Below are positions 1 to 64,000 of a stretch of 64,000 nt of DNA, piece after piece (positions within the stretch are counted from its first letter, which is position 1; every line of letters starts with the position of its first letter). This DNA comes from a virus (taxonomy: Duplodnaviria; Heunggongvirae; Uroviricota; Caudoviricetes): the IMG/VR virus record IMGVR_UViG_3300043467_001216; one strand, 5' to 3'. The notes below the pieces were generated by a model that saw only the letters and a list, made by a program, of their open reading frames with translations, had not been told where the DNA came from and searched no databases. The position numbers and the translations under genes were made by a program.

Positions 1-978
1 GCTATTGAGATTGGGGCGATGACTGCCTTAGTTGCGGTAACAAATAGAATTAAAGGTGGTGTTTGGTTAATGTTTGGATTGGTTACGTTCATTCAAATGG
101 TGGGTAATATATTCTTCTCATATAAGGAAGTTGATACTGCGAGTTACTTATTTAAATCTTGGATTGAATTAACGGCACCTATTTGGGAGGCGTTAGGTTC
201 GGACTCTACTGATTTAGTTGCTATGAAACGATGGATTGCGTTTTTGGAAGGTGGTTTACTACCAATCATTTCACTAACATCATTACACTTCTTTGTTAAG
301 TTTGATGATGGTAAACCTAAGATTGAACAAGCGGTTAATGACCAAATTACCGATTCGGTAACTCAATCAATTGAAGAAGATGTTGAACCTATGATTCATC
401 CTGAAGCTATTGAAAATGGGGTTTACGAGACAAGTAAAATAGTTAATGAACATAAGGAAGATGAAGCTAAAAAAGTTTGGAATAAAGTTCGTGAATTAAG
501 AGAAGAAGGTAAATTACCTACACCTACTCAGGAAGATTTGGAAGATGAACCAACGGCATTAGCTTTCACACCATATGAAGTTGAAGAAGAATCACCAATC
601 GTTGAAACATTTGTTAGTGAAGATGAATATCTTGATTTACAAGATAGTCATTCATTAGTAAGTGAACCTGTAAGTGAACCTGTAAGTGAACCTGTAAATG
701 AGGTTGTAAATGAGGTTGTAAATGAATCTGAAACTGAGGGAATAACTGAGGGAATAACTGAGGGTGTAAATGAGGGTGTAAATGAGGGTGTAGAACCGAT
801 TATTGAAACAACTGAAACTATTAATGACGATATTCGAGAGATATTGGAAGAAATTGGTGATGAGGTTATTTCACAAGATGAAACAGAAGAACAAGTAATT
901 AATGTTGAAGAGATTATTTCACAAGACGAACCGGAAGAAAATAAAGTAAGACGTTTGAGTTATGTGAAAAAATCATAA
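1..978 (+). CDS. membrane-anchored acidic repeat protein (5' end probably outside window)
   Basis: Frame open from base 1 (no stop before ATG at 19); hydrophobic helices near N-terminus; D/E-rich tail with tetrapeptide repeats SEPV/NEVV/TEGI/NEGV. Confidence 0.6.
   Translation, partial: AIEIGAMTALVAVTNRIKGGVWLMFGLVTFIQMVGNIFFSYKEVDTASYLFKSWIELTAPIWEALGSDSTDLVAMKRWIAFLEGGLLPIISLTSLHFFVKFDDGKPKIEQAVNDQITDSVTQSIEEDVEPMIHPEAIENGVYETSKIVNEHKEDEAKKVWNKVRELREEGKLPTPTQEDLEDEPTALAFTPYEVEEESPIVETFVSEDEYLDLQDSHSLVSEPVSEPVSEPVNEVVNEVVNESETEGITEGITEGVNEGVNEGVEPIIETTETINDDIREILEEIGDEVISQDETEEQVINVEEIISQDEPEENKVRRLSYVKKS
661..792 (+). repeat. 11 tandem in-frame 12-bp units
   Basis: agtgaacctgta x3, aatgaggttgta x2, aatgaatctgaa, actgagggaata x2, actgagggtgta, aatgagggtgta x2. 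Confidence 0.9.
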
Positions 979-981
979 CAC

Positions 982-991
982 ATATTTATAA
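982..991 (+). promoter_or_regulatory. ATATTTAT-type upstream motif
   Basis: ATATTTATAA directly abuts ATG at 992. Confidence 0.4.
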
Positions 992-1606
992 ATGAAAAAA
1001 TATGGGTTGATGGTAGACATTATTGAATATAAAAATTTTAAATCGTTAAGTGAGAATACTGATAAAAAACAAATCATATTAACTCACACTTCAAGGTATA
1101 TTAACGATTATCTACAATCATTAAAATATAGACATAATGGGGATTATACTAAAATCCCCAATTATGTTATTGGTCGGGATGGTAAAATTCTTCAATTATT
1201 AAACAATGAAGAATGTTCTCAAATATTTAAAAACCCTGACATAGATAATAAATCAATTGTAATTTCATTAGAAAATTTAGGGTGGGTTCAAAAAGAACCC
1301 TTAACAAACCATTACGTTAACTGGATTGGTGATATTTATAATGGAGAGGTGTTTGAGAGAAAATGGAGAGATTACTATTTTTGGCAACCATACACTGATG
1401 GACAGATTAATTCATTAGTGTCTTTGTGTAAAAAAATATTTGGTGAAACCAAGATTGAATTTCAATTCATCGGTCATAATACAAAAATAACTGATTTTCA
1501 TAAATATGAGGGGTTATTAACAAGAAGTAATTACGATGTTTCATTTACAGATGTTAGTCCAGCCTTTAATTTTGAAGATTTTATAAAAAAAATAGAAAAT
1601 GGGTAA
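992..1606 (+). CDS. putative N-acetylmuramoyl-L-alanine amidase (Amidase_2/PGRP-like)
   Basis: IILTHTS, NYVIGRDGKILQ, NKSIVISLENLGW and YTDGQINSLVSLCKKI resemble the T7-lysozyme/PGRP fold; judged by eye only. Confidence 0.45.
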   Translation: MKKYGLMVDIIEYKNFKSLSENTDKKQIILTHTSRYINDYLQSLKYRHNGDYTKIPNYVIGRDGKILQLLNNEECSQIFKNPDIDNKSIVISLENLGWVQKEPLTNHYVNWIGDIYNGEVFERKWRDYYFWQPYTDGQINSLVSLCKKIFGETKIEFQFIGHNTKITDFHKYEGLLTRSNYDVSFTDVSPAFNFEDFIKKIENG

Positions 1607-2219
1607 TTCACACGACGAAATTAAAAGATTATTAAAAGCCTCAAGAACATTATTATCTAACGATAAATTAAATGAGGAGTATGAAGATATTAGAATCAAA
1701 TATAACATATTATCAGAACAATCAGTGGTTGGTGATAGATATAATGTTGGTCAGAGTATTGAGGATGAAATCGAAGATGACGAATATGAAACCGCAGAAA
1801 CGGAAGATGAGGAAATTGAAGATGAAGGGAGTGGTAGTGACAAGAAACAAGGTTATAGAGTTTCAGGGGGTATTTTAGTTTTACACGGTAAAGAACAAAC
1901 CGATTTAGAATTAACTACAGACGAGAAAATCACATTTCAAGAAACTATGGATGAATTTGTTACTGAAGTTTCAGATTTGGTTGATTTTAATAAACTAAAC
2001 ATTTATCCAAAAAACGTGGAGTGGTCAGGTAAAATCATTGATTTTGACATTGAATTTTATTTTAGTATTGGTGAGGAAAATGGGGTTTATATTGATAGTC
2101 AAATGGTTAAAGTTGATGAACAGTTTTTAGACTTATTAACTAAATTACAACAATACTACGAGAAATTCAAATCTAAATGGTCTAAAGTATTAGCGAGTAG
2201 AAAACGAACAACAGTATAA
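1599..2219 (+). CDS. hypothetical acidic protein
   Basis: 206-aa ORF, 8-nt overlap with upstream gene; nested ORF 1672-1878 rejected. Confidence 0.6.
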   Translation: MGNSHDEIKRLLKASRTLLSNDKLNEEYEDIRIKYNILSEQSVVGDRYNVGQSIEDEIEDDEYETAETEDEEIEDEGSGSDKKQGYRVSGGILVLHGKEQTDLELTTDEKITFQETMDEFVTEVSDLVDFNKLNIYPKNVEWSGKIIDFDIEFYFSIGEENGVYIDSQMVKVDEQFLDLLTKLQQYYEKFKSKWSKVLASRKRTTV

Positions 2220-2238
2220 TAAATTAAATTAGAATGAT

Positions 2239-2487
2239 ATGGCTTTAAGTACAACTGACAAACGAGAAATTGAAAATATTGTTAGAAAAGAAATAAAAGA
2301 CTTCTTGGGTTCTAATACTATTAAACAATTTGAAAATAAATTATTGGATATAATTGCTAGTGAATTAAATAACCGTAGTAAAGTTAATACTAATGTTAAA
2401 GAGATTGTGGTTAAAGTTTTTAGAGAATTCTATTACTATATGTGGTCTCAAAAAAGTTCTTGGGAACCTAAATTAAGAAATGCTTAA
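2239..2487 (+). CDS. hypothetical protein
   Basis: 82-aa ORF in + strand gene train. Confidence 0.55.
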   Translation: MALSTTDKREIENIVRKEIKDFLGSNTIKQFENKLLDIIASELNNRSKVNTNVKEIVVKVFREFYYYMWSQKSSWEPKLRNA

Positions 2488-3121
2488 AAAAATGGAAAGT
2501 ATTGTTAAAAGATTAGTTGATGGGTTTAATAAAAATAGTTCAGGTAAATTAACAGGTATGGAAGGTGCCTTGGCGAAGAATGATTTTATGAGAGATATTA
2601 GTGAAGAAGATATGGATGAAAAATGGTCTGAAAATTTTAAGAAAAGTATCGACTGTGATAATCCAAAAGGGTTTTCTCAAAAAGCTCATTGTCAGGGTAA
2701 AAAGAAAAAAGGTGAACATCAAGAATCAACAGGTGCTGCAAGTGCCGGTGGTTATTCCGCACCATTGTTTGGTGAGTCTGACGGGGAAATCACTAAAGTT
2801 GAGGCTAATGAAGTGACAAGTAGTTCTTCTGTTGGTGCGTATGACGCTCCTGGTTTTGAAGATGTTAAGATGAGAGGTAATCATACTCGTGGTTCAGGTA
2901 GGTCTTATAAAAAGACACAAGTACCAGGTGGTTCTTTTGTACAGGTTAAATCAAAATGTAAGAAATTTCCATATTGTAATCAAGGTATTGGAGCAATTAA
3001 ACTATATGGAGGTAAAAAACTGAACGAGGCAATATCCAAAGTGAGTAATAAAATGAATATAAGTGAAGATACCGTTAGAGAAATCATTGCTTATGAATAT
3101 AGAAATTTACTTTCAAAGTAA
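2480..3121 (+). CDS. hypothetical protein
   Basis: 213-aa ORF overlapping upstream stop by 8 nt. Confidence 0.6.
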   Translation: MLKKMESIVKRLVDGFNKNSSGKLTGMEGALAKNDFMRDISEEDMDEKWSENFKKSIDCDNPKGFSQKAHCQGKKKKGEHQESTGAASAGGYSAPLFGESDGEITKVEANEVTSSSSVGAYDAPGFEDVKMRGNHTRGSGRSYKKTQVPGGSFVQVKSKCKKFPYCNQGIGAIKLYGGKKLNEAISKVSNKMNISEDTVREIIAYEYRNLLSK

Positions 3122-3138
3122 TTTAAAATAAAAACTAA

Positions 3139-3150
3139 ATATTTATATAA
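3139..3150 (+). promoter_or_regulatory. ATATTTAT-type upstream motif
   Basis: ATATTTATATAA 12 nt before ATG 3162. Confidence 0.35.
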
Positions 3151-3161
3151 AAAAATATAAA

Positions 3162-4898
3162 ATGAAAAGAGAAAATAGTTTAATATCAAAATTAGTTGAT
3201 AAAGTATTAAATGAAACAATCGAAGAAAGAGCCAATTCTTTAGTTTCAAGATTAAAACATAAAGAAATGAAAGAAACTCATACAGGTTCAAAAATCAAAG
3301 GTATTATCAATAGTATGAAAGGTGAGGTTAACGAACTTGGAGGTATGGATGATGGTCATCCAAAATTAGGTGGTAAAAGATTTAAAAAAGATATGTCAGA
3401 TGACGAAATTGATGATATCCTTAGTCAATTAAGAATGGGTGATGATGATGATTTTGAAGATGGTGTTGATGAAATGCCACCATTTAAAAGAGGACGTGAT
3501 TATGAGGATGATGATTTTGACAATGAACTTGATGAAAATTACGATAGTGAAGAATTACAAAGTCATTTTGATGATAAGGAATATGATGACTTTGATTTTG
3601 AATCGAGTAAAGGTAGACTTAGACCTAATTTAAGAGATTTAGAAGGTGGAACAACGCACGGACGTGAATTTATGAAAGATTTTAAAGATAGAAGTGATTT
3701 TGCTAAGAAATTAAGACGTGGGTTTAGAGGTGAAGAAAACGAGGAACAACTATACGAAATCGAAATGGAACCTCAAGGTGAAGTATGTGAGTGTGGTGGT
3801 GATATGTATGAGGGTGTTTGTAATGAGTGTGGTACATCTTTAGGAATGATGGAAGAATCTGAAGATATTGAAATGAAAGAAACAAATGCTGAAGGATGTA
3901 AGACTGTTAAAGAAGTTGTTAAATCACAAAACGGTGAAGTTACTGAATTAGACCAAGAATTAATGGAAAGATATAATTGTGGTTCTTTAAAAGAATCTTT
4001 AATCCGTAGAGGTCTTATGAAAGAATCTTTAAAAGGTAATCAGAAAAAAATTGACAAAAACAAAAATAATAAAATTGATGCTGAAGATTTTGCGTTATTA
4101 AGAAAAGGTAAAAAAACTGAGACTAAAGAATCATTAAAAGGTGGACAGAAAAAACTTGATAAAAACAAGAATAATAAGATTGACTCTGAAGATTTTGAGA
4201 TGTTAAGAAATGGTAAAAAATCTAAAGATAAAGAAACTGTTACAGTAACTGAAAGTGAGTTGATTTCATTAATTGAAGAAATGGTTAATGAGGAGTTTGA
4301 AACTATTGGTACTAAACCAAGAGGTTTATCTGAATATGAACGAGCTCATAAAAAATCAGGAAGTGAAAACAAAGAGTATTTCAAGTCATTGAAGAAAAAA
4401 ATGGATGATTATCTAAAAGATGGTTCTAAAGGTGATTATGAAGAAAACCCAAAACATTTTCCAAAAGGTAATGGTGAGTTAGAAAAAATGAAAGCTAAAA
4501 AATATACTATGTCTAAAGATGGTGATGAGTTCATTGATGATTTTATGAGACCTGGTATGGAAAATTTAGATTACGATGAAATTCACCCTGACGAAAAATG
4601 GATGGAGGATAATATTGAAGGTTCATCAAGAACAGGAAATAATCCTAAATGGGGTAATGCTGAAGAAACTGAATTAGGTAAAAAACTTAATAAAAAACGT
4701 AAAGACAATAAATTTGCTAAAGCAACTAGACAAGCTTATAATAAATCTGCTCAACCTGTTATATCAGATAAAACGGGTGAAGATAGTGGTAAAGGTCTTA
4801 ATATTAAATTAGAATCTACTGATAAGAAAGAAAAAGTTTTAAATGAAGAATTCATCAAGATTAAAAACTTGATGAGTTACAATAGAAAAACTCAATAA
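3162..4898 (+). CDS. large charged protein with zinc-ribbon-like CxCG..CxxCG and internal 35-aa duplication
   Basis: 578-aa ORF; CECGGDMYEGVCNECG; KESLKG.QKK.DKNKNNKID.EDF..LR.GKK repeated twice. Confidence 0.7.
   Translation: MKRENSLISKLVDKVLNETIEERANSLVSRLKHKEMKETHTGSKIKGIINSMKGEVNELGGMDDGHPKLGGKRFKKDMSDDEIDDILSQLRMGDDDDFEDGVDEMPPFKRGRDYEDDDFDNELDENYDSEELQSHFDDKEYDDFDFESSKGRLRPNLRDLEGGTTHGREFMKDFKDRSDFAKKLRRGFRGEENEEQLYEIEMEPQGEVCECGGDMYEGVCNECGTSLGMMEESEDIEMKETNAEGCKTVKEVVKSQNGEVTELDQELMERYNCGSLKESLIRRGLMKESLKGNQKKIDKNKNNKIDAEDFALLRKGKKTETKESLKGGQKKLDKNKNNKIDSEDFEMLRNGKKSKDKETVTVTESELISLIEEMVNEEFETIGTKPRGLSEYERAHKKSGSENKEYFKSLKKKMDDYLKDGSKGDYEENPKHFPKGNGELEKMKAKKYTMSKDGDEFIDDFMRPGMENLDYDEIHPDEKWMEDNIEGSSRTGNNPKWGNAEETELGKKLNKKRKDNKFAKATRQAYNKSAQPVISDKTGEDSGKGLNIKLESTDKKEKVLNEEFIKIKNLMSYNRKTQ
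4020..4229 (+). repeat. two tandem 105-bp (35-codon) units inside CDS
   Basis: units 4020-4124 and 4125-4229 encode near-identical peptides. Confidence 0.85.
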
Positions 4899-4945
4899 TT
4901 TACTTTACAAAATAACTAATTATTATTTCTCCATAGACTAACTCT

Positions 4946-5410
4946 ATGGAGAATTTTTTTAACTATATAACAAAACCTGTGAGACCTGAAGATGTTGATG
5001 TGTGGTTTAGAAGTAATAACATTATTCCTGAAAAATTGGAATTATTTTATGATTTTACCTATTCACTTAATAAGACAATTGTTGATACGTATTTAGGTAG
5101 TACAACAGGTAATGAAACTAAAATAGTTATGACAACTGATGACATTGAAAATCATTTTAAATGGTGTTGGAATAGAACAGTTGAAAACTTCAAGAAAGAA
5201 AGTATCACATTCAATATTACAGGTGAACATTATGAATATTATAATTCATTTTTCTTAGATACTTTTTATAATCAAAAGAATGATGAGATAAGAAACTCAA
5301 TTGACGGTTTCTTTGATGATTTATTTGATACTCAAAAACCATTTACTAAATCCGATTTAGATATGATATCATCTATCTACAAAGTATTGGAAAAAAATAT
5401 TAGTAAGTAA
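4946..5410 (+). CDS. hypothetical protein
   Basis: 154-aa ORF. Confidence 0.65.
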   Translation: MENFFNYITKPVRPEDVDVWFRSNNIIPEKLELFYDFTYSLNKTIVDTYLGSTTGNETKIVMTTDDIENHFKWCWNRTVENFKKESITFNITGEHYEYYNSFFLDTFYNQKNDEIRNSIDGFFDDLFDTQKPFTKSDLDMISSIYKVLEKNISK

Positions 5411-5488
5411 AAAAATCCCCCTACTATTTACATTAACGACTATAAAATTAAATTATAGTATAATAATAAAATTAAACAATTTAATTAA

Positions 5489-5668
5489 ATGGAAACATTA
5501 GAACAAATCAAAACTTTGACTGAGGAATTGTCAGTTGACGCAACTAAGTTCTTTAAAGGTAATAACAGTGCGGGAACAAGAGCGAGACAATCGGCTCAAA
5601 AATTAAAGAATTTATTACAATCTTTAAGAGAAGAGATTTTAACGGAAAGAAAAAAAGAGGAGAAGTAA
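5489..5668 (+). CDS. histone H1-like small basic DNA-binding protein (Bacteroidetes type)
   Basis: 59-aa ORF below ORF-track cutoff; FFKGNNSAGTRARQSAQKLKNLLQSLREEI matches the ~60-aa H1/Hc1-like proteins common in Bacteroidetes. Confidence 0.5.
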   Translation: METLEQIKTLTEELSVDATKFFKGNNSAGTRARQSAQKLKNLLQSLREEILTERKKEEK

Positions 5669-5856
5669 TGAACGACTTTAATACAATATATCTTTTTGTA
5701 TTTATCTTTTCAATGTTAACTGTGTTAAGAACAGTTTTCAGGTTTATAGTTTCCCTTCTACAAGAATCACCACAAAAATTGGTTCTTAGTAGTAGGGAAC
5801 TAATATTCCTTGCCATTTCAATATCATATTGTTTAACGTATATAATAAAATTTTAA
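5668..5856 (+). CDS. small membrane protein
   Basis: TAATG coupling to upstream ORF; two hydrophobic helices. Confidence 0.4.
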   Translation: MNDFNTIYLFVFIFSMLTVLRTVFRFIVSLLQESPQKLVLSSRELIFLAISISYCLTYIIKF

Positions 5857-5858
5857 TT

Positions 5859-6308
5859 ATGAGTTTATTTACTGAATTTTCTACATTGTTTCCTTATCTA
5901 CAATCTGTTAGAAAATTAAAAAATTATTTAAGTTTTGATGTACATTTTCCAACTAGTTGGAAAATACCTAAGAAGTTTGTTAATGAACAAAAAGTTGTGG
6001 AACAAGAATCTAAATTAGATGGCCATAGATTAATTTCTTTTGTGTCGGAAATTAGTGAAACGTCTGTTGCTGATACGACATCTGATATTCAAAATATTAT
6101 TAAATATAATTTAGATAGGGAAGAAAAAGATAAGTTATTTCAAACTAAGGTTAACGAATTAAAGACTATCTTTGAAAAACAAAATTTAAACAAATTAAAG
6201 AATTTAGTATTTGATTATAAATCTGAAAGAATAACGTTAGATGACGATGATGACACCGAAGAATCCGTTGACGAAGGAAGAGAGATTGTTGGAGAGGGAC
6301 AGGATTAA
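5859..6308 (+). CDS. hypothetical protein
   Basis: start moved to ATG 5859 just after upstream stop. Confidence 0.55.
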   Translation: MSLFTEFSTLFPYLQSVRKLKNYLSFDVHFPTSWKIPKKFVNEQKVVEQESKLDGHRLISFVSEISETSVADTTSDIQNIIKYNLDREEKDKLFQTKVNELKTIFEKQNLNKLKNLVFDYKSERITLDDDDDTEESVDEGREIVGEGQD

Positions 6309-6309
6309 A

Positions 6310-6444
6310 ATGTTTAATGAATTGGAACGTCAAAAGTTACAATTCATTAATAATATTAAACAACAAACTAAAGAGGGTATTTTACCTAAAAAACCTGAAA
6401 AGAAATCGTTATGGAAGAGAATTATAAAAGTGTTGATGGGATAA
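6310..6444 (+). CDS. small hypothetical protein
   Basis: 44 aa from ATG 6310; the longer track ORF overlaps the upstream gene. Confidence 0.35.
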   Translation: MFNELERQKLQFINNIKQQTKEGILPKKPEKKSLWKRIIKVLMG

Positions 6445-6677
6445 TTGAGAAACTAGCGTTGATTAGTGATGCTGTTGACTCGTTATTTCCTGATGGTAGA
6501 AGTGCGGTTGTGTTTCAATTGAAGACTGAGGAGTTTAAGAAAGTACAAAGTAATTTTAGAGAAATTGATAGGGAACACAAACAATTTAAAATTGATATCT
6601 CTGGTGTTGAATTTATTTTTTTTGAGGAAACGTCGTTGACTGACGAAATAAATACTGTTTCGGATAACCAAGATTAA
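6411..6677 (+). CDS. hypothetical protein
   Basis: 88-aa ORF; 3' end overlaps convergent gene by 65 nt. Confidence 0.45.
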   Translation: MEENYKSVDGIIEKLALISDAVDSLFPDGRSAVVFQLKTEEFKKVQSNFREIDREHKQFKIDISGVEFIFFEETSLTDEINTVSDNQD

Positions 6678-7251
6678 CTAACATATCGTAAAGATATTTT
6701 CGTTGTGGGGTGGATGAATCTTTAATAAAGATACAATCCATCCTTTTTTCATTTATATACTTTTGAGATAAGTTATCTATGAAACGTGACGAATCAATTT
6801 CATTCTTAAATGTGAAAAGATTTGTGTTCTCATTTAGTTGAACGATTACCTTATTATTTAGTTTTGAAACCATTTTTAATCCGTCACCCCTTAAATACTT
6901 TTTAATTAATTCCTCACAATTGATTTTCTTTTTAGTGGAATAATCGACAAACTCTTCGTTTATTTTGTAATTGTTTATTTGTAACATACAGTAATCATCG
7001 TCTTCTACGGTAACCTTACTTTGTCTACCAAATTCATCTTTAATGTATATTGTGTTATTTTTTGATTTAGGTCCTAACAACCCTAATTCAAAGGTACTAT
7101 GATACCCGTTTTCGTGTTGTCTGTCAAAAATAACCTCATCACTAATAGATAATAGATTATTATAATACTTTTGAGCCCTATCAATTGTTTTAAATTTCTT
7201 GATAATTTTCTTTTTTAATCTATTTTTGAATAACACTATTATATAGTCCAT
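6613..7251 (-). CDS. hypothetical protein
   Basis: 212-aa minus-strand ORF. Confidence 0.65.
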   Translation of the reverse strand: MDYIIVLFKNRLKKKIIKKFKTIDRAQKYYNNLLSISDEVIFDRQHENGYHSTFELGLLGPKSKNNTIYIKDEFGRQSKVTVEDDDYCMLQINNYKINEEFVDYSTKKKINCEELIKKYLRGDGLKMVSKLNNKVIVQLNENTNLFTFKNEIDSSRFIDNLSQKYINEKRMDCIFIKDSSTPQRKYLYDMLVNLGYPKQYLFRQSTTFPQKK

Positions 7252-7284
7252 ACATAATAAATAATTTTATAAATAAATAAGTAA

Positions 7285-8208
7285 ATGCAAACAAATTATT
7301 ACGACGTACTTGGAGTTAAAGAAAACTCAGACCAAGACACGATTAAAAAAGCTTATAGGTCTTTGGCGAAAAAACATCATCCAGATAAAGGTGGTAATGA
7401 TGAGATGTTTAAGAAAGTTTCTGAAGCTTATGATGTTTTAGGGGATGAAAATAAACGAAGACAATATGATACCCAAAAACAAAACCCATTTCATAATGCA
7501 AGAGGTGGTGGGAATGGATTTAATCCATTTGATGAAATGTTCAATATGTTTAATGGTGGTCGACAAAGACAGAGAACTGTTCCTGATAAAATAATTGATA
7601 TTTTAATAACACCTGTAGAATCCTATAATGCGGTTGATAAACATATTAAATATCAAAGAAAACATATGTGTGTTGATTGTCACGGTAATGGGGGTGATAG
7701 ACAACACTGTGGACATTGTAATGGTACTGGTGTGATAACACAACGAATTGGTACGGGAATGTTTATTCAAATGGTTCAATCGCATTGTAATGTTTGTAAT
7801 GGTGTTGGTTATACATATACTAGAGTTTGTGGGACTTGTAAAGGTTCTTGTACTACTGAAAAAATGGACAGTATTAGTGTTAAATTACCTCACGGAATTG
7901 ATGACGGTCAATTTTTGAAAGTTCAAGGGAGAGGTGATTTTAGTAATGGTATTTATGGTAATTTAATTATTAGAATTAAAGTTAAAAATGATAGTAATTT
8001 TGAGAAATTTGGGGATGATTTAATTTATAATAAATTTTTGAACTTAGATGAATTAAAAGTGGATTCGTTTGTAGTCCCACATCCTTCAGGTGACTTATCA
8101 ATAAAAATACCACCAGTATTTGATTCATCAATACCTTTAAGAGTTAAATCTAAAGGTTATAATAATGGTGAGTTGTATATTAAATTATATGTAAAGTTCA
8201 CACGTTAA
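7285..8208 (+). CDS. dnaJ: type I DnaJ/Hsp40 co-chaperone
   Basis: J domain with HPD (YYDVLGV...KKHHPDKGG); G/F-rich linker; four CxxCxGxG zinc-finger repeats ([32 protein letters not shown]); C-terminal domain. Confidence 0.9.
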
Positions 8209-8433
8209 TTAACGTGTGAACAATGATGCGATATCTTTAACAATTTGAACTAAACCGTAAAATCCAAGAAATAATATTGCAACACCAATGGCAACTAATT
8301 TAAGGTTACCTGATGATAAAGCTTTATTTTTGCAACTTTTACATTCCTTTTTATTTTTATTAGGTTCTGTGTAGTTAGGGACTTCAACTAAGGTTGAAAA
8401 AATTTCTTCTTGATTTGTTTCTTGATTTTCCAT
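8209..8433 (-). CDS. small tail-anchored membrane protein
   Basis: 74 aa with C-terminal hydrophobic helix LKLVAIGVAILFLGFYGLV. Confidence 0.5.
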   Translation of the reverse strand: MENQETNQEEIFSTLVEVPNYTEPNKNKKECKSCKNKALSSGNLKLVAIGVAILFLGFYGLVQIVKDIASLFTR

Positions 8434-8504
8434 ATATTTTAGTATTATTAAATAATAATAATTAGTATTTTTCTAATTTTAAATAATTAAACAAAAAATA
8501 AAAT

Positions 8505-9344
8505 ATGTTATCTTATATTGGTGGTAAAAGTAAAATTGGTAAATGGATAGTTCCATTCATACCTAAAGACATTGAAACGTATGTCGAACCATTTAGTGGT
8601 ATGTATTGGGTTTTCTTCAATATGGATTTGAAAGAGTATCCTAACCTAAAGAAAGTTGTTTACAACGACTTTAACCCACTAAATTATAACCTATTCAAGT
8701 GTGTTCAGAACCCCCAAGAGTTGTTGAAGGCAATCAATTCAATTGAGTGTCAACAATTCGGAGTTGAGGTAACACCACCACACTTAAAAGAACAATTTAT
8801 CAGCTTTCAGGCTGAAATTTTTAAGGAAGGTTTCAGCGTAGAACCTGGTGATTATGTGGTCGCGGCTAAGTATGTGTATGTGTTGACTCAGGTGTTCTCA
8901 GGTTCAAAACCTGAAACCTCATCATATATTGACTTGAAAGGTAAATACAAATCAAAGTATCTAACATTTAGAGATAAGTTAAGTAAACCTGATTGGGTAG
9001 AACATTTCTTAAAGATAACTCACGTTGAGAATATGGACTTTGCTGATGTAATAACTAAGTATGATGGTGAGAAAAGTTATTTCTATACTGACCCGCCATA
9101 TTGGAAGACTGAGAATTACTATTCAAATCACGACTTCGATAGAAACGACCACGAGAGATTGGCAAATACACTAAAAGGTATTCAAGGTAAGTTCTCATTA
9201 TCTTATTATGATTTTGAAATATTATCTGAGTGGTTTCCAAAAAATGAGTATATTTGGGAGAGTAAACTATTCGCCAAAGCGGCAGCAGCTAAAAAAGGTA
9301 AAACACAAACTATGGGTGAAGAGTTATTAATTATGAATTATTAA
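8505..9344 (+). CDS. DNA N6-adenine methyltransferase, D12 (Dam-like) class
   Basis: YIGGKSKI, EPFSGMYWVFF (SAM-binding) and YTDPPYW (DPPY catalytic motif). Confidence 0.85.
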   Translation: MLSYIGGKSKIGKWIVPFIPKDIETYVEPFSGMYWVFFNMDLKEYPNLKKVVYNDFNPLNYNLFKCVQNPQELLKAINSIECQQFGVEVTPPHLKEQFISFQAEIFKEGFSVEPGDYVVAAKYVYVLTQVFSGSKPETSSYIDLKGKYKSKYLTFRDKLSKPDWVEHFLKITHVENMDFADVITKYDGEKSYFYTDPPYWKTENYYSNHDFDRNDHERLANTLKGIQGKFSLSYYDFEILSEWFPKNEYIWESKLFAKAAAAKKGKTQTMGEELLIMNY

Positions 9345-9362
9345 TTATTTTTGAATTTAGTA

Positions 9363-9377
9363 ATATTTATAGATAAA
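9363..9377 (+). promoter_or_regulatory. ATATTTAT-type upstream motif
   Basis: ATATTTATAGATAAA 8 nt before ATG 9386. Confidence 0.4.
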
Positions 9378-9385
9378 AATAAAGT

Positions 9386-10771
9386 ATGAAAATAACATCA
9401 GTTTTAAGGAACATATTATTAGAAGATTCACGATTTGAAAATTTATATACTAAATTTGTTGAACCTGCTCCGTCGAAAGACCCTGCTAAACCAAATAAAC
9501 CTAAACTTAAATTCGATACGTTAAAGCAATTTATATTTGCTGACCCTACGTCAAAGATGCCTGAGGATGTTGATGCTGAAGGTTTATCGTTAGCCGATAT
9601 TAGAAATTTAGGTAATAAGTTTAAAGTAGGTGCTTATACTCAATGGTTGTTGAAAAACTTCTTTAAACCGACTTTCCAAGGAGACCAAGCGAATGTTGAC
9701 CCATCAAGTCCTGAATATAAGGAAATGGTGAAGGAATTCAGACGTTTATTCCTTGAGGATTTGTTTAAGATGAATGATATTATCGGAAAGTTTGAACGTG
9801 TTAAACCATTAATACCGGCAGAACAACGTGATATTAATTCATATACACCGACAACGTTAACAAATTTAATTCTTAATTTACCTGAAGAATTAAAAGCTAA
9901 GATTCAAACTAAGGATGTAAAATCTCAGGCGAGAGAAGAAAGAAAGGCTAACAGATTCGCCCATCCAGGTGCTACAATTATGAAAGAGGGTACTAACTAT
10001 ACTTTAATTAAAATTGAAGGGACTGATACACCTCAGAAAGAGGCGGCACAGTGGTATGGTGGATTCTATGACTATATGAATGGTGAGTCACATTGGTGTA
10101 CTTCACCTCCGGGGTCTAACTACTTTATGACTTACGCATCGGCAGGTCCATTATATGTGATTATGGCTAACGATGATAAAGGACAGGTGGGTGCAAGAAC
10201 AGGACTTCCAACTGAAAGATACCAAATCAACTTCCCTAAAAACCAATTTATGGATAGAATGGACGGTAGATTTGATGTTGTTGAGAAATTCAATGGAGAC
10301 TTCGCTGAGTTTAAAGAAATCCTTAAACCTGAATTTGCAAAAGGATTCGTTATTCCAAATACTGATGAGGTTGAAATTACATATCCTGGAAGTTCTGCGG
10401 GTGTATTCATCGCATTATATGGATTTGATGATTTGATTAAATCATTACCAAAAACTATTAAACAGTTACACGTAAGTAATACTTCAAACACACCTGTTTA
10501 TTTAGATTTAAGTGATGCTATTGGTGAATTCACTGAATTAGATACGATATTATTACATAATGTTGTAAAAGAAATTCCTGAGTCAATCGGTAATCTTAGA
10601 AACTTAGATATATTGTCATTGACTGATAATAAAGAATTGAGAACATTACCAAAATCTATTCTTAATTTAGAAAATCTAACTTTCTTAGTGTTAACAGGTA
10701 GTAATGTTGATTTAGGTGATATGTCAGAGAACTTTTTTGAAACTGCTGACGGAGTTTATGCACTTGCTTAA
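9386..10771 (+). CDS. leucine-rich-repeat protein with PcfJ-like central motif
   Basis: C-terminal LRRs (IPESIGNLRNLDILSLTDNKELRTLPKSILNLENLTFLVL); central ESHWCTS..Y..GPLYVIM. Confidence 0.7.
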   Translation: MKITSVLRNILLEDSRFENLYTKFVEPAPSKDPAKPNKPKLKFDTLKQFIFADPTSKMPEDVDAEGLSLADIRNLGNKFKVGAYTQWLLKNFFKPTFQGDQANVDPSSPEYKEMVKEFRRLFLEDLFKMNDIIGKFERVKPLIPAEQRDINSYTPTTLTNLILNLPEELKAKIQTKDVKSQAREERKANRFAHPGATIMKEGTNYTLIKIEGTDTPQKEAAQWYGGFYDYMNGESHWCTSPPGSNYFMTYASAGPLYVIMANDDKGQVGARTGLPTERYQINFPKNQFMDRMDGRFDVVEKFNGDFAEFKEILKPEFAKGFVIPNTDEVEITYPGSSAGVFIALYGFDDLIKSLPKTIKQLHVSNTSNTPVYLDLSDAIGEFTELDTILLHNVVKEIPESIGNLRNLDILSLTDNKELRTLPKSILNLENLTFLVLTGSNVDLGDMSENFFETADGVYALA

Positions 10772-10786
10772 TAAAAAAACATAAAT

Positions 10787-11083
10787 ATGAAAAATTTAGA
10801 AGTTGATTTATACATCACACAATTTAGAGGTTTCTTCGATAAGAACCCAAATGACTTACTCTCTTTGATTGGTGATGTTTTGGTTGAAGATTTTTTTAAA
10901 CGTGTTGAAGAACAATGTTATAAAAATCTTGAGAAAGGTGATGAAGTATCTGTGACTAGACAACAACTAATTGATATTGTTGTCGACCTTAAATCGGAGG
11001 AGTCTGAATTTGAGAAAGACTTTAAGAGTTCAATCACAAAAGTATTCGAACATACTAAATTTGGAGACATCTGTCTTAACTAA
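10787..11083 (+). CDS. hypothetical protein
   Basis: 98-aa ORF followed by terminator. Confidence 0.6.
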   Translation: MKNLEVDLYITQFRGFFDKNPNDLLSLIGDVLVEDFFKRVEEQCYKNLEKGDEVSVTRQQLIDIVVDLKSEESEFEKDFKSSITKVFEHTKFGDICLN

Positions 11084-11085
11084 TT

Positions 11086-11112
11086 AAAACCCCCAAGACC
11101 TGGGGGTTTTTT
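11086..11112 (+). terminator. rho-independent terminator
   Basis: CCCCCA-agacc-TGGGGG followed by a T-run. Confidence 0.85.
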
Positions 11113-11173
11113 ATTATCTGAAAAAAAAAACAATTATTTTTTGTTGGGTGCTTGTACAATTAGATTTTATACA

Positions 11174-11181
11174 TATCTTTG
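11174..11181 (+). promoter_or_regulatory. Bacteroidetes-type -7 box
   Basis: TATCTTTG fits TAnnTTTG, 21 nt before ATG 11203. Confidence 0.5.
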
Positions 11182-11202
11182 ATAAACCAAAACGATAGAG
11201 AT

Positions 11203-11967
11203 ATGAGAAACACAGTTATGACATTAGACCAAGTAAAAGAAGTAGCACCATCAGTATTCGCTACAAGTGCATCACCAAAAGTATCTAACAGATACACATT
11301 CGTTCCAACCGTGGACATCGTAGAGAACTTCCAAAGAGAGGGATGGGAGATTGCAAGTGTTAAACAAACAGGTAAAGGTGTTCACGGATTACACGAAATC
11401 AAATTCCGTAATGGTGAGTTACCAAAAGTTGGTGACACATTGGTTGAGGCTATCGTTAAGAACTCACACAATGGTATGGCAACATTAAATATCTCCGCAG
11501 GACTACACAGATTGGTATGTGCTAACGGATTGACTGTCCCAACTTCATTGTCTGAGTCATTCAAAGTAAGACACACAGGTTTCGAGTTAGACGACGTTAA
11601 ACGTTTGACTGAGGACTTCTCAAAAAGATTACCATTAATCGAAGGGTCAGTGAACCGAATGATGGAGAGAGAGTTATCAACTGACGAGAAGTTGGACTTC
11701 GTTAGAAAATCCGCTGAGCTTCGTTGGAAAACAGGTTCAATTCCTGTGACATTGGACTACGAGGAAATCTTGAATCCATTGAGAGATGCTGACAACGGGG
11801 ATTCACTTTGGCAAGTATTCAACGTGGTTCAAGAGAAGTGGGTTAGAGGAGGTATCCAATACAAATCTAACGGTGGTCGTAAAACACAACTTAGAACGTT
11901 GAACGACATCTTGAACACCAACCGAATCAACACAAAACTTTGGGAGTTGGCTGAGGAAATGTTCTAA
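11203..11967 (+). CDS. DUF932 family protein (plasmid/ICE-associated)
   Basis: KNSHNGMATLNISAGLHRLVCANGL matches the DUF932 signature NSHDGS..GL.RLVC.NG; start moved from TTG 11179 to ATG 11203. Confidence 0.75.
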   Translation: MRNTVMTLDQVKEVAPSVFATSASPKVSNRYTFVPTVDIVENFQREGWEIASVKQTGKGVHGLHEIKFRNGELPKVGDTLVEAIVKNSHNGMATLNISAGLHRLVCANGLTVPTSLSESFKVRHTGFELDDVKRLTEDFSKRLPLIEGSVNRMMERELSTDEKLDFVRKSAELRWKTGSIPVTLDYEEILNPLRDADNGDSLWQVFNVVQEKWVRGGIQYKSNGGRKTQLRTLNDILNTNRINTKLWELAEEMF

Positions 11968-11973
11968 GACAAT

Positions 11974-11996
11974 GGGGAGTAAAATCCCCTTTTTTT
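11974..11996 (+). terminator. rho-independent terminator
   Basis: GGGGA-gtaaaa-TCCCC followed by T7. Confidence 0.8.
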
Positions 11997-12020
11997 ATTA
12001 TCAGGTATTGAATTATTTAT

Positions 12021-12028
12021 TATATTTG
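12021..12028 (+). promoter_or_regulatory. Bacteroidetes-type -7 box
   Basis: TATATTTG only 4 nt before ATG 12033. Confidence 0.5.
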
Positions 12029-12032
12029 TGGT

Positions 12033-13772
12033 ATGGAAGTATTGTTAGACATTAAATCAGTTAAAAGTTCTGTAAATATATACAAGAATTATTGCCCATT
12101 AGAAATTGAAGATATTTTCGGGAAAGGGTCTTTTGATGCTAAAACGTTATATTCAGATAGTAAAAGACATACACATTACGAATTTGATAAATCTGAGGAA
12201 ATAAGTGGTTCTGACTTGTTTGACAAATATAAAAACGACCAATTATGTTCACCTTCAATAAATAGAAAAAGTGTTGAGGTATTAAAGAGTAATGAAAAGG
12301 TGACGATTAAAATTTATCGTTACAATTTACATAGAGAAATAGGGAAACCGTATTTCAGAAAATCAACCTCGTATGTTTCATTAACATATAATATTAAACG
12401 TAATCAGTTTTATTTCTTTCTTATTAACAATTATCACAAGAAAAGAAATTTTAGTAAAACACTTAGATGTCTTAGTCCGTACTTGATATTGAATCATTTC
12501 CGACACCACTTAGTTGATACTTTATCTAATCGTGATGATGTTGATAAAGTCTTTAATGTTTTTTTTAAAGGTATTTACGAAGATATGGTTAATTACGTTG
12601 ATTTACTTGAATACGTTGTTAAAAAACAAGGGTTTAAATTACCGAACAATTTTGATGTATTCGCTGATGCTATCGGTGGTAATGGTTTCTATGGTAGAAC
12701 ACCAACTAAATTAGATGGTAAGAGAAATGGGTTTAAATATATTGATACCATTATGGGTATTAACATTTTGAAGGGGGATAAACTTAGACGAGTATTACAT
12801 AAGGTATCAGGATTTAATTTGGGTTTATATTATGAAATGGCTAGTTACTTTAAGGATGATTTTATTTTATCAAGACCTGATGAGGACCTAATTAAAATCT
12901 TTAATTCAAATATTAGTTATTCATCATTAAATGGGAGTGTCTTGATGACTAGGCAAGAAAAAATTAATATGTATAATATTATTATGGAGTTGATTAATAC
13001 TAATAGTAGTGATTTGTATTCAATTTCTGACCATTTAAATATTAAAAATAAATTGTCTAAATACGAAACTGTGAAGTGGAAATCTAAAACATATGATGAG
13101 TTTGTTGATGAGCACGACGAATGGTCACGTAATTTAGATTCATACACTAAAGGTGTAACACAAAGAAGATATAATAAAGAGTTCCTTAATCACATTGAAA
13201 AACCGTTTGAAATGGATGGTATTAAATACTACCCTGTTGTTTTAAACAGTAGTGATGATTATAATAGAGAATCAACTGTTCAAACAAACTGTGTTAGAAC
13301 TTATATCCATTATGCTCATTCATTGATTGTGTCATTACGTAGAGATAGTAAAGACAGTTATGAAAGATTAACTATTGAGGTGAATTTAATACCTGATGAG
13401 GATGTTAGATTATTAAGAAAACAAACTAAGGCAAAGAGAAATTCAACACCTGACGATAGTTGGAGTTTAGCGACTCGTGAACTTGATGACAGAATTGAGT
13501 TTATTAATAAGAATGGGTTATTTACTTTACCTGAAATGGACGTAATTTATACACGAGGTTTACCTAGACACGCAAAGGTTGATAATAGACTGATTCACAA
13601 TGATGGTTACAGTTATTGGACTGTATGTTGGGATGATGAAGAAGTTGACTCTATTACTGGTCTGTCATATTTCCCTGTGATTGATGATGAGGTAACCCAA
13701 GATGAAATTGATTATTTATTAACTAATAACACTCCGAATTATGTTACGGAGGATGATGATTTACCATTATGA
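12033..13772 (+). CDS. PcfJ-like domain protein
   Basis: 579-aa ORF; TNCVRTYIHYAHSLIVSLRRDSKDSYERLTIEV resembles the PcfJ core (HCV..Y...I.SLR...TLE); recalled from memory, not searched. Confidence 0.6.
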   Translation: MEVLLDIKSVKSSVNIYKNYCPLEIEDIFGKGSFDAKTLYSDSKRHTHYEFDKSEEISGSDLFDKYKNDQLCSPSINRKSVEVLKSNEKVTIKIYRYNLHREIGKPYFRKSTSYVSLTYNIKRNQFYFFLINNYHKKRNFSKTLRCLSPYLILNHFRHHLVDTLSNRDDVDKVFNVFFKGIYEDMVNYVDLLEYVVKKQGFKLPNNFDVFADAIGGNGFYGRTPTKLDGKRNGFKYIDTIMGINILKGDKLRRVLHKVSGFNLGLYYEMASYFKDDFILSRPDEDLIKIFNSNISYSSLNGSVLMTRQEKINMYNIIMELINTNSSDLYSISDHLNIKNKLSKYETVKWKSKTYDEFVDEHDEWSRNLDSYTKGVTQRRYNKEFLNHIEKPFEMDGIKYYPVVLNSSDDYNRESTVQTNCVRTYIHYAHSLIVSLRRDSKDSYERLTIEVNLIPDEDVRLLRKQTKAKRNSTPDDSWSLATRELDDRIEFINKNGLFTLPEMDVIYTRGLPRHAKVDNRLIHNDGYSYWTVCWDDEEVDSITGLSYFPVIDDEVTQDEIDYLLTNNTPNYVTEDDDLPL

Positions 13773-14119
13773 TACCAGAACATTGTATAAAATATTTTGA
13801 AGCGAAATATGAAATTTATCCCTCCAATTGTCAGGTGATAATGTCTGAGGAATTATTTAAAAAATTAGTTAGTCGTAGTGAATTACTTTGGTGTAGACAC
13901 TCAATAACAGGTGGTGTGGATAAAATGGAATCGTCATTACATTCTTTTCACGAAACAGGTATTTATATTTACTTAGATGAAATAAGGGCGAACCAAATCG
14001 GTGCGTCGACTAAAACAATAAATGAGTATAAAGTTTACTTTATGTATGAAATTAGTAAAAAACATATCGTTGACTTTACAATAAACCAAATAATAAAACA
14101 AAACAAAAATGGAAATTAG
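13769..14119 (+). CDS. hypothetical protein
   Basis: ATGA overlap with upstream gene. Confidence 0.6.
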   Translation: MIPEHCIKYFEAKYEIYPSNCQVIMSEELFKKLVSRSELLWCRHSITGGVDKMESSLHSFHETGIYIYLDEIRANQIGASTKTINEYKVYFMYEISKKHIVDFTINQIIKQNKNGN

Positions 14120-14432
14120 TAGTTCTGAATTACAAGAAAAAATTAACAAAGGTGAAAAATTAGTAGTTGACTTTTGGGCTGAGTGGTGTGGACCGTGTAG
14201 AATGCAAAAACCAATCTTCGAACAAGTTAGTCAGACAGCTATCGAAAACAAGTCAGAGGTGTCGTATTACACATTCAACGTCGAATCTGATAAAATATTC
14301 GCAGCGTCATTAGGTATTAGAAGTATTCCAACAATCAAATCATTTTCAAATGGTGGTGAGGTTACTACTAAAGTTGGTCTTATGGATGAATCACAATTAA
14401 AATCATTAGAGTCAATATTAATTAATGGGTAA
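14109..14432 (+). CDS. trxA: thioredoxin
   Basis: WAEWCGPCRMQKP active site; thioredoxin length. Confidence 0.9.
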   Translation: MEISSSELQEKINKGEKLVVDFWAEWCGPCRMQKPIFEQVSQTAIENKSEVSYYTFNVESDKIFAASLGIRSIPTIKSFSNGGEVTTKVGLMDESQLKSLESILING

Positions 14433-14712
14433 GTTATTAATTTTATATACGATGGACGGTTGTCCTTTCTGTCAAATGATGAAAGAGAAGTTAATTGAAT
14501 CTAACATCATTTATTATGAACGTGACATTGACGAGCATAAAGATGAGTATGACTTGTTTGTGGAAATTACGGAAAACGATTATGTTCCTGCGTTTATGAT
14601 AATAGAGGGTGATGATGAAAAACAACCAATTACATCATTGTACGCACCTGATAGGGATTTCAACGACTTAGATGAAGGTATTGAAATAATTAAAAACAAA
14701 ATGATTCTATAA
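14425..14712 (+). CDS. glutaredoxin/NrdH-like redoxin
   Basis: N-terminal CPFC motif; 95 aa. Confidence 0.75.
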   Translation: MGKLLILYTMDGCPFCQMMKEKLIESNIIYYERDIDEHKDEYDLFVEITENDYVPAFMIIEGDDEKQPITSLYAPDRDFNDLDEGIEIIKNKMIL

Positions 14713-14741
14713 AAAACCCCCAATTAAATGGGGGTTTTGTT
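14711..14741. terminator. bidirectional rho-independent terminator
   Basis: A-run, CCCCCA-attaaa-TGGGGG, T-run; lies between convergent genes. Confidence 0.85.
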
Positions 14742-15548
14742 TTAAAAGATAATACAGTTATTTGTTTGGTCTTTAAATAACCAAGGTTTAGGACCGAAGG
14801 GTTCGTCAATATCTTTGGTGAACTCATATGTTGATAATGTATGTTTGAATGATTCTAAATCAAAATTAAATACATCTAGCACCATTGATTTAATTACTTC
14901 ATCATTATACATTGAATCCGTTTTAATCTCAATCATAAAATCTTCATCTTCATCAATCCTTGTTGAGATTTTAAATGTTAATTTTTTTGAACTAATACTT
15001 GTCATAATGTTATGGGCGATATATTCAGAATAATAATAATGTATTCGACCCATATTTAGACTGTAACCGTGAGGGAATTCAGATGTGATTGTTATTGGGG
15101 GGTAAATGAAATTAGGTAATACGTCAATATCGGTACTTAAAAAATCAATTTCATATACTAAATCATTTGTGATTGAAAGGGAATTATCTAAACTTGCGTT
15201 TTGAATTATGAAGTCGGAGTATATTGGTCTTGATGTGTTATAGAATGTGAACCAATAGTCTTCTTGTTTTTTAGGACTAACGTCGTATTCGACTAAATCA
15301 ACAAGGTTAAGGTCTTTATATCCCAACACCTCTAAAACGTCTTTATTTTCTTTTAAAAACGATTCTTTAATGTGTGTAAGGTCTAATGGTTTCTCATATG
15401 ACGTGAATCCGTTAATTATAACAAATTTACCACAATCTGAGGTTTCAATTACAGAGTCATAATCACCTAACTTATTAATTTCATTTAGGATATGGTCCGC
15501 AAATTTGTTAACTATACCTCTATTTCTTTTAGGGTTAATGTATTTCAT
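14742..15548 (-). CDS. hypothetical protein
   Basis: 268-aa minus-strand ORF. Confidence 0.65.
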   Translation of the reverse strand: MKYINPKRNRGIVNKFADHILNEINKLGDYDSVIETSDCGKFVIINGFTSYEKPLDLTHIKESFLKENKDVLEVLGYKDLNLVDLVEYDVSPKKQEDYWFTFYNTSRPIYSDFIIQNASLDNSLSITNDLVYEIDFLSTDIDVLPNFIYPPITITSEFPHGYSLNMGRIHYYYSEYIAHNIMTSISSKKLTFKISTRIDEDEDFMIEIKTDSMYNDEVIKSMVLDVFNFDLESFKHTLSTYEFTKDIDEPFGPKPWLFKDQTNNCIIF

Positions 15549-15652
15549 ATTAAATATTTTTCTTAATTAATATTCAATTAAATTAACACTCTAAATAGTT
15601 AAACAAAAAATGGGAGTCACTGACCCCCATTTTAATCGAATATCTTAACACC

Positions 15653-15802
15653 TTACCTTTTCGTGTAGTATTTCTCAACTACTTTCTTAATTGACTCTTG
15701 AATCGTTTGGTTTTGAGGTTGAGCACCTCCTTGTTCCGGTTGTGGTTGAGCTCCTCCTTGTTGTGGTGCTTGATTTCCTTTATTTTTGCATCCGCATCCC
15801 AT
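15653..15802 (-). CDS. small Q/G/P-rich protein starting MGCGCKNK
   Basis: 49-aa ORF below track cutoff; internal repeat QQGGAQPQP/EQGGAQPQN; hairpin at 15608-15634 downstream. Confidence 0.35.
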   Translation of the reverse strand: MGCGCKNKGNQAPQQGGAQPQPEQGGAQPQNQTIQESIKKVVEKYYTKR

Positions 15803-15891
15803 TGTATTTTTGTTTTAAAGTTTATTCATCAATAAATATCTTACAAACAACTTAATTGTAAATAATAGATAATTATTAATATAATTAATTG

Positions 15892-15906
15892 ATATTTATT
15901 GATATG
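15892..15906 (+). promoter_or_regulatory. ATATTTATTGATATG motif containing the start codon
   Basis: identical 15-mer at 36986 and 54317. Confidence 0.5.
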
Positions 15907-17400
15907 AAAAATTTTAAACTAATAGAGTCGGACCTTAGAAAACTAGTCAGATTAATCATAGAAGAAACTGAGAATGAATCCGAAAGTGAAATTGTTAAGA
16001 TATTACCTACTGAGTTTTTAAAATTATTTAAATACACCAATAGTGTTGATGCGATTTTAAATCAAAAAAAATATAAAGATAAAAAGGTTGTGATTGCTGG
16101 TGACCTTAACTTTCCAAGTAATGATAAAGTTAAAACATTGGGTAAATTACACGGTGTTGAGGGTCGTTTGGATGTTAGTAGATTATCCAATCTACAGTCA
16201 TTAGGTGAATTAGATTTTGTTGACGGAGTTTTAGATATTTCAAGTACTAAAGTTAGTACGGTTGAAGGAGTTAGAGTTAGTGGTTCAATTAGAGATTGGG
16301 GAACACCTATTGAAACCGCAAGGTTGAGAAAAGAATTTCAAAGTAAATTAGATGAAGCTAATGAAAGACGTGAAAGTGGTGAGTGGGATGATGTTGAAAA
16401 TGATGATGAGTCAGCAAAAGCACACGCGTTACTAGAATACATTGATAATAATGAGCGTATTGATATATGGGATGAGGAGTCCAGAGAGGAATTTGATGGG
16501 TTGAAACGTAGATTAGAATTACTTAACGACCAATATAATGAGACTGATGATGATGATAGGATTGTTGAATTAACTAGTGAAATTGATGAAATTGAAGCTA
16601 GAATTGATGAGATGACAGGTCTTTATTATGACGTATACGATGCGTTACCAACAGGTTATAGTCATTATGGTGAAATGACTGTGTTTAATTTTAGAGACCA
16701 AGGTAATTTAGGTAATTTAAAAGAATATGCTGTAGGAACAAACGATGAAGCTGATAAGGCGTTAAAAGAATATTGGGAGAATTTATTGGATGACATTGGG
16801 GTTGATGGTATTCAACAATACATAATTGAAAATAACATTGATGGTGATAGGGTTGCTGAAGAGTTTGAAGAATATTATGAAGGTGATATTCGAGATAATT
16901 TAGATGTGTATTTTAATCTTGATGATTTGGAATTAAGTCCGGAACAAGAAAGTAGAAAAAGAGATATGGAATCATATATTGAAGAATTGGAATCATATAT
17001 TGAGGAAATGGAAGAAAAACAATCATCACTTGAAGATGAGATTGAAGACCCTGATGAATATTCTCAAGAATATGATAGGATTCAAGAATTAATTGATGAG
17101 GCTGAAAAGAAAAAAGAAGATGCTCAAGAGGAGATTGATGAAATGAGGGGTGAAGTTACTGATGAAATGATTGAATCTGAAGTTCAAGATAAATTATATG
17201 ATATTAGACAAGACCCATATGATTTCTTAAAAAATCAAATGGGTTATGACAGTAGAAGTATTCGTGATTATATTGATATGGATGGTGTTGTGGAAGATTT
17301 ATCTCGTGATAGTGATTATGGTGATTTAAATGGTTATGATGGGAGTTATGACGAAATTAAAATTGGAGGTGATTATTACGTTGTGATGAGAATTAATTAA
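15904..17400 (+). CDS. highly acidic protein with LRR-like N-terminal part
   Basis: start at ATG inside the conserved 15-mer; N-terminus MKNFKLIESDLRKLVRLIIEE; long D/E-rich coiled region. Confidence 0.7.
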   Translation: MKNFKLIESDLRKLVRLIIEETENESESEIVKILPTEFLKLFKYTNSVDAILNQKKYKDKKVVIAGDLNFPSNDKVKTLGKLHGVEGRLDVSRLSNLQSLGELDFVDGVLDISSTKVSTVEGVRVSGSIRDWGTPIETARLRKEFQSKLDEANERRESGEWDDVENDDESAKAHALLEYIDNNERIDIWDEESREEFDGLKRRLELLNDQYNETDDDDRIVELTSEIDEIEARIDEMTGLYYDVYDALPTGYSHYGEMTVFNFRDQGNLGNLKEYAVGTNDEADKALKEYWENLLDDIGVDGIQQYIIENNIDGDRVAEEFEEYYEGDIRDNLDVYFNLDDLELSPEQESRKRDMESYIEELESYIEEMEEKQSSLEDEIEDPDEYSQEYDRIQELIDEAEKKKEDAQEEIDEMRGEVTDEMIESEVQDKLYDIRQDPYDFLKNQMGYDSRSIRDYIDMDGVVEDLSRDSDYGDLNGYDGSYDEIKIGGDYYVVMRIN

Positions 17401-17443
17401 TTGATTAAATAACAATCAATCGTTATAATTAAATAAAAAAAAT

Positions 17444-18208
17444 ATGACTAAGAGTAGGAAAAATGATTTCATAATGGACACCGATTGGTTGTTTCAAGGA
17501 ATCATTGATGCGGAGCAAAAACAATATATCCTGTTAGATTATTTTCAAAAGTTAAATAAGGATTTTGATGAAATGAAAATATATCCAATGTTTATTGAGT
17601 TGTCATTACATTTGGGTAATATGCAAACATTGTTAACCCAAGACAAAATATTATATACCGAAAAGAAATTCACTACACCTGACGATGAATTATTGTTATC
17701 GGATTTAAAATTGAAAGAGATACCGGTATTAACTGATGAAGAAGTTGATGAGTATAAAAAGATTTTAAAACATTTCCAACCACAAATTCACGACTACTTC
17801 AACTTTGCAAAATCATTATGGACAATAGTATATGATTCTGTAACACTTAAAGTTGTTAAAAACGTTGAGAATATTGAAAAGAAGATTGGTTTTTTCTATA
17901 TTAAATACAATGAGAAAAACTACGTATGGAGATATGACAAAAAACGTGGATATAAATCACAACCTGAAGGTAGAACTGAATTAAAATTAATTTATAAAAC
18001 ATTTGATGATAATTTTGATGTGAATGAGATAATCTCGACACATTCAAAAACATATGATAAGAATAAAGAATCGGAAAGTCCGGTCTTTGAAGTTGTTTGT
18101 GATAATATATTTCCACTAAAAGAAACTGTTATTCCAATTGTGAAAAGAAAAATTTTAGCGTATATTAGCCAAACTAAAAAAGAGAAGAAACTAATAATGA
18201 TTGACTAA
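17444..18208 (+). CDS. hypothetical protein
   Basis: 254-aa ORF. Confidence 0.65.
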   Translation: MTKSRKNDFIMDTDWLFQGIIDAEQKQYILLDYFQKLNKDFDEMKIYPMFIELSLHLGNMQTLLTQDKILYTEKKFTTPDDELLLSDLKLKEIPVLTDEEVDEYKKILKHFQPQIHDYFNFAKSLWTIVYDSVTLKVVKNVENIEKKIGFFYIKYNEKNYVWRYDKKRGYKSQPEGRTELKLIYKTFDDNFDVNEIISTHSKTYDKNKESESPVFEVVCDNIFPLKETVIPIVKRKILAYISQTKKEKKLIMID

Positions 18209-18405
18209 TGAGCTTTCATAAAAGATATATTAATATCGACACAACAAAAGAATATTTAAACCGAGGGGATTTAGACGAACTATATAACGCTGACGCATAC
18301 TTCTTCAATGATGATTTGAGTTACGATGTATATAGGATGTATTTAGAGGAGTTGACTGATAAAGAAATCAAATTAAAACTAAATAACTATGGACAAAACA
18401 ATTAA
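18208..18405 (+). CDS. hypothetical protein
   Basis: TAATG coupling. Confidence 0.5.
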   Translation: MSFHKRYINIDTTKEYLNRGDLDELYNADAYFFNDDLSYDVYRMYLEELTDKEIKLKLNNYGQNN

Positions 18406-18577
18406 ATTATTACAGTCGAAACTTAGAAGACCAATTCACATTACCTACATTTCAGAACACATCTTGAAGAAAGATATTACTGAAACAAGAAAATTAGTAA
18501 CCAAACTTATGGAAGATGGTTATATGTTTGAAAGTGAAACATCTAAAGATTATTTTTATATTAAACCAAATGAGTAA
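18389..18577 (+). CDS. hypothetical protein
   Basis: 62-aa ORF overlapping neighbours. Confidence 0.5.
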   Translation: MDKTIKLLQSKLRRPIHITYISEHILKKDITETRKLVTKLMEDGYMFESETSKDYFYIKPNE

Positions 18578-18800
18578 AGAACACGTAAATCACCCAACAC
18601 ATTACGGGGGAGAAGGTAACCCTTACGAAGCAATCAAAGTGATTGATGCTTGGGAATTGGGTTTTAGTTTAGGTAATACTGTGAAGTATATCTCAAGAGC
18701 TGGTAAGAAAGAGTCTGACAAAGAATTACAAGACCTTAAAAAAGCAATGTGGTATCTTCAACACCACATCGAAGAGTTGGAGAAAAAACAATCTAATTAA
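18570..18800 (+). CDS. DUF3310 family protein
   Basis: HPTHYGG..PYEAIKVIDAWELGFSLGNTVKYISRAGKK...DL.KA.WYL is the DUF3310 pattern; start moved to ATG 18570. Confidence 0.7.
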   Translation: MSKEHVNHPTHYGGEGNPYEAIKVIDAWELGFSLGNTVKYISRAGKKESDKELQDLKKAMWYLQHHIEELEKKQSN

Positions 18801-18818
18801 TTATACAGAATAAAATAG

Positions 18819-18860
18819 TCTGGACTTATATTTATTAATAAAAATAAATTAAAGTTCAGA
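18819..18860 (+). promoter_or_regulatory. inverted repeat enclosing ATATTTATTAATAAA motif
   Basis: TCTGGACTT (18819-27) pairs with AAGTTCAGA (18852-60); motif at 18828-18842 sits in the loop; upstream of tail-fibre gene. Confidence 0.45.
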
Positions 18861-18870
18861 TTATTTTTAG

Positions 18871-20751
18871 ATGGCTAATCAAAAAGTCCCCCAATTACCC
18901 GTATTAACCGCTATCACAGGTAGTGATTTATTTTACGTTGTTGACGTTAGTGATATAACGGATGACCCAACGGGTAGTTCCAAACAGATTACAAGAGACG
19001 AAATATTAACAAGTGTTAATCAAATAGATTTTAACTTAACTGCCGTAACAACACACGAGGAAGGTCGAGTTTCTTGGAATGATGATATTAAATCATTAGA
19101 AATTGATACTGAAAACCCTGAAGTTCAAGTCCAAGTAGGACACGAAATGGTTATTAGAGTTAACAATCAAACAGGTTCTATTTTAACTAAAGGGACTGTT
19201 GTGTATATCAACGGTGCTCAAGGTCAAAGACCTACAGTGACTAAGGCGGATTATAGTGCTGATACGTCATCAGCGTCAGTTATTGGTTTAGTTGCAGCTG
19301 ACATAAATAATGGTGATAATGGTTATGTTATCACATCAGGAATTCTTGAAGGTGTCAACACAATTGATTATACGGCAGGAACATCATTATATTTGTTCAC
19401 AGGTGGGACGTATTCCTCAAATAAACCGCAAGCCCCTGACCACGATGTTCGTATTGGTAAAGTGGTTGTGTCAAACGCAACTACGGGTTCTATATATGTT
19501 AATGTTCAGAATGGTTATGAACTAGATGAATTGCACGACGTTAGAATCACAAGTGTGTCTGAGAATGATGTCTTGGTTCGTAGTACCTATAACGGTTCAC
19601 CTGTTTGGGTGAATACTAAAACAATTTCAGGTCTTACATATGTGCAGGCGACAACAATATCTGCAACGACATATCAAAATTTACCACCTGACTTATGGAC
19701 TCAGAATGGTAGTAGTATATACTATAATGGTGGGAATGTTGGTATTGGTCAAAGTAACCCAACTAGAAAGTTTGAGGTTGTAGATGGTGCTAGTTTAGCT
19801 TATTTTAACTTAACTGGTACAAGTGGACCAGCAGCTGTTATTAGTACTACAGACCTTACAAAATTAACTAGATTTATTGCAACTGATGGGACTAATTCAA
19901 TAAATATTGGTATTAGAACATCTGGTGAAACTGATAATCCTACTGTTGGTGGACAAGGTGATGCATTTATTTATGTTAATGCAAGTGCTAAGGGTTTAAG
20001 TATTGTTAATGCACCTTTTACAGGTATTAATAATGATTATATTAGATTATATGCGGGTTTACTTGCGACTCAAGGTATATCACATTTACACGTGCAAGGT
20101 TCTGGAACTACTAAAGGGTTTATCGGAATAAATAATGAAAATCCTATTGCACGACTACATGTAAGTGGTGATACACTCATAGATGGTGTTTTATCAGCGA
20201 CAACAATATCAGCAACAACCGCATCAATATCAGGTTCAGGTCAAAATGTTTTAACTGTTACAGGTTCAGGTAATAGTACCTCATCACCAATATTTAAAGT
20301 TATTGGTTCACAAGGAGAATTGTTTAGTGTTACTGATTCATTAACAGGTTTATTACAAAGTGTTAATAATATCTCAGGTTTACCAATTTGGCAAGTATAT
20401 TCTGATAATACCATATTAATGGGAACGTATTTAGCACCTTCGTTAAACACGACCGTTAGGGTATCATTAACTGCTGGAACTAATACTGTCTATTCAATAC
20501 CGACAAGTGCCTATACAGGTGGTTTCTTTGATTATACTGTGATTAGTAGTGGAGGTGCGGGAGCTAGAGCGGGAACTGTTATGTCTATATGGAGTGGTAC
20601 TACGGCTGAATACACTGATGTATCAACTAATGATATTGGTAATACATCGGGGATATCATTTTCAGTTGCGGTTTCCGGTGGTAATTCAGTGTTAAGTTGT
20701 TCCGCAACTACTACGGGTTGGATATTAAAAACTATAGTTAGAAGTATATGA
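18871..20751 (+). CDS. tail fibre protein
   Basis: 626 aa, S/T/G/N-rich beta-type sequence; N-terminus MANQKVPQLP.LTAITGSDLFYVVD typical of phage fibres; shares ISATTYQNLP motif with 22515 ORF. Confidence 0.7.
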   Translation: MANQKVPQLPVLTAITGSDLFYVVDVSDITDDPTGSSKQITRDEILTSVNQIDFNLTAVTTHEEGRVSWNDDIKSLEIDTENPEVQVQVGHEMVIRVNNQTGSILTKGTVVYINGAQGQRPTVTKADYSADTSSASVIGLVAADINNGDNGYVITSGILEGVNTIDYTAGTSLYLFTGGTYSSNKPQAPDHDVRIGKVVVSNATTGSIYVNVQNGYELDELHDVRITSVSENDVLVRSTYNGSPVWVNTKTISGLTYVQATTISATTYQNLPPDLWTQNGSSIYYNGGNVGIGQSNPTRKFEVVDGASLAYFNLTGTSGPAAVISTTDLTKLTRFIATDGTNSINIGIRTSGETDNPTVGGQGDAFIYVNASAKGLSIVNAPFTGINNDYIRLYAGLLATQGISHLHVQGSGTTKGFIGINNENPIARLHVSGDTLIDGVLSATTISATTASISGSGQNVLTVTGSGNSTSSPIFKVIGSQGELFSVTDSLTGLLQSVNNISGLPIWQVYSDNTILMGTYLAPSLNTTVRVSLTAGTNTVYSIPTSAYTGGFFDYTVISSGGAGARAGTVMSIWSGTTAEYTDVSTNDIGNTSGISFSVAVSGGNSVLSCSATTTGWILKTIVRSI

Positions 20752-21476
20752 GTACACATTATAAACCAAGGATTATTACTGATAATTTAATTTATTATGT
20801 TGACGGTGCTAATACCTCATCATACCCTGGAACAGGAACTATTTGTGATGATTTATCACGTCGTCAATTATTAGAACTGTCTTTAGTTAATGGGGTTGCA
20901 TTTGAAAATAATAATGGTGGTGTTTTTACATTTGATGGTGTTGATGACTTAATGTTATCTGATGTTACGATGAACGGTAAAATGACTAGTGGTATGACAT
21001 TTGATGTTTGGTTTAAACGAACTCAAGATATGAACGCATTTAATATGGTGGTTTCAAATCCGGTTCCTTATATTGCGTTTAGAGGTTCGGGTGCGGGTGT
21101 TAACTCTCAATATTTTTTATTTTCATTTTTAACTAGAATATCTTCAACTAATACGCAACGTTATTTATATTCTAATAATACGTTTAGTAATAATGTTTGG
21201 TATAATGTTGTTTGTACGTTATCTCAAAATACGACAACACAAGTGGTTGATGCTAAAATGTATGTTAATGGTGAATTAAACAATACTATAAGTGTTGGTT
21301 CGGCAACTGATAGTGTGTATCAACCCACTGCTGGGACTTTTTTTAGATTGGCGAATTACGCTCCAGCGGCATATCCGTTTAAAGGTAATATTTCGTCAGT
21401 TAAAATGTATGATAAATTACTAACGTCTGATGAAATTTTACAAAATTATAATACATTAAAAAATAGATTTAATTAA
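20748..21476 (+). CDS. LamG/concanavalin-A-like lectin domain protein
   Basis: FTFDGVDD, W...V and FKGNISSVKMYDKLLTSDEILQNY typical of LamG_3 domains; ATGA overlap with fibre gene. Confidence 0.7.
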   Translation: MSTHYKPRIITDNLIYYVDGANTSSYPGTGTICDDLSRRQLLELSLVNGVAFENNNGGVFTFDGVDDLMLSDVTMNGKMTSGMTFDVWFKRTQDMNAFNMVVSNPVPYIAFRGSGAGVNSQYFLFSFLTRISSTNTQRYLYSNNTFSNNVWYNVVCTLSQNTTTQVVDAKMYVNGELNNTISVGSATDSVYQPTAGTFFRLANYAPAAYPFKGNISSVKMYDKLLTSDEILQNYNTLKNRFN

Positions 21477-21501
21477 ATATAAAAAAAATAGTTAGAATTG
21501 T

Positions 21502-22185
21502 ATGAGTTCATTTTCAGGTCCAAAAATAGATATTAATAACCTTGTGTTGTATTTAGATGCGGGAAACTCTGATTCTTATGTTAGTGGTTCTACCACATGG
21601 TATGATTTAAGTGGTAATAATTATAATGGTACGTTAATTAATGGTACGGGTTTTAGTAGTGAAAAAAATGGTTGTATGACATTTGATGGTATTGACGATA
21701 TGGTTAGAACAAATTTTCAAACAATAACTGTAAATAGTAGTTTTGAGATATGGGCTAATAGAACTGAGAGTGTCAACGCATATAATATGATGGCTGGTAT
21801 GTATCTACCTTATTTTGCTATGAATAGTGGTAATACTTTACACTTTTCTAATTCAATAGGTGGTGTTCAAAGAAGTGCTTTTTCTTCACCATCAGGAACT
21901 TTAATGGATAATACTTGGTATTGTTTTCATTTTGTAAATTCATATGATGGTGTTAATACAACAATGAAATCGTATATTAACGGCACTTTAGTTCGTAGTA
22001 TTACTAATACAGGTCAAACGATTACAACAACTTTTCTTCCTCTAGTTATTGGTGGTTGGAGGTCTAATTTACCAACTGATTATCCATTTAAAGGTAAAAT
22101 ATCAATTGTTAAGGTTTATAATAAAGAATTAACACAAGATGAAATTAATCAAAACTATAATGCAACAAAAGGTAGATATTTATAA
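21502..22185 (+). CDS. LamG/concanavalin-A-like lectin domain protein (paralog)
   Basis: MTFDGIDDMV and FKGKISIVKVYNKELTQDEINQNY; paralog of 20748-21476. Confidence 0.7.
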   Translation: MSSFSGPKIDINNLVLYLDAGNSDSYVSGSTTWYDLSGNNYNGTLINGTGFSSEKNGCMTFDGIDDMVRTNFQTITVNSSFEIWANRTESVNAYNMMAGMYLPYFAMNSGNTLHFSNSIGGVQRSAFSSPSGTLMDNTWYCFHFVNSYDGVNTTMKSYINGTLVRSITNTGQTITTTFLPLVIGGWRSNLPTDYPFKGKISIVKVYNKELTQDEINQNYNATKGRYL

Positions 22186-22187
22186 TT

Positions 22188-22457
22188 ATGGAAACAATAT
22201 TACAAGATTACGAAAACAGAAAATTTATGATATTTAACGTATCTGAATTGGGCTTGATTGATTTTACACAAGTTTATCAAACATCAATTGATACTGTTAG
22301 AAAATCAGTTGATGGAACTAAAACATTGGTTAAATGGGATTCGGATGGAATACCATCATCAGTTAATCAACTAACAACCAAAGAAGGTCCATATACTTAT
22401 GATGAAATAATCGTTATTTTAAATACTTCTGAATGGAGTGGGACAATACCTGAATAA
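22188..22457 (+). CDS. hypothetical protein
   Basis: 89-aa ORF in structural module. Confidence 0.55.
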   Translation: METILQDYENRKFMIFNVSELGLIDFTQVYQTSIDTVRKSVDGTKTLVKWDSDGIPSSVNQLTTKEGPYTYDEIIVILNTSEWSGTIPE

Positions 22458-22514
22458 ATTAATAATTGATGGTATTTATACATAAATAAACCTGGATAGG
22501 GAAAGGTAAAAATT

Positions 22515-22985
22515 ATGTCAAACGAATTTAATATAAAGAATGGGTTTATCTCAAACTCAGATTCTAGAGTGATTGGTGGTTTCACCGCTAACACAATATC
22601 AGCAACAACTTATCAAAACTTACCTGTTGACCCCAATTATTATGTAACTGCGTTCACGTATAGTAATAACGTATTTACGGTTAAGCAAACAGGACAATCT
22701 GATTTAACGGCAACAATAAATTCTGTAACAGGGTGGACTGTTAATGGTGTTTTAACTGTTACGGGTGATACATCATTACAGGGTGTTACTGCAAATACCA
22801 TATCGGCAACAACAATATCAGGTGGGACTATGGTTATAACAACAACACCAACTACTGATAATACGTTAACTCAAGTATTATCAAGAGACCCAGTAACGGG
22901 AACTGTCGAATTAGTCGATACAACATCATTCCCATTCAACTATGGGTTGGCAAACGCAATAATGACAGGAACTTTTTTAACATAA
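22515..22985 (+). CDS. short tail-fibre-related protein
   Basis: ANTISATTYQNLP and ANTISATTISGG repeats shared with 18871 ORF. Confidence 0.6.
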   Translation: MSNEFNIKNGFISNSDSRVIGGFTANTISATTYQNLPVDPNYYVTAFTYSNNVFTVKQTGQSDLTATINSVTGWTVNGVLTVTGDTSLQGVTANTISATTISGGTMVITTTPTTDNTLTQVLSRDPVTGTVELVDTTSFPFNYGLANAIMTGTFLT

Positions 22986-23011
22986 AAATAAAAATAAAAA
23001 TAAAGTAATAT

Positions 23012-23434
23012 ATGGCAAATACATCATTAAATACACAACCAATTTATACGGCATCCGCTGATACTCAATGGATTGGAGGGGCTTTAACTGCGAACACAAC
23101 TAAAGACTTAACATCAGGAACTGCTTATTTGGCGTTTACTGCGTCAGCGAATGGGGGGTATGTTCAAAGATTAAGATTAAGACCATTAGGGACTAACGTC
23201 GCATCATTGGCTAGAATATTTATTAATAATGGTGATGTTACAGGAACAACCGCGAATAATATTCTTTGGGATGAGATATCATTACCGGCAACAACAGTTT
23301 CTGAGACATCGGCTTTACCTACTTATGAAATTCCATTAAATTTTGCATTACCCGCAGGTTACAGATTGTTTGTGACTATTGCTACGGGTGTGGCCGCAGG
23401 TTTTGCGATAACAGTTATAGGTGGAAAATATTAA
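23012..23434 (+). CDS. hypothetical structural protein
   Basis: 140-aa ORF in fibre module. Confidence 0.6.
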   Translation: MANTSLNTQPIYTASADTQWIGGALTANTTKDLTSGTAYLAFTASANGGYVQRLRLRPLGTNVASLARIFINNGDVTGTTANNILWDEISLPATTVSETSALPTYEIPLNFALPAGYRLFVTIATGVAAGFAITVIGGKY

Positions 23435-23437
23435 GAT

Positions 23438-23617
23438 ATGAACGAGTATATATTGTGGGAGTTTGAATACGGATACACAGGTCAAGTGTATCAGGAAATC
23501 AATAACGGACAAGTTATTAGATATTGTGATTTGGATGGGAATACTTTAACACTTGAAGGTGCTTACGGGTATAATTTAATAAATGTAACACCAGAAAGAC
23601 CAAGTTGGGCGTTATAA
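23438..23617 (+). CDS. small hypothetical protein
   Basis: 59-aa ORF below cutoff; fills the gap exactly between neighbours. Confidence 0.4.
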   Translation: MNEYILWEFEYGYTGQVYQEINNGQVIRYCDLDGNTLTLEGAYGYNLINVTPERPSWAL

Positions 23618-23618
23618 T

Positions 23619-24539
23619 ATGATAGATACTTTTAACATAAATGACGGTAGTTTAAACAACCAAGTGTTCAACTATAATGGGAATACAGGGTGGCAAGTAT
23701 GGAACAAACCACCTAAATGTAATTTAGTGAATTTCTTTTTAGTTGGTGGTGGTGCCGGTGGTCAAGGTGGTATTATTAATTCTGCCGCCAATCGTAATGG
23801 AGGTGCGGGAGGTGGTTCTGCCGCCTTTTCATATATAACCGTTCCAGCATTTGCAATTCCCGATACTTTATATATATTAGTGGCAAGTGGTGGAACAGGA
23901 GGTGCGTCAAGTGGTGGTGCCGGTGGTCAAGGAAGTCTTAGTTATGTCTGTTCTGTACCTGATACGTCAACTGTTAATAATATATTAATGAGGAGTGGTT
24001 CGGCGAATGCGGGTGTTACAACAACAACAACTGCGGGTGCGGCAATTACTGTTGCGGATATTTTATTAGCTGAGGCTGCGTTTATTTCAGGATATGCGGG
24101 TCAAACAGGTGGTGCGGGTGGTGTAACAAGTACTCCTGCGGTTGATATAACACCAACAGGTATTCCATTCACATCAGGTGCGGGTGGTGCTGGATGTGGT
24201 TCGACAGGAACGTTAGGTGTTGCGGGGGATATCGTAGGTATTTTAGATTTCCCAATTATCTCAGGTGGTACAAATACATCATCGGCAGGTGCGACTGCGG
24301 GTTCGGGAAATAACGGATTTTCGACAAGAGAAAGTTTTACTAGCCAAAATTATAAATATCCTATGTTCTTTACAGGAGGTGCCGGTGGTGGTGCAGCCTC
24401 TAACGCAACAGGTGTTGGAGGACGTGGTGGTGATGGAGCCTATGGTTGTGGTGGAGGAGGTGGTGGTGCCGGTGGAAACACAACTGCGGGACGTGGTGGT
24501 GATGGTGGTCACGGATTAGTTATAATTACAGTTACATAA
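23619..24539 (+). CDS. glycine-rich domain protein (paralog 1)
   Basis: MIDTFNI...WQVWNKP..C..V.FFLVGGGAGGQGG...GGAGGGSA...L.ILV..GGTGG...GGDGGHGLVIIT; Gly_rich-type pattern. Confidence 0.75.
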   Translation: MIDTFNINDGSLNNQVFNYNGNTGWQVWNKPPKCNLVNFFLVGGGAGGQGGIINSAANRNGGAGGGSAAFSYITVPAFAIPDTLYILVASGGTGGASSGGAGGQGSLSYVCSVPDTSTVNNILMRSGSANAGVTTTTTAGAAITVADILLAEAAFISGYAGQTGGAGGVTSTPAVDITPTGIPFTSGAGGAGCGSTGTLGVAGDIVGILDFPIISGGTNTSSAGATAGSGNNGFSTRESFTSQNYKYPMFFTGGAGGGAASNATGVGGRGGDGAYGCGGGGGGAGGNTTAGRGGDGGHGLVIITVT

Positions 24540-24542
24540 AAT

Positions 24543-25487
24543 ATGATAGATACTTTTCACATATCAGATGGTAGTGTCAATAGACAAGTGTTCTATGCGA
24601 CAGGACCGAATACCTTCCAAACTTGGAATAAACCCCAAAACTGTAAATTCGTTTACTTCGTATTAATCGGAGGTGGCGGAGGTGGCGGAGGTGGTCAAAG
24701 TGGTGGAACAGGAACCTCTCGTAGAGGTGGTGGTTCAGGTGGTTCAGGTGGATTAACTAAAGGTATGTTTCCCTCTTCAATTATTCCTGATAGATTATAT
24801 ATTCAAGTTGGTTCAGGTGGAACTGCTGGTGTTGGTGGTACGACTAACAGTGATGGTGGTACTGCTGGTATATCATATGTTATGGTTACACCTGACACTA
24901 CTGAAACTGCACAAAATATACTACTACAAAGTAGTTTGGCGGCTGCGGGTGGTGGTCGTTCAGGTTTAAATGGTGGTGCTCTTGGTGCTGCTGCAACGGC
25001 TTGGGTATTCACTAATAATATTTTTTATAAATTTGGGTTGGTTGATACTTATGCGGGTCAAGCGGGTGTTTTAGGTCAAACAACGGCATTACCAACTAAC
25101 TTAACAATTAGTGGTATTGTAAGTGGTGGTGGTCCAGGTGCGGGTCAAAACGGTGCAACTGCACAAGAGGGTGGTTCAGTTGTTGGTGGTGGGTCAATAC
25201 CTACAATGACAGGAGGACCAGCGGGTGGTTCAGCGACATCAACAACACCCGGAGGTAATGGTAGTGGTGGATATATGACATTTACCCCTAACACACTTGG
25301 ATACACAACAGAACCATTGATATTTATCGGTGGTGCTGGTGGTGGTTCATCAGATGGTGGACCCGGAGGTTCAGGAGCTGGCGGAGCCTATGGTTGTGGT
25401 GGTGGAGGAGGTGGAGCCGGAATAACTAACCAAGGTGGTAATGGTGGTAAAGGTGGTGACGGAATAGTCATAATAACGTGGTGGTAA
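24543..25487 (+). CDS. glycine-rich domain protein (paralog 2)
   Basis: same N- and C-terminal frame as paralog 1; 3-nt spacer. Confidence 0.75.
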   Translation: MIDTFHISDGSVNRQVFYATGPNTFQTWNKPQNCKFVYFVLIGGGGGGGGGQSGGTGTSRRGGGSGGSGGLTKGMFPSSIIPDRLYIQVGSGGTAGVGGTTNSDGGTAGISYVMVTPDTTETAQNILLQSSLAAAGGGRSGLNGGALGAAATAWVFTNNIFYKFGLVDTYAGQAGVLGQTTALPTNLTISGIVSGGGPGAGQNGATAQEGGSVVGGGSIPTMTGGPAGGSATSTTPGGNGSGGYMTFTPNTLGYTTEPLIFIGGAGGGSSDGGPGGSGAGGAYGCGGGGGGAGITNQGGNGGKGGDGIVIITWW

Positions 25488-25496
25488 TATTATAAA

Positions 25497-26459
25497 ATGA
25501 TAGATACATTCAATTTACCTGGAAAGGAAAGGTATACACAAATTTTTACAGTAAACTCAAGTGGGTCAACAGGTTGGGAAACTTGGAATAAACCATCAAA
25601 CATTTCTTACATCCATATTTTATGTATTGGTGGTGGAGGAGGTGGAGGAGGGGCTCGTGGTAGTTCGCTGAATACCGCAACAGGAGGAGGTGGTGGAGGT
25701 TCTGCAGCTCACTCAATTGGATTATTTCCTGCGGTTTTATTACCTGATACATTATTCGTTCAGGTGGGTAAAGGAGGTGCTAGTGGTGTTGGTGGTGCTA
25801 AGGGTGTTAACGGAACTGATGGTGGTTCGGGAGAACATTCTTATGTGTCAGTTATACCATCAACGGGAACTACTGCGGTATTGATGAAAAACGGTACTGC
25901 GGGTGCTGATGGTGGTAATGGTGGACAAAGTTCAGTTCAAGGTGCTGCGGGAACTGCGGGAACAACTTGGACTTATAACACAACATTTATATTTCCCCAA
26001 TTAGGACAGATATCACCATTTGCTGGTCAAAATGGTGGTATCGGTGGTTCAACAGGTGGTGGTAATGGTGGTTCGATAACTATTACAGGTCCAACAACAG
26101 GTGGTGGTGGTGGAGGTGGAACAACAAGTGGTGGCTCATCAGGTGGTGGTGGTTCAATTACGGGTGTTGGGATAATACCAACTATTGTTGGTGGAACTGC
26201 GAATTCATTAACGGCTAGTAATGGTGCGGGTGGTTATGGTATGAATTTATTAACAACTGAATCAAGTTCACCAAGTCCTTTATTTTTTACGGGAGCTGCG
26301 GGTGGTGGTGGTGCTGGTCCAAATGCTGATAGAGAAGGTGGTGACGGAGGTCACGCTGCTTACGGTTCAGGAGGTGGAGGTGGAGGTGCATCTTATAATG
26401 GTAAAGGTGGTGACGGAGGTAAAGGTGGTGATGGTGTTGTAATTATTACTTGTTGGTAG
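25497..26459 (+). CDS. glycine-rich domain protein (paralog 3)
   Basis: same frame as paralogs 1 and 2; 9-nt spacer. Confidence 0.75.
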   Translation: MIDTFNLPGKERYTQIFTVNSSGSTGWETWNKPSNISYIHILCIGGGGGGGGARGSSLNTATGGGGGGSAAHSIGLFPAVLLPDTLFVQVGKGGASGVGGAKGVNGTDGGSGEHSYVSVIPSTGTTAVLMKNGTAGADGGNGGQSSVQGAAGTAGTTWTYNTTFIFPQLGQISPFAGQNGGIGGSTGGGNGGSITITGPTTGGGGGGGTTSGGSSGGGGSITGVGIIPTIVGGTANSLTASNGAGGYGMNLLTTESSSPSPLFFTGAAGGGGAGPNADREGGDGGHAAYGSGGGGGGASYNGKGGDGGKGGDGVVIITCW

Positions 26460-26493
26460 TTGACATTTCAATTTAAAAAGTCTAAAATTATTT

Positions 26494-27357
26494 ATGGAAA
26501 ATTATATAGGAAAAATTATAAATGGTGATTGTGTTGATGTTATGTCAGAAATGCCAATAAACTCAATTGACTTAATTGTAACGTCACCCCCATACGGAGT
26601 TGGGATTGCCTATGATGTTCACGATGATGATATGTATATTGATGAATATTTGAAATTTACAACCAAATGGTTAACACAAGCATATCAGATATTAAAAGAT
26701 GATGGAAGGATTGCGATAAACATTCCTTATGAAATTAATAGACAGGACAAAGGTGGAAGAATTTTCTTTTGTTCTGAGGTTTATCAGGTAATGAAAAGAA
26801 TTGGATTTAAATTCTTTGGTATTGTTGACCTTGAAGAAGATTCTCCTCATCGTAGTAAAACTACGGCTTGGGGTAGTTGGATGTCACCTTCAAGTCCTTA
26901 CATATATAATCCAAAAGAATGTGTTATATTAGCCTACAAACACAAACATATTAAAACAGTTAAAGGTGAACCACAATGGAAAGGAATGCCAACTGAGATT
27001 GAACAAGAAGATGGGACAGTTAAGAAAAAAGTTGTCTATGATGAAATGGATAAGAAAGAGTTTATGGAATTGGTGTTTGGTCAGTGGAAATATTTTGCTG
27101 ATACTAAATCGTTAACAAAAGCGACTTTCTCTATGGATATCCCAACTAAGGCGATTAAAATATTGTCATATAAGAATGACGTAATATTGGACCCATTTGC
27201 GGGTTCAGGAACAAGTTTGGTTGCTGCTGAAACATTGGATAGACGATGGGTGGGTATTGAATTATCACCAAATTATGCTGAGATAGCTTGGAAACGAGTC
27301 CAAGGATTTGTGGACCAAAAAAAACAACAAGAATTAGAATTCGAAAAGGGGGAATAA
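26494..27357 (+). CDS. DNA methyltransferase, beta-class N4-cytosine/N6-adenine
   Basis: DLIVTSPPYG (motif IV) is N-terminal; DPFAGSGTSLVAAE (motif I) is C-terminal; SPPY favours m4C but is not decisive. Confidence 0.85.
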   Translation: MENYIGKIINGDCVDVMSEMPINSIDLIVTSPPYGVGIAYDVHDDDMYIDEYLKFTTKWLTQAYQILKDDGRIAINIPYEINRQDKGGRIFFCSEVYQVMKRIGFKFFGIVDLEEDSPHRSKTTAWGSWMSPSSPYIYNPKECVILAYKHKHIKTVKGEPQWKGMPTEIEQEDGTVKKKVVYDEMDKKEFMELVFGQWKYFADTKSLTKATFSMDIPTKAIKILSYKNDVILDPFAGSGTSLVAAETLDRRWVGIELSPNYAEIAWKRVQGFVDQKKQQELEFEKGE

Positions 27358-27373
27358 AAATCCCCCTTTTTTT
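27348..27373 (+). terminator. rho-independent terminator
   Basis: GGGGGA-ataaaaa-TCCCCC followed by T7; overlaps the stop codon. Confidence 0.8.
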
Positions 27374-27382
27374 GTTTTCATA

Positions 27383-27397
27383 ATATTTATAATAAAA
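27383..27397 (+). promoter_or_regulatory. ATATTTAT-type upstream motif
   Basis: ATATTTATAATAAAA 6 nt before ATG 27404. Confidence 0.4.
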
Positions 27398-27403
27398 AAT
27401 GTT

Positions 27404-28477
27404 ATGAGCCATTATATTATTAATAAACACGAATTTAAAGACGTTGTTAATAAAATTTACTTAGAAGAACAAAAAAACATTTTAAATGAGAAATGGTCTA
27501 AATTAAGTAAAGGGGAAAAAATATTCGTATTAGAATTTCTAAAAGTCATATATCCTGATAAATCTAAATTAATACAAGAATCTAAATGGTATAATACTTT
27601 AGGTGATATTGCCGGTATTTTTGACCCTACAGGTGTGATTGATGTTATCAACGGTATTAGTTATTGGAGACAAGATGATAAGTTATTTGCGTTACTGTCT
27701 TGGATTTCTGTAGTACCATTAATCGGTGACGTGATTGGTAAACCTGTTATTGGTGCATTAAAATTAGGTGGTGATACTGCTAAAATGTTTAAAGCCGCAG
27801 CTCTTGCGGGTGATGCTGCTAAAGTTGCTGAAACTGCAACTAAATCAGGTGGAGCTATTGGTAAATTTGTTAGTACTTCACCTACTTGGGGTGTTAAATT
27901 ATTAGAAATTTTAAAAAATGCGGGAAACAAAGTTCCAATACTAAGACGAATGTTTAAGTTAATTGAGGAATATGTTTCAGTGTTTGTAACCGCTAGTAAA
28001 GAAATGAAACTTGGTGCTGAGGTAACCAAAGGTATCGGTCTTGCGGAAAAGGAAACGTTAAAAAATACTTTTAGAGGGTTTAGAGATTTTGGTGGGTTTA
28101 AAAATAAATACCTCAAGTACATTTCATCTAAGGACGTATCACTCTGGAAAAAATTCACTGCGGGAGCACCACGAATATTTGGTGGTAATCCGGCTACTAG
28201 GTCATTAATGAGAAGAACTAAATGGTATTTAGGGTTTCTTGATTTCTTAGGTATTGGTGATTTTAAAACAACACCTGATGAATTAATGATTAAGTATCCG
28301 AATATAGAACAACAAGTTAATAAGTATAATCAAACTGAAAAGGCTCAACAAACATGGAATCAAGATTTTGGTTCAGGTGGTGATACACAAACCCAACAAA
28401 CAGATGGTGGGTTAAATACTCAAGATATTATGGGTATAAACCCGTTAGAAGTTTTTTTAAATCCTTTGTTTAAATAA
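27404..28477 (+). CDS. hypothetical protein
   Basis: 357-aa ORF; antisense 165-aa ORF rejected. Confidence 0.65.
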   Translation: MSHYIINKHEFKDVVNKIYLEEQKNILNEKWSKLSKGEKIFVLEFLKVIYPDKSKLIQESKWYNTLGDIAGIFDPTGVIDVINGISYWRQDDKLFALLSWISVVPLIGDVIGKPVIGALKLGGDTAKMFKAAALAGDAAKVAETATKSGGAIGKFVSTSPTWGVKLLEILKNAGNKVPILRRMFKLIEEYVSVFVTASKEMKLGAEVTKGIGLAEKETLKNTFRGFRDFGGFKNKYLKYISSKDVSLWKKFTAGAPRIFGGNPATRSLMRRTKWYLGFLDFLGIGDFKTTPDELMIKYPNIEQQVNKYNQTEKAQQTWNQDFGSGGDTQTQQTDGGLNTQDIMGINPLEVFLNPLFK

Positions 28478-29922
28478 TGAAAAAAATAGTAAGATTAAAT
28501 GAGAATCAAATGACCGATGTCATTAAACGAATGATAATGGAGTCAGGGATTCGTGATATTAATAAAATCGCTGAGAGATATCGAAAAGCTAAAATTTATT
28601 TTCATCAAGATTTGGATGGTGTAACAACTGCGATTGCGATGAAAGAATATTTAAAACAATATGGGATTGAAACCGTTGATTGTGAGGTAATACAATACGG
28701 TGATAAAGAATGGTCGATTAAAAAACCTGAAGGTAGTGGTGATGTTATGCCTGTATTGGTTGACTTTGCTCACGGTAAACCAATGTTTGTTATTCACACA
28801 GACCACCACGACACACAAGCGGGTGTTGAATCAGGGACTGCAACAAACTTTAAATCATCACGTTCAAATGTTGAAACTATATCACAATCAATATCACCAA
28901 AAGAATTATTCCCAAGTGATGATTTGTTATTAATCTCGACGGTTGACTCGGCGAATTTTGCACCAAACGATATCACAGTTGATGAGGTTAATAATTACAT
29001 CTTCAACTTAGATAAAGAAAAATCAGTTCCAAAAAACAAAATGGCTCTTGGTTTGACGATTAATAAATTATTATTGGCGTTTAAAAACAAACCTGATTTC
29101 TTAGAAGAATTGGTTATGGAATCAACACCATCTTTACTTAATATCTTAACTAACATTAAGAGAATTATGAAAGAGAAGGGGTTTGCGTCAGTTGATGTTC
29201 TACAACAAAATAGAGACAACTACGTTCAATCAATGAAGAATCATCCTAACGTTAAAGTTATGGATAATATCATTGTTCAATACGGTGGTGGTAATATGAT
29301 GAAACCTGGTTCTTATGATAGGTATACACCATTTAAAAACAATCCTGAAGCTGACTTTATAGTTATTGCTTGGCCGTTGGGGTTAGTTCAAGCGTCTTGT
29401 AATCCATTCAAAAAAGAGAGAGCATTGAAAGGTGTTAACTTAGGTGAGGTTAAAGATGAGGTGTTATCTAAATGGGAAACACAATTAAAACAAAAAGAAA
29501 TTCCATTATCTACAATCAAATGGGTATCTGAGAACAAATTAAATACTGAGTCAGTTGGTTTTACGTTTAAAGATTTTGAAGCATTGTATGGTGAAAAATT
29601 TAGTAAGATTAACAACGGACCTGAATTATTAAACATTATTAGTAATATAATGCAAAGACATTATAATAGTTTAAGTGATAAACAAAAATCTATTATGGAG
29701 AAAGTAACTGTTAGTGCTTGGGATATAATTCAAGCTAATAGTGGTGGACACAAATGTATTACGAATATATCAGGTCTTAGTTATTTAGGTAAGAACCCTC
29801 AGAAATTATCAGGAGGTGGAAGTTACCAAAAAAGTGAAGATGATTCACCATCGGTTAAGTTTACAAAAATGATTCAAAACGAATTTGTAAGAGTATTACA
29901 ACAAAAAATACAAGAAGGTTAA
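28477..29922 (+). CDS. DHH/DHHA1 family phosphoesterase (NrnA/RecJ-like)
   Basis: HQDLDGVTTA, VLVDF, VIHTDHHD (DHH motif) and C-terminal NSGGHKC (GGGH-like DHHA1 motif). Confidence 0.75.
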   Translation: MKKIVRLNENQMTDVIKRMIMESGIRDINKIAERYRKAKIYFHQDLDGVTTAIAMKEYLKQYGIETVDCEVIQYGDKEWSIKKPEGSGDVMPVLVDFAHGKPMFVIHTDHHDTQAGVESGTATNFKSSRSNVETISQSISPKELFPSDDLLLISTVDSANFAPNDITVDEVNNYIFNLDKEKSVPKNKMALGLTINKLLLAFKNKPDFLEELVMESTPSLLNILTNIKRIMKEKGFASVDVLQQNRDNYVQSMKNHPNVKVMDNIIVQYGGGNMMKPGSYDRYTPFKNNPEADFIVIAWPLGLVQASCNPFKKERALKGVNLGEVKDEVLSKWETQLKQKEIPLSTIKWVSENKLNTESVGFTFKDFEALYGEKFSKINNGPELLNIISNIMQRHYNSLSDKQKSIMEKVTVSAWDIIQANSGGHKCITNISGLSYLGKNPQKLSGGGSYQKSEDDSPSVKFTKMIQNEFVRVLQQKIQEG

Positions 29923-30260
29923 AATTCTATTCGGTCGTCAAGTTTAATACCTAAACGTTTGCATGTACCACCTTTAACTTCTAAAATCATATCACCTTCA
30001 CCACAATAGTTTCCACAATCTTTTGATTTACAAGGGGGACAATTGTGGTGGATGTTTGATATCATACCATCTTTAATAAAGATTATATCCAAAGGTATCA
30101 CACAATTTTTCATCCAAAAACAATGGTCGGCATCATCCATTAAAAATAACATACCTTGATTTGGTGATGTAAACTTTTTTCCCATCATACCGTTTGATTT
30201 ATCCTTGGGGGTAATCATAGTTTTTACTACAAACTTGTTATTATTAATTCGAATATTCAT
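29919..30260 (-). CDS. DUF192 family protein
   Basis: GMMGKK...GMLFLMD....FWMKNCVIPLDIIFI..G.I matches the DUF192/COG1430 pattern. Confidence 0.75.
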   Translation of the reverse strand: MNIRINNNKFVVKTMITPKDKSNGMMGKKFTSPNQGMLFLMDDADHCFWMKNCVIPLDIIFIKDGMISNIHHNCPPCKSKDCGNYCGEGDMILEVKGGTCKRLGIKLDDRIEF

Positions 30261-30294
30261 ATCTATAAATATTGTGAGGTTAAATAAAATTAAC

Positions 30295-30302
30295 TATATT
30301 TG
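30295..30302 (+). promoter_or_regulatory. Bacteroidetes-type -7 box
   Basis: TATATTTG 5 nt before the smpB ATG. Confidence 0.55.
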
Positions 30303-30307
30303 TTACT

Positions 30308-30742
30308 ATGAAATCGAGAGTGAATATAGTTAACAAGAAAGTTAAGTTTGAATACTTTTTCGTTGAGACATTTGTCGTTGGGGTTAAACTACAGGGTTCT
30401 GAGGTTAAGTCAATCAGTGACTCAAAAGTTTCAATGACTGATACGTATTGTTACTTTAAGAATGGTGAGTTATATGTTAAAGGGTTAAACATTGCTAGTT
30501 CTAATGTGTCATACGCTCACGAACCTATGAGGGAACGTAAATTGTTAATGAAGAAGAAAGAATTGCGTAAACTTGAGAACGAATTAATTAATGGGTTAAC
30601 GATTGTTCCGTATAGATTGTATCGTAATGAGACCGGGTTGATTAAGATGGAGATTGTATTAGCCAAAGGTAAGAAGTTGTGGGATAAGAGAGATTCGATT
30701 AAAGAACGAGATATAAATAGAGAATTAAAACGAGGTCTATGA
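30308..30742 (+). CDS. smpB: SsrA-binding protein SmpB
   Basis: full-length similarity to bacterial SmpB as recalled: NKK.KFEYF..E.F..G..LQGSEVKS, RKLLM...EL.KL and AKGKKLWDKRDSIKERD tail. Confidence 0.9.
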   Translation: MKSRVNIVNKKVKFEYFFVETFVVGVKLQGSEVKSISDSKVSMTDTYCYFKNGELYVKGLNIASSNVSYAHEPMRERKLLMKKKELRKLENELINGLTIVPYRLYRNETGLIKMEIVLAKGKKLWDKRDSIKERDINRELKRGL

Positions 30743-30978
30743 CAAAGGTATTAAAAGGTAAAATAGTCCACCAAGGTGGTGAACTAATGGTGGAACATTC
30801 ACCAAAGAAAATATTTGCAGAATTAAAAGGGGAGTCAATTGAAAAAGTCTTTTACAAGTATGATATTCTTAACCCCTTCACTGAACACAATTTAAAGGAG
30901 GGTGATGAGGTTGAATTTGTGTTTGAATTATATATTGATAATGGAGGTTCATTTAAATTTTGTGAAATAGTAAAATAG
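30739..30978 (+). CDS. hypothetical protein
   Basis: ATGA overlap with smpB. Confidence 0.55.
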   Translation: MTKVLKGKIVHQGGELMVEHSPKKIFAELKGESIEKVFYKYDILNPFTEHNLKEGDEVEFVFELYIDNGGSFKFCEIVK

Positions 30979-30981
30979 TGT

Positions 30982-30989
30982 TATATTTG
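30982..30989 (+). promoter_or_regulatory. Bacteroidetes-type -7 box
   Basis: TATATTTG. Confidence 0.45.
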
Positions 30990-31007
30990 TTGAAATAATT
31001 AAAGGAT

Positions 31008-31121
31008 ATGAAAACAATAGAGATAACACCACAAGAATTAAGAATGGCTACAAGACCTAACATCTATCGTAATAAGAAAAAATATTACAGAAAGAGTAAG
31101 CACAAGAATTCAGAAATTTAG
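31008..31121 (+). CDS. very small basic peptide (37 aa)
   Basis: ATG 18 nt after a TATATTTG box; K/R-rich; no other support. Confidence 0.25.
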   Translation: MKTIEITPQELRMATRPNIYRNKKKYYRKSKHKNSEI

Positions 31122-31129
31122 TATATTTG
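31122..31129 (+). promoter_or_regulatory. Bacteroidetes-type -7 box
   Basis: TATATTTG 22 nt before ATG 31152. Confidence 0.45.
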
Positions 31130-31151
31130 TTGAACATTTAAAATTTGAGAT

Positions 31152-31430
31152 ATGGTGATTAATAGTTTTCATAACATTAAAATAGAACACGAAAAGTTTG
31201 GAGTAGTATTAGATGAGACATTCATTGATGGAACACAATTCAAATTATTCCTTAAAGCGATTCACGGGTGTTTAGTTGAGAAAGAGGATTTGACATTCTT
31301 CAACGGGACTGATTTTTTAGTTCACGTCCCATTTAAACATTTGGTTGATTCGATAATCAAAACAGGTAAGACCGAGTATACCTCATCTGACCACGTTAAA
31401 AGTAAAATCGAAGCATTGGTAACAAAATGA
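31152..31430 (+). CDS. hypothetical protein
   Basis: 92-aa ORF. Confidence 0.55.
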   Translation: MVINSFHNIKIEHEKFGVVLDETFIDGTQFKLFLKAIHGCLVEKEDLTFFNGTDFLVHVPFKHLVDSIIKTGKTEYTSSDHVKSKIEALVTK

Positions 31431-31876
31431 TGAAACTAATTTACATATTGTTGGTGGTGTTGGGGGTAAGTTCTTGTTATAAAGAAGACCCCCAACCAAA
31501 AGAGTCTAAACCTATTATCGTTTACCCATATGTGACTGATACAGTTACTGATTCAATACCAACATTGAAAGGGTCAACTTGGGTATTAACGGGAATCAGA
31601 ATTGGAGGTATAGGTAATCCTCAAACAGTTAGTGATACGTTACAATTTATATCAAACACAAGTTATAAATACAACGGGTATAGTTCAAAATATTCGTTGT
31701 ATTACACAGGTGGTGGTTTTAATATGAGTATTAACGGAACGTCTTGGGGTAATTTAAGTGGGACAATCTATGAATACAATTTAAAGAGTGGTAAAATCGA
31801 AGGGTTGAAATTTATTGATATTACACCTGGTTCGAGTAACCAAACAAATTATTTTCTTTGGATGAATAAAATCTGA
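31427..31876 (+). CDS. lipoprotein
   Basis: MMKLIYILLVVLGVSSC lipobox. Confidence 0.65.
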   Translation: MMKLIYILLVVLGVSSCYKEDPQPKESKPIIVYPYVTDTVTDSIPTLKGSTWVLTGIRIGGIGNPQTVSDTLQFISNTSYKYNGYSSKYSLYYTGGGFNMSINGTSWGNLSGTIYEYNLKSGKIEGLKFIDITPGSSNQTNYFLWMNKI

Positions 31877-31936
31877 TTGATAGTTTGAAATATTATATAT
31901 AAGTTTATTAACAATTAAAAATCTATTAGTTATGAA

Positions 31937-32170
31937 ATGAAAAGTTGGTTAAATTTAAGTAGTAATGGTTGGTTGGTATTGGCCTCTACGATTGTCTACA
32001 TCAGTGTCCTTACAATAATATTTGAATATGTTATTAGTAGAGAATTTCCGATGTTCTTACAAATGATATCAGTGTTTTTTGGGTTATTTTACACTGTGTC
32101 TCAATTAAAAATAATATCCAAATATGTTATAAATTTATTTAATTTTAAAGAAAAAGAAGAAGAAGTATGA
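31937..32170 (+). CDS. small membrane protein (possible NfeD-like partner of SPFH)
   Basis: two hydrophobic helices; ATGA overlap with the SPFH gene. Confidence 0.5.
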   Translation: MKSWLNLSSNGWLVLASTIVYISVLTIIFEYVISREFPMFLQMISVFFGLFYTVSQLKIISKYVINLFNFKEKEEEV

Positions 32171-33069
32171 TTACAATTATTTTATTAGTATTGTCATTGG
32201 TTGTTGCAGGTGTAATGATTTTTAGAGGTGTTGCGAATGATGACACTGTGAGTTTAAGAAACGGGATTATCGTTGGTGTATTGGGGATTGTTATCTCATT
32301 AATTCAACCATTCTCAACAGAACGAGTGGATACAGGTAACGTTGGTATCAAAGTTAATTTAACAGGTGATGCTCGTGGTGTATCGAAGTATGAGTACAAA
32401 ACAGGTTGGGTAGTTTATAACTCTTGGACTGAAACAATGTATGAGTTCCCTGTGTTCCAACAACACATTGAGTATGGTGACCAAATGGTGATTACTAAGG
32501 GTGGATTTACCACAACTATTAACCCTACGTTTAACTACAAATTGAAATCTAGTACAGTTGGGGATATGTTCCAAAACTTGAGATTACCGATTAAAGAAGT
32601 GGAGCAAGGATGGTTGAAAAATGCAATCGTTGGAGCGGTGAATGACGTGGCGAATACTTGGTCTGTCGATAGTATCTTTAACCACCGTGAAAATTTCGAG
32701 TCTAATATCGTAGTCGAATGTAATAAACGATTGATTAAATGGTTTGACGTATCTCAGTTGAGAACTAACATTACACCTCCTGAGGCATTACAAGAATCAA
32801 TTATCGCAAAAACAAGAGCCATCCAACAAGCGGAAGCATCTAAACAACAAGCAATTGCTGCTCAGGCTGATGGTCAACGTAAAGTTGCGGTTGCAAAGGC
32901 TGACTCCGCAGAGACTGTTATCAACGCATCCGCTAAGGCGAGAGCGATGGATTTAACACAACAAAAGTTAACACCTTTGTATGTTGAATATAAGAAAATT
33001 GAGAAATGGGATGGTCAATTACCTTCAACAGTTGCGGGTGGAACAGGAACATTCTTGAATATAAAATAA
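32167..33069 (+). CDS. SPFH/band-7 (prohibitin/flotillin-like) membrane protein
   Basis: N-terminal TM helix, then a VDTGNVGIKVN..G core and an A/Q-rich coiled C-terminus typical of SPFH proteins. Confidence 0.75.
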   Translation: MITIILLVLSLVVAGVMIFRGVANDDTVSLRNGIIVGVLGIVISLIQPFSTERVDTGNVGIKVNLTGDARGVSKYEYKTGWVVYNSWTETMYEFPVFQQHIEYGDQMVITKGGFTTTINPTFNYKLKSSTVGDMFQNLRLPIKEVEQGWLKNAIVGAVNDVANTWSVDSIFNHRENFESNIVVECNKRLIKWFDVSQLRTNITPPEALQESIIAKTRAIQQAEASKQQAIAAQADGQRKVAVAKADSAETVINASAKARAMDLTQQKLTPLYVEYKKIEKWDGQLPSTVAGGTGTFLNIK

Positions 33070-33086
33070 TAAACATAATACAATAT

Positions 33087-33110
33087 GGTAACGACAATGG
33101 TGTCGTTACC
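33087..33110 (+). other. perfect 9-bp intergenic hairpin
   Basis: GGTAACGAC-aatggt-GTCGTTACC; no T-run. Confidence 0.6.
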
Positions 33111-33140
33111 ATTAATAACCAACAACCAAAACTTATAGAT

Positions 33141-33656
33141 ATGAAATTAGATGTGTCAAATTTATTATTAAACGATTTAGTTGAACTTAGAGATAAAATC
33201 AATGGTTTAATTTGGGAATATAAAGATGGACACATCTACATCTGTAAGGTTAGGTCTTATGGTCGTAATTGGGAAGAAAAGGGTATTACTAATATAAGTA
33301 GATTGAGAGACTTATGTTATGAATATGATGGTGAAAACGGTATTGTTGACATCTACACGACAAATACTGACTTAGGTGAAGGTTTTTATAACTATGGTGA
33401 TACTAAAGTTATAAAATCACTTGAGGACTATGAGAAGTGGAATAAACACAAGGGATTAACTATACTCCTTCAAAGGATGGAAGAAGAATTACGTGATGAT
33501 GCTGAGGACCAAGAGAAACCTTATAATCAACGACGTTCTCATTTTAGAACATACTACACTCAGGAAATGGTTGATGAACTGAAGGAAGATATAAAAAACC
33601 TTCCAATGGATTTTGAACCTCCAAGAAATTATTTTCAGTATGAGGATGCTGAGTAA
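33141..33656 (+). CDS. hypothetical protein
   Basis: start moved to ATG 33141 downstream of the SPFH stop and hairpin. Confidence 0.55.
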   Translation: MKLDVSNLLLNDLVELRDKINGLIWEYKDGHIYICKVRSYGRNWEEKGITNISRLRDLCYEYDGENGIVDIYTTNTDLGEGFYNYGDTKVIKSLEDYEKWNKHKGLTILLQRMEEELRDDAEDQEKPYNQRRSHFRTYYTQEMVDELKEDIKNLPMDFEPPRNYFQYEDAE

Positions 33657-33669
33657 TTGAAATTTTGTT

Positions 33670-33677
33670 TATATTTG
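33670..33677 (+). promoter_or_regulatory. Bacteroidetes-type -7 box
   Basis: TATATTTG. Confidence 0.45.
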
Positions 33678-33702
33678 TATATATAAATAAAAACAAACGG
33701 AT

Positions 33703-33927
33703 ATGAGTTCAGAGACATTAGGTACATTAGCAGTGATAGGTTTTGGTGGGTATATGATTTTCAAATTTTGGAAGACAGCAATAAAATTAGTGATTGGATT
33801 AATTTGTTTTTGTATTGTTTACACTTATTTTTCATTGAAAAAATATTTTAACGGTTCAACTGAAGGTAAACAAAAAATTGAACAAGTTGTTGAAGAAACT
33901 GTTAAAGAATCAACACCTGGTTATTAG
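33703..33927 (+). CDS. small membrane protein
   Basis: two hydrophobic helices. Confidence 0.55.
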   Translation: MSSETLGTLAVIGFGGYMIFKFWKTAIKLVIGLICFCIVYTYFSLKKYFNGSTEGKQKIEQVVEETVKESTPGY

Positions 33928-33986
33928 GAAATAACGTTTCTTTGTATCGTATAACAAAGTGGTGGATGTGCCTCTATGGCCCCAAA

Positions 33987-34011
33987 GGGAGATTTCGGTC
34001 TCCCTTTTTTT
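33987..34011 (+). terminator. rho-independent terminator
   Basis: GGGAGA-tttcgg-TCTCCC followed by T7. Confidence 0.85.
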
Positions 34012-34019
34012 ATTTAGAT

Positions 34020-34034
34020 ATATTTATAAATAAA
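34020..34034 (+). promoter_or_regulatory. ATATTTATAAATAAA motif
   Basis: identical 15-mer at 35397. Confidence 0.5.
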
Positions 34035-34041
34035 AGGTATT

Positions 34042-34398
34042 ATGGGAACAATTATTATAAATGAAAAACAATTAGAAACTTTAGTTAATAGATTGAAAAA
34101 TAACATTAATGAAGGTGGTAATCACAATAACTCTCGATATATGTTCTTTAGTAATTTGGAACAAATTAAAAGACAATGTGAAATGTTATTGGAAATGGAT
34201 GAATCAACAATTAATGAGATATTAGAAAACGGTCACGATTGGGCTCAGGACCATATTGCTGAAGCAAAAAACAATATGGACCAAGTATTTGATTTCTTAA
34301 TGAATGAGACAAAAGGTGAAGGTGAGGATGATGAAGATTACGAAGATGATGATTACGAAGATGATGATGAGGACGTTGATTTCGGTGACGATTTTTAA
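34042..34398 (+). CDS. hypothetical protein with poly-acidic C-terminal tail
   Basis: MGTIIINEKQLETLVNRL N-terminus; tail GEGEDDEDYEDDDYEDDDEDVDFGDDF. Confidence 0.6.
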   Translation: MGTIIINEKQLETLVNRLKNNINEGGNHNNSRYMFFSNLEQIKRQCEMLLEMDESTINEILENGHDWAQDHIAEAKNNMDQVFDFLMNETKGEGEDDEDYEDDDYEDDDEDVDFGDDF

Positions 34399-34422
34399 TT
34401 AACAAATGTTTGATATTATAAA

Positions 34423-34455
34423 ACCTTTATCCTATAATTAGATAAAGGTTTTTTT
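34423..34455 (+). terminator. rho-independent terminator
   Basis: 9-bp stem ACCTTTATC/GATAAAGGT followed by T7, abutting ATG 34456. Confidence 0.75.
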
Positions 34456-34977
34456 ATGGAATATCCCCAAGTTAATTTCAATCAGGTGTTTGTGGACCAC
34501 CGAGGAACATTCACTCCACTATCTTTAAATTCCTACGATAAGGAATGGTTACAAAGTAACATTAGTATTAACCCCCAAATGTTTACTCTAAGAGGTTTAC
34601 ACTTCCAAGTTGGGGATAAGGCTCAGTCCAAACTAATTAAGGTGATTACAGGGTCTATTGTTGATTTCATAGTTGATATTCGTGAGGATTCACCTGAGTA
34701 TATGAAATTGTATCATTATAATATGGTGTCGGGTTCTGAATTACTAGTACCGAGGGGTTTTGCTCACGGGTTTATGACAACGCAACCAAATACGGTAGTT
34801 CAGTATTTAGTTGACAATGTTTATTCACCCGAATCGGAAGGGTCGATTTATTGGAAAGAGATTGAAGGGTTGTACGATGTGTTGAATTTTGCGTCATATT
34901 TTAAAGAATTAGAAGATGAAGACATTATAATGTCGGTTAAAGATTATAAAACTATAAATTTTAAATTAAACAAATAA
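34456..34977 (+). CDS. rmlC: dTDP-4-dehydrorhamnose 3,5-epimerase-like cupin (RmlC family)
   Basis: DHRGTF, LRGLHFQ, QSKLIKVITGSIVDFIVDIR and VPRGFAHGF match RmlC motifs. Confidence 0.8.
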   Translation: MEYPQVNFNQVFVDHRGTFTPLSLNSYDKEWLQSNISINPQMFTLRGLHFQVGDKAQSKLIKVITGSIVDFIVDIREDSPEYMKLYHYNMVSGSELLVPRGFAHGFMTTQPNTVVQYLVDNVYSPESEGSIYWKEIEGLYDVLNFASYFKELEDEDIIMSVKDYKTINFKLNK

Positions 34978-34988
34978 AATATAGAGGT

Positions 34989-35207
34989 ATGTTATACGAA
35001 AATGAAATTAAAAAATTAGATGTGTATTTTGAAGGGAAGTATCTTATTGATGAAGAGAAAGACCTTGAGTTAAAGAAAATACTAAGTTACGTTATTGAAG
35101 AACGTAAGAAGTTCAAACAGATGGTGAATGAAACCCCAAACGATATGGACTTAGGTAAACTAGTAAGAAGTTATTATAGAAATTTAAATGAAGGTGAAAC
35201 GATTTAA
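34989..35207 (+). CDS. hypothetical protein
   Basis: 72-aa ORF. Confidence 0.5.
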   Translation: MLYENEIKKLDVYFEGKYLIDEEKDLELKKILSYVIEERKKFKQMVNETPNDMDLGKLVRSYYRNLNEGETI

Positions 35208-35385
35208 ATTTGATATTCCAACTTTAATTGTTGGTAAATCAATAGATGAGGCTCGAAAGATATGTTTGGCGGAAGGTTATGTTTTAAGTTTGGGTGACAA
35301 GGTGGATATGAATGAAACTTATCTTATTAATGTAACAGAATTAGGACCTGATGGTAAAATATTAAACGCCAAATACGGTAAATAA
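35188..35385 (+). CDS. hypothetical protein
   Basis: 65-aa ORF overlapping upstream gene by 20 nt. Confidence 0.45.
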   Translation: MKVKRFKFDIPTLIVGKSIDEARKICLAEGYVLSLGDKVDMNETYLINVTELGPDGKILNAKYGK

Positions 35386-35396
35386 GGGTATTGGGT

Positions 35397-35411
35397 ATAT
35401 TTATAAATAAA
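35397..35411 (+). promoter_or_regulatory. ATATTTATAAATAAA motif
   Basis: 10 nt before ATG 35422. Confidence 0.5.
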
Positions 35412-35421
35412 AGTTTATAAA

Positions 35422-35889
35422 ATGGAAAAAGTTTTTAGTAAAAAATCAATATTGAATAAAAGACTATTCGAACAGGAAGAGGAAAAGGATGATACTAACG
35501 TTGAAAAATCTGAAGGTAAAGTAAGCGGGTCATTTGTTGATATAGTTTCAGGGATTTTACATTCAAGAACTCAAATACATATATATCATTTACAAACAAA
35601 ATCGTTTGCGGTTCATAAAGCCTTAAATGATTATTATGATGGTGTTGTTGATTTATTTGACGGTTTAGTTGAATCATATCAAGGTAAACACGGAATTGTT
35701 GAGGATTATAAATGTGATGGTTACGATAATTACACTAGTGTTAATAGTGCAATTGAATACTTACAGAAATTGGATAAAACAATTGAGAGTTCAAGAAAAT
35801 CAGTTAAAGAAAGTTTCATTCAAAATCAAATAGACACAGTTCAAGAATTAATTTACTCAACTATTTATAAGTTGAAATTCTTGGAATAA
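35422..35889 (+). CDS. hypothetical protein (weak Dps/ferritin-like helical-bundle resemblance)
   Basis: 155-aa ORF; IHIYHLQTKSFAVHKALNDYYDGVVDLFDGLVE loosely resembles Dps helices A and B. Confidence 0.55.
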   Translation: MEKVFSKKSILNKRLFEQEEEKDDTNVEKSEGKVSGSFVDIVSGILHSRTQIHIYHLQTKSFAVHKALNDYYDGVVDLFDGLVESYQGKHGIVEDYKCDGYDNYTSVNSAIEYLQKLDKTIESSRKSVKESFIQNQIDTVQELIYSTIYKLKFLE

Positions 35890-35916
35890 TTTACTTTTCA
35901 TAGTATTTTAATTTTT

Positions 35917-35946
35917 ACCCCAATTTTAATTAGTTGGGGTTTTTTA
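35917..35946 (+). terminator. rho-independent terminator
   Basis: CCCCAA-ttttaattag-TTGGGG followed by a T-run. Confidence 0.8.
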
Positions 35947-35947
35947 T

Positions 35948-35955
35948 TATATTTG
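35948..35955 (+). promoter_or_regulatory. Bacteroidetes-type -7 box
   Basis: TATATTTG 4 nt before ATG 35960. Confidence 0.5.
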
Positions 35956-35959
35956 TTTT

Positions 35960-36286
35960 ATGGATGCGAAAGGAAAATATAAGTTAGCCGAATTGCTTGT
36001 TGATAAGACAAAATTAGCCGTAAATTATGAAGGGATTAACTTCATCCAATTCAGAATTGAATTTCCATTTTTAAAAGGTGGTGTTTGTAAGGATTACTAT
36101 TTAAAACTTGAGTTGGAAAAAAATTCTTGGAATTTTGGAATGCCACCTAATTATCACTTAATCACTTACTTAGAAACTTTATTCAGAATTAAAGATGAAT
36201 CAATAATAAACGAGATTCGTGAATTATATCTTGATATATTTGAAGAAAGAATTAAAAATTTACAAGTATATCTATTGACACATTGA
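35960..36286 (+). CDS. hypothetical protein
   Basis: 108-aa ORF. Confidence 0.55.
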   Translation: MDAKGKYKLAELLVDKTKLAVNYEGINFIQFRIEFPFLKGGVCKDYYLKLELEKNSWNFGMPPNYHLITYLETLFRIKDESIINEIRELYLDIFEERIKNLQVYLLTH

Positions 36287-36329
36287 AATAAAATCTATAT
36301 GATTGTTATATAAGAAAAAAGATAATAAT

Positions 36330-36764
36330 ATGACAATCAAACAGGCGTTAAAGGAGAAGAACCGATTGATTAAAGCAATCGACGATGAGTTCAAAAAAGT
36401 GTACTCATACAACTCAATAGATGAGGGTAATGTTAGACCATACTCAACGGTTACGGCATTAGAAAACATAATGACTTTGGAAGAAGGTCTAATCGACATC
36501 AAAACAAAAATCCATAGAGCAAATATGGGTGTTTACAATAAGATTTTCAGATTGTCTGAGTTGAAATCTTTGGCGAAAAGATTAACCCAAATTAATTGTG
36601 ATGAAGGTAAAGTAACTGACAGATACCATAGAGGTACTGAACCATCAATTAAAACTGCGGAAGTGTCAGTTGTTGATAGAGACTCACGAGTTAAAATGAT
36701 TGAAGAAGAGATTGAACAATTGCAAGAAGAGTTAGATACTCACAACGCAACCACATCAATATAA
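36330..36764 (+). CDS. DIP1984/septicolysin-like family protein
   Basis: MTIKQALKEKNRL...L.E.L..IK.KI.RANM........L.ELK.LAKRL pattern; start moved from TTG to ATG 36330. Confidence 0.5.
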   Translation: MTIKQALKEKNRLIKAIDDEFKKVYSYNSIDEGNVRPYSTVTALENIMTLEEGLIDIKTKIHRANMGVYNKIFRLSELKSLAKRLTQINCDEGKVTDRYHRGTEPSIKTAEVSVVDRDSRVKMIEEEIEQLQEELDTHNATTSI

Positions 36765-36935
36765 TCGGACTTGTTGTTGACTAATAAATCATTACTAAAT
36801 TCTTCAGAGATGTTCGATGTTTATGACCGTGATGCCGACTCAAAGTTCAACCATCAAATTTATTCAAGGTTCACTAATTAAAAATTAAAACTCGTCTACC
36901 TGGGATTTGTTTTTCAACACAATAAGATTATATTT

Positions 36936-36967
36936 CCCCCCATCTGTTAAAGGTGGGGGTTTTTTTA
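36936..36967 (+). terminator. rho-independent terminator
   Basis: CCCCCA-tctgttaaagg-TGGGGG followed by T8. Confidence 0.85.
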
Positions 36968-36968
36968 T

Positions 36969-36976
36969 TATATTTG
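36969..36976 (+). promoter_or_regulatory. Bacteroidetes-type -7 box
   Basis: TATATTTG. Confidence 0.4.
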
Positions 36977-36985
36977 TATTTAGTA

Positions 36986-37000
36986 ATATTTATTGATATG
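36986..37000 (+). promoter_or_regulatory. ATATTTATTGATATG motif containing the start codon
   Basis: identical to 15892 and 54317. Confidence 0.5.
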
Positions 37001-37678
37001 GAAGACAAAAAATATATAGAAATCTTTAACAAATACTCTAAAAACGCGGTTGATATTGAAGGTATCAAATTTACGTTGATAGGTATCAATAACCCTGGTG
37101 TTGGAAACCAATTAATCAACGAACAATTGGTGTTTAGAATGTCAAATGTAGATGATTTATCTTATAATATATTTTCGTTAGTTGAATTAATTCGGGATAA
37201 AGTTCTAAAGTTTAACAGGTTATTTAGTTTGGGGAATTTTGGTTTTGATGAAATTGAAATTGAAAATGCTGATGGAGTTTACATTGGTAAAGGTGATAAT
37301 GTGGGGGAATTAATTAGTGGTGTGTTTGAGAATACTACAAAATTAAAAACACACAAATATTACTCAACTGATTATGGTCAAGAAGTGGTAGATGTGTTTA
37401 TGGTTAAACACATTTCATTTAAATATGAAATGGATGGTGACTTTATTAGATTTGTGAATAAAGTAAGACCAATTAAAGCTTATGTTGTTGGGGTTAATTC
37501 AAGACAACCTGTTGGTGAACTTGACCTTGAAGATGCTGAATATGTGTATCAGGAAGGTTTTACTGGTTCGTATGAGGAAACTGAATTGAATTATACTAAG
37601 ATGGATTACCTTGATTTTCCTAAAAGGTTTATGGATGGAGATTTCCAATCAACTTATGTCTATACCGATTTCTTATAA
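36998..37678 (+). CDS. hypothetical protein
   Basis: start at ATG inside the conserved 15-mer; the track N-terminal extension runs through the terminator. Confidence 0.6.
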   Translation: MEDKKYIEIFNKYSKNAVDIEGIKFTLIGINNPGVGNQLINEQLVFRMSNVDDLSYNIFSLVELIRDKVLKFNRLFSLGNFGFDEIEIENADGVYIGKGDNVGELISGVFENTTKLKTHKYYSTDYGQEVVDVFMVKHISFKYEMDGDFIRFVNKVRPIKAYVVGVNSRQPVGELDLEDAEYVYQEGFTGSYEETELNYTKMDYLDFPKRFMDGDFQSTYVYTDFL

Positions 37679-37705
37679 AAAAACCCCCAAGATAGGGGGT
37701 TTTTC
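37677..37705. terminator. bidirectional rho-independent terminator
   Basis: A-run, CCCCC-aagata-GGGGG, T-run; between convergent genes. Confidence 0.85.
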
Positions 37706-38314
37706 TTATTTGATATCAGTTGATTCTAATAATGTGTAACTAAATTTGTTACCGTGAATTTTAAGTGCTTTTTTACAGATTTTCATAAACTCGTTAAAGT
37801 CTTTAACTCTTTTGAATACTTGACATCCTTCAGACCAGTTTTCAACCCAAGTAGAATCTGTTCCTGCTTTATGGATGTTAATACCAAACATACCTTCATC
37901 AATTAAAGTCTCTTCGAATATTAAATCTTTATTAGCGTCTCTCCATACTTTTACTTTCGCCAATCTTTGACAAAGAGCTTCGTATTTTCCTTGATGTAAA
38001 TCAACCGCCCAAGTAGTTCTATATTGATTTGGAACTAATCTAGCAACACCTTTTTTATTGTGGAATTGTTGAACTCCTTTTTTACCTGGGTCACAGGTTG
38101 CGTTCCAGCAATAGAATTGCCAAACACCTTTCTCATCTTTAAATGAAATTGTGATATGGTCATCAAATACGTTAGTTACTTTTTTAGCAACTGATGGTGC
38201 GTTGTTTCTAACACCAACGATATTAACATCATAACTTTTATTTGATTTGTCCTCAAACCACACATAACCTTTAGCTTTTAAAGCTGATTCAATCTGTTCT
38301 CTTGTATAAGACAT
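37706..38314 (-). CDS. putative peptidoglycan-active enzyme (endolysin candidate; S-x-G-C motif)
   Basis: NIVGVRN, CDPG, GINIHKAG and WSEGCQVF resemble a phage cell-wall hydrolase family with a YkuD-like SxGC motif; by eye only. Confidence 0.5.
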   Translation of the reverse strand: MSYTREQIESALKAKGYVWFEDKSNKSYDVNIVGVRNNAPSVAKKVTNVFDDHITISFKDEKGVWQFYCWNATCDPGKKGVQQFHNKKGVARLVPNQYRTTWAVDLHQGKYEALCQRLAKVKVWRDANKDLIFEETLIDEGMFGINIHKAGTDSTWVENWSEGCQVFKRVKDFNEFMKICKKALKIHGNKFSYTLLESTDIK

Positions 38315-38463
38315 AATTTAAATTTTTTTGTTTATTTAATTATAAATATGTAGTCGGTTATATTTATTGGTTTAAAAACCCCCGAACTAATGGAAGATAT
38401 TATTGAAGAATTTGAAGAATTTGGTGACCACCTTATTTGTTCTTTTTAAGAGTGGTTATTGAT

Positions 38464-38631
38464 ATGGATGAAACTATTGGAAAATTGATTAAGAAGATAA
38501 TTGATAAACAATTAAACTCGCCGCGGTGTGGCGAGTATTCATCTCAAATTGATTATGATAAAATCATAAAAGATTTAAAGAAATTGAAAAAACGGTTGAG
38601 TTCTGGTATGGTTATTGATGATGATAAGTAA
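38464..38631 (+). CDS. small hypothetical protein
   Basis: start at ATG in GGTTATTGATATG (partial copy of the 15-mer motif). Confidence 0.4.
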   Translation: MDETIGKLIKKIIDKQLNSPRCGEYSSQIDYDKIIKDLKKLKKRLSSGMVIDDDK

Positions 38632-38739
38632 AACTTATATTATGATACACAATACCGAAGCCATATTACAAACAACATTAGGTTCTGTTGTTATTTTAGT
38701 TGTAATCACACAATTGATTGTTAGTAAAGTGAAGGGGAA

Positions 38740-39237
38740 TTAAATTGGTTTAACATCACGGTTGTAAATACCCCAATCATCCATTGAACCATCTAAATGG
38801 TCCTGACTCATTTCTTGACCACTAAATAAATCTAACGCACCATCATATTCTAATTCCTTAAATAGATTAATAGCGTCGGAACTATCACCATACGACTCAA
38901 TTTCTTGTGAGTATTCAGTTCTCATTATAATACTTTCAACAACCCAATATGGTACTTGATAAGTATTATATTGAGGTTCAATTAAATTATCGTAATCTTC
39001 GTTTGCTAAACTATCGTCGTTTAATTTAATAAAATTAACAATGTATGATGTGTCAAGTCTTAAATCATCAGATTTAATACCAAATAATTTAAGTAATTTA
39101 CTAACTTGATTTAATATATCACCATATTCGATATAATCAAACTCACGGTCTAAGATATTTTCAAGTAAATCTGTGGTTTTATAAAAACGTTTAACAATCG
39201 CGTGTCTTAATTTTTCGGGTTGTTCTCCTAATCTCAT
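38740..39237 (-). CDS. hypothetical acidic protein
   Basis: 165-aa minus-strand ORF. Confidence 0.6.
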   Translation of the reverse strand: MRLGEQPEKLRHAIVKRFYKTTDLLENILDREFDYIEYGDILNQVSKLLKLFGIKSDDLRLDTSYIVNFIKLNDDSLANEDYDNLIEPQYNTYQVPYWVVESIIMRTEYSQEIESYGDSSDAINLFKELEYDGALDLFSGQEMSQDHLDGSMDDWGIYNRDVKPI

Positions 39238-39310
39238 AATGTTAAATTTATATGTATAAATAGTTGAGTTGTATAATAAATTTAGTTACCTTTATTAAAA
39301 AGAAAATTAT

Positions 39311-39526
39311 ATGCAAACATTAGTATTTAACACAACAACAAAAACTGCAAAACTTTATGAAGGTATTGCGGAAAGTACAACCCTAATCGCTCACTACACT
39401 GACGTTCCAACTGTGAAAGTTATGGATGATGGGTATTACCAAGTAATGCAAAGAGACGCATTAGAAAAACAATTACCTGTATTAAGAGTTCCAATCGCAA
39501 ACACAAATATGTTTATTAAAGAGTAA
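39311..39526 (+). CDS. hypothetical protein
   Basis: 71-aa ORF. Confidence 0.5.
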   Translation: MQTLVFNTTTKTAKLYEGIAESTTLIAHYTDVPTVKVMDDGYYQVMQRDALEKQLPVLRVPIANTNMFIKE

Positions 39527-39837
39527 TGAAATCAATCGGTCAAATTTTTAGAAGTAATAGACAATTAATGGATGAACCTGAAGTTCAGGTGTTAATAGAA
39601 TATTGCCGTGAATTGGAAGGGCAAGTTATGGATAGAAAGATTGATGATAATTACGATAAGGAACACGTTCTACGTAGTATGTTAAAGGACATTAGAACAG
39701 GTATTGATGACACATTAAAAGACGACGAGGAATCAATCAGGTTCAATGAAACACCAAGAGTTGATTTCAAAGATGCTATGTTGAATTTGAAAAAATTCCT
39801 TGCCGAAATGTGTTTAATTAACAAAATTATTTTATGA
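39526..39837 (+). CDS. hypothetical protein
   Basis: TAATG coupling. Confidence 0.55.
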   Translation: MKSIGQIFRSNRQLMDEPEVQVLIEYCRELEGQVMDRKIDDNYDKEHVLRSMLKDIRTGIDDTLKDDEESIRFNETPRVDFKDAMLNLKKFLAEMCLINKIIL

Positions 39838-40220
39838 AGAAAAGAGTTTATTTAGTCGATATTGATGGGACTATCTGTGATGATATAAAGAATGAAGAGA
39901 GTCATTTATATCCTGACGCTAAAGTATATGATGGTGCTTTAGAAGAATTAAATAAGTTGTATGATGAAGGTAATATAATTACATTCTTCACTGCCAGAGA
40001 AAGTAAAGACCGTGAGGTTACGGAAAAGTGGTTGAACGATAATGGGTTCAAGTATCACGGATTAATCACTGATAAACCAAGAATCAAAGATGCTCAGGAG
40101 TATGTTTGGATTGATAACATTCCAATCAGAGGTATTACCTATAAAGGTAAGTGGTCACCAATCATTGAGAAACAATTATTCTGTGATGAGGTGAAATCAA
40201 TGTTGATGTTTAAGAAATGA
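39834..40220 (+). CDS. HAD-superfamily phosphatase
   Basis: N-terminal VYLVDIDGTICDD (DxDGT nucleophile motif); FFTARE. Confidence 0.7.
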   Translation: MKKRVYLVDIDGTICDDIKNEESHLYPDAKVYDGALEELNKLYDEGNIITFFTARESKDREVTEKWLNDNGFKYHGLITDKPRIKDAQEYVWIDNIPIRGITYKGKWSPIIEKQLFCDEVKSMLMFKK

Positions 40221-40247
40221 AAAAAGGGGTCTAATTCGACCCCTTTT
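40221..40247. terminator. bidirectional terminator
   Basis: A-run, GGGGTC-taattc-GACCCC, T-run. Confidence 0.8.
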
Positions 40248-40566
40248 CAATTGGAATTACTTTTACTCTGATACGTCCCACTTGGTGGTTTGCTAACTTG
40301 CCAAATGATTTTTTACTTAAATCAATTCTGTTTTGTGATTTATTACCCATCCTATCGGTAATTTCAACAGTGTCTGATTTATTGTTTGATAAGTTAACAA
40401 CGATTGCTTTTGAACGTAGTGGTAAGTAATTGTAAGCTGCCGTCGAATATTCTCTATGAACTTTTGGATGTCCTGTTGTATCATACCAAGTTGCGGTGTG
40501 AACGTCAGGTTGAGTGTTCGTTAGTGAGGTTAATGACAGACATAATAAAATAAATATTACTCTCAT
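40231..40566 (-). CDS. secreted RlpA-like double-psi beta-barrel protein
   Basis: signal peptide MRVIFILLCLSLTSL; ATWYD..G...AAY..LPL.S...V.NL.N.KS..V.ITDR....IDLS...F..L pattern. Confidence 0.65.
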   Translation of the reverse strand: MRVIFILLCLSLTSLTNTQPDVHTATWYDTTGHPKVHREYSTAAYNYLPLRSKAIVVNLSNNKSDTVEITDRMGNKSQNRIDLSKKSFGKLANHQVGRIRVKVIPIEKGSN

Positions 40567-40610
40567 AGTGTATAAGTATACGTATAATCTTGACAAAAGG
40601 AAACCATTGA

Positions 40611-40625
40611 GTATTTATTAATAAA
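40611..40625 (+). promoter_or_regulatory. GTATTTATTAATAAA motif
   Basis: 8 nt before ATG 40634. Confidence 0.45.
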
Positions 40626-40633
40626 AATCTGAT

Positions 40634-41836
40634 ATGAAACATAAAATAATGATTACTGAATCTCAGTATAAAAAATTATTGAGGGGTATTAATGAACAAC
40701 AGAATAAAAATTTTTCACCTCAGTTAAGTTTTGGGCGTAAATCAGCACCTTGGTTGAGTGCAATTTTTGGAAATAAGCAAGATGGTTATACTATTTATTT
40801 ACCACAGTCAATAAAAACTGAAGAAGTTAACAGTCTTATTAGTGACGATGAAGTTAAAGAGTTAAATAAAAGTGGGTATGGGCAAAGATTATCTTATCAA
40901 TTGGGTGAACGTAACGGAAGTCATTTTATGGGTACAATGAGACAAATAAACCCAAAATACCGAGCTCTAATAATTAAAACGTATCAAATGCTTATTGAAA
41001 GTGGGGTTAAAAATCCGAAACTTAAATTTGAGAGAACTGAAAAAACAACAACAACTAAACCAACAGGTGAACCTGGAGGTGAAATACCGTTTACTAAAAA
41101 GTTTCCTGTTAAAGATGATTTAAAAAGTGAAAAATATTTTGTTGATAATAGTTGGGCGTTAGATATACAATTTGTTACAAAATTTAGAGAAACTACCCTT
41201 AAAAATATTAAAGATGAATTGTCAAATACACCTAACGGTCAAGGTGTTTTAAATGGAATCACAGTTAGAACATCTTGTTCAACATTACCTAATGGTAAAT
41301 CACCTGATGGTAAAGTTCACACATTTGCTGAATTATCTAAATTAAGAAACAAATCGGCAAAAGATTTTGTTCTTAAAGAATTACAATCAATTGGGGTTAA
41401 GATATCACCTGAATTAATTTATGAAGATGATTGGGAAGGTGGTCTTACGGGTAAATATTTAGGGGCGTCAAGTAACAGTGGTAATATTTGGGGTCAACCT
41501 GGAGCGTCAAAAAACACTGATGATTATGAACAGGATAAATATTTAGAAATTGCCTTAGATTTGGTTATTTCAGGTAAGAGAAAAATCCCTATTGACCCAA
41601 CTAATGAGGATGGAACGAAAAATGTTAGTTATGATTATGTTGCGGCATTTTATGTTCCTGATATTCCACGTACTATACCAACTATTGACCTTGCTTGGGT
41701 TTGGAATCCAAAAACCCAATCTAAATGTAAAATTGGTGAACCAAATACTCAAATGAAATGTGAAACTTGGGGTGAAGGTCCTAAAGATTGGTCAACCAAT
41801 ATGAAAGGTAAAATTCATTGGGGAACTGAAGATTAA
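40634..41836 (+). CDS. hypothetical protein
   Basis: 400-aa ORF; N-terminus MKHKIMITESQYKKLLRGI. Confidence 0.65.
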   Translation: MKHKIMITESQYKKLLRGINEQQNKNFSPQLSFGRKSAPWLSAIFGNKQDGYTIYLPQSIKTEEVNSLISDDEVKELNKSGYGQRLSYQLGERNGSHFMGTMRQINPKYRALIIKTYQMLIESGVKNPKLKFERTEKTTTTKPTGEPGGEIPFTKKFPVKDDLKSEKYFVDNSWALDIQFVTKFRETTLKNIKDELSNTPNGQGVLNGITVRTSCSTLPNGKSPDGKVHTFAELSKLRNKSAKDFVLKELQSIGVKISPELIYEDDWEGGLTGKYLGASSNSGNIWGQPGASKNTDDYEQDKYLEIALDLVISGKRKIPIDPTNEDGTKNVSYDYVAAFYVPDIPRTIPTIDLAWVWNPKTQSKCKIGEPNTQMKCETWGEGPKDWSTNMKGKIHWGTED

Positions 41837-41840
41837 TAAA

Positions 41841-41867
41841 AAAAGGGAGATAATACTCCCTTTTTTT
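41841..41867. terminator. bidirectional terminator
   Basis: A-run, GGGAG-ataata-CTCCC, T7. Confidence 0.85.
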
Positions 41868-42423
41868 ATTTACAACGAATTACTATGTGAATGGTTGAGT
41901 CTTCAAGAGTGAATCCAAAACCAAATTCTTTGTATTTTTCGTCAAGTAATATTGACATATGTGGTTTAGATGCTACAAAGATATCGAAGATACATTCAGA
42001 TACTAATTTATTGAAGTCACCATCAGTTTTTTTGATTAGTGTGAACGTTTCGATAGGTAACATACTAATACATTCGGCACCTTTAGTTATCTTATCGTGA
42101 CAGTACTTCTTTACTAATTTTTTAGAGTATTTTTGACAATCAATGGTTAATTGTTTGTCTTCAACAACTGAACATTTACCATAGTCATTTCTGAATTCAT
42201 TGAATGATTCAAACAAATATGATTTTATTTTGTTAGTGTCTATTTTTGAATTAACTGAGTCTAAGTAGTCATATCTAAAACTAACTAAACCGTTTATTGG
42301 TTGAACAACTGAAGTTTTACTGTTGAAGTCAAATAACCATACTTTAGAGTGTAGTTTGTAACCACTTTGAGCGTTAACGTTTAACGTTACTAAGATTGTC
42401 AATATCAAGATTAATGTTTTCAT
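41866..42423 (-). CDS. secreted protein
   Basis: signal peptide MKTLILILTILVTLNVNAQ; several Cys. Confidence 0.65.
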   Translation of the reverse strand: MKTLILILTILVTLNVNAQSGYKLHSKVWLFDFNSKTSVVQPINGLVSFRYDYLDSVNSKIDTNKIKSYLFESFNEFRNDYGKCSVVEDKQLTIDCQKYSKKLVKKYCHDKITKGAECISMLPIETFTLIKKTDGDFNKLVSECIFDIFVASKPHMSILLDEKYKEFGFGFTLEDSTIHIVIRCK

Positions 42424-42484
42424 AGTATGATGTGTTTGTCTTATAAAAATACAATAATTATTCTTTACTCAAACAATTTCTTGA

Positions 42485-42499
42485 ATATTTATTAATAAA
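42485..42499 (+). promoter_or_regulatory. ATATTTATTAATAAA motif
   Basis: identical to 18828; 8 nt before ATG 42508. Confidence 0.5.
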
Positions 42500-42507
42500 C
42501 TTTTAGA

Positions 42508-44172
42508 ATGAGAAATATATTAGCCGAACAAATTAGTAAGATGCAATCTATGATGGGTATTCAAGATGACTTACTACTTGAAGCTTCGAAATTAAAAATA
42601 TTAACAGACAAAGAAGGTTTAGACCAAGACCAAGCGGAATTACTTGATGAGTTATGCGGTGGGTTATCGGTTTGGATGTTAAGTAAGATAAAAGATTTCC
42701 AAAGAGAAACGGCTAGAATTAGAAATATGGAGGATTTATCCGATAAAGCAATGATTAATTTAATAAATGTCAATGGGTTAACTAGTAGGATAAGACCAAA
42801 CATTATTAATGTTATGGATTGGGTTCGAGTTGGGTTGAATAGTAATGTTAAACCATTTAAAAACTTAACATTACAAGAGTTAGATAAGAAAGCTAAGGAA
42901 TGGCACGAATCATTGAGTATTGGTCAAGGTGATATTAATTATGTTGAGAAAAATGACATAATTAAAGACTTCCGTGATGAAAATGGTAATGGGTTTTATT
43001 GGGCTGACTTGAATACTAAGGATTCGAAGGAAGAGTCTGAAAGAATGGGTCACTGTGGTCGTTCAAATTATGGGTATATATATTCATTAAGAGAAACAAA
43101 ACCTATTAATGATAAATTCAAAATCAATAGAAGTCATTTAACAACCGCAATTGGACATGATGGTATTATGTATCAATTAAAAGGTCCTAAGAACTCTAAA
43201 CCTAAAGAAGAATACCATAACTACATTTTACCATTGTTTTATGTGTTAGGTGGTGAAGGTGAAGAAGATGATTATTTAGTTAAAGGATTTGGAACCGAAT
43301 ACGCGTCACAACAGGATTTCAAATTAAGTGACTTACCTGATGATGTTATCAGAGAGTTATATCGAAATAGACCTGAATTGTTTGAAGGTAGAGTGATGAT
43401 GAGAAAATTGGTTGATATGGGTATAATTGATGCTCCTAATGTTAACTATAATATTACACTTAATATAGACCCTGATGATGTTACAAGATATGTTGATGGT
43501 GATTACGTTTATAGAAGATATAAGAAAAAGGTTACAACACCTGCGGGTCAAGAATATGAAAGAACTGTTGAAGTTACAATGTTTGAATTAATATTAGCGG
43601 GAGAAACTTGGGATTTATATTATAATGACTATACGGATTGGAGAGATTGTCTTAACTATTACGTAGATGATAAGAATGAACAAGAAATTAGAGAAATTTT
43701 AAGAAAAGTTGCTGAACGTGATGATGATGAATTCATTGCTGAAGATTTTGACGAAATGGATATTGAGGATATTATTGAAGAATATGATGATAATCATAGT
43801 ATACAAAGTGCGTTAGGTAATGCTCAAAGTAACGCTGAAGCGGATGATTACTCTAATTATTTATATGGATTATTAAAAGATGCGTTACAAGAATATGGGA
43901 CAATTGAGAAAATGAATGATGAGGGGGTAATCTTACATATAGATACACAACGATATTTTGATGATGTTCATTCTGATTATCTTGATGAATATTTTGAAAG
44001 ATGTGATGATGATATTGAATGTACCTTTAAGGAACTTGCGTATGAAGGTGAAATTGAAAAACCAAAGTGGGACCCTGATGATAGATGGTATCCAAGCGTT
44101 GATAAAAATAACTATAATGAAATGTTATCCGATTATCTCTACGATGTAAGAAGTGAATATAATGTAAAATAA
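42508..44172 (+). CDS. acidic protein with PcfJ-like motif
   Basis: 554-aa ORF; ERMGHCGRSNYGYIYSLRE...SHLTTAI; D/E-rich C-terminal half. Confidence 0.65.
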   Translation: MRNILAEQISKMQSMMGIQDDLLLEASKLKILTDKEGLDQDQAELLDELCGGLSVWMLSKIKDFQRETARIRNMEDLSDKAMINLINVNGLTSRIRPNIINVMDWVRVGLNSNVKPFKNLTLQELDKKAKEWHESLSIGQGDINYVEKNDIIKDFRDENGNGFYWADLNTKDSKEESERMGHCGRSNYGYIYSLRETKPINDKFKINRSHLTTAIGHDGIMYQLKGPKNSKPKEEYHNYILPLFYVLGGEGEEDDYLVKGFGTEYASQQDFKLSDLPDDVIRELYRNRPELFEGRVMMRKLVDMGIIDAPNVNYNITLNIDPDDVTRYVDGDYVYRRYKKKVTTPAGQEYERTVEVTMFELILAGETWDLYYNDYTDWRDCLNYYVDDKNEQEIREILRKVAERDDDEFIAEDFDEMDIEDIIEEYDDNHSIQSALGNAQSNAEADDYSNYLYGLLKDALQEYGTIEKMNDEGVILHIDTQRYFDDVHSDYLDEYFERCDDDIECTFKELAYEGEIEKPKWDPDDRWYPSVDKNNYNEMLSDYLYDVRSEYNVK

Positions 44173-44175
44173 TTT

Positions 44176-44205
44176 AAACCCCCAGGTAAAATTGGGGGTT
44201 TTTTA
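44176..44205 (+). terminator. rho-independent terminator
   Basis: CCCCCA-ggtaaaat-TGGGGG followed by T6. Confidence 0.85.
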
Positions 44206-44229
44206 TTTGGTAGATGTTTGGATATGTAT

Positions 44230-44237
44230 TATATTTG
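44230..44237 (+). promoter_or_regulatory. Bacteroidetes-type -7 box
   Basis: TATATTTG 17 nt before ATG 44255. Confidence 0.45.
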
Positions 44238-44254
44238 TTAAAAATGTAACGGAT

Positions 44255-44560
44255 ATGAGAAAAGTAGTTTTATTAGGGTTGTTAGTTTTGGGGGTGGTGT
44301 CTTGTAAAAAAGAAGATAAAGTATTAATGAAGTATGCCTACATCACTCAGGACAACGTAGACTATAAAAACGAGAAAGGTTACGGTGTTATAACAACACA
44401 CTTATGTCCGGTAGATAAGTCAGTATCTTCTGTAGATATTGAGAACGAGAGAAGTAATCAAAAATACTTAACTGAAATGAAAGGTAAAGAAATATTGGCT
44501 GACACCTTGGTTGATATTAATTCTGATGTTACCAAAATTTTATTTAGTAGATTAAAATAA
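44255..44560 (+). CDS. lipoprotein
   Basis: MRKVVLLGLLVLGVVSC lipobox; the track start at 44192 runs through the terminator. Confidence 0.6.
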   Translation: MRKVVLLGLLVLGVVSCKKEDKVLMKYAYITQDNVDYKNEKGYGVITTHLCPVDKSVSSVDIENERSNQKYLTEMKGKEILADTLVDINSDVTKILFSRLK

Positions 44561-44566
44561 TATTTA

Positions 44567-44574
44567 TACATTTG
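44567..44574 (+). promoter_or_regulatory. Bacteroidetes-type -7 box
   Basis: TACATTTG 17 nt before ATG 44592. Confidence 0.4.
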
Positions 44575-44591
44575 TAAAAACGATAAGAGTT

Positions 44592-44744
44592 ATGGAAAGA
44601 TTTTCAATGAGAGAAGTGTTAAAGGAGAAATACGGTGAAACTGAGAAAAACACTAAAACTGCCAAGTCAACTAAGAAAGTTGAGAAGAAGGGTAACTATG
44701 TTGTGAAGATAGTAGATGGTGTTAAATATATGGTTTTAAAATAA
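44592..44744 (+). CDS. small basic protein (50 aa)
   Basis: below track cutoff; has its own TAnnTTTG box; fills the gap. Confidence 0.3.
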   Translation: MERFSMREVLKEKYGETEKNTKTAKSTKKVEKKGNYVVKIVDGVKYMVLK

Positions 44745-44749
44745 TAGAT

Positions 44750-45082
44750 ATGTTAAATATAGTTTCAAAAACATTAATGGTTGATATTGAGAATGATATC
44801 ACATTACATAACGGAGCGATTACAATGAAGGTATTACATCAAGCGTATATTAATCAAGATAATGAAGGTGAAATTTACGTTGATGTTGAATTAACCGACT
44901 ACTTAAACGTTAAATTTTTAGGTAAAGAAATTGATTATTCAAAGTTGAAATTAAATTTGAAACAGTTAGATGTTGACCTTGACGAATTAGTTCAAAATTC
45001 AGTGGTAGATATTGTAACTGATGAGGATGTAGAATATTTAAAACAATTGTATTTAACAATTAAATCACCATATACGAAATAA
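44750..45082 (+). CDS. hypothetical protein
   Basis: 110-aa ORF. Confidence 0.55.
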   Translation: MLNIVSKTLMVDIENDITLHNGAITMKVLHQAYINQDNEGEIYVDVELTDYLNVKFLGKEIDYSKLKLNLKQLDVDLDELVQNSVVDIVTDEDVEYLKQLYLTIKSPYTK

Positions 45083-45085
45083 GAT

Positions 45086-45622
45086 ATGCAAAACAGGGCT
45101 AAAACAGGTATTGAATTTGAAAACTTAGTTCAAGTTGATGGTTGGGTGAAAAAAACCAAATCACCAAGAATGAAGTGGAGTGGTAAAGGTAGAACTATAT
45201 TCGACAAGATTAAGTCGGTAGATTACGACCCAACTCGTTTTATCTTGGACGAGACGGTTGAGATTAGTAAATATGATATCTTTCACCCTGAAACAAAAAG
45301 ATATCGTGAGGTAAAGAAATATAATAAAGACACGTTTAATGGTTGGTTATTATATTCTGAACCGTATTTTAAAATGGCTTCGAAACATTTTTTACATAAA
45401 ATAAATGTTGAAGATTATAATAACTTTGTTGAGGAGTTTTATAATCATAATCTTAATACCGGTTTATTTGATAGAGTTATCAAATTGATAAATGAAAAAA
45501 GTGAGGGGATTAGGGTTGTTGATGGGTTTATACCCAAGGAAGAGTTAGAGTTTAGAACAATTATTGATAGAAACAATTGGATGGGTTATTATAGAATTAC
45601 TATTCAAGTAAAAAGAAAGTGA
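45086..45622 (+). CDS. hypothetical protein (possible PD-(D/E)xK nuclease fold)
   Basis: GIEFENLV near N-terminus and YDIF...REVKK; weak. Confidence 0.55.
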   Translation: MQNRAKTGIEFENLVQVDGWVKKTKSPRMKWSGKGRTIFDKIKSVDYDPTRFILDETVEISKYDIFHPETKRYREVKKYNKDTFNGWLLYSEPYFKMASKHFLHKINVEDYNNFVEEFYNHNLNTGLFDRVIKLINEKSEGIRVVDGFIPKEELEFRTIIDRNNWMGYYRITIQVKRK

Positions 45623-45623
45623 T

Positions 45624-45944
45624 ATGACATTTGAAAATTTTTTTAAGATACTTGATTGTTACAAGAGAGGGTCTGAAATGATATCAGACCTTCACGATTT
45701 TGGTTTTGATTTGATGGAGGGTAAATTTAAATTATCCGATATTTTATACGAACAATTACAACACTCAATACGTTCTGTTTATGGTGATGAAGGATTGGAT
45801 TGGGTGGAATGGTTCATATTTGAAAATAAGTATGGTGAGGGTGATTTTGTTATGGAGGCTTGGCACGAAGATGAATTAATCTGTCAAACATATGAAGAAT
45901 TATATAAATATTTAGAAAAACATCATAAATTATGTACACATTAA
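45624..45944 (+). CDS. hypothetical protein
   Basis: 106-aa ORF. Confidence 0.55.
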   Translation: MTFENFFKILDCYKRGSEMISDLHDFGFDLMEGKFKLSDILYEQLQHSIRSVYGDEGLDWVEWFIFENKYGEGDFVMEAWHEDELICQTYEELYKYLEKHHKLCTH

Positions 45945-46222
45945 AAAGAAGTGATGGTTTAGTTAAAAGGTCCGAAGATATTAGATGGATTGAGTTTAAC
46001 GAAGAAGGTAGTGGTAAAGAAATGCACGAAAAACCTGATGTTGGTTTAAGTTTAATTATGTCACCATTCAATATGTTTTATACTTGGATGACAACTGAGG
46101 TTACAGAACTATTGGAAAGTTCAGAAAATTATATTAAATTTAGGACTAAGAATAGTGATTACGAATTAATTAAAGAAGACGATGACTTGGATAAACCCGG
46201 AAGCTTGGATGAAGAATCTTGA
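45932..46222 (+). CDS. hypothetical protein
   Basis: 96-aa ORF. Confidence 0.5.
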   Translation: MYTLKRSDGLVKRSEDIRWIEFNEEGSGKEMHEKPDVGLSLIMSPFNMFYTWMTTEVTELLESSENYIKFRTKNSDYELIKEDDDLDKPGSLDEES

Positions 46223-46577
46223 TGCCAAGCCAATTAACTTTAACTTAGATACTAAACTTAAAACTTATGATGAGTATCTTAAAGATAACTTCTTCTATAA
46301 GTTTGGTGAGGTGTTTAGAACCTTAGTCGGGACTAAATTTATGTGTTACGAAGGTGATGAATTAATTACTAAAACAATTAAGGAAATCAAGTTCAACGCT
46401 GATATAGTATACGATGAGGTCCGTAAAGAATATGTTGATAAGAAAAACAAATTTGTTGCTTTACACGAGTTACCAATGCCGAATGATTACACAGGATATA
46501 AATTGTTTATGTTTGTAATTAGTGATGACGACATTCAATATAATTTTAGTGAAATTTATTTAAAACCTGAGAAATGA
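46209..46577 (+). CDS. hypothetical protein
   Basis: start moved to ATG 46209 (14-nt overlap, as at other junctions). Confidence 0.55.
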   Translation: MKNLDAKPINFNLDTKLKTYDEYLKDNFFYKFGEVFRTLVGTKFMCYEGDELITKTIKEIKFNADIVYDEVRKEYVDKKNKFVALHELPMPNDYTGYKLFMFVISDDDIQYNFSEIYLKPEK

Positions 46578-46735
46578 GAAGAGTTAAAATCCCCATTGAT
46601 GCGGCAGTCAAGGTAATACCTGAGATTGCTAACATAGGTAGTTTACCAAGAAAGAAAAAGAAACAAATGAAAAAGTACTTTGATAAAGTCTTTATGGATA
46701 AATTTTATAAATGGTTAGAAAATGGAAAACGATAA
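46574..46735 (+). CDS. small basic protein (53 aa)
   Basis: ATGA overlap; below track cutoff. Confidence 0.3.
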   Translation: MRRVKIPIDAAVKVIPEIANIGSLPRKKKKQMKKYFDKVFMDKFYKWLENGKR

Positions 46736-46940
46736 ATATGATAAAATGTTGGAGCGTTTAATTGAGGATGCTTTAAAATATGGTTCAGGTTTGGAGGCGG
46801 CTATAGACCATCTTAATCTGGGTTTTGTTCATCTGTATAGACATTTAAATGGTGATGATAAACAAAATCTGTTACAAGACTTACAGGAGTATAATGAAAA
46901 ACTAAAAAAGATATTAGTGGATGAAGGAGATAGCGTTTAG
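46722..46940 (+). CDS. hypothetical protein
   Basis: 72-aa ORF. Confidence 0.5.
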   Translation: MENDKYDKMLERLIEDALKYGSGLEAAIDHLNLGFVHLYRHLNGDDKQNLLQDLQEYNEKLKKILVDEGDSV

Positions 46941-47100
46941 TATTGGTGGTTTGTTGGTATTCTTAACTGTTATATTAATGGTTAATTATTCTTTGAGATT
47001 AAAAAGTTTTGGGTTCGATAATAAGAAGTATTTTAATTTTTTAGTATATTTGTTATTCGTAGAAATGTTATTATTAGGAATCAGTCAAATTATACTTTAA
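46921..47100 (+). CDS. small membrane protein (59 aa)
   Basis: two hydrophobic helices; below track cutoff. Confidence 0.35.
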   Translation: MKEIAFSIGGLLVFLTVILMVNYSLRLKSFGFDNKKYFNFLVYLLFVEMLLLGISQIIL

Positions 47101-47104
47101 GATT

Positions 47105-47359
47105 ATGGCAGCAATTACAATGAGTGAGGTGAAGATAGGTAGAACAACATATCCTGTTAAGAGTGGTGATTATATTTTATATAATGGTGCTTGTTATCAG
47201 TTTATAGCTGGTGATGGTAGAACTTTGAAACAAGAAGGTTTTACCGGTTATAGTAATTTGAAAATGCCTATGACATTAATTAAGAAAATACCGTTCATCA
47301 GAATGACAAAAGTTAGTTTCAATAAAAATGGGGTGGATTTAGTAAAATGGTATTTCTAA
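47105..47359 (+). CDS. hypothetical protein
   Basis: 84-aa ORF. Confidence 0.5.
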   Translation: MAAITMSEVKIGRTTYPVKSGDYILYNGACYQFIAGDGRTLKQEGFTGYSNLKMPMTLIKKIPFIRMTKVSFNKNGVDLVKWYF

Positions 47360-47685
47360 ATATAAGGATTACCAAACTCTTTTAAACTATTAAACATATC
47401 TTCGATACGTTTACATTCTTTAATGAAGTTAGATGCAATCTCAGGGGGTAATTGGAACCATTCAGTTCCCCCTTCCAACAAATACTTAAAGTAATCTCGT
47501 TTCATTACCGTTTCAATTTTTGTGTAGTATTCTGATTGGTGTTTACGTAGTAAGACTAACTCGTGAGGGTTTGAAGTCTGATGGGCTTTTAGTCTTAATT
47601 GGGGGTCATTTTTTGAGATACCGATTTTATATCGTTCAGGTTCGGAACCCCATTCAACTATTAGATATACATAACCATAATCCAT
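47356..47685 (-). CDS. T5orf172/GIY-YIG-like domain protein
   Basis: GYVYLIVEW....YKIGISKNDPQLRLKAHQTSNPHEL......EWFQL pattern. Confidence 0.65.
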   Translation of the reverse strand: MDYGYVYLIVEWGSEPERYKIGISKNDPQLRLKAHQTSNPHELVLLRKHQSEYYTKIETVMKRDYFKYLLEGGTEWFQLPPEIASNFIKECKRIEDMFNSLKEFGNPYI

Positions 47686-47720
47686 ATGGTTAAATGTAAA
47701 TCAAGGGGATTTTAAGTAAA

Positions 47721-48191
47721 TTATTCTTCCTTTCTTATGAATTTTATTTTATTAACATCAATATCAACACTACCCATATATTCAGGGTCTAATTCACCAT
47801 TATAGTACATTTTTGTGTAGAATTTATATTCTTTTGGTAAATATCTGTGATACTTGTTAAGTTGTTTTTTTAAGTCAAAATAGTCCTTAAAACAAGGTCT
47901 GTTTTCAAAACCATCCATTGATGAGTATTGTAGTGGTGCACATAAAGAATAACCAGTCCTCATAAATTCATATTCACTAAAATAGCTAATTACAGGTACT
48001 TTAAAATAATCAGATAATTTATCAACATCTACTATAATATCAATACCAACTATTGTTGAATATCTATTAGGTTCATTATCGGTAAATTCCCAACCAACAA
48101 TATACGGGTATTTTTTATGAATTGTTTTAAGCAACATATCAATACCTTTTAATTGGTTTTCGGTTGGTTCATCTCTAAAAATCTTGAACAT
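47721..48191 (-). CDS. hypothetical protein
   Basis: 156-aa minus-strand ORF. Confidence 0.6.
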   Translation of the reverse strand: MFKIFRDEPTENQLKGIDMLLKTIHKKYPYIVGWEFTDNEPNRYSTIVGIDIIVDVDKLSDYFKVPVISYFSEYEFMRTGYSLCAPLQYSSMDGFENRPCFKDYFDLKKQLNKYHRYLPKEYKFYTKMYYNGELDPEYMGSVDIDVNKIKFIRKEE

Positions 48192-48226
48192 ACAAATAAA
48201 TAGTTTTGTTTTTAAAATTAAAAAGT

Positions 48227-48234
48227 TATCTTTG
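48227..48234 (+). promoter_or_regulatory. Bacteroidetes-type -7 box
   Basis: TATCTTTG 19 nt before ATG 48254. Confidence 0.45.
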
Positions 48235-48253
48235 TTCTATAAATATATCACTT

Positions 48254-48493
48254 ATGAGAAAGACGTGTAATGTAGTTGAAATGTTAGAATACGCAAATAT
48301 GCAATTGGCTAGAACTGATGAGTTTGCAACTAAAGATTTTAAAGTCGGTATTAGTGTAATGATTGAACATATATTACACTTAACAGGTAATTATTCAGGG
48401 TTTATGTTTATTAATAACGAAGATTCTGACACAGGAACGTTAGGTTATTACAGTAGATATTATTTTACTAACAGAAAATTGGAGAAAAAATGA
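48254..48493 (+). CDS. hypothetical protein
   Basis: start moved from TTG 48206 to ATG 48254. Confidence 0.5.
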   Translation: MRKTCNVVEMLEYANMQLARTDEFATKDFKVGISVMIEHILHLTGNYSGFMFINNEDSDTGTLGYYSRYYFTNRKLEKK

Positions 48494-48867
48494 CATACGA
48501 TGAAATGAAAGAGTTTTTGGAGTCCATTGGTGGACTTGAAAATGGGTTTTTTACTGACAGACCCCCAATCACTGACCCACATTTTTTTGGTGTTAAGGAA
48601 GGTTGGTATCAATTAATCAAAGACTTGATTGTGGACCTAAATGAAATGGGTTGGGATAAACAGGTGATGCAAGTTAAAGAGAAATTTGGTGGGTTAAGAT
48701 TCTATGTGAATTCACATATTGAAAATGATGATTTACACAATAGAGTATTCAAAGCAGAAAAAGATAGTTATAAAATTTGTGAAGTATGTGGGGAACCTGG
48801 TAGAGTAAGAAATAACGGGTGGTATATGACCTTATGTTATTCACACAGAAGAGAAGGAGACGATTGA
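48490..48867 (+). CDS. hypothetical protein with C-terminal CxxC..C.H cluster
   Basis: ATGA overlap; CEVCGEPG....LCYSH. Confidence 0.6.
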   Translation: MTYDEMKEFLESIGGLENGFFTDRPPITDPHFFGVKEGWYQLIKDLIVDLNEMGWDKQVMQVKEKFGGLRFYVNSHIENDDLHNRVFKAEKDSYKICEVCGEPGRVRNNGWYMTLCYSHRREGDD

Positions 48868-49272
48868 ATGAAAAAGGTTAGTTTTGATTATGATGGAACA
48901 TTGGCATTACCCGCAGTGGAGGAGTTTGCTAAGGAGTTAGTGGACCAAGGTTATGATGTTTGGGTGGTCACTTCAAGAGTGGGTGATGACAATTTAGATA
49001 AGTCATTCCAACCTTGGAAATCACCTGATTGGAATAAAGATTTGTGGGACACTTGTTTAAATGTGGGTATACCTAAAAGTAAAGTTGTATTCACAAGTTT
49101 TGTGGATAAGATTGAATTTTTAAAAGGAAAGAATTATATTTTTCATTTAGATGATGATTTGTATGAGTTAACCGCAATTATGGAATCCAAAGATGGTTGT
49201 ATGCCATTGAATGTTGGTCACTCAGATTGGAAAAGAAATTGTTTAGAAGAATTAGAAAAACATAAAATATGA
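48868..49272 (+). CDS. HAD-superfamily hydrolase
   Basis: VSFDYDGTLA (DxDGT motif). Confidence 0.6.
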   Translation: MKKVSFDYDGTLALPAVEEFAKELVDQGYDVWVVTSRVGDDNLDKSFQPWKSPDWNKDLWDTCLNVGIPKSKVVFTSFVDKIEFLKGKNYIFHLDDDLYELTAIMESKDGCMPLNVGHSDWKRNCLEELEKHKI

Positions 49273-49634
49273 AAAAAAACAGACGTAGAGCGGTCCACGC
49301 TGAGTTAATTAGAGAAAGTAGAGATAACCCAGGTTATTTCAGGTATAACATTACCATCAGGGAAAAAGATGGAATGGAACACATAGTTCCTGCTTATGGT
49401 AAAGATATGCAAGATGCGATTGAAAGATTGTTATGGAATGAACGTGTTGGTAAGGTAACCAAATCAAAAATAATGGCACCAAGTTTTGCTATATTATTAC
49501 TTGCCGTTGTTGCATTATCAGGTATGACGGGTGTAATCTACGACAATCCATTATGGGTTGCTGGTGGTCTTGGATTTTGTGGTGTTTCATTATTATTAAC
49601 ATCATTGGTGGATAAATATTTAAATAGAAAATAA
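49269..49634 (+). CDS. membrane protein
   Basis: two C-terminal hydrophobic helices. Confidence 0.55.
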   Translation: MKKNRRRAVHAELIRESRDNPGYFRYNITIREKDGMEHIVPAYGKDMQDAIERLLWNERVGKVTKSKIMAPSFAILLLAVVALSGMTGVIYDNPLWVAGGLGFCGVSLLLTSLVDKYLNRK

Positions 49635-49635
49635 T

Positions 49636-49872
49636 ATGACAAGTAGAGATTTTGCGTTTTGGTTGCAAGGATTCTTTGAAGTTGCAAACCCAATTTCTAT
49701 CGGTTCAAAAGAAACTGAAATGATTAAGAGACATTTAAATCTTGTTTTCAAACACGAGATTGACCCGGCAATGGGTGATGAAAAACACCAACAAGTGTTG
49801 AATGAAATTCATACACCAAGTAAATGGCCGTCAACATTTTCAAATCCTGATAAAGAAATATTACGTTGTTGA
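49636..49872 (+). CDS. hypothetical protein
   Basis: 78-aa ORF. Confidence 0.5.
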   Translation: MTSRDFAFWLQGFFEVANPISIGSKETEMIKRHLNLVFKHEIDPAMGDEKHQQVLNEIHTPSKWPSTFSNPDKEILRC

Positions 49873-49874
49873 TT

Positions 49875-50063
49875 ATGAGTGAATTTGAATTACCTAATTA
49901 TACTACATCAGAGTGTAGTGATGGACCTAAGTCAGGTGCTGTTGTATTAAAAGAGTTCGTTGTTCGATGGGATTACAATGGTGATGGTAGTATCACCGTA
50001 TCATTGAATAATAGTGACGATAAACTAATCCAAAGTTTGGAACATACAAAATCAAAAGTATGA
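49875..50063 (+). CDS. hypothetical protein
   Basis: start moved to ATG 49875. Confidence 0.45.
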   Translation: MSEFELPNYTTSECSDGPKSGAVVLKEFVVRWDYNGDGSITVSLNNSDDKLIQSLEHTKSKV

Positions 50064-50320
50064 GAATTGATTATTTAACGGAGAATTTTGAAGGTGAAGA
50101 TTTTTTGGTTGCGGATGGTTTTGACGATGCCATTATTGGTGTTGACGAAAATAGTATGAGAATTATATATTCTGTGACTAAATCCATTGAAATTTTAATG
50201 AAAGAAAATATGACATATGAAGAAGCTAATGAGTATTTTTACTTTAATGTTAGTGGTTCTTATGTTGGTGATAAGACACCGATTTGGTGTTACGATAATT
50301 GTTTAACAAACCAAAACTGA
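50060..50320 (+). CDS. hypothetical protein
   Basis: ATGA overlap. Confidence 0.5.
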   Translation: MRIDYLTENFEGEDFLVADGFDDAIIGVDENSMRIIYSVTKSIEILMKENMTYEEANEYFYFNVSGSYVGDKTPIWCYDNCLTNQN

Positions 50321-50324
50321 TATT

Positions 50325-50474
50325 ATGTTAGAACTAGTAAAAATAAGTCACAACGCTGATAAAGCAACTGCGATTAGACTAATATCGCAAACATTGGAAA
50401 ATTATGGGTTAGTGGTTAAAGTCCACGAGATTAATGATGAAGAAACGGTATATTCAATTGATGTTTTAAAATAA
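50325..50474 (+). CDS. small hypothetical protein (49 aa)
   Basis: below cutoff; fills the gap. Confidence 0.3.
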   Translation: MLELVKISHNADKATAIRLISQTLENYGLVVKVHEINDEETVYSIDVLK

Positions 50475-50480
50475 AAAAGT

Positions 50481-50750
50481 ATGGGTATTTCAATTCACGT
50501 TGATTTAGATGAGGTTTACGACCAAATGGATTCTTGGGATAAAAAAGAAATGGTTAGTTTCCTTCGTCATGATGGTTATTTAACTGAGGAAAAAACACCT
50601 ATTAATGAAGGTGTTAGAATAGAAATACCATTGGATGCGACATTTGAACAGGAACAACATTTAAGGATGATTTCAAAGTTAGGTGGATTATTTTATCGTA
50701 TCAGTGATGAGGATATGGAAATAATTCGTAATATTGTAAAAAAGTATTAG
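50481..50750 (+). CDS. hypothetical protein
   Basis: 89-aa ORF. Confidence 0.5.
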   Translation: MGISIHVDLDEVYDQMDSWDKKEMVSFLRHDGYLTEEKTPINEGVRIEIPLDATFEQEQHLRMISKLGGLFYRISDEDMEIIRNIVKKY

Positions 50751-50754
50751 TGTT

Positions 50755-50976
50755 ATGAAGAAAAAAGATTTCAAATTCAATACAAAAGAACGTAAGTCAG
50801 TTAACGCAGACTTAAATGATTTCTGTTATTTGGCAAAACCTCACGACTTCATTGAAGTTACTGATTGGTCCAATCTTGATGGTTATGATATCACATTAAA
50901 TGATAAACATATCTCATTAACAAGAGGTGAGTTGGATGCAATTAAAGCGTTAGTTAAAAAATTAAATAAATTATGA
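50755..50976 (+). CDS. hypothetical protein
   Basis: 73-aa ORF. Confidence 0.5.
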   Translation: MKKKDFKFNTKERKSVNADLNDFCYLAKPHDFIEVTDWSNLDGYDITLNDKHISLTRGELDAIKALVKKLNKL

Positions 50977-51458
50977 ACTTATACGAAACATATCTTAATA
51001 CTAAATCATCAGGTTCAGTTGAAGATAGAATTGAGGTGATGAACGACATCATCAGACAAAATCCTAAGTTAATGGATTATATTGAAACCAAGATTGATTC
51101 CTGTTATGGGACTCACATTGTTTACTTGGTTAATATGAGGGTTAACGGTGAAGATATGTTGAAGATAGGTTATACCAAGAATTCTGTTGATGGTAGATTT
51201 GGTGAACATAGATATGCCGGTAGAGATAGTTTGGAGATTGTTGAGAAAATCCGAGAAGGTAAGTTACAAGCCAAAGGTGCGATTGAGTTTGAGAAATCAC
51301 TAAAAGAGAAGTTTAAAGACTTCAAAATCACGACTGATTTAACACTACCTGGTAAAGGTGAATTTTATGACATCGTATTCTATGATGAAATGATAAGGAT
51401 ATACGACGAAGAATATCCCAAATTTATAAATGTTATCGGTTTAAAGTCCCCTAATTAA
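50973..51458 (+). CDS. T5orf172-like domain protein
   Basis: HIVYLVNM......LKIGYTKNSVDGRFGEH........GEFYDI. Confidence 0.55.
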   Translation: MNLYETYLNTKSSGSVEDRIEVMNDIIRQNPKLMDYIETKIDSCYGTHIVYLVNMRVNGEDMLKIGYTKNSVDGRFGEHRYAGRDSLEIVEKIREGKLQAKGAIEFEKSLKEKFKDFKITTDLTLPGKGEFYDIVFYDEMIRIYDEEYPKFINVIGLKSPN

Positions 51459-51467
51459 TGTTAGGGG

Positions 51468-51482
51468 ATATTTATTTATATG
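51468..51482 (+). promoter_or_regulatory. ATATTTATTTATATG motif containing the start codon
   Basis: preceded by hairpin CCCCTAA-ttaatg-TTAGGGG. Confidence 0.45.
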
Positions 51483-52028
51483 AAAGTTATAATTACGGAA
51501 TCTAATTTAAAATATGTGATATTCAGATATTTTGATAATCAAAAAAGTAAAGGTCAACAACCTTATGTAAGTAGTAGACTGTATAAATTATTTAAAAGTG
51601 ATGAAGACACTTTGTTGGATTACTTATTTGATTACCTTGGTGGTAGAGACGGTGCTACTGAGGTTGCTAAAAAAATGTTAAAAGAATTACCTGATAGGAT
51701 TAAAATAAATGATGCACAATTTGAGGGTGAGTTTTATTATTCAATCTATGATGTAGGTAGTGAGATTAACCCATATGATGGTTATTTACCTGTGTTTATA
51801 GATTGTTATGGTGATGTTAATGGTGCTCCTGTATGGAATGATGATAATGGAGATTACGATTATATTGATACTACATTATATGATTGGTATTCGGAGTTGG
51901 ATATGACTGAAGGTTGGGAAGTAAAAGATACTTTTGTTTCAGATATTAATGGTCAATTTTTTGATTTGATAACACGATATACGGGTGTACCAATTAATGT
52001 TGAAGGATTCTCAGTAATTGATGGATAA
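51480..52028 (+). CDS. hypothetical acidic protein
   Basis: N-terminus MKVIITESNLKYVI. Confidence 0.6.
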   Translation: MKVIITESNLKYVIFRYFDNQKSKGQQPYVSSRLYKLFKSDEDTLLDYLFDYLGGRDGATEVAKKMLKELPDRIKINDAQFEGEFYYSIYDVGSEINPYDGYLPVFIDCYGDVNGAPVWNDDNGDYDYIDTTLYDWYSELDMTEGWEVKDTFVSDINGQFFDLITRYTGVPINVEGFSVIDG

Positions 52029-52032
52029 AAAA

Positions 52033-52058
52033 TAAACCCCCTTAATTGGGGGTTTTTT
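52033..52058. terminator. bidirectional terminator
   Basis: A-run, CCCCC-ttaatt-GGGGG, T6. Confidence 0.85.
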
Positions 52059-52059
52059 G

Positions 52060-52581
52060 TTATAGTTTACATAGAAGAATATCGTTGAATTTATATTGGG
52101 GAGTTCCTTCAGTTTCAAGGATGTCAATTCTATTAACATATCGTTTATTCATTGTGTCGGTTACTTTATACACACCTGATTTTTTACCAGCATTAGTAAT
52201 CAAAACCTCATCACCATAATCAAATTGACCTCCCCATCTTTTTAATAAGTTACGACTCATAGCAATCCATTTATGTTGACTTGCTTTCTTTGGGTTTATC
52301 TTATACATTCCCGCAGTTACCAATGGGTCCTTATCACATTGTTTGATTACCGGGTAATACATTGTTGCGGTTAAATGTTTCAAAACCTTTTTACTTTTCT
52401 TCAAGGTTTTAAACTGCATAGTTACCTCAACTGATTTAGGTTTCTCAACCTTAACAACTTTTTGTGTTTTGTGTTTTTCATTTAATTCCTTGGCTAAGTT
52501 CATCATATAGACTACATAGGAATGGTAATACATACCTAACACTAAAATAATTGCCGATTTAAAAAGTTCTTTCACATTCAT
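52060..52581 (-). CDS. 3D-domain (MltA/RlpA-like DPBB) cell-wall protein
   Basis: N-terminal TM helix; TATMYYPVIKQCDKDPLVTA....IAMSRNLLKRWGG.F.YGDEVLI......GVYKVTDTMNKRY..RIDIL. Confidence 0.65.
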   Translation of the reverse strand: MNVKELFKSAIILVLGMYYHSYVVYMMNLAKELNEKHKTQKVVKVEKPKSVEVTMQFKTLKKSKKVLKHLTATMYYPVIKQCDKDPLVTAGMYKINPKKASQHKWIAMSRNLLKRWGGQFDYGDEVLITNAGKKSGVYKVTDTMNKRYVNRIDILETEGTPQYKFNDILLCKL

Positions 52582-52676
52582 ACGTTTTATATTTAAGGGT
52601 TACGAATACGAAGATAGTTAATATTTAAAATTTGGGGGTCTTTTAATTTCCGAAATAAATTACTATAATTAGAGAT

Positions 52677-53063
52677 ATGAGTAGAGTTAATTTGATTGCA
52701 TCAACAGGGTTAATCTTCAATGAAGATAAGTCAATGGTATTAGGTGTGTCACGTAAAGACGATAAAACTAAATTTGGTTTACCTGGTGGTAAGGTTGATG
52801 AAGGTGAAACAATGTATGAAGCATTGGTTAGAGAGTTGAAAGAAGAAACAGGATTGGATGTTATTAAGGCGGTCCCGATATATTTCAGAGAAGATGGTAT
52901 ATACGTGACCGTGGTTTATTTGATTAGTGAATATTCAGGTGATATATATACAGAAGAGGCCGGTGTCGTTAAATGGGTTACATTTGAAGAATTGAAACAC
53001 GGGGCGTTCTCAGAATACAATACAATGTTGGAGGAACATTTGAAATTTATAAATTATATATGA
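52677..53063 (+). CDS. Nudix hydrolase
   Basis: Nudix box GLPGGKVDEGETMYEALVRELKEETGL. Confidence 0.85.
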   Translation: MSRVNLIASTGLIFNEDKSMVLGVSRKDDKTKFGLPGGKVDEGETMYEALVRELKEETGLDVIKAVPIYFREDGIYVTVVYLISEYSGDIYTEEAGVVKWVTFEELKHGAFSEYNTMLEEHLKFINYI

Positions 53064-53818
53064 ATATGAAGAAATTAATTTATTTTACATTAGGTAATAA
53101 TCCAAATTACTTAAAATTGGCTGATATGTGTATTAACAGTTTATATCATAATGGTTATGATGGTGATTTTTTATTTATAACTGACTTAAAGAATGAGATT
53201 TTAAACCAAATCAATTTTAAAACTCAACCTTATTTTTTAGAATTAAAAGAATCTTCATTGTTAGAATCGTCGGCGAATAAACTTAAAGTTTATTCATTTA
53301 ATAAAATAAATGAATATGATAAAATTATATTTTCAGATTTAGATATTTTATGGGTGTCGAACCCTGAAATAATTTTTAATCTTATTGATGAGGATAAATT
53401 TTATATGAGTAATGAAGAAGGGTTAATGACTGATGAATTATGGGGTGGTTTGTTGTTAACTGATACTGAAAAAATTGAAATTGACCAATTGAAAATTTTT
53501 GGGTTAAATTGTGGTCTATTTGCGTTTAATAACAAAATGATACCGTATTTAGAGCAGGTTGATTTATTTTTGAATAATAATTTAGAGTTACAAAATGTGT
53601 GTTTAGAACAACCATTTTTGAATGTTTATGTTTATCGTAATAATTTATATAATAATAAATTGAATGGTTTGGTTAGTCATAAAGGTTATCATTTTGTTAA
53701 TTCACCTTTAGATTTAATCAAATATGATGGTGTTGTTTTACATTTTGCAGGTGGTCCTGGTAATTATGATTTTAAATATGAAAAAATGTTGATTTATTTT
53801 AACGAATATTTTAAATAA
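53060..53818 (+). CDS. glycosyltransferase (GT8-like, DxD)
   Basis: IIFSDLDILW DxD motif; overall nucleotide-diphospho-sugar transferase layout. Confidence 0.6.
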   Translation: MNMKKLIYFTLGNNPNYLKLADMCINSLYHNGYDGDFLFITDLKNEILNQINFKTQPYFLELKESSLLESSANKLKVYSFNKINEYDKIIFSDLDILWVSNPEIIFNLIDEDKFYMSNEEGLMTDELWGGLLLTDTEKIEIDQLKIFGLNCGLFAFNNKMIPYLEQVDLFLNNNLELQNVCLEQPFLNVYVYRNNLYNNKLNGLVSHKGYHFVNSPLDLIKYDGVVLHFAGGPGNYDFKYEKMLIYFNEYFK

Positions 53819-53830
53819 ATAACGTGTTAT

Positions 53831-54031
53831 ATGTTGGTTGAGGGGGAATATAATTATGCTAAACTAATTACTATTGAAGGTGATGTTGTCGCGGTTGCGG
53901 TTATGGAAGTAGGTTCAGAGAATGAAGCTGGTGTTGTTAATTGGGCTTTAGATAATGATTTCACCTTAGTTAAGATTGACGAACAAGAGTTTTTGGATTT
54001 TGAAAGTGATTATGATATTGAACTTGAATAA
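53831..54031 (+). CDS. hypothetical protein
   Basis: 66-aa ORF. Confidence 0.5.
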   Translation: MLVEGEYNYAKLITIEGDVVAVAVMEVGSENEAGVVNWALDNDFTLVKIDEQEFLDFESDYDIELE

Positions 54032-54069
54032 AATTTTCACTCAGGTGTTGTGCATATCCAAAAGATAGT

Positions 54070-54077
54070 TATATTTG
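54070..54077 (+). promoter_or_regulatory. Bacteroidetes-type -7 box driving the sRNA
   Basis: TATATTTG with no ORF downstream. Confidence 0.5.
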
Positions 54078-54083
54078 TAGTGT

Positions 54084-54306
54084 GTGAGTGTCACACAGGA
54101 TGTCAGAACTCCTAACTTACAATCTGACCATTAAGTATCAGGTGAGATGATACGGGTTGATTACCCCAACTTAGTAAGTGAAACCATCAGGATGTCAGAA
54201 CTCCTAGTTCACAATCTGACCACTAAGAATCGGGTGAGGCGGTTCGGGTTAAACACCTCAATCCAAAGGATGAAATTTAAACCCCCAAGTACATTGGGGG
54301 TTTTTT
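54084..54306 (+). ncRNA. candidate phage sRNA: 5' hairpin, two tandem 92-nt pseudoknot-like units, intrinsic terminator
   Basis: no ORF on either strand; units start at 54096 and 54188 (46 of the first 52 nt identical); AGGA/TCCT interleaved with GTCAGA/TCTGAC; terminator CCCCCAA-gtaca-TTGGGGG followed by T6; 5' end approximate. Confidence 0.6.
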
Positions 54307-54316
54307 GTTTTATCTA

Positions 54317-54331
54317 ATATTTATTGATATG
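54317..54331 (+). promoter_or_regulatory. ATATTTATTGATATG motif containing the start codon
   Basis: identical to 15892 and 36986. Confidence 0.5.
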
Positions 54332-54805
54332 AAAATAATATTAACTGAGAATAAGTTAGATAAAATAATTGAAAAATATGGTATAGTTAAAACCATTAGA
54401 AATATTGGTGGGTATAAAAATTTTGATAAAATATACCCTGATTATTTTTATTCAGGTGATACATCACAATGGGATAGAGAACGTGTTATTAATTTTTTAA
54501 ATGAATGTGTTGAGGTTAATAACAGAATAGAAAATGAATCAAGTATTTATCTTCACGACTATTGGGAAGATATCTTATATCAAAGTTGGAGTGATTATAA
54601 TGAAGATGCTGGTAGAGAGTTTCAGTATGAATCTAGAATAATGTCTATTAGTACTGATTTTGCACATACTGAAGTGTGGCAATATGATGAGGAAGGTGAA
54701 ATGTTTGATGAAGCTTACGATTATAATGATATACCTTTGAATAGATTGGAAACTAGGTTTTTAAGTAAAATATTTGGGCAACTTTGGGGGGTATTTAAAT
54801 TATGA
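54329..54805 (+). CDS. hypothetical acidic protein
   Basis: N-terminus MKIILTENKLDKIIEKY; start inside the conserved 15-mer. Confidence 0.6.
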   Translation: MKIILTENKLDKIIEKYGIVKTIRNIGGYKNFDKIYPDYFYSGDTSQWDRERVINFLNECVEVNNRIENESSIYLHDYWEDILYQSWSDYNEDAGREFQYESRIMSISTDFAHTEVWQYDEEGEMFDEAYDYNDIPLNRLETRFLSKIFGQLWGVFKL

Positions 54806-55278
54806 AGTTATTAAAATTATTATCGACATTAATTACTGAGAGTAGGTTATTTGACAGATTTGTTGTCAACGGTCTTGTTGTTGATGTAACCAGCACTCGT
54901 GAGTCTGATGTTGCGGTAATGGATAATACAACATTCGGTAGAGTTCCCAAAGAAGAAATATTAGAATCAATGAGAGATATCATTGAAGTTATTGTAACAC
55001 AAGGATTGGTGGTATTAGATACTTGTGAAAGAAGATGTGGTTTATTAGTAAGTGATTATTCAATGGGGTTCGATTACCAACTTTGGGTAACATTGAAGAC
55101 TAATAAATTAGAATTGAAAATTAACACATCAATCAAACATCCAAAACAATTATTTAACGATAAACACAAAACAAGACGTGTTATCGTAACTAGAGACGGT
55201 GAGACCGTTATCAGAGAATCATTAGAACATTATCGTTCAGTTAAAATCGGAAAAAAAATCGTTTATTTTATAGACTAA
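54802..55278 (+). CDS. hypothetical protein
   Basis: ATGA overlap. Confidence 0.55.
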   Translation: MKLLKLLSTLITESRLFDRFVVNGLVVDVTSTRESDVAVMDNTTFGRVPKEEILESMRDIIEVIVTQGLVVLDTCERRCGLLVSDYSMGFDYQLWVTLKTNKLELKINTSIKHPKQLFNDKHKTRRVIVTRDGETVIRESLEHYRSVKIGKKIVYFID

Positions 55279-55337
55279 ATCGTAAATTATCTATAACTTT
55301 AGTCATAAAAGAAATTTTAGATTAAATACTAACGATT

Positions 55338-55535
55338 ATGAATAAGCATAGAATTAACATTATCAACAAACAGAGTAGTAGGTTGATACATAAGAACCAC
55401 TTAGATAGTTGTTTAGAACATTTATCAATCGCTCACTTTCACTTATCAAAACATCTTAAAGGTAAGAATGATATGGGGTTATTGACTAACATATTGAACT
55501 CATCTTTTGAGATAAAAAAACATTTAAAACGATGA
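55338..55535 (+). CDS. hypothetical protein
   Basis: 65-aa ORF. Confidence 0.45.
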   Translation: MNKHRINIINKQSSRLIHKNHLDSCLEHLSIAHFHLSKHLKGKNDMGLLTNILNSSFEIKKHLKR

Positions 55536-55958
55536 ATGGATAAAAAGATTGGATTTACGTGTTCCTGTTTTGATTTATTTCATGCGGGACATATTATGAT
55601 GCTTAAAGAAGCTAAAAGTGTTTGTGATTACTTAATAGTTGGTTTACAGAGTGACCCCACGTTAGACAGACCTGAGAAGAATAAACCTGTTCAAAGTATA
55701 GTTGAAAGATTTATTCAATTGGATGCTTGTAAGTATGTTGATGAGATTGTGGTTTATGCGACAGAAAAAGATTTAATGGACGTATTGTTATCGTATCCAA
55801 TCAATGTTAGGATTGTTGGGGATGAATACGCTGAAGTTAATTTTACAGGTAAAAACTTACAACATATTGAAATTTATTATAATACAAGACGACATTCATT
55901 TTCAACAACAGAATTAAGAAAACGAGTAATTGAATTATCAAATGGACAAAGTAAGTGA
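55536..55958 (+). CDS. cytidylyl/adenylyltransferase (RfaE domain II / TagD-like)
   Basis: CSCFDLFHAGHIMMLKEAK (HxGH motif), LIVGLQSD, VDEIVVY and FSTTELRKRV match the glycerol-3-P cytidylyltransferase / heptose-1-P adenylyltransferase family. Confidence 0.8.
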   Translation: MDKKIGFTCSCFDLFHAGHIMMLKEAKSVCDYLIVGLQSDPTLDRPEKNKPVQSIVERFIQLDACKYVDEIVVYATEKDLMDVLLSYPINVRIVGDEYAEVNFTGKNLQHIEIYYNTRRHSFSTTELRKRVIELSNGQSK

Positions 55959-56478
55959 TATATTGGTTAAACAATTTTCCTTGTCGGATGAGTTTAAAGA
56001 TTACATTCAAGATAATATTAATAATTCAGGTTGTTCTAACATTGAATTTTTAGAATTTAATAATGGTTTGTTTGGTGTTTCATTACACGATGGTATAATA
56101 CTAAATGATACGTTGTTAAAATATCCATTATCGTTATGTATTTTCATAATACTACACGAATTAACACACCAATTACAATTTAATAAATATGGTGTTGACA
56201 AGATGTATCTTTATTTAAATGATGTGAGTGATGATGAGGTTAGTGAATTCATTTTAAAACAAGAAATCGTTGCTGATAGATTGGCATCACTGAAAATACG
56301 TCAATTACAAAAGAAAGGTTTAATTAGTAAAGATTTTACACCAATACAGATTCATAAAAAGGTCGACCCAAAACTCTTTAAACAAAAGATTGTAAATTAT
56401 AGAAACCTGATGAGAGAACAAAACGTTAGAACACCTGACGATGTTAGTTGTTTTTTTAAATCATTAATATTATATTAG
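55942..56478 (+). CDS. HExxH zinc-metallopeptidase-like protein
   Basis: FIILHELTHQLQF; start moved from TTG 55930 to ATG 55942. Confidence 0.5.
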   Translation: MDKVSDILVKQFSLSDEFKDYIQDNINNSGCSNIEFLEFNNGLFGVSLHDGIILNDTLLKYPLSLCIFIILHELTHQLQFNKYGVDKMYLYLNDVSDDEVSEFILKQEIVADRLASLKIRQLQKKGLISKDFTPIQIHKKVDPKLFKQKIVNYRNLMREQNVRTPDDVSCFFKSLILY

Positions 56479-56482
56479 TAAA

Positions 56483-57196
56483 ATGAAAAAGAAAATTGTT
56501 GTATTCACAGGTGCTGGTGTTTCAAGAGAAAGTGGTGTCTTGACATTTAGAGATAGTGTGGATGGGTTATGGGAGAATCATAGTATTGATGATGTTTGTA
56601 CACCTTCAGGATGGAAAAAAGACCGTGAGAAGGTTTTGAATTTTTATAACGATAGACGAAGACAATTACCTACGGTTGAACCTAACTCAGCCCACACAGG
56701 TTTGGTTAAGTTAGAGGACAAATATGACGTAACAATCGTTACCCAAAATGTTGATGACCTACACGAAAGAGCGGGTTCATCTAAGATATTACATTTACAC
56801 GGTGAGTTGACTAAAGCCAGAGGTGCGATGTATAGTCATAAGACAAGTCCATTGGATAATATCGTGGTGATTGGTTATAATGATATTAACATTGGTGATA
56901 AGTGTGAGATAACAGGTTCACAGTTGAGACCCCACATTGTTTGGTTTGAAGAGATGCCATTCAACGTCGAGGAAAGTTATGACGCAATAACCGAATCTGA
57001 TGTGTTAATCATTATCGGAACTAGTTTGATGATTGGTTACACATTAAATCTATTATCAAGTGTTAGTGATGAGTGTAAGATTTATTATATTGACCCCCAA
57101 CCAAGTAGGTATTTGGACCATTTAGGTAAAGATATTACTTACATTGAGAAACCGGCAACGGAAGGTGTTGAATTAATTTTAAATGAATTGTTATGA
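56483..57196 (+). CDS. cobB: Sir2-family NAD-dependent protein deacylase (CobB type)
   Basis: VVFTGAGVSRESGVLTFRD, QNVDDLHERAG, HLHGE, RPHIVWFEE and IIIGTS are collinear with CobB; most zinc-module cysteines are absent. Confidence 0.9.
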   Translation: MKKKIVVFTGAGVSRESGVLTFRDSVDGLWENHSIDDVCTPSGWKKDREKVLNFYNDRRRQLPTVEPNSAHTGLVKLEDKYDVTIVTQNVDDLHERAGSSKILHLHGELTKARGAMYSHKTSPLDNIVVIGYNDINIGDKCEITGSQLRPHIVWFEEMPFNVEESYDAITESDVLIIIGTSLMIGYTLNLLSSVSDECKIYYIDPQPSRYLDHLGKDITYIEKPATEGVELILNELL

Positions 57197-57600
57197 AAAG
57201 AAATATACCTGATATGAAGAACCAATTGTTGTTCTATATGGATAAGTGGGGTGAAAAAGGAAACAAGTCTGACCGAACACCTGAAAAGTATGAGGAAACT
57301 ATGATTAATCTTGAGAAGAAGATTGAGAAGGATATGATTGAGGTTTTATCTAAAATGGGGATTAATGCCAGTGTTAAGACTGATAGATATTCATTACCAC
57401 ATCAGTTTCAAATTAAAACTACACAATACGGAGAATCATATTTGAATGGGGCATTCGAATCTGTTAAATTATATCGTGCGGTTTTAAAAGAAATGACTAC
57501 TTTGAATTTATATAAAATTAGATTTTATATTTTAGCCGAGGTCGAAGATTGTTTACCTATAGGTAAGGTTAATTATTACTTCAATTATTATATTCACTAA
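57193..57600 (+). CDS. hypothetical protein
   Basis: ATGA overlap with Sir2 gene. Confidence 0.55.
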   Translation: MKRNIPDMKNQLLFYMDKWGEKGNKSDRTPEKYEETMINLEKKIEKDMIEVLSKMGINASVKTDRYSLPHQFQIKTTQYGESYLNGAFESVKLYRAVLKEMTTLNLYKIRFYILAEVEDCLPIGKVNYYFNYYIH

Positions 57601-57613
57601 AAACAAATAAAAA

Positions 57614-57973
57614 ATGAAAAAATTAACATATCACGAAATTAAAGAACGTGAACTGAAAGTTGTTGAGAAGTATGATGACAAAGATTTCGATAGGTATATT
57701 AAATTATTAATACTTGCTAAAAAAATCTTCTCTGAAAAAATATTATGGGTTGTTAGTTTCATACCCTTTTTAATTATTTGGGGGATATTTTATTTATTTG
57801 GAGCCATTAAATTAGATTTACCAACTATCATCACTTTTGTTATTTCACATATGATATATTGGATATTTGCTGGTAAGAAAAGTACTCAAAAATTGATTAA
57901 TAATGTTGTTCCCGAATTAGAAATGGTTATTGATGCGATAAAAGAAATTAAAGAAGAACGTTTAAAAAAATAA
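57614..57973 (+). CDS. membrane protein
   Basis: two or three hydrophobic helices. Confidence 0.55.
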   Translation: MKKLTYHEIKERELKVVEKYDDKDFDRYIKLLILAKKIFSEKILWVVSFIPFLIIWGIFYLFGAIKLDLPTIITFVISHMIYWIFAGKKSTQKLINNVVPELEMVIDAIKEIKEERLKK

Positions 57974-57977
57974 TATT

Positions 57978-58466
57978 ATGTCAATAGATTTAGATAACCT
58001 CAAAAAACATATTGAGGAATTAAATAAAAAAACTGAAGCGATGATGCAAACTCCTGAGTGGGAAGAATATGCTAAATTAAAAAAAGATTTTGACGGGTTT
58101 GTTTCTCATATGAAACAACGAAGAATTGATAAACTATACACATACGTGATTGGTTTAATCAACGATTCAAGTTCATATGAGGTTAAAGTACGTAGACCTG
58201 CGGAAGATAAGATTGAGGAATGGTTGGAACGTCTTGATGGTCACAGAAGTAATTTATATCGTAATGGTCTTAAAAAAGGTTACATTGCTTGTGAATCTAA
58301 CGCTTTAGATTTATTGTGGGAAATGTTCAGTAAGTATGGTCTAAAAAGTGATTATTCTGACACTTTTACCGATGCCGCTTATACTCTTAATATCTACACA
58401 ATGGAAATGTATTCAGGTCAAGGTGAATATGGTTATCACATACATAAATTAACACAGGTATTATGA
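57978..58466 (+). CDS. hypothetical protein
   Basis: 162-aa ORF. Confidence 0.6.
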   Translation: MSIDLDNLKKHIEELNKKTEAMMQTPEWEEYAKLKKDFDGFVSHMKQRRIDKLYTYVIGLINDSSSYEVKVRRPAEDKIEEWLERLDGHRSNLYRNGLKKGYIACESNALDLLWEMFSKYGLKSDYSDTFTDAAYTLNIYTMEMYSGQGEYGYHIHKLTQVL

Positions 58467-58624
58467 GCGAATTAAGTATTTGGAACAAATTAAAGTTACG
58501 CATTGGTGCGGTGGCTTTCGGTATATTCATTTGGTCTATGGGAATGACTGATGAAGAATATTTTGATGCGATTTACGAACAAGAAAAAAAGTTAAAAGAA
58601 AAGACCGATGAGCAAGAGAATTAA
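58463..58624 (+). CDS. small membrane protein (53 aa)
   Basis: ATGA overlap; one hydrophobic helix; below cutoff. Confidence 0.3.
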   Translation: MSELSIWNKLKLRIGAVAFGIFIWSMGMTDEEYFDAIYEQEKKLKEKTDEQEN

Positions 58625-58790
58625 GATTAATTTTGAAACAGTTAATGAAGGTGAATACACAGTTATTCATCCGAAAGAAATTGCTGAAATAAATAGAAGG
58701 ATTAAAATTGAAATGACACCATTTATTGAGGAGTTTAAAAAGAAAGAATACGAATCTTGGTTACAAGCTGGTAAAACTATTATGAAATGA
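58608..58790 (+). CDS. hypothetical protein
   Basis: 60-aa ORF. Confidence 0.45.
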   Translation: MSKRIKINFETVNEGEYTVIHPKEIAEINRRIKIEMTPFIEEFKKKEYESWLQAGKTIMK

Positions 58791-59107
58791 GTTCAAAAAA
58801 AATCAAAATCGGTGACTCTCAATTCACATTTGTGTTAAGACATCGTTGGGAGAAAGGTAGTAAATCTATTTTAGATAATTACGATGCGAACAAGTTAAGA
58901 AAAGAATTATCACTAGGTGTTTGGTTTAAGAAAGATAAGGTCGTTGGTAGGGTTAAGAAGGGTTCAGACAAAGGTGAAACGGTAAAGAATACCTTCAATG
59001 TTGATAATATGGTTAATGATTACTACGTTGGTCTCAACTTGATTGTTTGTAAATTTTGGGTTAATTTTTCATTTAAACCAACATTTGGTTCGAATTATAA
59101 AGGATAA
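58787..59107 (+). CDS. hypothetical protein
   Basis: ATGA overlap. Confidence 0.55.
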   Translation: MSSKKIKIGDSQFTFVLRHRWEKGSKSILDNYDANKLRKELSLGVWFKKDKVVGRVKKGSDKGETVKNTFNVDNMVNDYYVGLNLIVCKFWVNFSFKPTFGSNYKG

Positions 59108-59110
59108 GAT

Positions 59111-59464
59111 ATGAGTGATTGGAAAGACGAAATTGAATTACCCTCAGATGATGAGTATTCAAAGTTTATGGATAAAATTACAGGTAAAGAGGGGTTTAAG
59201 AATGAAGCAATAAAAGTGTTGGACCATTATATCGGTTCAGAATTTGAAGAGACGTTAATGAAGAAGATACAATCTGATTTAGATGTTGTCTTAAATAACT
59301 ATTTGAAGGATGTCCCAATGTATAAAACAGATTTCCCAATTAGTTTTAACCACGATATCGGTGAATTTATTATATCCGAAAATGGGTATGTTGCATTTCT
59401 ACCTAAGAAAACTCCCCAATACATTGAAGTAAATATAACAATAAATAAAACAGGTGAATTATGA
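59111..59464 (+). CDS. hypothetical protein
   Basis: 117-aa ORF. Confidence 0.55.
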   Translation: MSDWKDEIELPSDDEYSKFMDKITGKEGFKNEAIKVLDHYIGSEFEETLMKKIQSDLDVVLNNYLKDVPMYKTDFPISFNHDIGEFIISENGYVAFLPKKTPQYIEVNITINKTGEL

Positions 59465-59537
59465 TATCAAGGTATATGATGATATAAAAAGTTTAACAGA
59501 AAATTTGGTTAGAGTTTTGAAATCAAAATAAGTTTTC

Positions 59538-59545
59538 TATATTTG
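59538..59545 (+). promoter_or_regulatory. Bacteroidetes-type -7 box
   Basis: TATATTTG 19 nt before ATG 59565; could also drive the downstream RNA array. Confidence 0.45.
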
Positions 59546-59564
59546 TAAGACAAAACACAGAGAT

Positions 59565-59831
59565 ATGGAAATTACACGCTTCGACAGACACGAATCAATG
59601 AACGATGAAACTCGTTCTGAAATCTTACAAGTAATTAGAACGTTATCATTTAGTGATGAGTCGTCTTTTAAACTTGAAAATTACTTATACGGTTTGTTCG
59701 ATGGGTATGATTACACACCATTCATCTTAAACTCTGAGGACTTCAAGAACATTAAGGACAAAGAGTTGACTGATAGAGTTACAAAAATCTTGGATGAGGT
59801 TAACAAATATCCAAGAGTGGTTTATAAATAA
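59565..59831 (+). CDS. hypothetical protein
   Basis: 88-aa ORF. Confidence 0.55.
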   Translation: MEITRFDRHESMNDETRSEILQVIRTLSFSDESSFKLENYLYGLFDGYDYTPFILNSEDFKNIKDKELTDRVTKILDEVNKYPRVVYK

Positions 59832-59836
59832 ATTAT

Positions 59837-59922
59837 TGTGTTGTTCCCTTGAGAAAGGAACTAGGGTAAAAACGGAGCATAGGAAGGGTGAAGATTGCTA
59901 CAACACAGAGGCTCTCAACCTC
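59837..59922 (+). ncRNA. structured leader preceding first tRNA-like element
   Basis: TGTGTT (59837-42) pairs with AACACA (59902-07), enclosing hairpin GTTCC-cttgagaaa-GGAAC; then hairpin GAGG-ctctcaa-CCTC. Confidence 0.35.
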
Positions 59923-59926
59923 AAAT

Positions 59927-60012
59927 AGTCAGGTAATGCGTAATGGGAAAACGGTTATCTCATCCAACTAAAAAGGGTTGCATCGTTGTGGGTTCGAGTC
60001 CCACCCTGGCTA
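59927..60012 (+). tRNA. tRNA-like RNA 1 (non-canonical core)
   Basis: acceptor AGTCAGG/CCTGGCT (U3-G70); perfect T arm GTGGG-TTCGAGT-CCCAC; D-loop-like TAATGGGAAAA; ATGCG/TGCAT helix replaces the D and anticodon stems; no CCA encoded. Confidence 0.45.
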
Positions 60013-60272
60013 CAACTTCGCTGGTTAATGGGGGTAGTTTGCATCTTGCAACTCAAGTGGTTAAGTTCGGCGTTAAGATATTAATCCTACTATGGTGATT
60101 GATTGAAATGTACGGCTCACACCAACCTCTGCAAGTTAAAACAAACTGTACTACACATTCAAAGATGGGTTACACAATAGAATTTATTCTATAAGATGCT
60201 GTGTCAAATTGAGATATGTGTAAGTATAACATCTGAAGTTTGCCTCAATGGTATTTTTAGTAAGATGTATTT

Positions 60273-60371
60273 AGTCAGGTGGCGTAATGGTAAAAGCGTT
60301 GGTCAGTGGGTTTAAACACCTAACGGTAAAAATGGGTACCAGATATACAGGTTCGAATCCTGTCCTGACTA
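60273..60371 (+). tRNA. tRNA-like RNA 2 (99 nt; 34-nt domain where the anticodon loop should be)
   Basis: AGTCAGG/CCTGACT acceptor; T arm ACAGG-TTCGAAT-CCTGT; TTGGT/ACCAG helix closes 34 nt; discriminator A. Confidence 0.5.
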
Positions 60372-60389
60372 CTGACAATAAAACTTTGG

Positions 60390-60442
60390 GGTCAGGGTTT
60401 TGTTGGCACTGAAAGGTGTGTGTTTTCAACGGTTCGAGTCCG
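60390..60442 (+). pseudogene. 3'-truncated tRNA-like fragment
   Basis: GGTCAGG 5' strand and CGG-TTCGAGT-CCG T-arm remnant but no 3' acceptor strand; abuts element 3. Confidence 0.4.
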
Positions 60443-60556
60443 AGTCAGGTGGCGGAATTGGTAGACGCTAACGGTGGTAAGTGTGATAGTCAGAGCTCGG
60501 GAACTCCTATCAAAAAGTTTGGTTCACACATACAGGTTCAAGTCCTGTCCTGACTA
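60443..60556 (+). tRNA. tRNA-like RNA 3 (114 nt; Leu-type D arm)
   Basis: AGTCAGG-TG-GCGGAATTGGTAGACGC is the class II tRNA-Leu 5' part; T arm ACAGG-TTCAAGT-CCTGT; core closed by GTGTGA/TCACAC; discriminator A. Confidence 0.55.
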
Positions 60557-60569
60557 CTAAAAATAAGAT

Positions 60570-60800
60570 ATGAATAATAGAGAACAAAAATTGATTGATT
60601 TAATGTTTGAAATGGTGTTAGTGACAACAAACGACCCCGTATTTTGTAAAAGACCAAGAGGTGAAAGAATGGCTTGGGTTGCAGATAATTTGAGGGGTTC
60701 GGGATTTGATACACATCCAATCGGAATGAGTTGGGGGGTTTTGGTTGACTCTTCATTCAGGGACACAATTGATGTTAAAACAGAAAATTTAGATAATTAA
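60570..60800 (+). CDS. hypothetical protein embedded in the RNA array
   Basis: 76-aa ORF between tRNA-like elements with normal amino-acid composition. Confidence 0.5.
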   Translation: MNNREQKLIDLMFEMVLVTTNDPVFCKRPRGERMAWVADNLRGSGFDTHPIGMSWGVLVDSSFRDTIDVKTENLDN

Positions 60801-60805
60801 CTAAC

Positions 60806-60949
60806 AGTCAGGTGGTGGAATGGTAGACGTGTAATGGGTGATTTGATTAATGGGGCCGTGAGACATCACATTAAATATGTTGACCATCCCCAAGAACCGA
60901 ATAAAATCGGTCTTTTCAAATCGTACAGGTTCGAATCCTGTCCTGACTG
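60806..60949 (+). tRNA. tRNA-like RNA 4 (144 nt; branched domain replaces the anticodon arm)
   Basis: AGTCAGG/CCTGACT; GGTGGAATGGTAGACG D region; 9-bp helix GTGATTTGA/TCAAATCGT abuts the T arm; inner helices TGGGG/CCCCA, GTGA/TCAC, ACCGA/TCGGT; discriminator G. Confidence 0.5.
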
Positions 60950-61119
60950 CTGAATTAGCCCTCTGGTGGTGCACCGCTAAGGAACGAAGATAGAGATTAC
61001 AGATATGGGTTGAAATAAAAAGACCTTCGGGTTTACACATATGTTGGCGTGGACGCTCTCCGAATCGTATGTCGGCATAGTTTGTGTGTTCTAGGGATAA
61101 TTTAAAAACACACATTTTT
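60950..61119 (+). ncRNA. structured spacer
   Basis: AGACC-TTCG-GGTTT (UUCG tetraloop hairpin); GTGTGTT/AACACAC 7-bp stem; GGTG-gtg-CACC; only a minus-strand shadow ORF. Confidence 0.3.
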
Positions 61120-61235
61120 AGTCAGGTGGCGGAAGGGATTGAGGTAACTCGGTCGTTGGTAGACGCACATATCCATACAGGGATGATGCAGTACTGTATT
61201 ACTGTGTCTTACAAGTTCGAATCTTGTCCTGACTA
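61120..61235 (+). tRNA. tRNA-like RNA 5 (116 nt; 21-nt hairpin inserted in the D loop)
   Basis: GGCGGAA[GG GATTGAG GTAA CTCGGTC G]TTGGTAGACGC; T arm ACAAG-TTCGAAT-CTTGT (compensated); TATCC-ATACAG-GGATG stem with 6-nt loop; variable hairpin CAGTA/TACTG. Confidence 0.55.
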
Positions 61236-61276
61236 CAAAAAATAACGAAGGTATTGTTTAATTAAATAAAAAAACA

Positions 61277-61284
61277 TATCTTTG
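61277..61284 (+). promoter_or_regulatory. Bacteroidetes-type -7 box
   Basis: TATCTTTG 12 nt before tRNA-like RNA 6. Confidence 0.45.
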
Positions 61285-61296
61285 AAATGTTAATAT

Positions 61297-61411
61297 AGAT
61301 AGGTGGCGGATGGGTAGACGCAGAGGTGAGGGGATATAGTAACACTCTGAAAGTAGCAGTCTCGTTACGTCCTACGGTGAAATCGAACAGGTTCGAATCC
61401 TGTCCTATCTA
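61297..61411 (+). tRNA. tRNA-like RNA 6 (115 nt; possible Leu-GAG with expanded loop)
   Basis: acceptor AGATAGG/CCTATCT (compensated relative to the others); D arm GCG-GATGGGTAGA-CGC; CAGAG/CTCTG closes a 19-nt loop that begins GU-GAG-G; T arm ACAGG-TTCGAAT-CCTGT. Confidence 0.55.
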
Positions 61412-61461
61412 CACTATAATGAATTTGGGTAACGATTTAGATACAAGAATTCATATAGTTA

Positions 61462-61531
61462 AGCGGAGTAGTGTAATTGGTAACATATTGGATTGTCTCC
61501 TTTGATGTGGGTTCGAGTCCCATCGCCGCAA
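61462..61531 (+). tRNA. tRNA-like RNA 7 (70 nt; poor anticodon stem)
   Basis: D arm GTGT-AATTGGTA-ACAT; T arm GTGGG-TTCGAGT-CCCAT; acceptor has two mismatches; the anticodon region TTGGA-TTGTCTC-CTTTG pairs poorly. Confidence 0.45.
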
Positions 61532-61545
61532 CTAAAATTTAAATT

Positions 61546-62076
61546 ATGAAAACAGTTCTTACATTCTTATTATTACTTGCGTTTAATACATTCGCACAGG
61601 ACGTTACAGTATTGGGTAGAATCTATATTGATACGGCAGTTATGTCACCAACTGAGTATACAACTTGTGATACAACAAAGACACTCAGAATTATGACTGA
61701 TAACGACCTTTCAAATATTGCCTCAGATAGGTTATCCAAAATGTATAGTTTATCTAACGATTATGATAATGAATTTTTAAATGGGGGGTTTGATTTCTGT
61801 AAAAAAGTTGCGGTAGATTCAAGTAAGAATATATTACTAATCTATGTTGATGTTAGTAATAGTTACAAGATAGATGCTATTGAAGCTATTATGGAATATG
61901 TTGATGAAGATAAAGTATTACATAAAGACATTAAAGAACTAACACCTAAAATGATTTACACAAATTATTTCCAAGTGTTTACAAGTACCTCTAAACGTGA
62001 ACACGTTGTGGTTACGTTAGTGTTACCTAATGATGAAAATAAAAAGTATTACTACATAGATACTATACCTGAATAA
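61546..62076 (+). CDS. secreted protein
   Basis: signal peptide MKTVLTFLLLLAFNTFAQ. Confidence 0.6.
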   Translation: MKTVLTFLLLLAFNTFAQDVTVLGRIYIDTAVMSPTEYTTCDTTKTLRIMTDNDLSNIASDRLSKMYSLSNDYDNEFLNGGFDFCKKVAVDSSKNILLIYVDVSNSYKIDAIEAIMEYVDEDKVLHKDIKELTPKMIYTNYFQVFTSTSKREHVVVTLVLPNDENKKYYYIDTIPE

Positions 62077-62079
62077 ATT

Positions 62080-62313
62080 ATGACAAAGAAAGAATTAGTA
62101 GAGATATTAAGTCAGTATGACGATGATATGTTAATCTTGATACCAGGTTATGAAAACGGTTTTAATTTAACTGGTTATGTTACTTCAACACTCGTTATGA
62201 AACGACCTAGAGCTAGTTGGTGGGATGGTGAATATTTGGTATTAAATGATTCACAACTAACACCAAATGGTATATTATTACATCCAAGAGAAAGGGATAA
62301 TGAAAAAGGTTAA
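62080..62313 (+). CDS. hypothetical protein
   Basis: 77-aa ORF. Confidence 0.5.
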   Translation: MTKKELVEILSQYDDDMLILIPGYENGFNLTGYVTSTLVMKRPRASWWDGEYLVLNDSQLTPNGILLHPRERDNEKG

Positions 62314-62593
62314 TATTAAAGGTCGTGAATTCAAGTATATAGTTCAAAATCAATGTAGTGAATATGGTGATTACTATTGGACTGAGTTTTATGAGGAAAC
62401 ATATACTAAAACATATAAAAAGTATTGGTTATTTGGTCCGACATTGACTAAGGAAGAACCAATTGTGTTATTTCAATTATCTTTAAATGTTGAAGACGAG
62501 TATTACACCAAATCAGATATTAGGTCAAAAATTTTAAGACAACTTGAATTGCTGGATAGGAAAGAACAAATTGAAAGAGGTGAATTGATATGA
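62300..62593 (+). CDS. hypothetical protein
   Basis: start moved to ATG 62300 (14-nt overlap). Confidence 0.5.
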   Translation: MKKVNIKGREFKYIVQNQCSEYGDYYWTEFYEETYTKTYKKYWLFGPTLTKEEPIVLFQLSLNVEDEYYTKSDIRSKILRQLELLDRKEQIERGELI

Positions 62594-62961
62594 AAAATCG
62601 TTATAATGATATAATTGATGAGGTGTATGACAAATACGATGAGTTATTTGATTCATATTATCCTGCGTTTAGTGCTCCATATCCAAAAAGATTAACCAAA
62701 GAAGAATTGGTTCAGGAAATAAAGAATGGTGGTAGTGTTCTTAAAGAGTTCCAATTGGATGTTAAGATAACTGAACGTGAGTTGAGTTTGGAGGAAAGGT
62801 TTAATCTAAGATATCCTGGTGGTAAATTCTCGGTATTCCAAGAGAACTACCCCAACACACACAAAAGAAATGACCCAAATGGGTTATTAGATGCTTTCGA
62901 TATCCCCACCAAAAAATATAGACTTGAATATAAAAACGAAATTGTTGAATATTATGAATGA
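62590..62961 (+). CDS. hypothetical protein (paralog A)
   Basis: MKNRYNDIIDEVYDKY...ITERELSLEERFN...YKNEIVEYYE. Confidence 0.6.
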   Translation: MKNRYNDIIDEVYDKYDELFDSYYPAFSAPYPKRLTKEELVQEIKNGGSVLKEFQLDVKITERELSLEERFNLRYPGGKFSVFQENYPNTHKRNDPNGLLDAFDIPTKKYRLEYKNEIVEYYE

Positions 62962-63394
62962 AAGATATAATCAAATAATTGATGAGGTATATAATGGGTA
63001 TTTAGTTCATACTATCTCAGGTGTTGAAAATGGTTTTGATAAAATCAAAGGTTATTTAGATAAATGTTTAGTTGAATTTGATGGTGAGTACGAACATTTT
63101 AATAATCCATCATTTCAATATGGGTATCGTCCACATACACAAGAAGAGTTCGTCAACAAAATCAAAACAGATGATGAGTTTGGTGAAAAGTGGGGTAAAA
63201 TAACTGAACGTGAGTTGAGTTTTAAAGAAAGACAGAACTATGGTATTGATATTCTTGGATATGAGAGCTTATTAGATTATGGTCATTCACAAAATGATGA
63301 TGATATAATATTAGAATTATTAAATATTTGGAATGTTCCCACCAAAGTAATAACACTTGATTATAAAAACGAAATTGTTGAATATTATGAATGA
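62954..63394 (+). CDS. hypothetical protein (paralog B)
   Basis: MNERYNQIIDEVYNGY...ITERELSFKERQN...YKNEIVEYYE; start at ATG 62954. Confidence 0.6.
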   Translation: MNERYNQIIDEVYNGYLVHTISGVENGFDKIKGYLDKCLVEFDGEYEHFNNPSFQYGYRPHTQEEFVNKIKTDDEFGEKWGKITERELSFKERQNYGIDILGYESLLDYGHSQNDDDIILELLNIWNVPTKVITLDYKNEIVEYYE

Positions 63395-63611
63395 CGAAAC
63401 GAGAGTGCTTGACCACATAGATTATAAAGGTTATTGTTATGTATATGAAAGACGACCTGGTAAAAATGGTGAAATATGTTTGGCGACTAAAGACCCTACG
63501 AAATATTGTAATGGTTTTTATTCTTTCTCAAGTAAAGACCCAGGTAGTGGTGTTGCTTTCGTTGTAATTGCTCACGATAATCCAAATGAAGATTGGTATG
63601 AAAATTATTAA
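63387..63611 (+). CDS. hypothetical protein
   Basis: start at ATG 63387 in the repeated junction ATTATGAATGA. Confidence 0.5.
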   Translation: MNDETRVLDHIDYKGYCYVYERRPGKNGEICLATKDPTKYCNGFYSFSSKDPGSGVAFVVIAHDNPNEDWYENY

Positions 63612-63801
63612 TAAATTTAAAGTCGGTGATAAGTTAAAGGCTAGTGATTATGATAAAGAACATCACGGTTTGGAATTTGTAACAATTACCTCAATAAACG
63701 AGGAGAATGAAGTTTACCATTGGGAATCACCTTGTCCTTATTTAGGTGGTAAAATACATTCGGGTTATTTTTTTAATGAAGCGGAAAGTTATGAGTATTG
63801 A
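63598..63801 (+). CDS. hypothetical protein
   Basis: start moved to ATG 63598 (14-nt overlap). Confidence 0.5.
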   Translation: MKIINKFKVGDKLKASDYDKEHHGLEFVTITSINEENEVYHWESPCPYLGGKIHSGYFFNEAESYEY

Positions 63802-63970
63802 AGTTAAAAAATGTGTTGGTGAAATCATTGATACATTATGTGATAGAGGTGGATTCGATGATTGGTGGTATAACCTTGATGATGAGGTTGAAAAAGAAAT
63901 CACCGACAAGTTAGAAGAAATTGTTAAACGAAGATTTGAGAAATACAATGGGGGTAGTGGTAAGTTATAA
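63791..63970 (+). CDS. hypothetical protein
   Basis: start moved to ATG 63791 (11-nt overlap). Confidence 0.5.
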   Translation: MSIEVKKCVGEIIDTLCDRGGFDDWWYNLDDEVEKEITDKLEEIVKRRFEKYNGGSGKL

Positions 63971-64000
63971 AGAAGAAAGATACTCAGGTAGAGTATATGA
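63948..64000 (+). CDS. hypothetical protein, 3' end outside window
   Basis: ATG 63948; frame open to the window end. Confidence 0.3.
   Translation, partial: MGVVVSYKEERYSGRVY

What the first reader, a model, noticed from the sequence alone, without database searches (positions are those of the whole stretch)
15892..54805. Shared N-terminal peptide motif on otherwise unrelated proteins, coupled to a shared upstream DNA motif
Six proteins begin with the same short amphipathic motif, three hydrophobic residues then [TN]-E-[SNK]-x-[LYM]-x-x-[LIV]-[LIV]. They are 15904 MKNFKLIESDLRKLVRLI; 28477 MKKIVRLNENQMTDVIKRMI; 34042 MGTIIINEKQLETLVNRL; 40634 MKHKIMITESQYKKLLRGI; 51480 MKVIITESNLKYVIFRY; and 54329 MKIILTENKLDKIIEKY. 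Looser versions occur at 3162, 9386, 42508 and 54802 (LITESRLFDRFV). Beyond the first 20 or so residues I see no similarity among them. The set includes a DHH phosphoesterase, LRR-like proteins and very acidic proteins. Five of the six core members, and three of the four looser ones (3162, 9386, 42508), sit directly behind the ATATTTAT-type motif. The sixth core member (28477) is translationally coupled to a gene that has the motif. A common N-terminal tag on diverse cargo suggests a targeting or propeptide signal, for example incorporation into the capsid for ejection with the DNA, as with capsid-targeting sequences of T4-like phages. I know of no described family matching this.
Basis: partly seen in the sequence, partly recalled or inferred. 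Interest (0 to 1): 0.7.

Follow-up and report, generated by a model that had tools for sequence, protein, structure and literature searches.

The report
Shared N-terminal tag on phage proteins
A 16-24-residue N-terminal peptide (canonical form MKIIITESQ-Y/L-x-x-L-L-x-E) sits on many unrelated soluble proteins in this 250-kb phage and in a large group of uncultured T4-like phages of Bacteroidetes; it most likely works like T4's capsid-targeting propeptide, and would then mark proteins packed into the head and injected with the DNA.

Summary
Codons vary synonymously, so selection acts on the peptide. Beyond residue 25 the proteins are unrelated.

The window versions are diverged copies of a tag that is abundant in about 30% GC viral contigs. 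In 596 Gbp of prokaryote genomes it is essentially absent.

Tag-bearing phages are T4-like, with gp17, 18, 20, 23, 25 and a gp21/Peptidase_S77 prohead protease. In T4 that protease cuts after L/I-x-E and removes 10-19-residue capsid-targeting propeptides. Of the tags, 75% end in [LI]-x-E at residues 10-20, against 28% of controls.

The ATATTTAT motif is a general late-type promoter, not one specific to the tag. Cargo includes lysozymes, ECF sigma factors and DHH proteins.

Capsid targeting is the best reading (about 0.5) but is unproven. There is no proteomics, and gp21 was not found directly in the window's own genome. I rate it a new variant of a known kind.

The parts
15904..17400 (+). Tagged gene, 498 aa, pI 4.2, acidic coiled-coil protein. 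Tag MKNFKLIESDLRKLVRLIIE|E, with L6-I7-E8 and I18-I19-E20.
   Evidence: Orthologues in L041 (MGRKLRLTESELYKVIKRIIKE) and L044 (MDLKKSNLKKTIIRVLREEEE).
28477..29922 (+). Tagged gene, 481 aa, weak DHH phosphoesterase match. Tag MKKIVRLNENQMTDVIKRMIME|SG. Its ATG overlaps the stop codon of 27404-28477.
   Evidence: IMG/VR orthologues carry the canonical MKIIITESQYKMLIKESGIRDI.
34042..34398 (+). Tagged gene, 118 aa, pI 4.05, with a D/E-rich tail. Tag MGTIIINEKQLETLVNRLKNNINE|GG.
   Evidence: Homologues at 56-85% identity in 18 gp21 loci, 1-2 genes from gp23, carrying a different tag flavour there.
40634..41836 (+). Tagged gene, 400 aa. Tag MKHKIMITESQYKKLLRGINE|QQ, then a variable linker, then the conserved cargo domain.
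   Evidence: Alignment A1. AlphaFold2: pLDDT below 50 for residues 1-49, lone helix at 9-22. Weak MotB/OmpA-like fold match, E 0.03.
51480..52028 (+). Tagged gene, 182 aa, pI 4.1. Tag MKVIITESNLKYVIFRY, with no second [LI]xE. Single-gene cassette between terminator-like hairpins.
54329..54805 (+). Tagged gene, 158 aa. Tag MKIILTENKLDKIIE|K.
   Evidence: 34% identical homologue in L079.
54802..55278 (+). Tagged gene, 158 aa, with the motif shifted to residues 10-21 (LITESRLFDRFV). No promoter motif of its own; its start overlaps the end of 54329-54805.
3162..4898 (+). 578-aa protein. N-terminal tag of the second flavour (MKRENSLISKLVDKVLNE|T), plus an internal copy TVTESELISLIEEMVNEE at about nt 4239-4301. 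Contains a Dockerin_1/EF-hand-like segment.
9386..10771 (+). Loose member, 461 aa, LRR C-terminus. N-terminus MKITSVLRNILLE|DSRFEN resembles L097's MDIKLLLERIILTEGRVEN.
42508..44172 (+). Loose member, 554 aa, acidic. N-terminus MRNILAEQISKMQSMMGIQDDLLLE|A; compare L079's MKQNLLNEEIRRIKNMMGLQEQ.
15892..15899 (+). ATATTTAT promoter-like box, 4 nt before the ATG (class with almost no leader). Same arrangement at 51468-51475 and 54317-54324, and before untagged genes at 22176-22183 and 36986-36993 on the + strand, and at 30265-30272 on the - strand (before gene 29919-30260).
   Evidence: The string ATATTTATTGATATG precedes gp25 baseplate genes and a prohead-core-position gene elsewhere.
34020..34027 (+). 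ATATTTAT box, 14 nt before the ATG (class with a 12-17 nt gap). Also at 3139-3146, 9363-9370, 27383-27390, 40612-40618 (TATTTAT only) and 42485-42492.
33984..34007 (+). Terminator-like hairpin directly upstream of the promoter of 34042. Similar hairpins at 51446-51469, 52034-52055, 44176-44201 and 36937-36959.
   Evidence: 19 sites against 6.0 +/- 2.6 in shuffles.

Best explanation
The peptide is a portable N-terminal capsid-targeting propeptide of T4-like phages that infect Bacteroidetes.

Proposed mechanism. Late in infection each tagged protein is made from a TATTTAT promoter. Its short N-terminal strand (MKIII) and amphipathic helix (TESQ-Y/L-x-x-L-L-x-E) dock on the scaffolding core of the assembling prohead. 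The cargo is thereby enclosed. The gp21-type prohead protease then cuts after the Glu of the [LI]-x-E that ends the tag (residues 15-24), and perhaps also after I-T-E at residues 7-9. The freed cargo stays in the head and leaves with the DNA at the next infection.

Shown:
- The tag is real, selected at the peptide level, N-terminal, phage-specific, modular, and carried on soluble, unrelated cargo.
- Tag-bearing phages encode T4-type head genes, including Peptidase_S77.
- The tags are enriched in that protease's cleavage motif at the right place.
- The promoter also drives virion genes.

Inferred:
- Docking on the scaffold, cleavage, packaging and ejection.
- That the window's own phage has the protease.
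For: 1. Reality, modularity and spread.
- See the observation check.
- The IMG/VR scan for MK-x(0-2)-IIITE-S-Q gave 120 or more stretches (capped) with 135 in-frame matches. All are ORF starts, all in contigs of 27-34% GC, with contigs up to 322 kb.

2. Phage-specific.
- The same pattern gave only 31 hits in 596 Gbp of prokaryote genomes, and 20 of those are out of frame.
- The 4 convincing hits sit on 3-13 kb MAG contigs.

3. T4-like context.
- The loci carry gp17, gp18, gp20, gp21, gp23, gp25 and gp44 homologues.
- In L223 a tagged gene lies next to gp17-gp20-x-x-gp21.
- The gp21 homologues are PF03420 Peptidase_S77 and sit in modules of TerL, Portal_T4, bS21, Peptidase_S77 and Gp23.
- Among large neighbouring ORFs the only capsid and portal families in the 25 (of 57) families shown are Gp23 and Portal_T4.

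4. Protease specificity.
- T4 gp21 cuts after L/I-X-E. T4 internal proteins carry 10-19-residue N-terminal CTS propeptides; residues 4 and 7 serve targeting and residues 8 and 10 serve processing (PMC9026906). The T4 CTS is MKTYQEFIAE (PMC8442874).
- Of 114 tags, 75% have a second [LI]xE with its Glu at residues 10-20, against 28% of 997 untagged N-termini. At residues 21-31 there is no enrichment (19% against 23%).
- The Glu is mostly at residue 15-16, and the residue after it is S, A or N.
- Five of the six core window members have the second site at residues 15-24 (read).
- The tag's Y-x-x-[LI]-[LI]-x-E has the same spacing as T4's Y4, F7, I8 and E10.
- The site in the major capsid protein that aligns with T4's E65|A66 reads LINE|A in this clade. 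An ILIE near the N-terminus of gp21 is conserved.

5. Late expression.
- ATATTTATTGATATG precedes gp25 (PF04965) and the gene between portal and protease.

6. Head association and interchangeable flavours.
- The 34042 family sits 1-2 genes from gp23 in 18 loci. There it carries MKNLNYIIKKVIRETQEE instead of MGTIIINEKQLETLV. Two tag flavours on one cargo implies one function.

7. Physical properties.
- Strong transmembrane segments occur in 1.1% of tagged cargo against 8.4% of controls (p = 0.007).
- In the AlphaFold2 model the tag is a lone helix in front of a disordered linker.

8. The window phage belongs to the lineage.
- Its nearest cultured relative by SbcC is Microcystis phage Mel-JY01.
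- Mel-JY01 is also the best GenBank hit of the gp21 protein P0021, and it has a TerL/portal/protease/bS21/T4-like capsid module.
- The window phage shares with Mel-JY01 a gp61-like primase directly before SbcD-SbcC, and the fused SbcDC, a small clamp-loader-associated gene and DUF5856.
Against: - There is no proteomic or experimental evidence of packaging or cleavage. The whole clade is uncultured, and the motif proteins tried found nothing in 50,697 GenBank phage records.
- A gp21 gene was not found in the window's own genome. About 100 kb of it was read, and none of the 120 gp21 proteins listed lies on its contigs.
- [LI]xE is a low-information motif: 28% of controls have it too. An amphipathic acidic helix would contain it often.
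- One member (51480) lacks the second site. One orthologue (L044) has K in place of the first Glu.
- There is no sequence identity with the T4 CTS beyond the spacing pattern.
- T4 internal proteins are basic, whereas this cargo is acidic on average: median pI 5.1, with several window members at pI 4.0-4.5.
- Some cargo has no precedent as head cargo: ECF-type sigma factors (3 of 92) and lysozymes with LysM.
- Dozens of tagged genes per genome is far more than T4 has.
- Mel-JY01, which has the same head module, has almost no tags.
Confidence: 0.5

Rival explanations
1. The tag is a phage-specific docking tag for a partner other than the prohead core. The same strand-plus-helix would bind a common phage protein that attaches cargo elsewhere: to the outside of the virion (capsid decoration, whiskers, baseplate or tail lumen), to a chaperone, or to an intracellular assembly site.
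For: Much of the cargo looks suited to binding or cell-wall work: lysozyme, LysM, PG_binding_1, Hydrolase_2, LRR, dockerin-like and a possible OmpA/MotB fold. Tagged genes also lie beside sheath, tube and baseplate genes. The tag is phage-specific. The cargo is acidic, which fits poorly inside a DNA-filled head.
Against: Sigma factors, DHH and Fe/Mn SOD make little sense on the outside of a virion. The positional enrichment of the protease motif is left unexplained. Known virion components (sheath, tube, gp25, portal, TerL) carry no tag. No candidate partner was identified.
Confidence: 0.2
2. The tag is a regulatory pro-sequence or degron. It would keep late accessory proteins inactive, or mark them for timed proteolysis by a host or phage protease of the Clp or Lon type. 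This would resemble the N-terminal pro-sequences of B. subtilis sigma-E and sigma-K.
For: ECF sigma factors and lysozymes carry the tag. These are proteins whose premature activity would be harmful. A related 203-kb phage encodes a Clp-type ATPase (L013), and the window phage encodes DnaJ.
Against: It gives no reason for tiny zinc-ribbon proteins or very acidic proteins to need it. The tag is absent from host proteomes, so a host protease would have to recognise a foreign signal. It does not explain the link with head modules.
Confidence: 0.1
3. The tag is an expression element. The first 10-16 codons would be kept because they favour translation initiation or early elongation on mRNAs with no Shine-Dalgarno sequence and little or no leader, possibly on ribosomes carrying the phage's bS21.
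For: The promoter box often ends only 4-5 nt before the ATG. Ile and Thr codons in the tag lean slightly towards A-ending codons. Relatives encode bS21 inside the head module (PMC9723584).
Against: Conservation is at the amino-acid level: both serine codon families are used and other codons follow background. Conserved hydrophobic and Glu positions extend to residues 11-17. Genes with exactly the same promoter and spacing have no tag (gp25, GIY-YIG). About 48% of tagged genes have no promoter box within 40 nt upstream, and some lie close behind another gene. One tag copy is internal.
Confidence: 0.08
4. The tag is a by-product of cassette shuffling. Promoter, start codon and first codons would form a conserved recombination linker, like the PeSL elements of T4-type phages, and the peptide itself would have no function.
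For: Many tagged genes are single-gene cassettes bracketed by a terminator hairpin and a promoter. They occur in arrays in hypervariable regions (L079).
Against: DNA identity across copies is low while the peptide is kept. Orthologues at 26-60% identity keep the tag better than they keep the cargo. Shuffling may explain how tags spread but not why they are conserved.
Confidence: 0.07
5. The motif is a chance or compositional artefact of AT-rich codon usage, which enriches K, I, N, E and L.
For: The genome is 31% GC. MK- starts and Ile-rich N-termini are common.
Against: Six hits against 0.06 expected, all N-terminal. There are 135 exact N-terminal matches elsewhere. The tag is conserved in distant orthologues.
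Confidence: 0.01

Closest known systems
[quoted passage not shown]
   Same: Short N-terminal peptide on otherwise unrelated, non-essential proteins of a T4-like phage. Starts with MK and ends with hydrophobic-x-Glu, the gp21 motif L/I-X-E. Aromatic/hydrophobic and Glu positions have the same spacing (Y..FI.E in T4; Y/L..LL.E here). The phage lineage encodes a gp21-family protease. The genes lie in variable regions and are late-expressed (PMC9026906, PMC8442874).
   Different: No sequence identity with MKTYQEFIAE. The tag is longer (16-24 aa against 10) and has an extra conserved MKIIITES strand-and-cap segment containing a first I-T-E. There are dozens of tagged genes per genome instead of about 4. 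The cargo is mostly acidic and includes sigma factors, lysozymes, DHH and SOD. Several interchangeable flavours exist. Packaging and cleavage are untested.
Propeptides of head, inner-body and ejection proteins in giant phages phiKZ, 201phi2-1 and SPN3US
   Same: Large phages with many head-internal proteins. Propeptides are removed by a diverged gp21 homologue after x-x-Glu, and propeptides often hold more than one site (PMC9026906).
   Different: Their motif is S/A/G-X-E rather than L/I-X-E. Their propeptides are long and not a short shared consensus. The lineage and hosts are different.
Encapsulin cargo-loading peptides
   Same: Short portable peptide that directs diverse enzymes into an HK97-fold shell (from general knowledge).
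   Different: They are usually C-terminal, are not cleaved, and belong to a bacterial compartment rather than a virion. Not tested here.
PeSL promoter/stem-loop cassettes that mediate modular shuffling in T4-type genomes
   Same: Hairpin-promoter-gene cassettes in hypervariable regions of T4-like genomes (the family itself is recalled from memory).
   Different: PeSLs are conserved at the DNA level and are non-coding. Here the conserved element is a peptide with variable codons.
bS21-encoding huge phages of freshwater Bacteroidetes (Chen et al. 2022, PMC9723584)
   Same: Same head module (TerL, portal, reverse-strand bS21, prohead protease, MCP), about 31-34% GC and Bacteroidetes hosts. Tag-bearing contigs belong to or near this group.
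   Different: That paper does not mention a promoter or a motif (0 occurrences of either word). The window phage is 250 kb rather than 293-331 kb, and its bS21 and head module were not seen.

Membership tests
T4-type capsid-targeting propeptide (CTS) | Located at the extreme N-terminus and 10-19 residues long | tested here: met
   The tags start at Met1 and conservation ends at residues 14-24. They are somewhat longer than the 10 aa of T4 IPIII.
T4-type capsid-targeting propeptide (CTS) | Ends in the prohead-protease site L/I-X-E | tested here: met
   75% of 114 tags against 28% of 997 controls have the site with Glu at residues 10-20. Five of six core window members have it. This is a low-information motif.
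T4-type capsid-targeting propeptide (CTS) | The phage encodes a gp21-family (Peptidase_S77) prohead protease and a T4-like scaffold and capsid | tested here: inconclusive
   Met for tag-bearing relatives (L223). The gene was not found in the roughly 100 kb read of the window's own genome. Lineage membership is inferred through Mel-JY01 synteny.
T4-type capsid-targeting propeptide (CTS) | Sequence similarity to MKTYQEFIAE | tested here: not met
   Only MK- and the spacing Y-x-x-hydrophobic-hydrophobic-x-E are shared. There is no alignable identity, so this is at most an analogue or a very diverged relative.
T4-type capsid-targeting propeptide (CTS) | Carried by diverse, mutually unrelated, dispensable proteins | tested here: met
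   No pairwise similarity among the window members. Among 92 cargo proteins 18 Pfam families matched and most proteins had no match.
T4-type capsid-targeting propeptide (CTS) | The protein is incorporated into the prohead and the propeptide is removed there | not testable with these tools
   This needs virion mass spectrometry or fusion experiments.
Sec/Tat/lipoprotein signal peptide | Hydrophobic h-region after a basic n-region; peptidase site or lipobox | tested here: not met
   Only three hydrophobic residues come before T-E-S. None of the ten window proteins has a 19-residue segment with Kyte-Doolittle hydropathy of 1.7 or more, and only 1 of 92 IMG/VR cargo proteins does.
Host (Bacteroidetes) cellular sorting signal of any kind | Present on host-encoded proteins | tested here: not met
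   31 hits in 596 Gbp, mostly out of frame. The 4 genuine-looking ones are on short MAG contigs.
PeSL-like recombination cassette | Conservation at the nucleotide level across copies | tested here: not met
   Synonymous codons vary freely.
Curated protein family or domain (Pfam, PHROGs) | A model covering the N-terminal segment | tested here: not met
   No Pfam or PHROG family matches the first 25 residues of any member.

The most novel reading that the evidence does not exclude
The tag is a sequence-readable address label for a very large repertoire of head-packaged, injected proteins, with dozens per genome, in abundant T4-like jumbo phages of freshwater and marine Bacteroidetes. The repertoire would include ECF sigma factors that could reprogramme host RNA polymerase on entry, cell-wall enzymes, DHH phosphoesterases and many unknown acidic proteins. 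It would be the largest capsid-targeting system known and could be predicted from sequence alone. A still more novel reading is not excluded: the tag could be a new phage-specific sorting or regulatory signal with a partner unrelated to the prohead.
Probability: 0.4. Interest if true: 0.85.

Novelty: new variant of a known kind. Interest (0 to 1): 0.72.

Why it matters
If the tag is a capsid-targeting propeptide, a regular expression would list the proteins these phages inject. That would give hundreds of unannotated ORFs in a widespread, uncultured and ecologically active phage group (the bS21 huge-phage lineage) a testable role.

It would also extend the T4 concept of internal proteins as anti-defence cargo to Bacteroidetes. 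An injected sigma factor would become a candidate take-over mechanism. And it would offer a ready-made packaging tag for engineering phages of Flavobacteria and Bacteroides.

Even if the function turns out to be different, one peptide conserved better than the proteins it sits on, across thousands of genes and absent from cells, needs an explanation. I found no description of it in Pfam or PHROGs, nor in the text search for the peptide strings or the bS21-phage paper.

Tried and rejected
- Cultured relatives. Megablast and tblastn of window DNA and motif proteins against 50,697 GenBank phages found nothing useful. Hence there is no virion proteomics to consult.
- PHROGs and Pfam on the motif proteins gave only weak cargo hits and nothing on the tag.
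I replaced it with degenerate-DNA scans.
- A local HMM of the tag scored too low on 14 columns to discriminate, although 5 of the top 6 hits were N-terminal.
- One search should be disregarded. The gp25 identification rests.
- I tried five ways to find the prohead protease in the window's own genome.
  - Contig walks to -19 kb and +82 kb.
  - Matching contig lengths among the 120 listed gp21 homologues.
  - A look-up of P0021, which sits on a different 226.5-kb phage.
  - A 20-mer promoter scan, which gave no hit on the two IMG/VR contigs that cover the rest of the genome.
  - A comparison of cyanophage core proteins with the window region, which gave only gp47 and NrdC.
- The fold search of the 40634 model gave no significant match. 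The best was the MotB periplasmic domain at E 0.03.
- I considered and rejected signal peptide, host sorting signal, DNA-level motif and chance. The reasons are in the membership tests.

Full report
**What the window is.** It is about 31% GC, is almost all on the + strand, and has no Shine-Dalgarno sequences. The same proteins occur on JGI metagenome contigs of 225,927, 249,462 and 250,222 bp, so this is a jumbo phage of about 250 kb. No GenBank phage is close. Boxes of the Bacteroidetes type TAnnTTTG precede several genes. Relatives carry T9SS sorting domains. Their head module matches the bS21 huge phages predicted to infect Bacteroidetes.

**Checking the observation.**
All six hits are within the first 20 residues, against 0.06 expected.
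- The codons under the motif differ between members.
- With the first 25 residues removed, no pair of the ten proteins is similar; the best E-value is 0.034.
- TATTTAT lies within 40 nt upstream of 8 of 10 tagged genes and 12 of 115 others, p = 4e-6.
- Tagged genes such as 34042 and 51480 are single-gene cassettes between terminator-like hairpins, of which there are 19 against 6.0 expected.

**Conservation in relatives.** Orthologues of the 40634 protein at 50-94% identity keep MKHKIIITESQY..L.....EQ invariant, followed by a linker full of indels. Homologues at only 26% identity still keep the tag. AlphaFold2 gives pLDDT below 50 for residues 1-49, with a lone helix at 9-22 ahead of the folded cargo. 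The tag is therefore a separate module that is conserved better than what it is attached to.

**How widespread it is.**
All 135 in-frame matches (114 unique) start real ORFs of 15-526 aa, in contigs of 27-34% GC and up to 322 kb.
- The consensus is MKIIITESQ-[YLF]-x-x-[LI]-[LIT]-E. Codon choice follows background usage and includes both serine codon families.
- The window's versions, such as MKVIITESN, MKIILTENK and MKKIVRLNENQ, are diverged copies. For example, the DHH orthologues elsewhere begin MKIIITESQYKMLIKESGIRDI.
- Other flavours exist. One is M..[IL].RI[IL]REE, seen just right of the window in L018 and in L029, L044, L089 and L097. Another is ..EEI.RIK.MMG.
- The 34042 cargo carries one flavour in the window and another in relatives, so the flavours are interchangeable.
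- In 596 Gbp of prokaryote genomes the pattern gives 31 hits, 20 of them out of frame. The four genuine-looking ones are on short MAG contigs. The tag belongs to phages, not to cells.

**The DNA motif.**
- ATATTTAT is over-represented, 32 occurrences against 16.8 expected.
- It lies either 4-5 nt or 12-17 nt before start codons.
- Elsewhere the string ATATTTATTGATATG precedes gp25 baseplate genes (PF04965), GIY-YIG genes and the gene between portal and protease, as well as tagged genes.
- It is therefore a general late-type promoter. Only 52% of tagged genes have it within 40 nt.
- A phage gene of the sigma-70 family lies just left of the window. It may read this promoter; that is an inference.

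**What kind of phage carries the tag.**
- Core proteins of a T4-like cyanophage find gp17, 18, 20, 21, 23, 25 and 44 in the tag-bearing loci.
- In L223 a tagged gene abuts gp17-gp20-x-x-gp21.
- A gp21 profile finds 7,721 proteins. All 120 listed are PF03420 Peptidase_S77, and the top hit, P0021, sits in a module of TerL, Portal_T4, reverse-strand bS21, Peptidase_S77 and Gp23.
- The 34042 family sits 1-2 genes from gp23 in 18 such modules.
- For the window phage itself the protease gene was not reached. Its best cultured relative by SbcC is Microcystis phage Mel-JY01. Mel-JY01 is also the best GenBank hit of the gp21 protein P0021 and has that same head module.
- The two share a gp61-like primase directly before SbcD-SbcC, and a small clamp-loader-associated gene and DUF5856.
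- I therefore place the window phage in this distant T4-like lineage. This is inferred, and I put it at about 0.85-0.9.

**Mechanism.**
- T4 gp21 cuts after L/I-X-E. T4 internal proteins carry 10-19-residue N-terminal capsid-targeting propeptides; residues 4 and 7 serve targeting and residues 8 and 10 serve processing. The sequence is MKTYQEFIAE.
- The new tag has I-T-E at residues 5-9.
- In 75% of cases it has a second [LI]-x-E with its Glu at residues 10-20, against 28% of controls. Further along the protein there is no enrichment.
- That Glu is mostly at residue 15-16 and is followed by S, A or N.
- The spacing Y-x-x-L-L-x-E matches T4's Y4, F7, I8 and E10.
The gp21 N-terminus keeps ILIE.
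- Tagged cargo is depleted of membrane segments, 1.1% against 8.4%.
- Together these make a T4-like capsid-targeting, protease-removed propeptide the best explanation.

**Cargo.** Among 92 tagged proteins, Pfam finds Phage_lysozyme (6), LysM (3), ECF-type sigma-70 (3), DHH (3), Hydrolase_2, PG_binding_1, DUF6576, Kyano_Gp96 and a treble-clef zinc finger. Most have no match. An Fe/Mn SOD fusion and a further lysozyme carry tag-like N-termini. The sigma factors are 188-192 aa, with the tag placed directly before region 2.

**Doubts.**
- Nothing shows packaging or cleavage.
- The cleavage motif is short.
- The cargo is acidic on average, unlike the basic internal proteins of T4.
- Sigma factors and LysM lysozymes have no precedent as head cargo.
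- The number of tagged genes per genome is very large.
- Mel-JY01 has the head module but almost no tags.
- The rivals are docking elsewhere, a pro-sequence or degron, an expression element, and a shuffling by-product. I weigh each in the rival list. Chance is excluded.

**Novelty.** I found no description of the peptide. No Pfam or PHROG model covers it. No paper in the library contains the strings. The bS21-phage paper mentions neither a promoter nor a motif. The concept of a T4 CTS is known, so I file this as a new variant of a known kind, with an analogue-level match and membership unproven.

Noticed in passing
window 30308-30742: The phage encodes SmpB (PF01668), the partner of tmRNA. Neither ARAGORN nor Rfam finds a tmRNA in the window.
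   Followed up: partly
window 60273-61531: tRNA cluster. Rfam reports four tRNA-like matches, three of them unusually long at 99, 114 and 115 nt (60273-60371, 60443-60556, 61297-61411). ARAGORN calls only tRNA-Thr(tgt) at 61462-61532. They may carry insertions or introns.
   Followed up: partly
window 52677-57196: Group of NAD-related genes: NUDIX (52677-53063), cytidylyltransferase/NMNAT-like (55536-55958) and SIR2 (56483-57196). The tagged genes 54329 and 54802 lie between them.
   Followed up: no
window 23619-26459: Three tandem paralogues (306, 314 and 320 aa, all starting MIDTF). Two have faint or weak Gly_rich_2 hits. They sit in a stretch of 46% GC within a 31% GC genome, next to two Laminin_G_3 genes and a 626-aa gene that looks like a tail fibre.
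   Followed up: no
upstream of window genes 12033, 30308, 31152, 33703, 35960, 44592, 59565; L003 7060-7094: Boxes of the Bacteroidetes sigma-A type, TAnnTTTG, form a second promoter class that is probably early. One precedes the operon that holds the phage's own sigma-70-family gene (L003 7705-8505), a candidate reader of the TATTTAT promoters.
   Followed up: partly
window 15892-15906, 36986-37000, 54317-54331: The identical 15-mer ATATTTATTGATATG places the promoter box 4 nt from the ATG, which suggests leaderless or nearly leaderless late mRNAs. It also makes ORF finders extend these genes upstream to TTG or GTG starts, giving the spurious peptide '..IFIDM'.
   Followed up: partly
L079 (IMGVR_UViG_3300008261_000091), 105-7460: About nine tagged genes of different flavours lie in a row within 7.9 kb. 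This is a hypervariable array reminiscent of the internal-protein loci of T4-type phages.
   Followed up: no
L341-L350, e.g. L342 9218-9412 (-): A ribosomal protein bS21 gene sits on the reverse strand between the portal and prohead protease genes, exactly as described for bS21 huge phages. Each such gene is preceded by a TATTTAT box.
   Followed up: partly
L189 6783-7346 (-), L247 2357-2932 (+), L242 907-1449 (+): ECF-type sigma factors of 181-192 aa carry the MKIIITESQ tag directly in front of region 2.
   Followed up: partly
window 47356-47685 (-), 50973-51458 (+): Genes with T5orf172/MUG113 domains (the second a weak hit), likely homing-endonuclease-like. GIY-YIG genes elsewhere sit directly behind the same late promoter.
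   Followed up: no
L507 427-8901 (-), window coordinates about -18.5 to -10 kb: Four large paralogous proteins that look like tail fibres (375-879 aa, starting MSFS.S.CL) are transcribed divergently from the primase-SbcDC block. The order matches Microcystis phage Mel-JY01.
   Followed up: no

Follow-up and report, generated by a model that had tools for sequence, protein, structure and literature searches.

Three tandem Gly_rich_2 genes of a probable huge phage likely encode brush-type tail-fibre accessory adhesins linked to a conserved jelly-roll protein

In a 64,000-nucleotide stretch of viral DNA (hereafter the window), three adjacent genes, G1-G3, encode paralogous members of an existing Pfam family, PF21722 (Gly_rich_2); the structure of a homologous protein on the tail of another phage has been solved. 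Judging by fold and gene context, their products are most likely surface-binding tail accessories. The reading that we favour, to which we give a probability of roughly 0.65, is that they are co-expressed accessory adhesins of the same kind as the gp33 brush on the tail tip of mycobacteriophage Bxb1, carried on the distal fibre, possibly by way of a neighbouring 140-aa protein (p140) and a motif at their own N-termini, and touching the host envelope with the tips of a polyglycine-II bundle. We regard their annotation as a known kind of protein, and not a new system, as solid; the kinship with gp33 is one of predicted fold. The three genes close a 7.6-kb fibre cassette (18871-26459), the features of which are collected in Table 1.

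Table 1. Genes of the fibre cassette, in order along the window (L-numbers denote related loci).
Feature	Coordinates	Strand	Remarks
p626, apparent N-terminal part of split tail-fibre gene	18871..20751	+	identity to relatives' large upstream proteins
Laminin_G_3 / ConA-like lectin-fold protein, 242 aa	20748..21476	+	PF13385, E = 2.4e-18; PHROG 'virion structural protein' families
Second Laminin_G_3 / ConA-like protein, 227 aa	21502..22185	+	PF13385, E = 2e-17; PHROG 8510 'virion structural protein'
p89, small ORF in fibre cassette	22188..22457	+	ORF only; no family matches (Pfam, PHROG)
p156, fibre repeat and fibre C-terminal piece	22515..22985	+	identity to L003/L005 fibre proteins
p140, highly conserved jelly-roll protein, candidate brush adaptor	23012..23434	+	
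p59, small conserved ORF between p140 and G1	23438..23617	+	called as gene in L001
G1, Gly_rich_2 'brush' paralog 1	23619..24539	+	306 aa; PF21722 33.3 bits; position-1 orthologous clade
G2, Gly_rich_2 'brush' paralog 2	24543..25487	+	314 aa; PF21722 36.0 bits; position-2 orthologous clade
G3, Gly_rich_2 'brush' paralog 3	25497..26459	+	320 aa; PF21722 40.0 bits

A first-pass annotation of the window had described three back-to-back reading frames with common ends, and this description is accurate: the genes are co-oriented, with gaps of 3 nt between G1 and G2 and 9 nt between G2 and G3, and every product starts with MIDTF, continues through a W..WNKP motif and a hydrophobic strand into a poly-Gly run, and closes with the frame AYG.GGGGGGA...GG.GG.G.VIIT. 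Pairwise identity among the paralogs is about 44%, glycine (mostly encoded by GGT) makes up 24.5-30.6% of their residues, and the GC content of the genes is 45% against about 31% for the window. The same annotation called the centre strongly divergent, and the centre does diverge more than the termini. When identity is scored in windows of 20 residues, all three paralogs agree at a fraction of 0.20-0.40 of the positions over residues 1-140, at 0.05-0.30 over residues ~131-260 and at 0.35-0.65 over residues 251-320. Its remark that the region is full of long shadow ORFs is true only weakly. Out of frame with the genes, the region holds 17 stretches of 50 or more codons without a stop, the longest of 90, and the 20 open stretches reached by including the three genes lie slightly above background (window-wide mean 13.7, maximum 18 per equal-size tile). 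With a count so near background, we set these off-frame ORFs aside as compositional by-products of GGT-rich coding sequence.

Membership of the family is clear from profile searches. All three proteins exceed the curated gathering threshold of PF21722 (24.3 bits) and cover its 226-column profile nearly end to end (columns 3-224, 4-225 and 3-217 for G1, G2 and G3), and no other Pfam family matches them at E <= 0.1. A large protein database yielded 388 homologs, hundreds of them full-length and most carrying a precomputed PF21722 assignment, with E-values down to 1e-105, so that G1-G3 are real genes and not chance ORFs; among the 120 of these homologs that were listed, nearly all are about 300 aa long, the only name given is 'hypothetical protein', and the contigs reach 194 kb. 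Among 1.84 billion representative proteins a profile search returned 6,001 matches at E <= 0.001, each standing for a cluster at 50% identity, and 1,163 at E <= 1e-30. Matches to PHROG families are weak and partial and fall on families labelled 'minor tail protein' and 'tail fiber assembly', the best being phrog_863 of the latter label (E = 7e-7 to 8e-4). No NCBIfam model matches any protein of the cassette, and a family profile search of PDB sequences gave chance matches only. When the region and G3 were compared with 50,697 deposited phages by BLASTN and TBLASTN, no match came up, probably because of the low-complexity filter, since an HMM search later recovered a full-length homolog, gp25, from the cultured phage RcBaka.

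Structure prediction, which the first-pass annotation had recommended, places the proteins more precisely. An AlphaFold2 model of G3, built from a 73-sequence alignment, has a mean pLDDT of 92 and a pTM of 0.89, and closely matches solved brush and ALK-type glycine-rich domains. Regular strands are few in it, and long stretches lack any regular secondary structure, which is what one would expect of polyglycine-II helices. The closest structural relatives, by structure comparison including Foldseek, are gp33 and gp29 of Bxb1 and gp24 of cyanophage Pam3, and all three have been modelled in cryo-EM maps of virions or of fibres. The predicted fold resembles that of Bxb1 gp33, the 'tail wing brush' (PDB 9d93 chain Q), over the whole length of the window protein. 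Sequence comparison with gp33 is more limited: hhalign of the family profile against it gives a probability of 91.8% (E = 7e-7) over the N-terminal 70 columns only, BLASTP with G3 gives an insignificant alignment (E = 0.025) on the Gly-rich C-terminal stretch, and hmmsearch with the window-family HMM finds nothing significant in gp33. In a multiple alignment both have the C-terminal GGDG-hydrophobic strand, but the window proteins are 40-50 aa longer, and gp33 lacks two of their central segments, which include a conserved AGQxGG element.

The genetic settings of the two systems are alike in that two small genes stand ahead of the brush gene, and differ in most other respects: Bxb1 is a 50-kb actinophage with one brush gene, whereas the window has three tandem paralogs and comes from an AT-rich, probably huge phage. 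According to a paper that cites the Bxb1 structural work, gp33 attaches to the gp31 arm, which in turn sits on the gp30 wing base (PMC12646305). BLASTP and HMM searches detected no homologs of gp30 or gp31, and Pfam searches of the cassette found no D-Ala-D-Ala carboxypeptidase domain of the kind present in gp30. We found no link between p140 and gp31: BLASTP aligns nothing between them, HMM searches are negative, and the fold match is generic, the p140 model (pLDDT 70) having structural matches only of the general jelly-roll type. The same paper describes a natural relative, Hami1, that does without genes 30-35 (PMC12646305). The Bxb1 wing and brush are therefore probably dispensable, and the contribution of brush proteins to infection may be modest.

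Other glycine-rich systems help to define what G1-G3 are and are not. In Pam3, whose fibre combines conserved Gly motifs with variable tips proposed to bind receptors, gp24 (PDB 7ypx, 7yfw) has a long N-terminal alpha-helical trimerisation shaft that docks on the baseplate, and needs the chaperone gp25 (PMC9608196). By the secondary structure of the model, G1-G3 lack such a shaft ahead of TNF-like and Gly-rich domains, and identity between gp24 and the window protein in the structural alignment is only 15%. The glycine-rich domain of ALK/LTK (PDB 7lrz, 7nx3) belongs to the ligand-binding ectodomain of a eukaryotic receptor kinase, and G1-G3 have no significant match to ALK/LTK sequences or to the Pfam Gly_rich model of that type, which we take to be PF12810. 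The gp38 adhesin of Salmonella phage S16 and T2-type phages embodies the same concept, with conserved Gly motifs that form polyglycine-II helices and hypervariable loops that bind the receptor; G1-G3 do not show its polyglycine sandwich on a beta-helix, its N-terminal gp37-docking domain or a structural match to 6F45. In recent papers 'polyglycine-rich' or 'brush' domains figure as candidate anti-receptors that recur in mycobacteriophages and in some Gram-negative phages.

The surroundings of G1-G3 justify the first-pass name of a tail-fibre module. Although no Pfam, PHROG or PDB entry matches p626, its first ~55 aa share 71-76% identity with the N-termini of single large proteins in two related loci (2411 aa in L003, 973 aa in L005), and p156 matches the internal repeats and the extreme C-terminus of those same proteins at 48-88% identity; proteins in the same slot match PHROG tail-fibre families (E = 1e-173 in L015, 3e-17 in L005). 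A DNA repeat, ATTISATT (family D5), is common to p156 and p626. Between the two lie the two ConA-like (Laminin_G_3) genes and the 89-aa ORF, and from these sequence relationships the fibre gene of the window appears to be split or mosaic. Further along, p59 is 47-78% identical to its counterparts in L003, L005, L015 and L017 and is missing in some relatives, in which p140 and the brush gene adjoin directly. Non-structural genes surround the cassette, which forms an island among them, with amidase, DnaJ-like, methyltransferase, DUF932, thioredoxin and glutaredoxin genes upstream and genes for a methyltransferase, a DHH-like protein, SmpB and Band_7 downstream; in the annotated neighbourhood none of the adjacent genes encodes a tape-measure, baseplate or sheath protein. 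Scans for promoters and terminators yielded nothing informative except a single strong terminator-like hairpin after the methyltransferase. Matches to the DHH-like neighbour come from uncultured huge phages of 635-735 kb, and the window's own proteins are found on contigs of the 0.2-1 Mb class; for these reasons the carrier is probably a huge phage. In the huge-phage records that match a neighbouring 481-aa protein, the cassette does not lie beside that gene.

The gene for p140 proved to be the better guide to related loci. Gly-run patterns overwhelmed a search with the glycine-rich alignment, which confirmed no more than 4 loci; with the p140 alignment as the probe we recovered 40 viral contigs and one contig from a Flavobacteriaceae MAG. 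Wherever at least 3.4 kb of sequence follows p140, brush genes stand directly 3' of it (37 of 37 loci). The number of copies, which the first-pass annotation had proposed to compare among relatives, does vary, from one to three and never beyond: three copies in 28 of the 37 loci, two in seven, one in two and more than three in none, with the proviso that many of these loci are near-duplicates, amounting by our own count to about 25 distinct architectures, 19 of them with three copies.

This linkage extends to cultured phages. In the RcC-cluster siphophages of Rhodobacter capsulatus, exemplified by RcBaka (41 kb, 64% GC; PMC8601537), gp24 is 54% identical to p140 and is followed, as in the window, by a full-length brush family member, gp25 (E = 2e-55; 37-40% identity to G1-G3). 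These two genes, both annotated 'hypothetical protein', are the last of the tail module ahead of holin and endolysin. RcBaka differs from the window in having a single Gly-rich copy and no p59, where the window has three copies and p59. The Pseudanabaena phage Pam2 carries a weaker p140 homolog after a gene annotated as tail fibre, and there the next gene is not glycine-rich; going by its sequence motifs, its product looks ConA-like. The arrangement in Pam2 suggests that p140 is a general fibre-associated adaptor.

The triplet itself is old, ordered and stable, as can be seen from the identity of same-position copies in the nearest other loci to those of the window (64-69%), against about 44% among the window's own paralogs. 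Neighbour-joining trees, which carry no support values and are indicative only, place copies 1, 2 and 3 in position-specific clades across the window and seven further loci (L025, L028, L029, L037, L038, L041 and L048). In the same trees two loci with two copies (L032, L033) keep types 2 and 3, and two others (L015, L017) have two type-2-like copies and one of type 3. Elsewhere copies pair by position between loci (L049 with L050, L052 with L061) or cluster within a locus (L044, L053, L057, L058). The annotated neighbourhood of the cassette contains no invertase, DGR or other switching element.

How might such proteins work? Each would have a small beta-sandwich core, in which conserved strands of the N-terminus join the VIIT strand of the C-terminus; out of this core the conserved Gly runs, by analogy with the solved domains that the model matches, would project as a bundle of polyglycine-II helices; the more variable segments between runs would form the putative finger tips. 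The same orientation, the near absence of spacers and the position directly after the fibre genes and p140/p59 make it most likely that the three are made together and mounted together on a distal tail fibre or appendage. Mounting is probably through the shared N-terminal MxDxF motif, p140 or both, a route at which we can only guess. On the host envelope the proteins would act as accessory adhesins with low-affinity, multivalent contacts. Of this picture, the family, the fold, the synteny and the conserved, ordered triplet are shown by the analysis, and the place in the virion, the means of attachment, joint expression and binding are inferred.

A stricter version of this picture, which we hold to be possible though unlikely, makes the paralogs obligate partners that sit on a trimeric fibre or p140 adaptor, one of each in a pseudo-threefold heterotrimeric brush or at three fixed sites, so that phages with a single copy would build a homotrimer. 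The ceiling of three copies fits this idea, as do the position-specific clades and conserved order in the window's lineage and in the L049/L050 and L052/L061 pairs, the N-terminal motif common to all three paralogs, the single copy of the cultured siphophage RcBaka and the trimeric glycine-rich fibre tip of Pam3 (PMC9608196). The short spacers (3-9 nt) and the overlapping ORFs of L017 would allow coupled expression. But two-copy loci do occur, the brush monomer is confidently predicted to fold alone, and the weight of both the copy counts and the trees is reduced by near-duplicate loci and missing support values. Within-locus clustering, moreover, could reflect gene conversion or composition bias and not independent routes to three. 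We speculate still further, and as tentatively, that p140, with or without p59, and up to three brush genes constitute a portable adhesin module common to phages of quite different kinds (huge ones rich in AT, ones that carry crAss-type ring genes, and siphophage-like genomes of 64-69% GC). In this view the cap at three ordered paralogs would reflect a heterotrimeric pseudo-threefold brush, each paralog supplying one subunit, on a trimeric jelly-roll adaptor. A heteromeric polyglycine brush of pseudo-threefold symmetry would, if real, be an architecture that to our knowledge has not been described among phage receptor-binding tips.

The first-pass annotation had instead suggested that the triplicated, variable set provides alternative receptor-binding or adhesin tips. 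On this reading the paralogs would be independent, each for a different host surface molecule, and would widen or switch host range. We consider this improbable. The adhesin part of the reading is supported. In favour of alternative tips are the concentration of divergence in the central inter-glycine segments between conserved termini and the range of one to three copies among relatives, and receptor binding has been proposed for the distal loops of such domains in Pam3 and S16 (PMC9608196). What does not stand is a fast-changing host-range set: same-position orthologs are so much closer than paralogs that the set is old and does not turn over rapidly, and with no switching element annotated nearby all three proteins are probably made at once.

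T4 gp38 is a chaperone for its fibre, and a comparable assembly factor, or some other non-structural glycine-rich role, would suit the label of phrog_863 and the non-structural neighbours of the cassette, but is very improbable for G1-G3, since the PHROG matches are weak and partial and include 'minor tail protein' labels, the closest structural relatives are built into virion or fibre maps, and in Pam3 the fold of the chaperone gp25 is a different one, the protein detected in virions being the glycine-rich one (PMC9608196).

Having favoured co-mounted accessory adhesins of the gp33 brush kind, we can say what this reading adds. For three genes that would otherwise be labelled 'hypothetical', in what is probably a huge phage, there is now a concrete annotation backed by structure, as accessory adhesins of the tail or fibre in the Bxb1 gp33 brush family, and the same annotation extends to a large metagenomic family of 6,001 cluster representatives. 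The linkage of p140 with brush genes, the triplet as the modal state and the occurrence in a probable huge phage are previously undescribed, and while they will not surprise a specialist they are useful for annotation. That there are three and never more copies is a modest clue to stoichiometry, and RcBaka gp24/gp25 provide a cultured, tractable instance of the module. The brush fold, discussed mainly for mycobacteriophages, Pam3 and S16, now proves to be widespread in aquatic AT-rich phages, where its genes are closely tied to that of a 140-aa jelly-roll protein, very conserved and so far uncharacterised.

Among the neighbors of the three tandem Gly-rich brush genes is p140. No Pfam family exists for this protein, and 845 metagenomic homologs were found, with 72-99% identity among the 120 listed. 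Glycine-rich genes directly follow p140 in 37/37 of the p140-bearing relatives with at least 3.4 kb of downstream sequence. Homologs of p140 are also present in Rhodobacter RcC-cluster phages, and a more distant one occurs in Pseudanabaena phage Pam2, where the next gene is not glycine-rich. The small p59 is retained at 47-78% identity in four related loci (L003, L005, L015 and L017) and is missing in high-GC or single-copy relatives among the loci compared; in position, its slot parallels that of gene 32 (63 aa) of mycobacteriophage Bxb1. Further upstream, the tail-fibre gene at 18871-22985 looks split or mosaic when compared with related sequences: a single protein of 973-2411 aa in L005 and L003 is the counterpart of the separate p626 and p156 in the window, with the conserved fibre N-terminus lying in p626 and the fibre repeat and C-terminus in p156. 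Between p626 and p156 lie a pair of ConA-like (Laminin_G_3) genes plus an ORF of 89 aa; copies of a DNA repeat that encodes ATTISATT are found at 19635, 20184 and 22574.

What kind of phage carries these genes, and in which host? All three brush genes begin in a common A/T-rich context, TA(T/A)AAT ATG ATA GA, and a Shine-Dalgarno motif is absent at each of the three starts; the G1 and G2 start regions are 81% identical over the first 57 nt. Because the starts are of this type and the sole genome match is a Flavobacteriaceae MAG contig (L063), there are hints of a Bacteroidota host. The carrier itself is probably a huge phage, as suggested by matches of the DHH-like protein to genomes from uncultured huge phages, 635-735 kb in size (LR745206, LR756502, LR756501, LR756503), and by the presence of window proteins on contigs of the 0.2-1 Mb class. 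Auxiliary genes typical of large phages are found in the window, namely those for Amidase_2, the 578-aa protein, the DnaJ-like chaperone, the protein weakly matching leucine-rich repeats, and thioredoxin/glutaredoxin. An SmpB homolog is phage-encoded, but for the window ARAGORN reported a single RNA gene, a tRNA-Thr (TGT) at 61462-61532, and no tmRNA. Of the two DNA methyltransferases, N6_N4_Mtase shows 90-92% identity in relatives, and the terminator-like hairpin that follows it (27343-27371) is the only strong one within the scanned 18200-27500.

Features of the window and their coordinates
Feature	Coordinates	Remark
Amidase_2	992-1606	
578-aa protein	3162-4898	dockerin/EF-hand-like calcium-binding motif
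DnaJ-like chaperone	7285-8208	
DNA methyltransferase	8505-9344	Dam-like MethyltransfD12
Leucine-rich-repeat match	9386-10771	weak, below Pfam's cut-off
Thioredoxin and glutaredoxin genes	14109-14712	adjacent
p140	23012-23434	140-aa jelly-roll protein
p59	23438-23617	59-aa ORF between p140 and first brush gene
Brush gene start contexts	23605-23625, 24535-24550, 25485-25505	
DNA methyltransferase	26494-27357	N6_N4_Mtase; directly after brush genes
DHH-like protein	28477-29922	481 aa
SmpB homolog	30308-30742	PF01668

A locus of 69% GC on an IMG/VR contig (3300035670_001131; L058, the same as L011) is laid out in the same way, with a p140 homolog and three brush genes but without p59. Its three brush copies group together in the tree, perhaps because the triplication arose independently there, or else through gene conversion or an artefact of composition. 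On L017 (region noted: 17092-19130), a cassette of p140 and three brush genes lies ~6 kb upstream of genes that match CrAss_Ring_1, CrAss_Ring_2 and PHROG virion structural proteins. Given this proximity to crAss-like tail ring genes, very different phage backbones have the p140-brush module in common.

Follow-up and report, generated by a model that had tools for sequence, protein, structure and literature searches.

The window, by which we mean the whole 64-kb stretch of phage DNA analysed here, encodes a genuine, full-length SmpB with the fold of that protein, maintained by strong purifying selection. Very probably this protein is a functional, canonical SmpB that acts as the tmRNA cofactor in trans-translation and has as its RNA partner a tmRNA lying outside the window. 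The gene is placed as follows.

30308..30742, plus strand: smpB coding sequence, 144 aa, full-length, with the C-terminal tail GKKLWDKRDSIKERDINRELKRGL (Pfam, NCBIfam, PDB alignment, AF2/Foldseek and dN/dS)

An initial annotation, made from the letters of the sequence, had described this open reading frame as collinear with bacterial SmpB, basic tail included, and the profile and structure comparisons agree with that description. The Pfam SmpB profile PF01668 matches ORF 30308-30742 with 151.9 bits (cut-off 27; E 1.4e-44). The alignment to SmpB HMMs proposed in the annotation exceeded both NCBIfam equivalog cut-offs over the full length of the protein (TIGR00086, 155.1 bits against 119.1; NF003843, 150.3 bits against 130). 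The profile matches span residues 3-142 of 144. Comparison with PDB sequences by phmmer found the phage protein collinear end to end with solved SmpBs, again through the basic tail; the best-quoted alignments are to Thermotoga maritima 7LJP (E 2e-33) and Thermus thermophilus 1J1H. The AF2 model (mean pLDDT 74) places strands at residues 14-123 and a C-terminal helix at 124-143, and all 17 of its Foldseek matches in the PDB at E<=0.001 are SmpB. Length class, fold and motifs are therefore those of bacterial SmpB (T. maritima 7LJP, T. thermophilus 1J1H and 4V8Q, E. coli 6Q97), from which the window protein differs in being phage-encoded, in its 33-45% identity to the solved structures, and in two substituted residues discussed below. 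The 120 closest database relatives listed are 62-98% identical to it and 102-170 aa long (mostly 138-148); all come from environmental assemblies and bear either no protein name or just that of SsrA-binding protein.

We aligned window-type SmpBs with tmRNA-adjacent SmpBs, with SmpBs of more distant phages and with two bacterial proteins, those of E. coli and T. thermophilus; the T. thermophilus sequence used agrees with the phmmer alignment. All canonical SmpB motifs, from the N-terminal N-K-K..E-Y through the tail, are kept in this alignment. The tail motif GKK-x-(H/Y/W)-DKR-x-x-IK, present in the window protein as GKKLWDKRDSIKERD, is retained in all aligned phage clades. This motif is needed for tagging, as the roles assigned to its residues in the E. 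coli and T. thermophilus literature describe. A check of contact residues, also proposed in the initial annotation, gave a divided result: the tail motif is intact, but the equivalents of two E. coli residues reported to bind tmRNA are substituted, E31 by V and R45 by S.

These substitutions could be read as the mark of an inhibitory SmpB, one that would block trans-translation by competing with the host protein, either for tmRNA or for the A site of the ribosome, for example to prevent the tagging of phage proteins or to disable a host response. We regard this as very unlikely. Nothing specific speaks for it; the two substitutions are compatible with it, as is the sensitivity of phages to the state of trans-translation, reported in a review as cited in PMC7162821. 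Against it, the entire tail that productive A-site engagement requires (GKK, the aromatic residue, DKR and IK) is intact and conserved, and the closest paralogous clade adjoins phage tmRNA genes, which implies productive pairing. Further, E31 is equally unconserved in most phage SmpBs that adjoin a tmRNA, so the position does not separate the groups. Nei-Gojobori dN/dS between the window SmpB and its relatives was 0.03-0.07 (loci L003-L008) and 0.05 (L011), equal to or lower than the 0.08-0.10 found in the tmRNA-linked SmpB clade. A decaying SmpB remnant was ruled out by the values of 0.03-0.07.

Upstream of the gene lies a promoter-like element.

30295..30302, plus strand: TAnnTTTG box, in this instance TATATTTG, 5 nt upstream of the smpB ATG (sequence and comparative spacing)

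By the features of that promoter class, its start-site distance included, we take the TAnnTTTG box to be the Bacteroidota-type -7 promoter element. The host-type box that the initial annotation had seen 5 nt before the ATG was found again, and its reading as a promoter of smpB's own gains from comparison: of 56 distinct sequences upstream of SmpB, 46 have a TAnnTTTG box 4-5 nt (6-7 nt in two) before the ATG. The proteins in this set are 54-100% identical, and the genes lie in two genomic contexts unrelated to each other. Sequence beyond the box is unrelated between many of these loci, and a terminator-like hairpin usually precedes it. The TATATTTG octamer occurs 17 times in the whole window against 9.1 expected, 15 of them on the plus strand. 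The predicted promoter therefore has good comparative support, and smpB would form its own transcription unit, consisting of a hairpin (in most relatives), the box, 4-5 nt and the ATG. Given the distance of 4-5 nt between box and start codon, the mRNA is probably leaderless or nearly so. The same octamer also stands 4 nt before the ATGs of the ORFs at 12033 and 35960 (at 12021-12035 and 35948-35962), so leaderless-type starts may be common in this phage.

The surroundings of smpB are made up of the following genes.

30739..30978, plus strand: 79-aa ORF, lineage-restricted, without a Pfam or NCBIfam match, in ATGA overlap with smpB
29919..30260, minus strand: DUF192 gene (PF02643, E 6.8e-26), the divergent upstream neighbour and left border of the smpB slot
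28477..29922, plus strand: DHH-like gene of 481 aa (weak Pfam DHH match), the synteny anchor
31152..31430, plus strand: 92-aa ORF (o92), right border of the slot, conserved downstream of DUF192 with or without SmpB

The coupling of smpB to the 79-aa ORF by an ATGA overlap, noted at the outset, is confirmed at 30739-30742, where the ATG of the ORF (30739-30741) overlaps the TGA of smpB (30740-30742). Relatives whose SmpB is at least 95% identical keep the overlap with a 79-aa ORF that is just 72-91% identical; at 78% SmpB identity the ORF is displaced by about 140 nt downstream and is 51% identical, and it was not found in more distant syntenic relatives or in tmRNA-linked loci. By these comparisons it is a real, fast-evolving, lineage-restricted gene. 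A role as a conserved partner of SmpB was ruled out by this divergence, displacement and absence.

Gene order in the window (methyltransferase, a 357-aa gene, DHH, DUF192 on the minus strand, SmpB and, further on, o92) is conserved in relatives with SmpBs 78%, 69% and 58% identical to that of the window. Homologues of the smpB-adjacent DHH-like gene occur in at least 598 IMG/VR stretches and, among GenBank phages, only in LR745206 (634,780 bp) and LR756502, both published by Al-Shayeb et al. 2020 (PMC7162821) in their survey of huge phages. Among the best 80 of the at least 598 loci, the slot between DHH-DUF192 and o92 holds SmpB in 34 and lacks it in 32, where absence was scored only if 1.5 kb or more of sequence followed; the other 14 allowed no call. 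A GOLLD RNA is found at the slot in at least four of the best 80 loci and a tmRNA in none of them. Since the slot is occupied in some DHH loci and empty in others, and a second slot exists elsewhere, smpB behaves as an autonomous, movable cassette with at least two alternative slots across phages.

The window has a G+C content of 32%, and most of its large proteins lack a PHROG or Pfam family. Exact-protein look-ups placed its genes on two JGI contigs (250,222 and 225,927 bp) and one ENA contig (195,267 bp), whose coordinates show that the genome continues upstream of the window for at least 235 kb. The phage genome is therefore at least 300 kb, of which the window is about one fifth. Assemblies of this phage from several samples all end between about 62.1 and 64.55 kb of the window; just past it there may be a repeat, a hypervariable stretch or the end of the genome. 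At 52677-57196, genes with Pfam NUDIX, CTP_transf_like (nucleotidyltransferase) and SIR2 matches lie amid ORFs without matches and may form an NAD-related module. A Bacteroidota host is proposed on two grounds only, the promoter type and the Bacteroidetes best hits in the files of PMC7162821. Matching a 17-mer of the phage tmRNAs described below to GTDB genomes gave seven chance matches and no tmRNA.

No tmRNA was detected in the 64 kb, as the initial annotation had stated. ARAGORN reported none in the window, its sole call being a tRNA-Thr at 61462-61532, and Rfam gave no tmRNA-family row at gathering score or at E<=10, with three tRNA matches at gathering score. A structural scan confined acceptor-plus-T-arm modules to 59.9-61.5 kb and found no tmRNA-sized module with G3:U70 in the window. 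A search with an nhmmer profile of 22 distinct related-phage tmRNAs had no match there either, and the next 10 kb upstream yielded none. Homologues of GOLLD, tmRNA, p455, p272, ClpC and Rnl1, which form an island in related phages, are likewise absent from the window. The further step, from none in 64 kb to an orphan SmpB, is not supported. As the window is about one fifth of the genome and relatives encode tmRNAs that ARAGORN misses, orphan status cannot be concluded.

Those tmRNAs came to light in related phages. ARAGORN, run within 10 kb on either side of SmpB in 30 IMG/VR relatives, reported no tmRNA. A structural scan for a 7-bp acceptor with G3:U70 plus a T arm with a TTCRA loop recovered modules of 384-413 nt in four relatives (L013, L015, L017 and L018) whose SmpBs are 62-65% identical to that of the window. 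The modules are convergent with SmpB and lie 90-500 nt downstream of it, and Rfam RF00023 identifies them as tmRNA at 65.3-67.9 bits (gathering score 47). GOLLD RNA, at more than 300 bits in Rfam, lies directly upstream of SmpB in the tmRNA-confirmed relatives. Searches with a conserved 17-mer and later patterns extended the family to 114 loci (nhmmer E<1e-20) before the last two pattern scans, all on viral contigs of 28-38% G+C and with RNAs of 380-415 nt. An entire phage tmRNA family, confirmed by Rfam, thus goes unreported by ARAGORN. Representative positions in the relatives are these.

L013:10921-11336, minus strand: tmRNA
L015:10523-10909, minus strand: tmRNA
L184, L196 and L290: further tmRNA loci
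L013:9518-9924: GOLLD
L015:9022-9417: GOLLD
L174:24875-25280 (LR745206): GOLLD
L290:7751-8157: GOLLD
L444:6785-7192: GOLLD

The recurrent island runs from Rnl1 through GOLLD, SmpB where present, the convergent tmRNA, p455 and p272 to a ClpC-like ATPase, and most tmRNA loci adjoin p455-p272-ClpC. SmpB is inside the island in roughly one seventh of the loci; otherwise GOLLD abuts the tmRNA or SmpB is absent within the several kb available. The window SmpB, between DUF192 and the 79-aa ORF and o92, is outside the GOLLD-SmpB-tmRNA arrangement. A tmRNA is present on each of the three contigs of 282-322 kb that share an amidase gene with the window (60-65% identity); in the two of 318-322 kb for which both positions are known, about 150-170 kb separate it from the amidase.

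Several features of these loci are worth recording in their own right. GOLLD (RF02032, up to 322 bits) adjoins SmpB and/or tmRNA in relatives. A ClpC-like AAA+ unfoldase of about 680 aa lies 3-5 kb from the phage tmRNA in most loci (for example L290:14229-16274 and L237:7062-9107, both on the minus strand), and ClpP is encoded near tRNAs in L615 (3053-3772), suggesting that these phages bring tagging plus unfolding or degradation parts. Sub-threshold matches to the Y RNA-like family YrlA (41 and 26 bits; gathering score 69) are positioned between tRNA-like elements and GOLLD at L013:8700-8795 and 8890-8998. At L179:6297-7576 unrelated sequence stands in place of the 5' acceptor strand of the tmRNA, and a 276-aa ORF with, by eye, a GIY-YIG-like N-terminus stands between tmRNA and SmpB, which looks like a homing-endonuclease insertion.

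In bacteria, the beta-barrel body of SmpB binds the tRNA-like domain of tmRNA, and the tail enters the empty mRNA channel of a stalled ribosome. By analogy, the body of the phage SmpB would bind the tRNA-like domain of alanyl-tmRNA, and its basic tail would enter the mRNA channel left empty when a ribosome stalls on a truncated mRNA; the ribosome would be freed and the nascent chain tagged. Ribosomes would in this way stay available in the infected cell while host and phage mRNAs get cut up, and SmpB would be part of the translation-support repertoire of a huge phage.

Which tmRNA it would partner is a closer question. We slightly favour a phage tmRNA like those of the relatives (380-415 nt, G3:U70, adjoining a ClpC-like gene), which has about an even chance of being the partner; for a host tmRNA the chance is somewhat below even. 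A tmRNA 150-170 kb from the amidase, as in the large contigs, would in this phage lie beyond the sequence covered here. Contigs with a tmRNA and no SmpB (e.g., 3300042869_000878 and 3300008261_004773) occur in samples that contain this phage or relatives of the window type, which is no more than suggestive.

The competing account is that the phage has no tmRNA at all and that its SmpB loads or stabilises host tmRNA, topping up the cofactor after host expression is shut off. It differs from the preferred explanation in the tmRNA partner only, and we put its probability somewhat below even. The window and its 10-kb extension are without a tmRNA, and purifying selection on SmpB is strong even where no tmRNA is a neighbour. 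In LR745206 (635 kb), the closest complete relative in GenBank, SmpB lies at 333 kb and is accompanied in the genome by about 60 tRNAs and GOLLD, but no tmRNA was revealed by ARAGORN, the clade nhmmer profile, the G3:U70 structural scan or Rfam over 1-594,500 (94%). The largest close syntenic relative, a 186.8-kb contig with a 78% identical SmpB, is absent from three complete tmRNA pattern scans that together cover about 83% of known family members. Searches with the tmRNA-neighbour proteins p455 and ClpC found no cluster on contigs of the lengths known for this phage, which is a weak negative. A P0396 search ended at a contig of 306.7 kb that carries GOLLD and 15 tRNAs; its 20-kb locus has no tmRNA, and no tie of the contig to this phage was found. 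Set against this account, the tmRNA search reached the 64-kb window and 10 kb more, out of a genome whose size is 300 kb or above. In this group, moreover, tmRNAs are common and mostly stand apart from SmpB, and the SmpB-less tmRNA contigs in the same samples would fit a location elsewhere in the genome. The initial annotation had named action on host tmRNA as one of two options for the phage protein; because LR745206 has SmpB without a detectable tmRNA, that option stays live alongside the phage tmRNA that we slightly favour.

A different partner had been suggested within the window itself, in the form of anticodon-deficient tRNA-like elements at 59.9-61.5 kb, and these exist as described.

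59927-61412, plus strand: six tRNA-like elements of 86, 99, 114, 144, 116 and 115 nt (sequence and structure)

The elements share the acceptor AGUCAGG/CCUGACU, which varies in two of them, and all but one have A73. Their D arm is tRNA-Leu-like, and the T arm reads ACAGG-UUCGAAU-CCUGU. Acceptor, D and T arms are near-invariant, and hypervariable cores of 20-90 nt take the place of a normal anticodon arm. ARAGORN calls none of the six, Rfam scores four as tRNA at 30-50 bits, and blastn of the array against GenBank phages gave no match. The elements could be processed scaffolds for variable RNAs.

The initial annotation had linked SmpB to this array speculatively, and the comparison with relatives weakens the link. 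That SmpB pairs with these anticodon-less RNAs instead of a tmRNA is highly improbable. Intact acceptor and T arms without a normal anticodon loop in all six elements would suit it, as would family members 2-4 kb from SmpB in L021 and L025. The same family, however, also occurs in phages with both SmpB and a canonical tmRNA (L013/L253, L290 and L229), so the array is unlikely to replace tmRNA. The 3:70 pair is U3:A70 (AGUCAGG/CCUGACU), A3:U70 (AGAUAGG/CCUAUCU) or, in one element, U3-G70, and never G3:U70; the elements keep a tRNA-Leu-like D stem, whereas tmRNA, the natural ligand of SmpB, has none; and the array lies 29 kb from smpB in the window. Also highly improbable is that the tmRNA was lost and the conserved, mobile, leaderless SmpB cassette repurposed for a non-tmRNA ligand, with the array RNAs as candidate. 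If true, a repurposed SmpB would represent a ribosome-directed function outside classical trans-translation. The preferred reading remains a canonical cofactor of a tmRNA.

The novelty of a phage SmpB is less than the initial annotation's interest in it would suggest: huge phages were reported to carry tmRNAs and SmpB by Al-Shayeb et al. 2020 (PMC7162821), who list both among translation genes without describing their linkage. Our tblastn search found SmpB in 67 phage records, all Lak megaphages among them. Known huge-phage SmpBs (LR745206, LR756501-4 and Lak MK250015-29) resemble that of the window in their similar size and their location near tRNA-rich regions, yet are only 38-47% identical to it. 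The GOLLD-SmpB-tmRNA-ClpC order seen in the relatives goes beyond the description in PMC7162821. Phage G and Mar_Mega_1 are large phages with tmRNAs found by ARAGORN, and SmpB is mentioned in neither text (PMC12484599, PMC9723777); unlike theirs, the tmRNA family of the relatives is missed by ARAGORN, and the window has none. Compared with GOLLD (RF02032) islands beside phage tRNAs, the relatives have SmpB directly downstream of GOLLD and tRNA genes, whereas the window has no GOLLD and its SmpB sits between DUF192 and the 92-aa ORF.

Taken by itself, the gene adds one more huge phage with ribosome-rescue parts, known since 2020. Of wider consequence is the failure of ARAGORN, the standard tool of the field, to detect a large phage tmRNA family, on account of which published tallies of phage tmRNAs probably fall short. 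The recurrent island of SmpB, tmRNA, GOLLD and a ClpC-like ATPase hints at a phage-borne tag-and-unfold module. Finally, since SmpB moves between loci as a cassette and at least one complete genome carries it without a detectable tmRNA, the action of a phage protein on host tmRNA becomes a testable idea.
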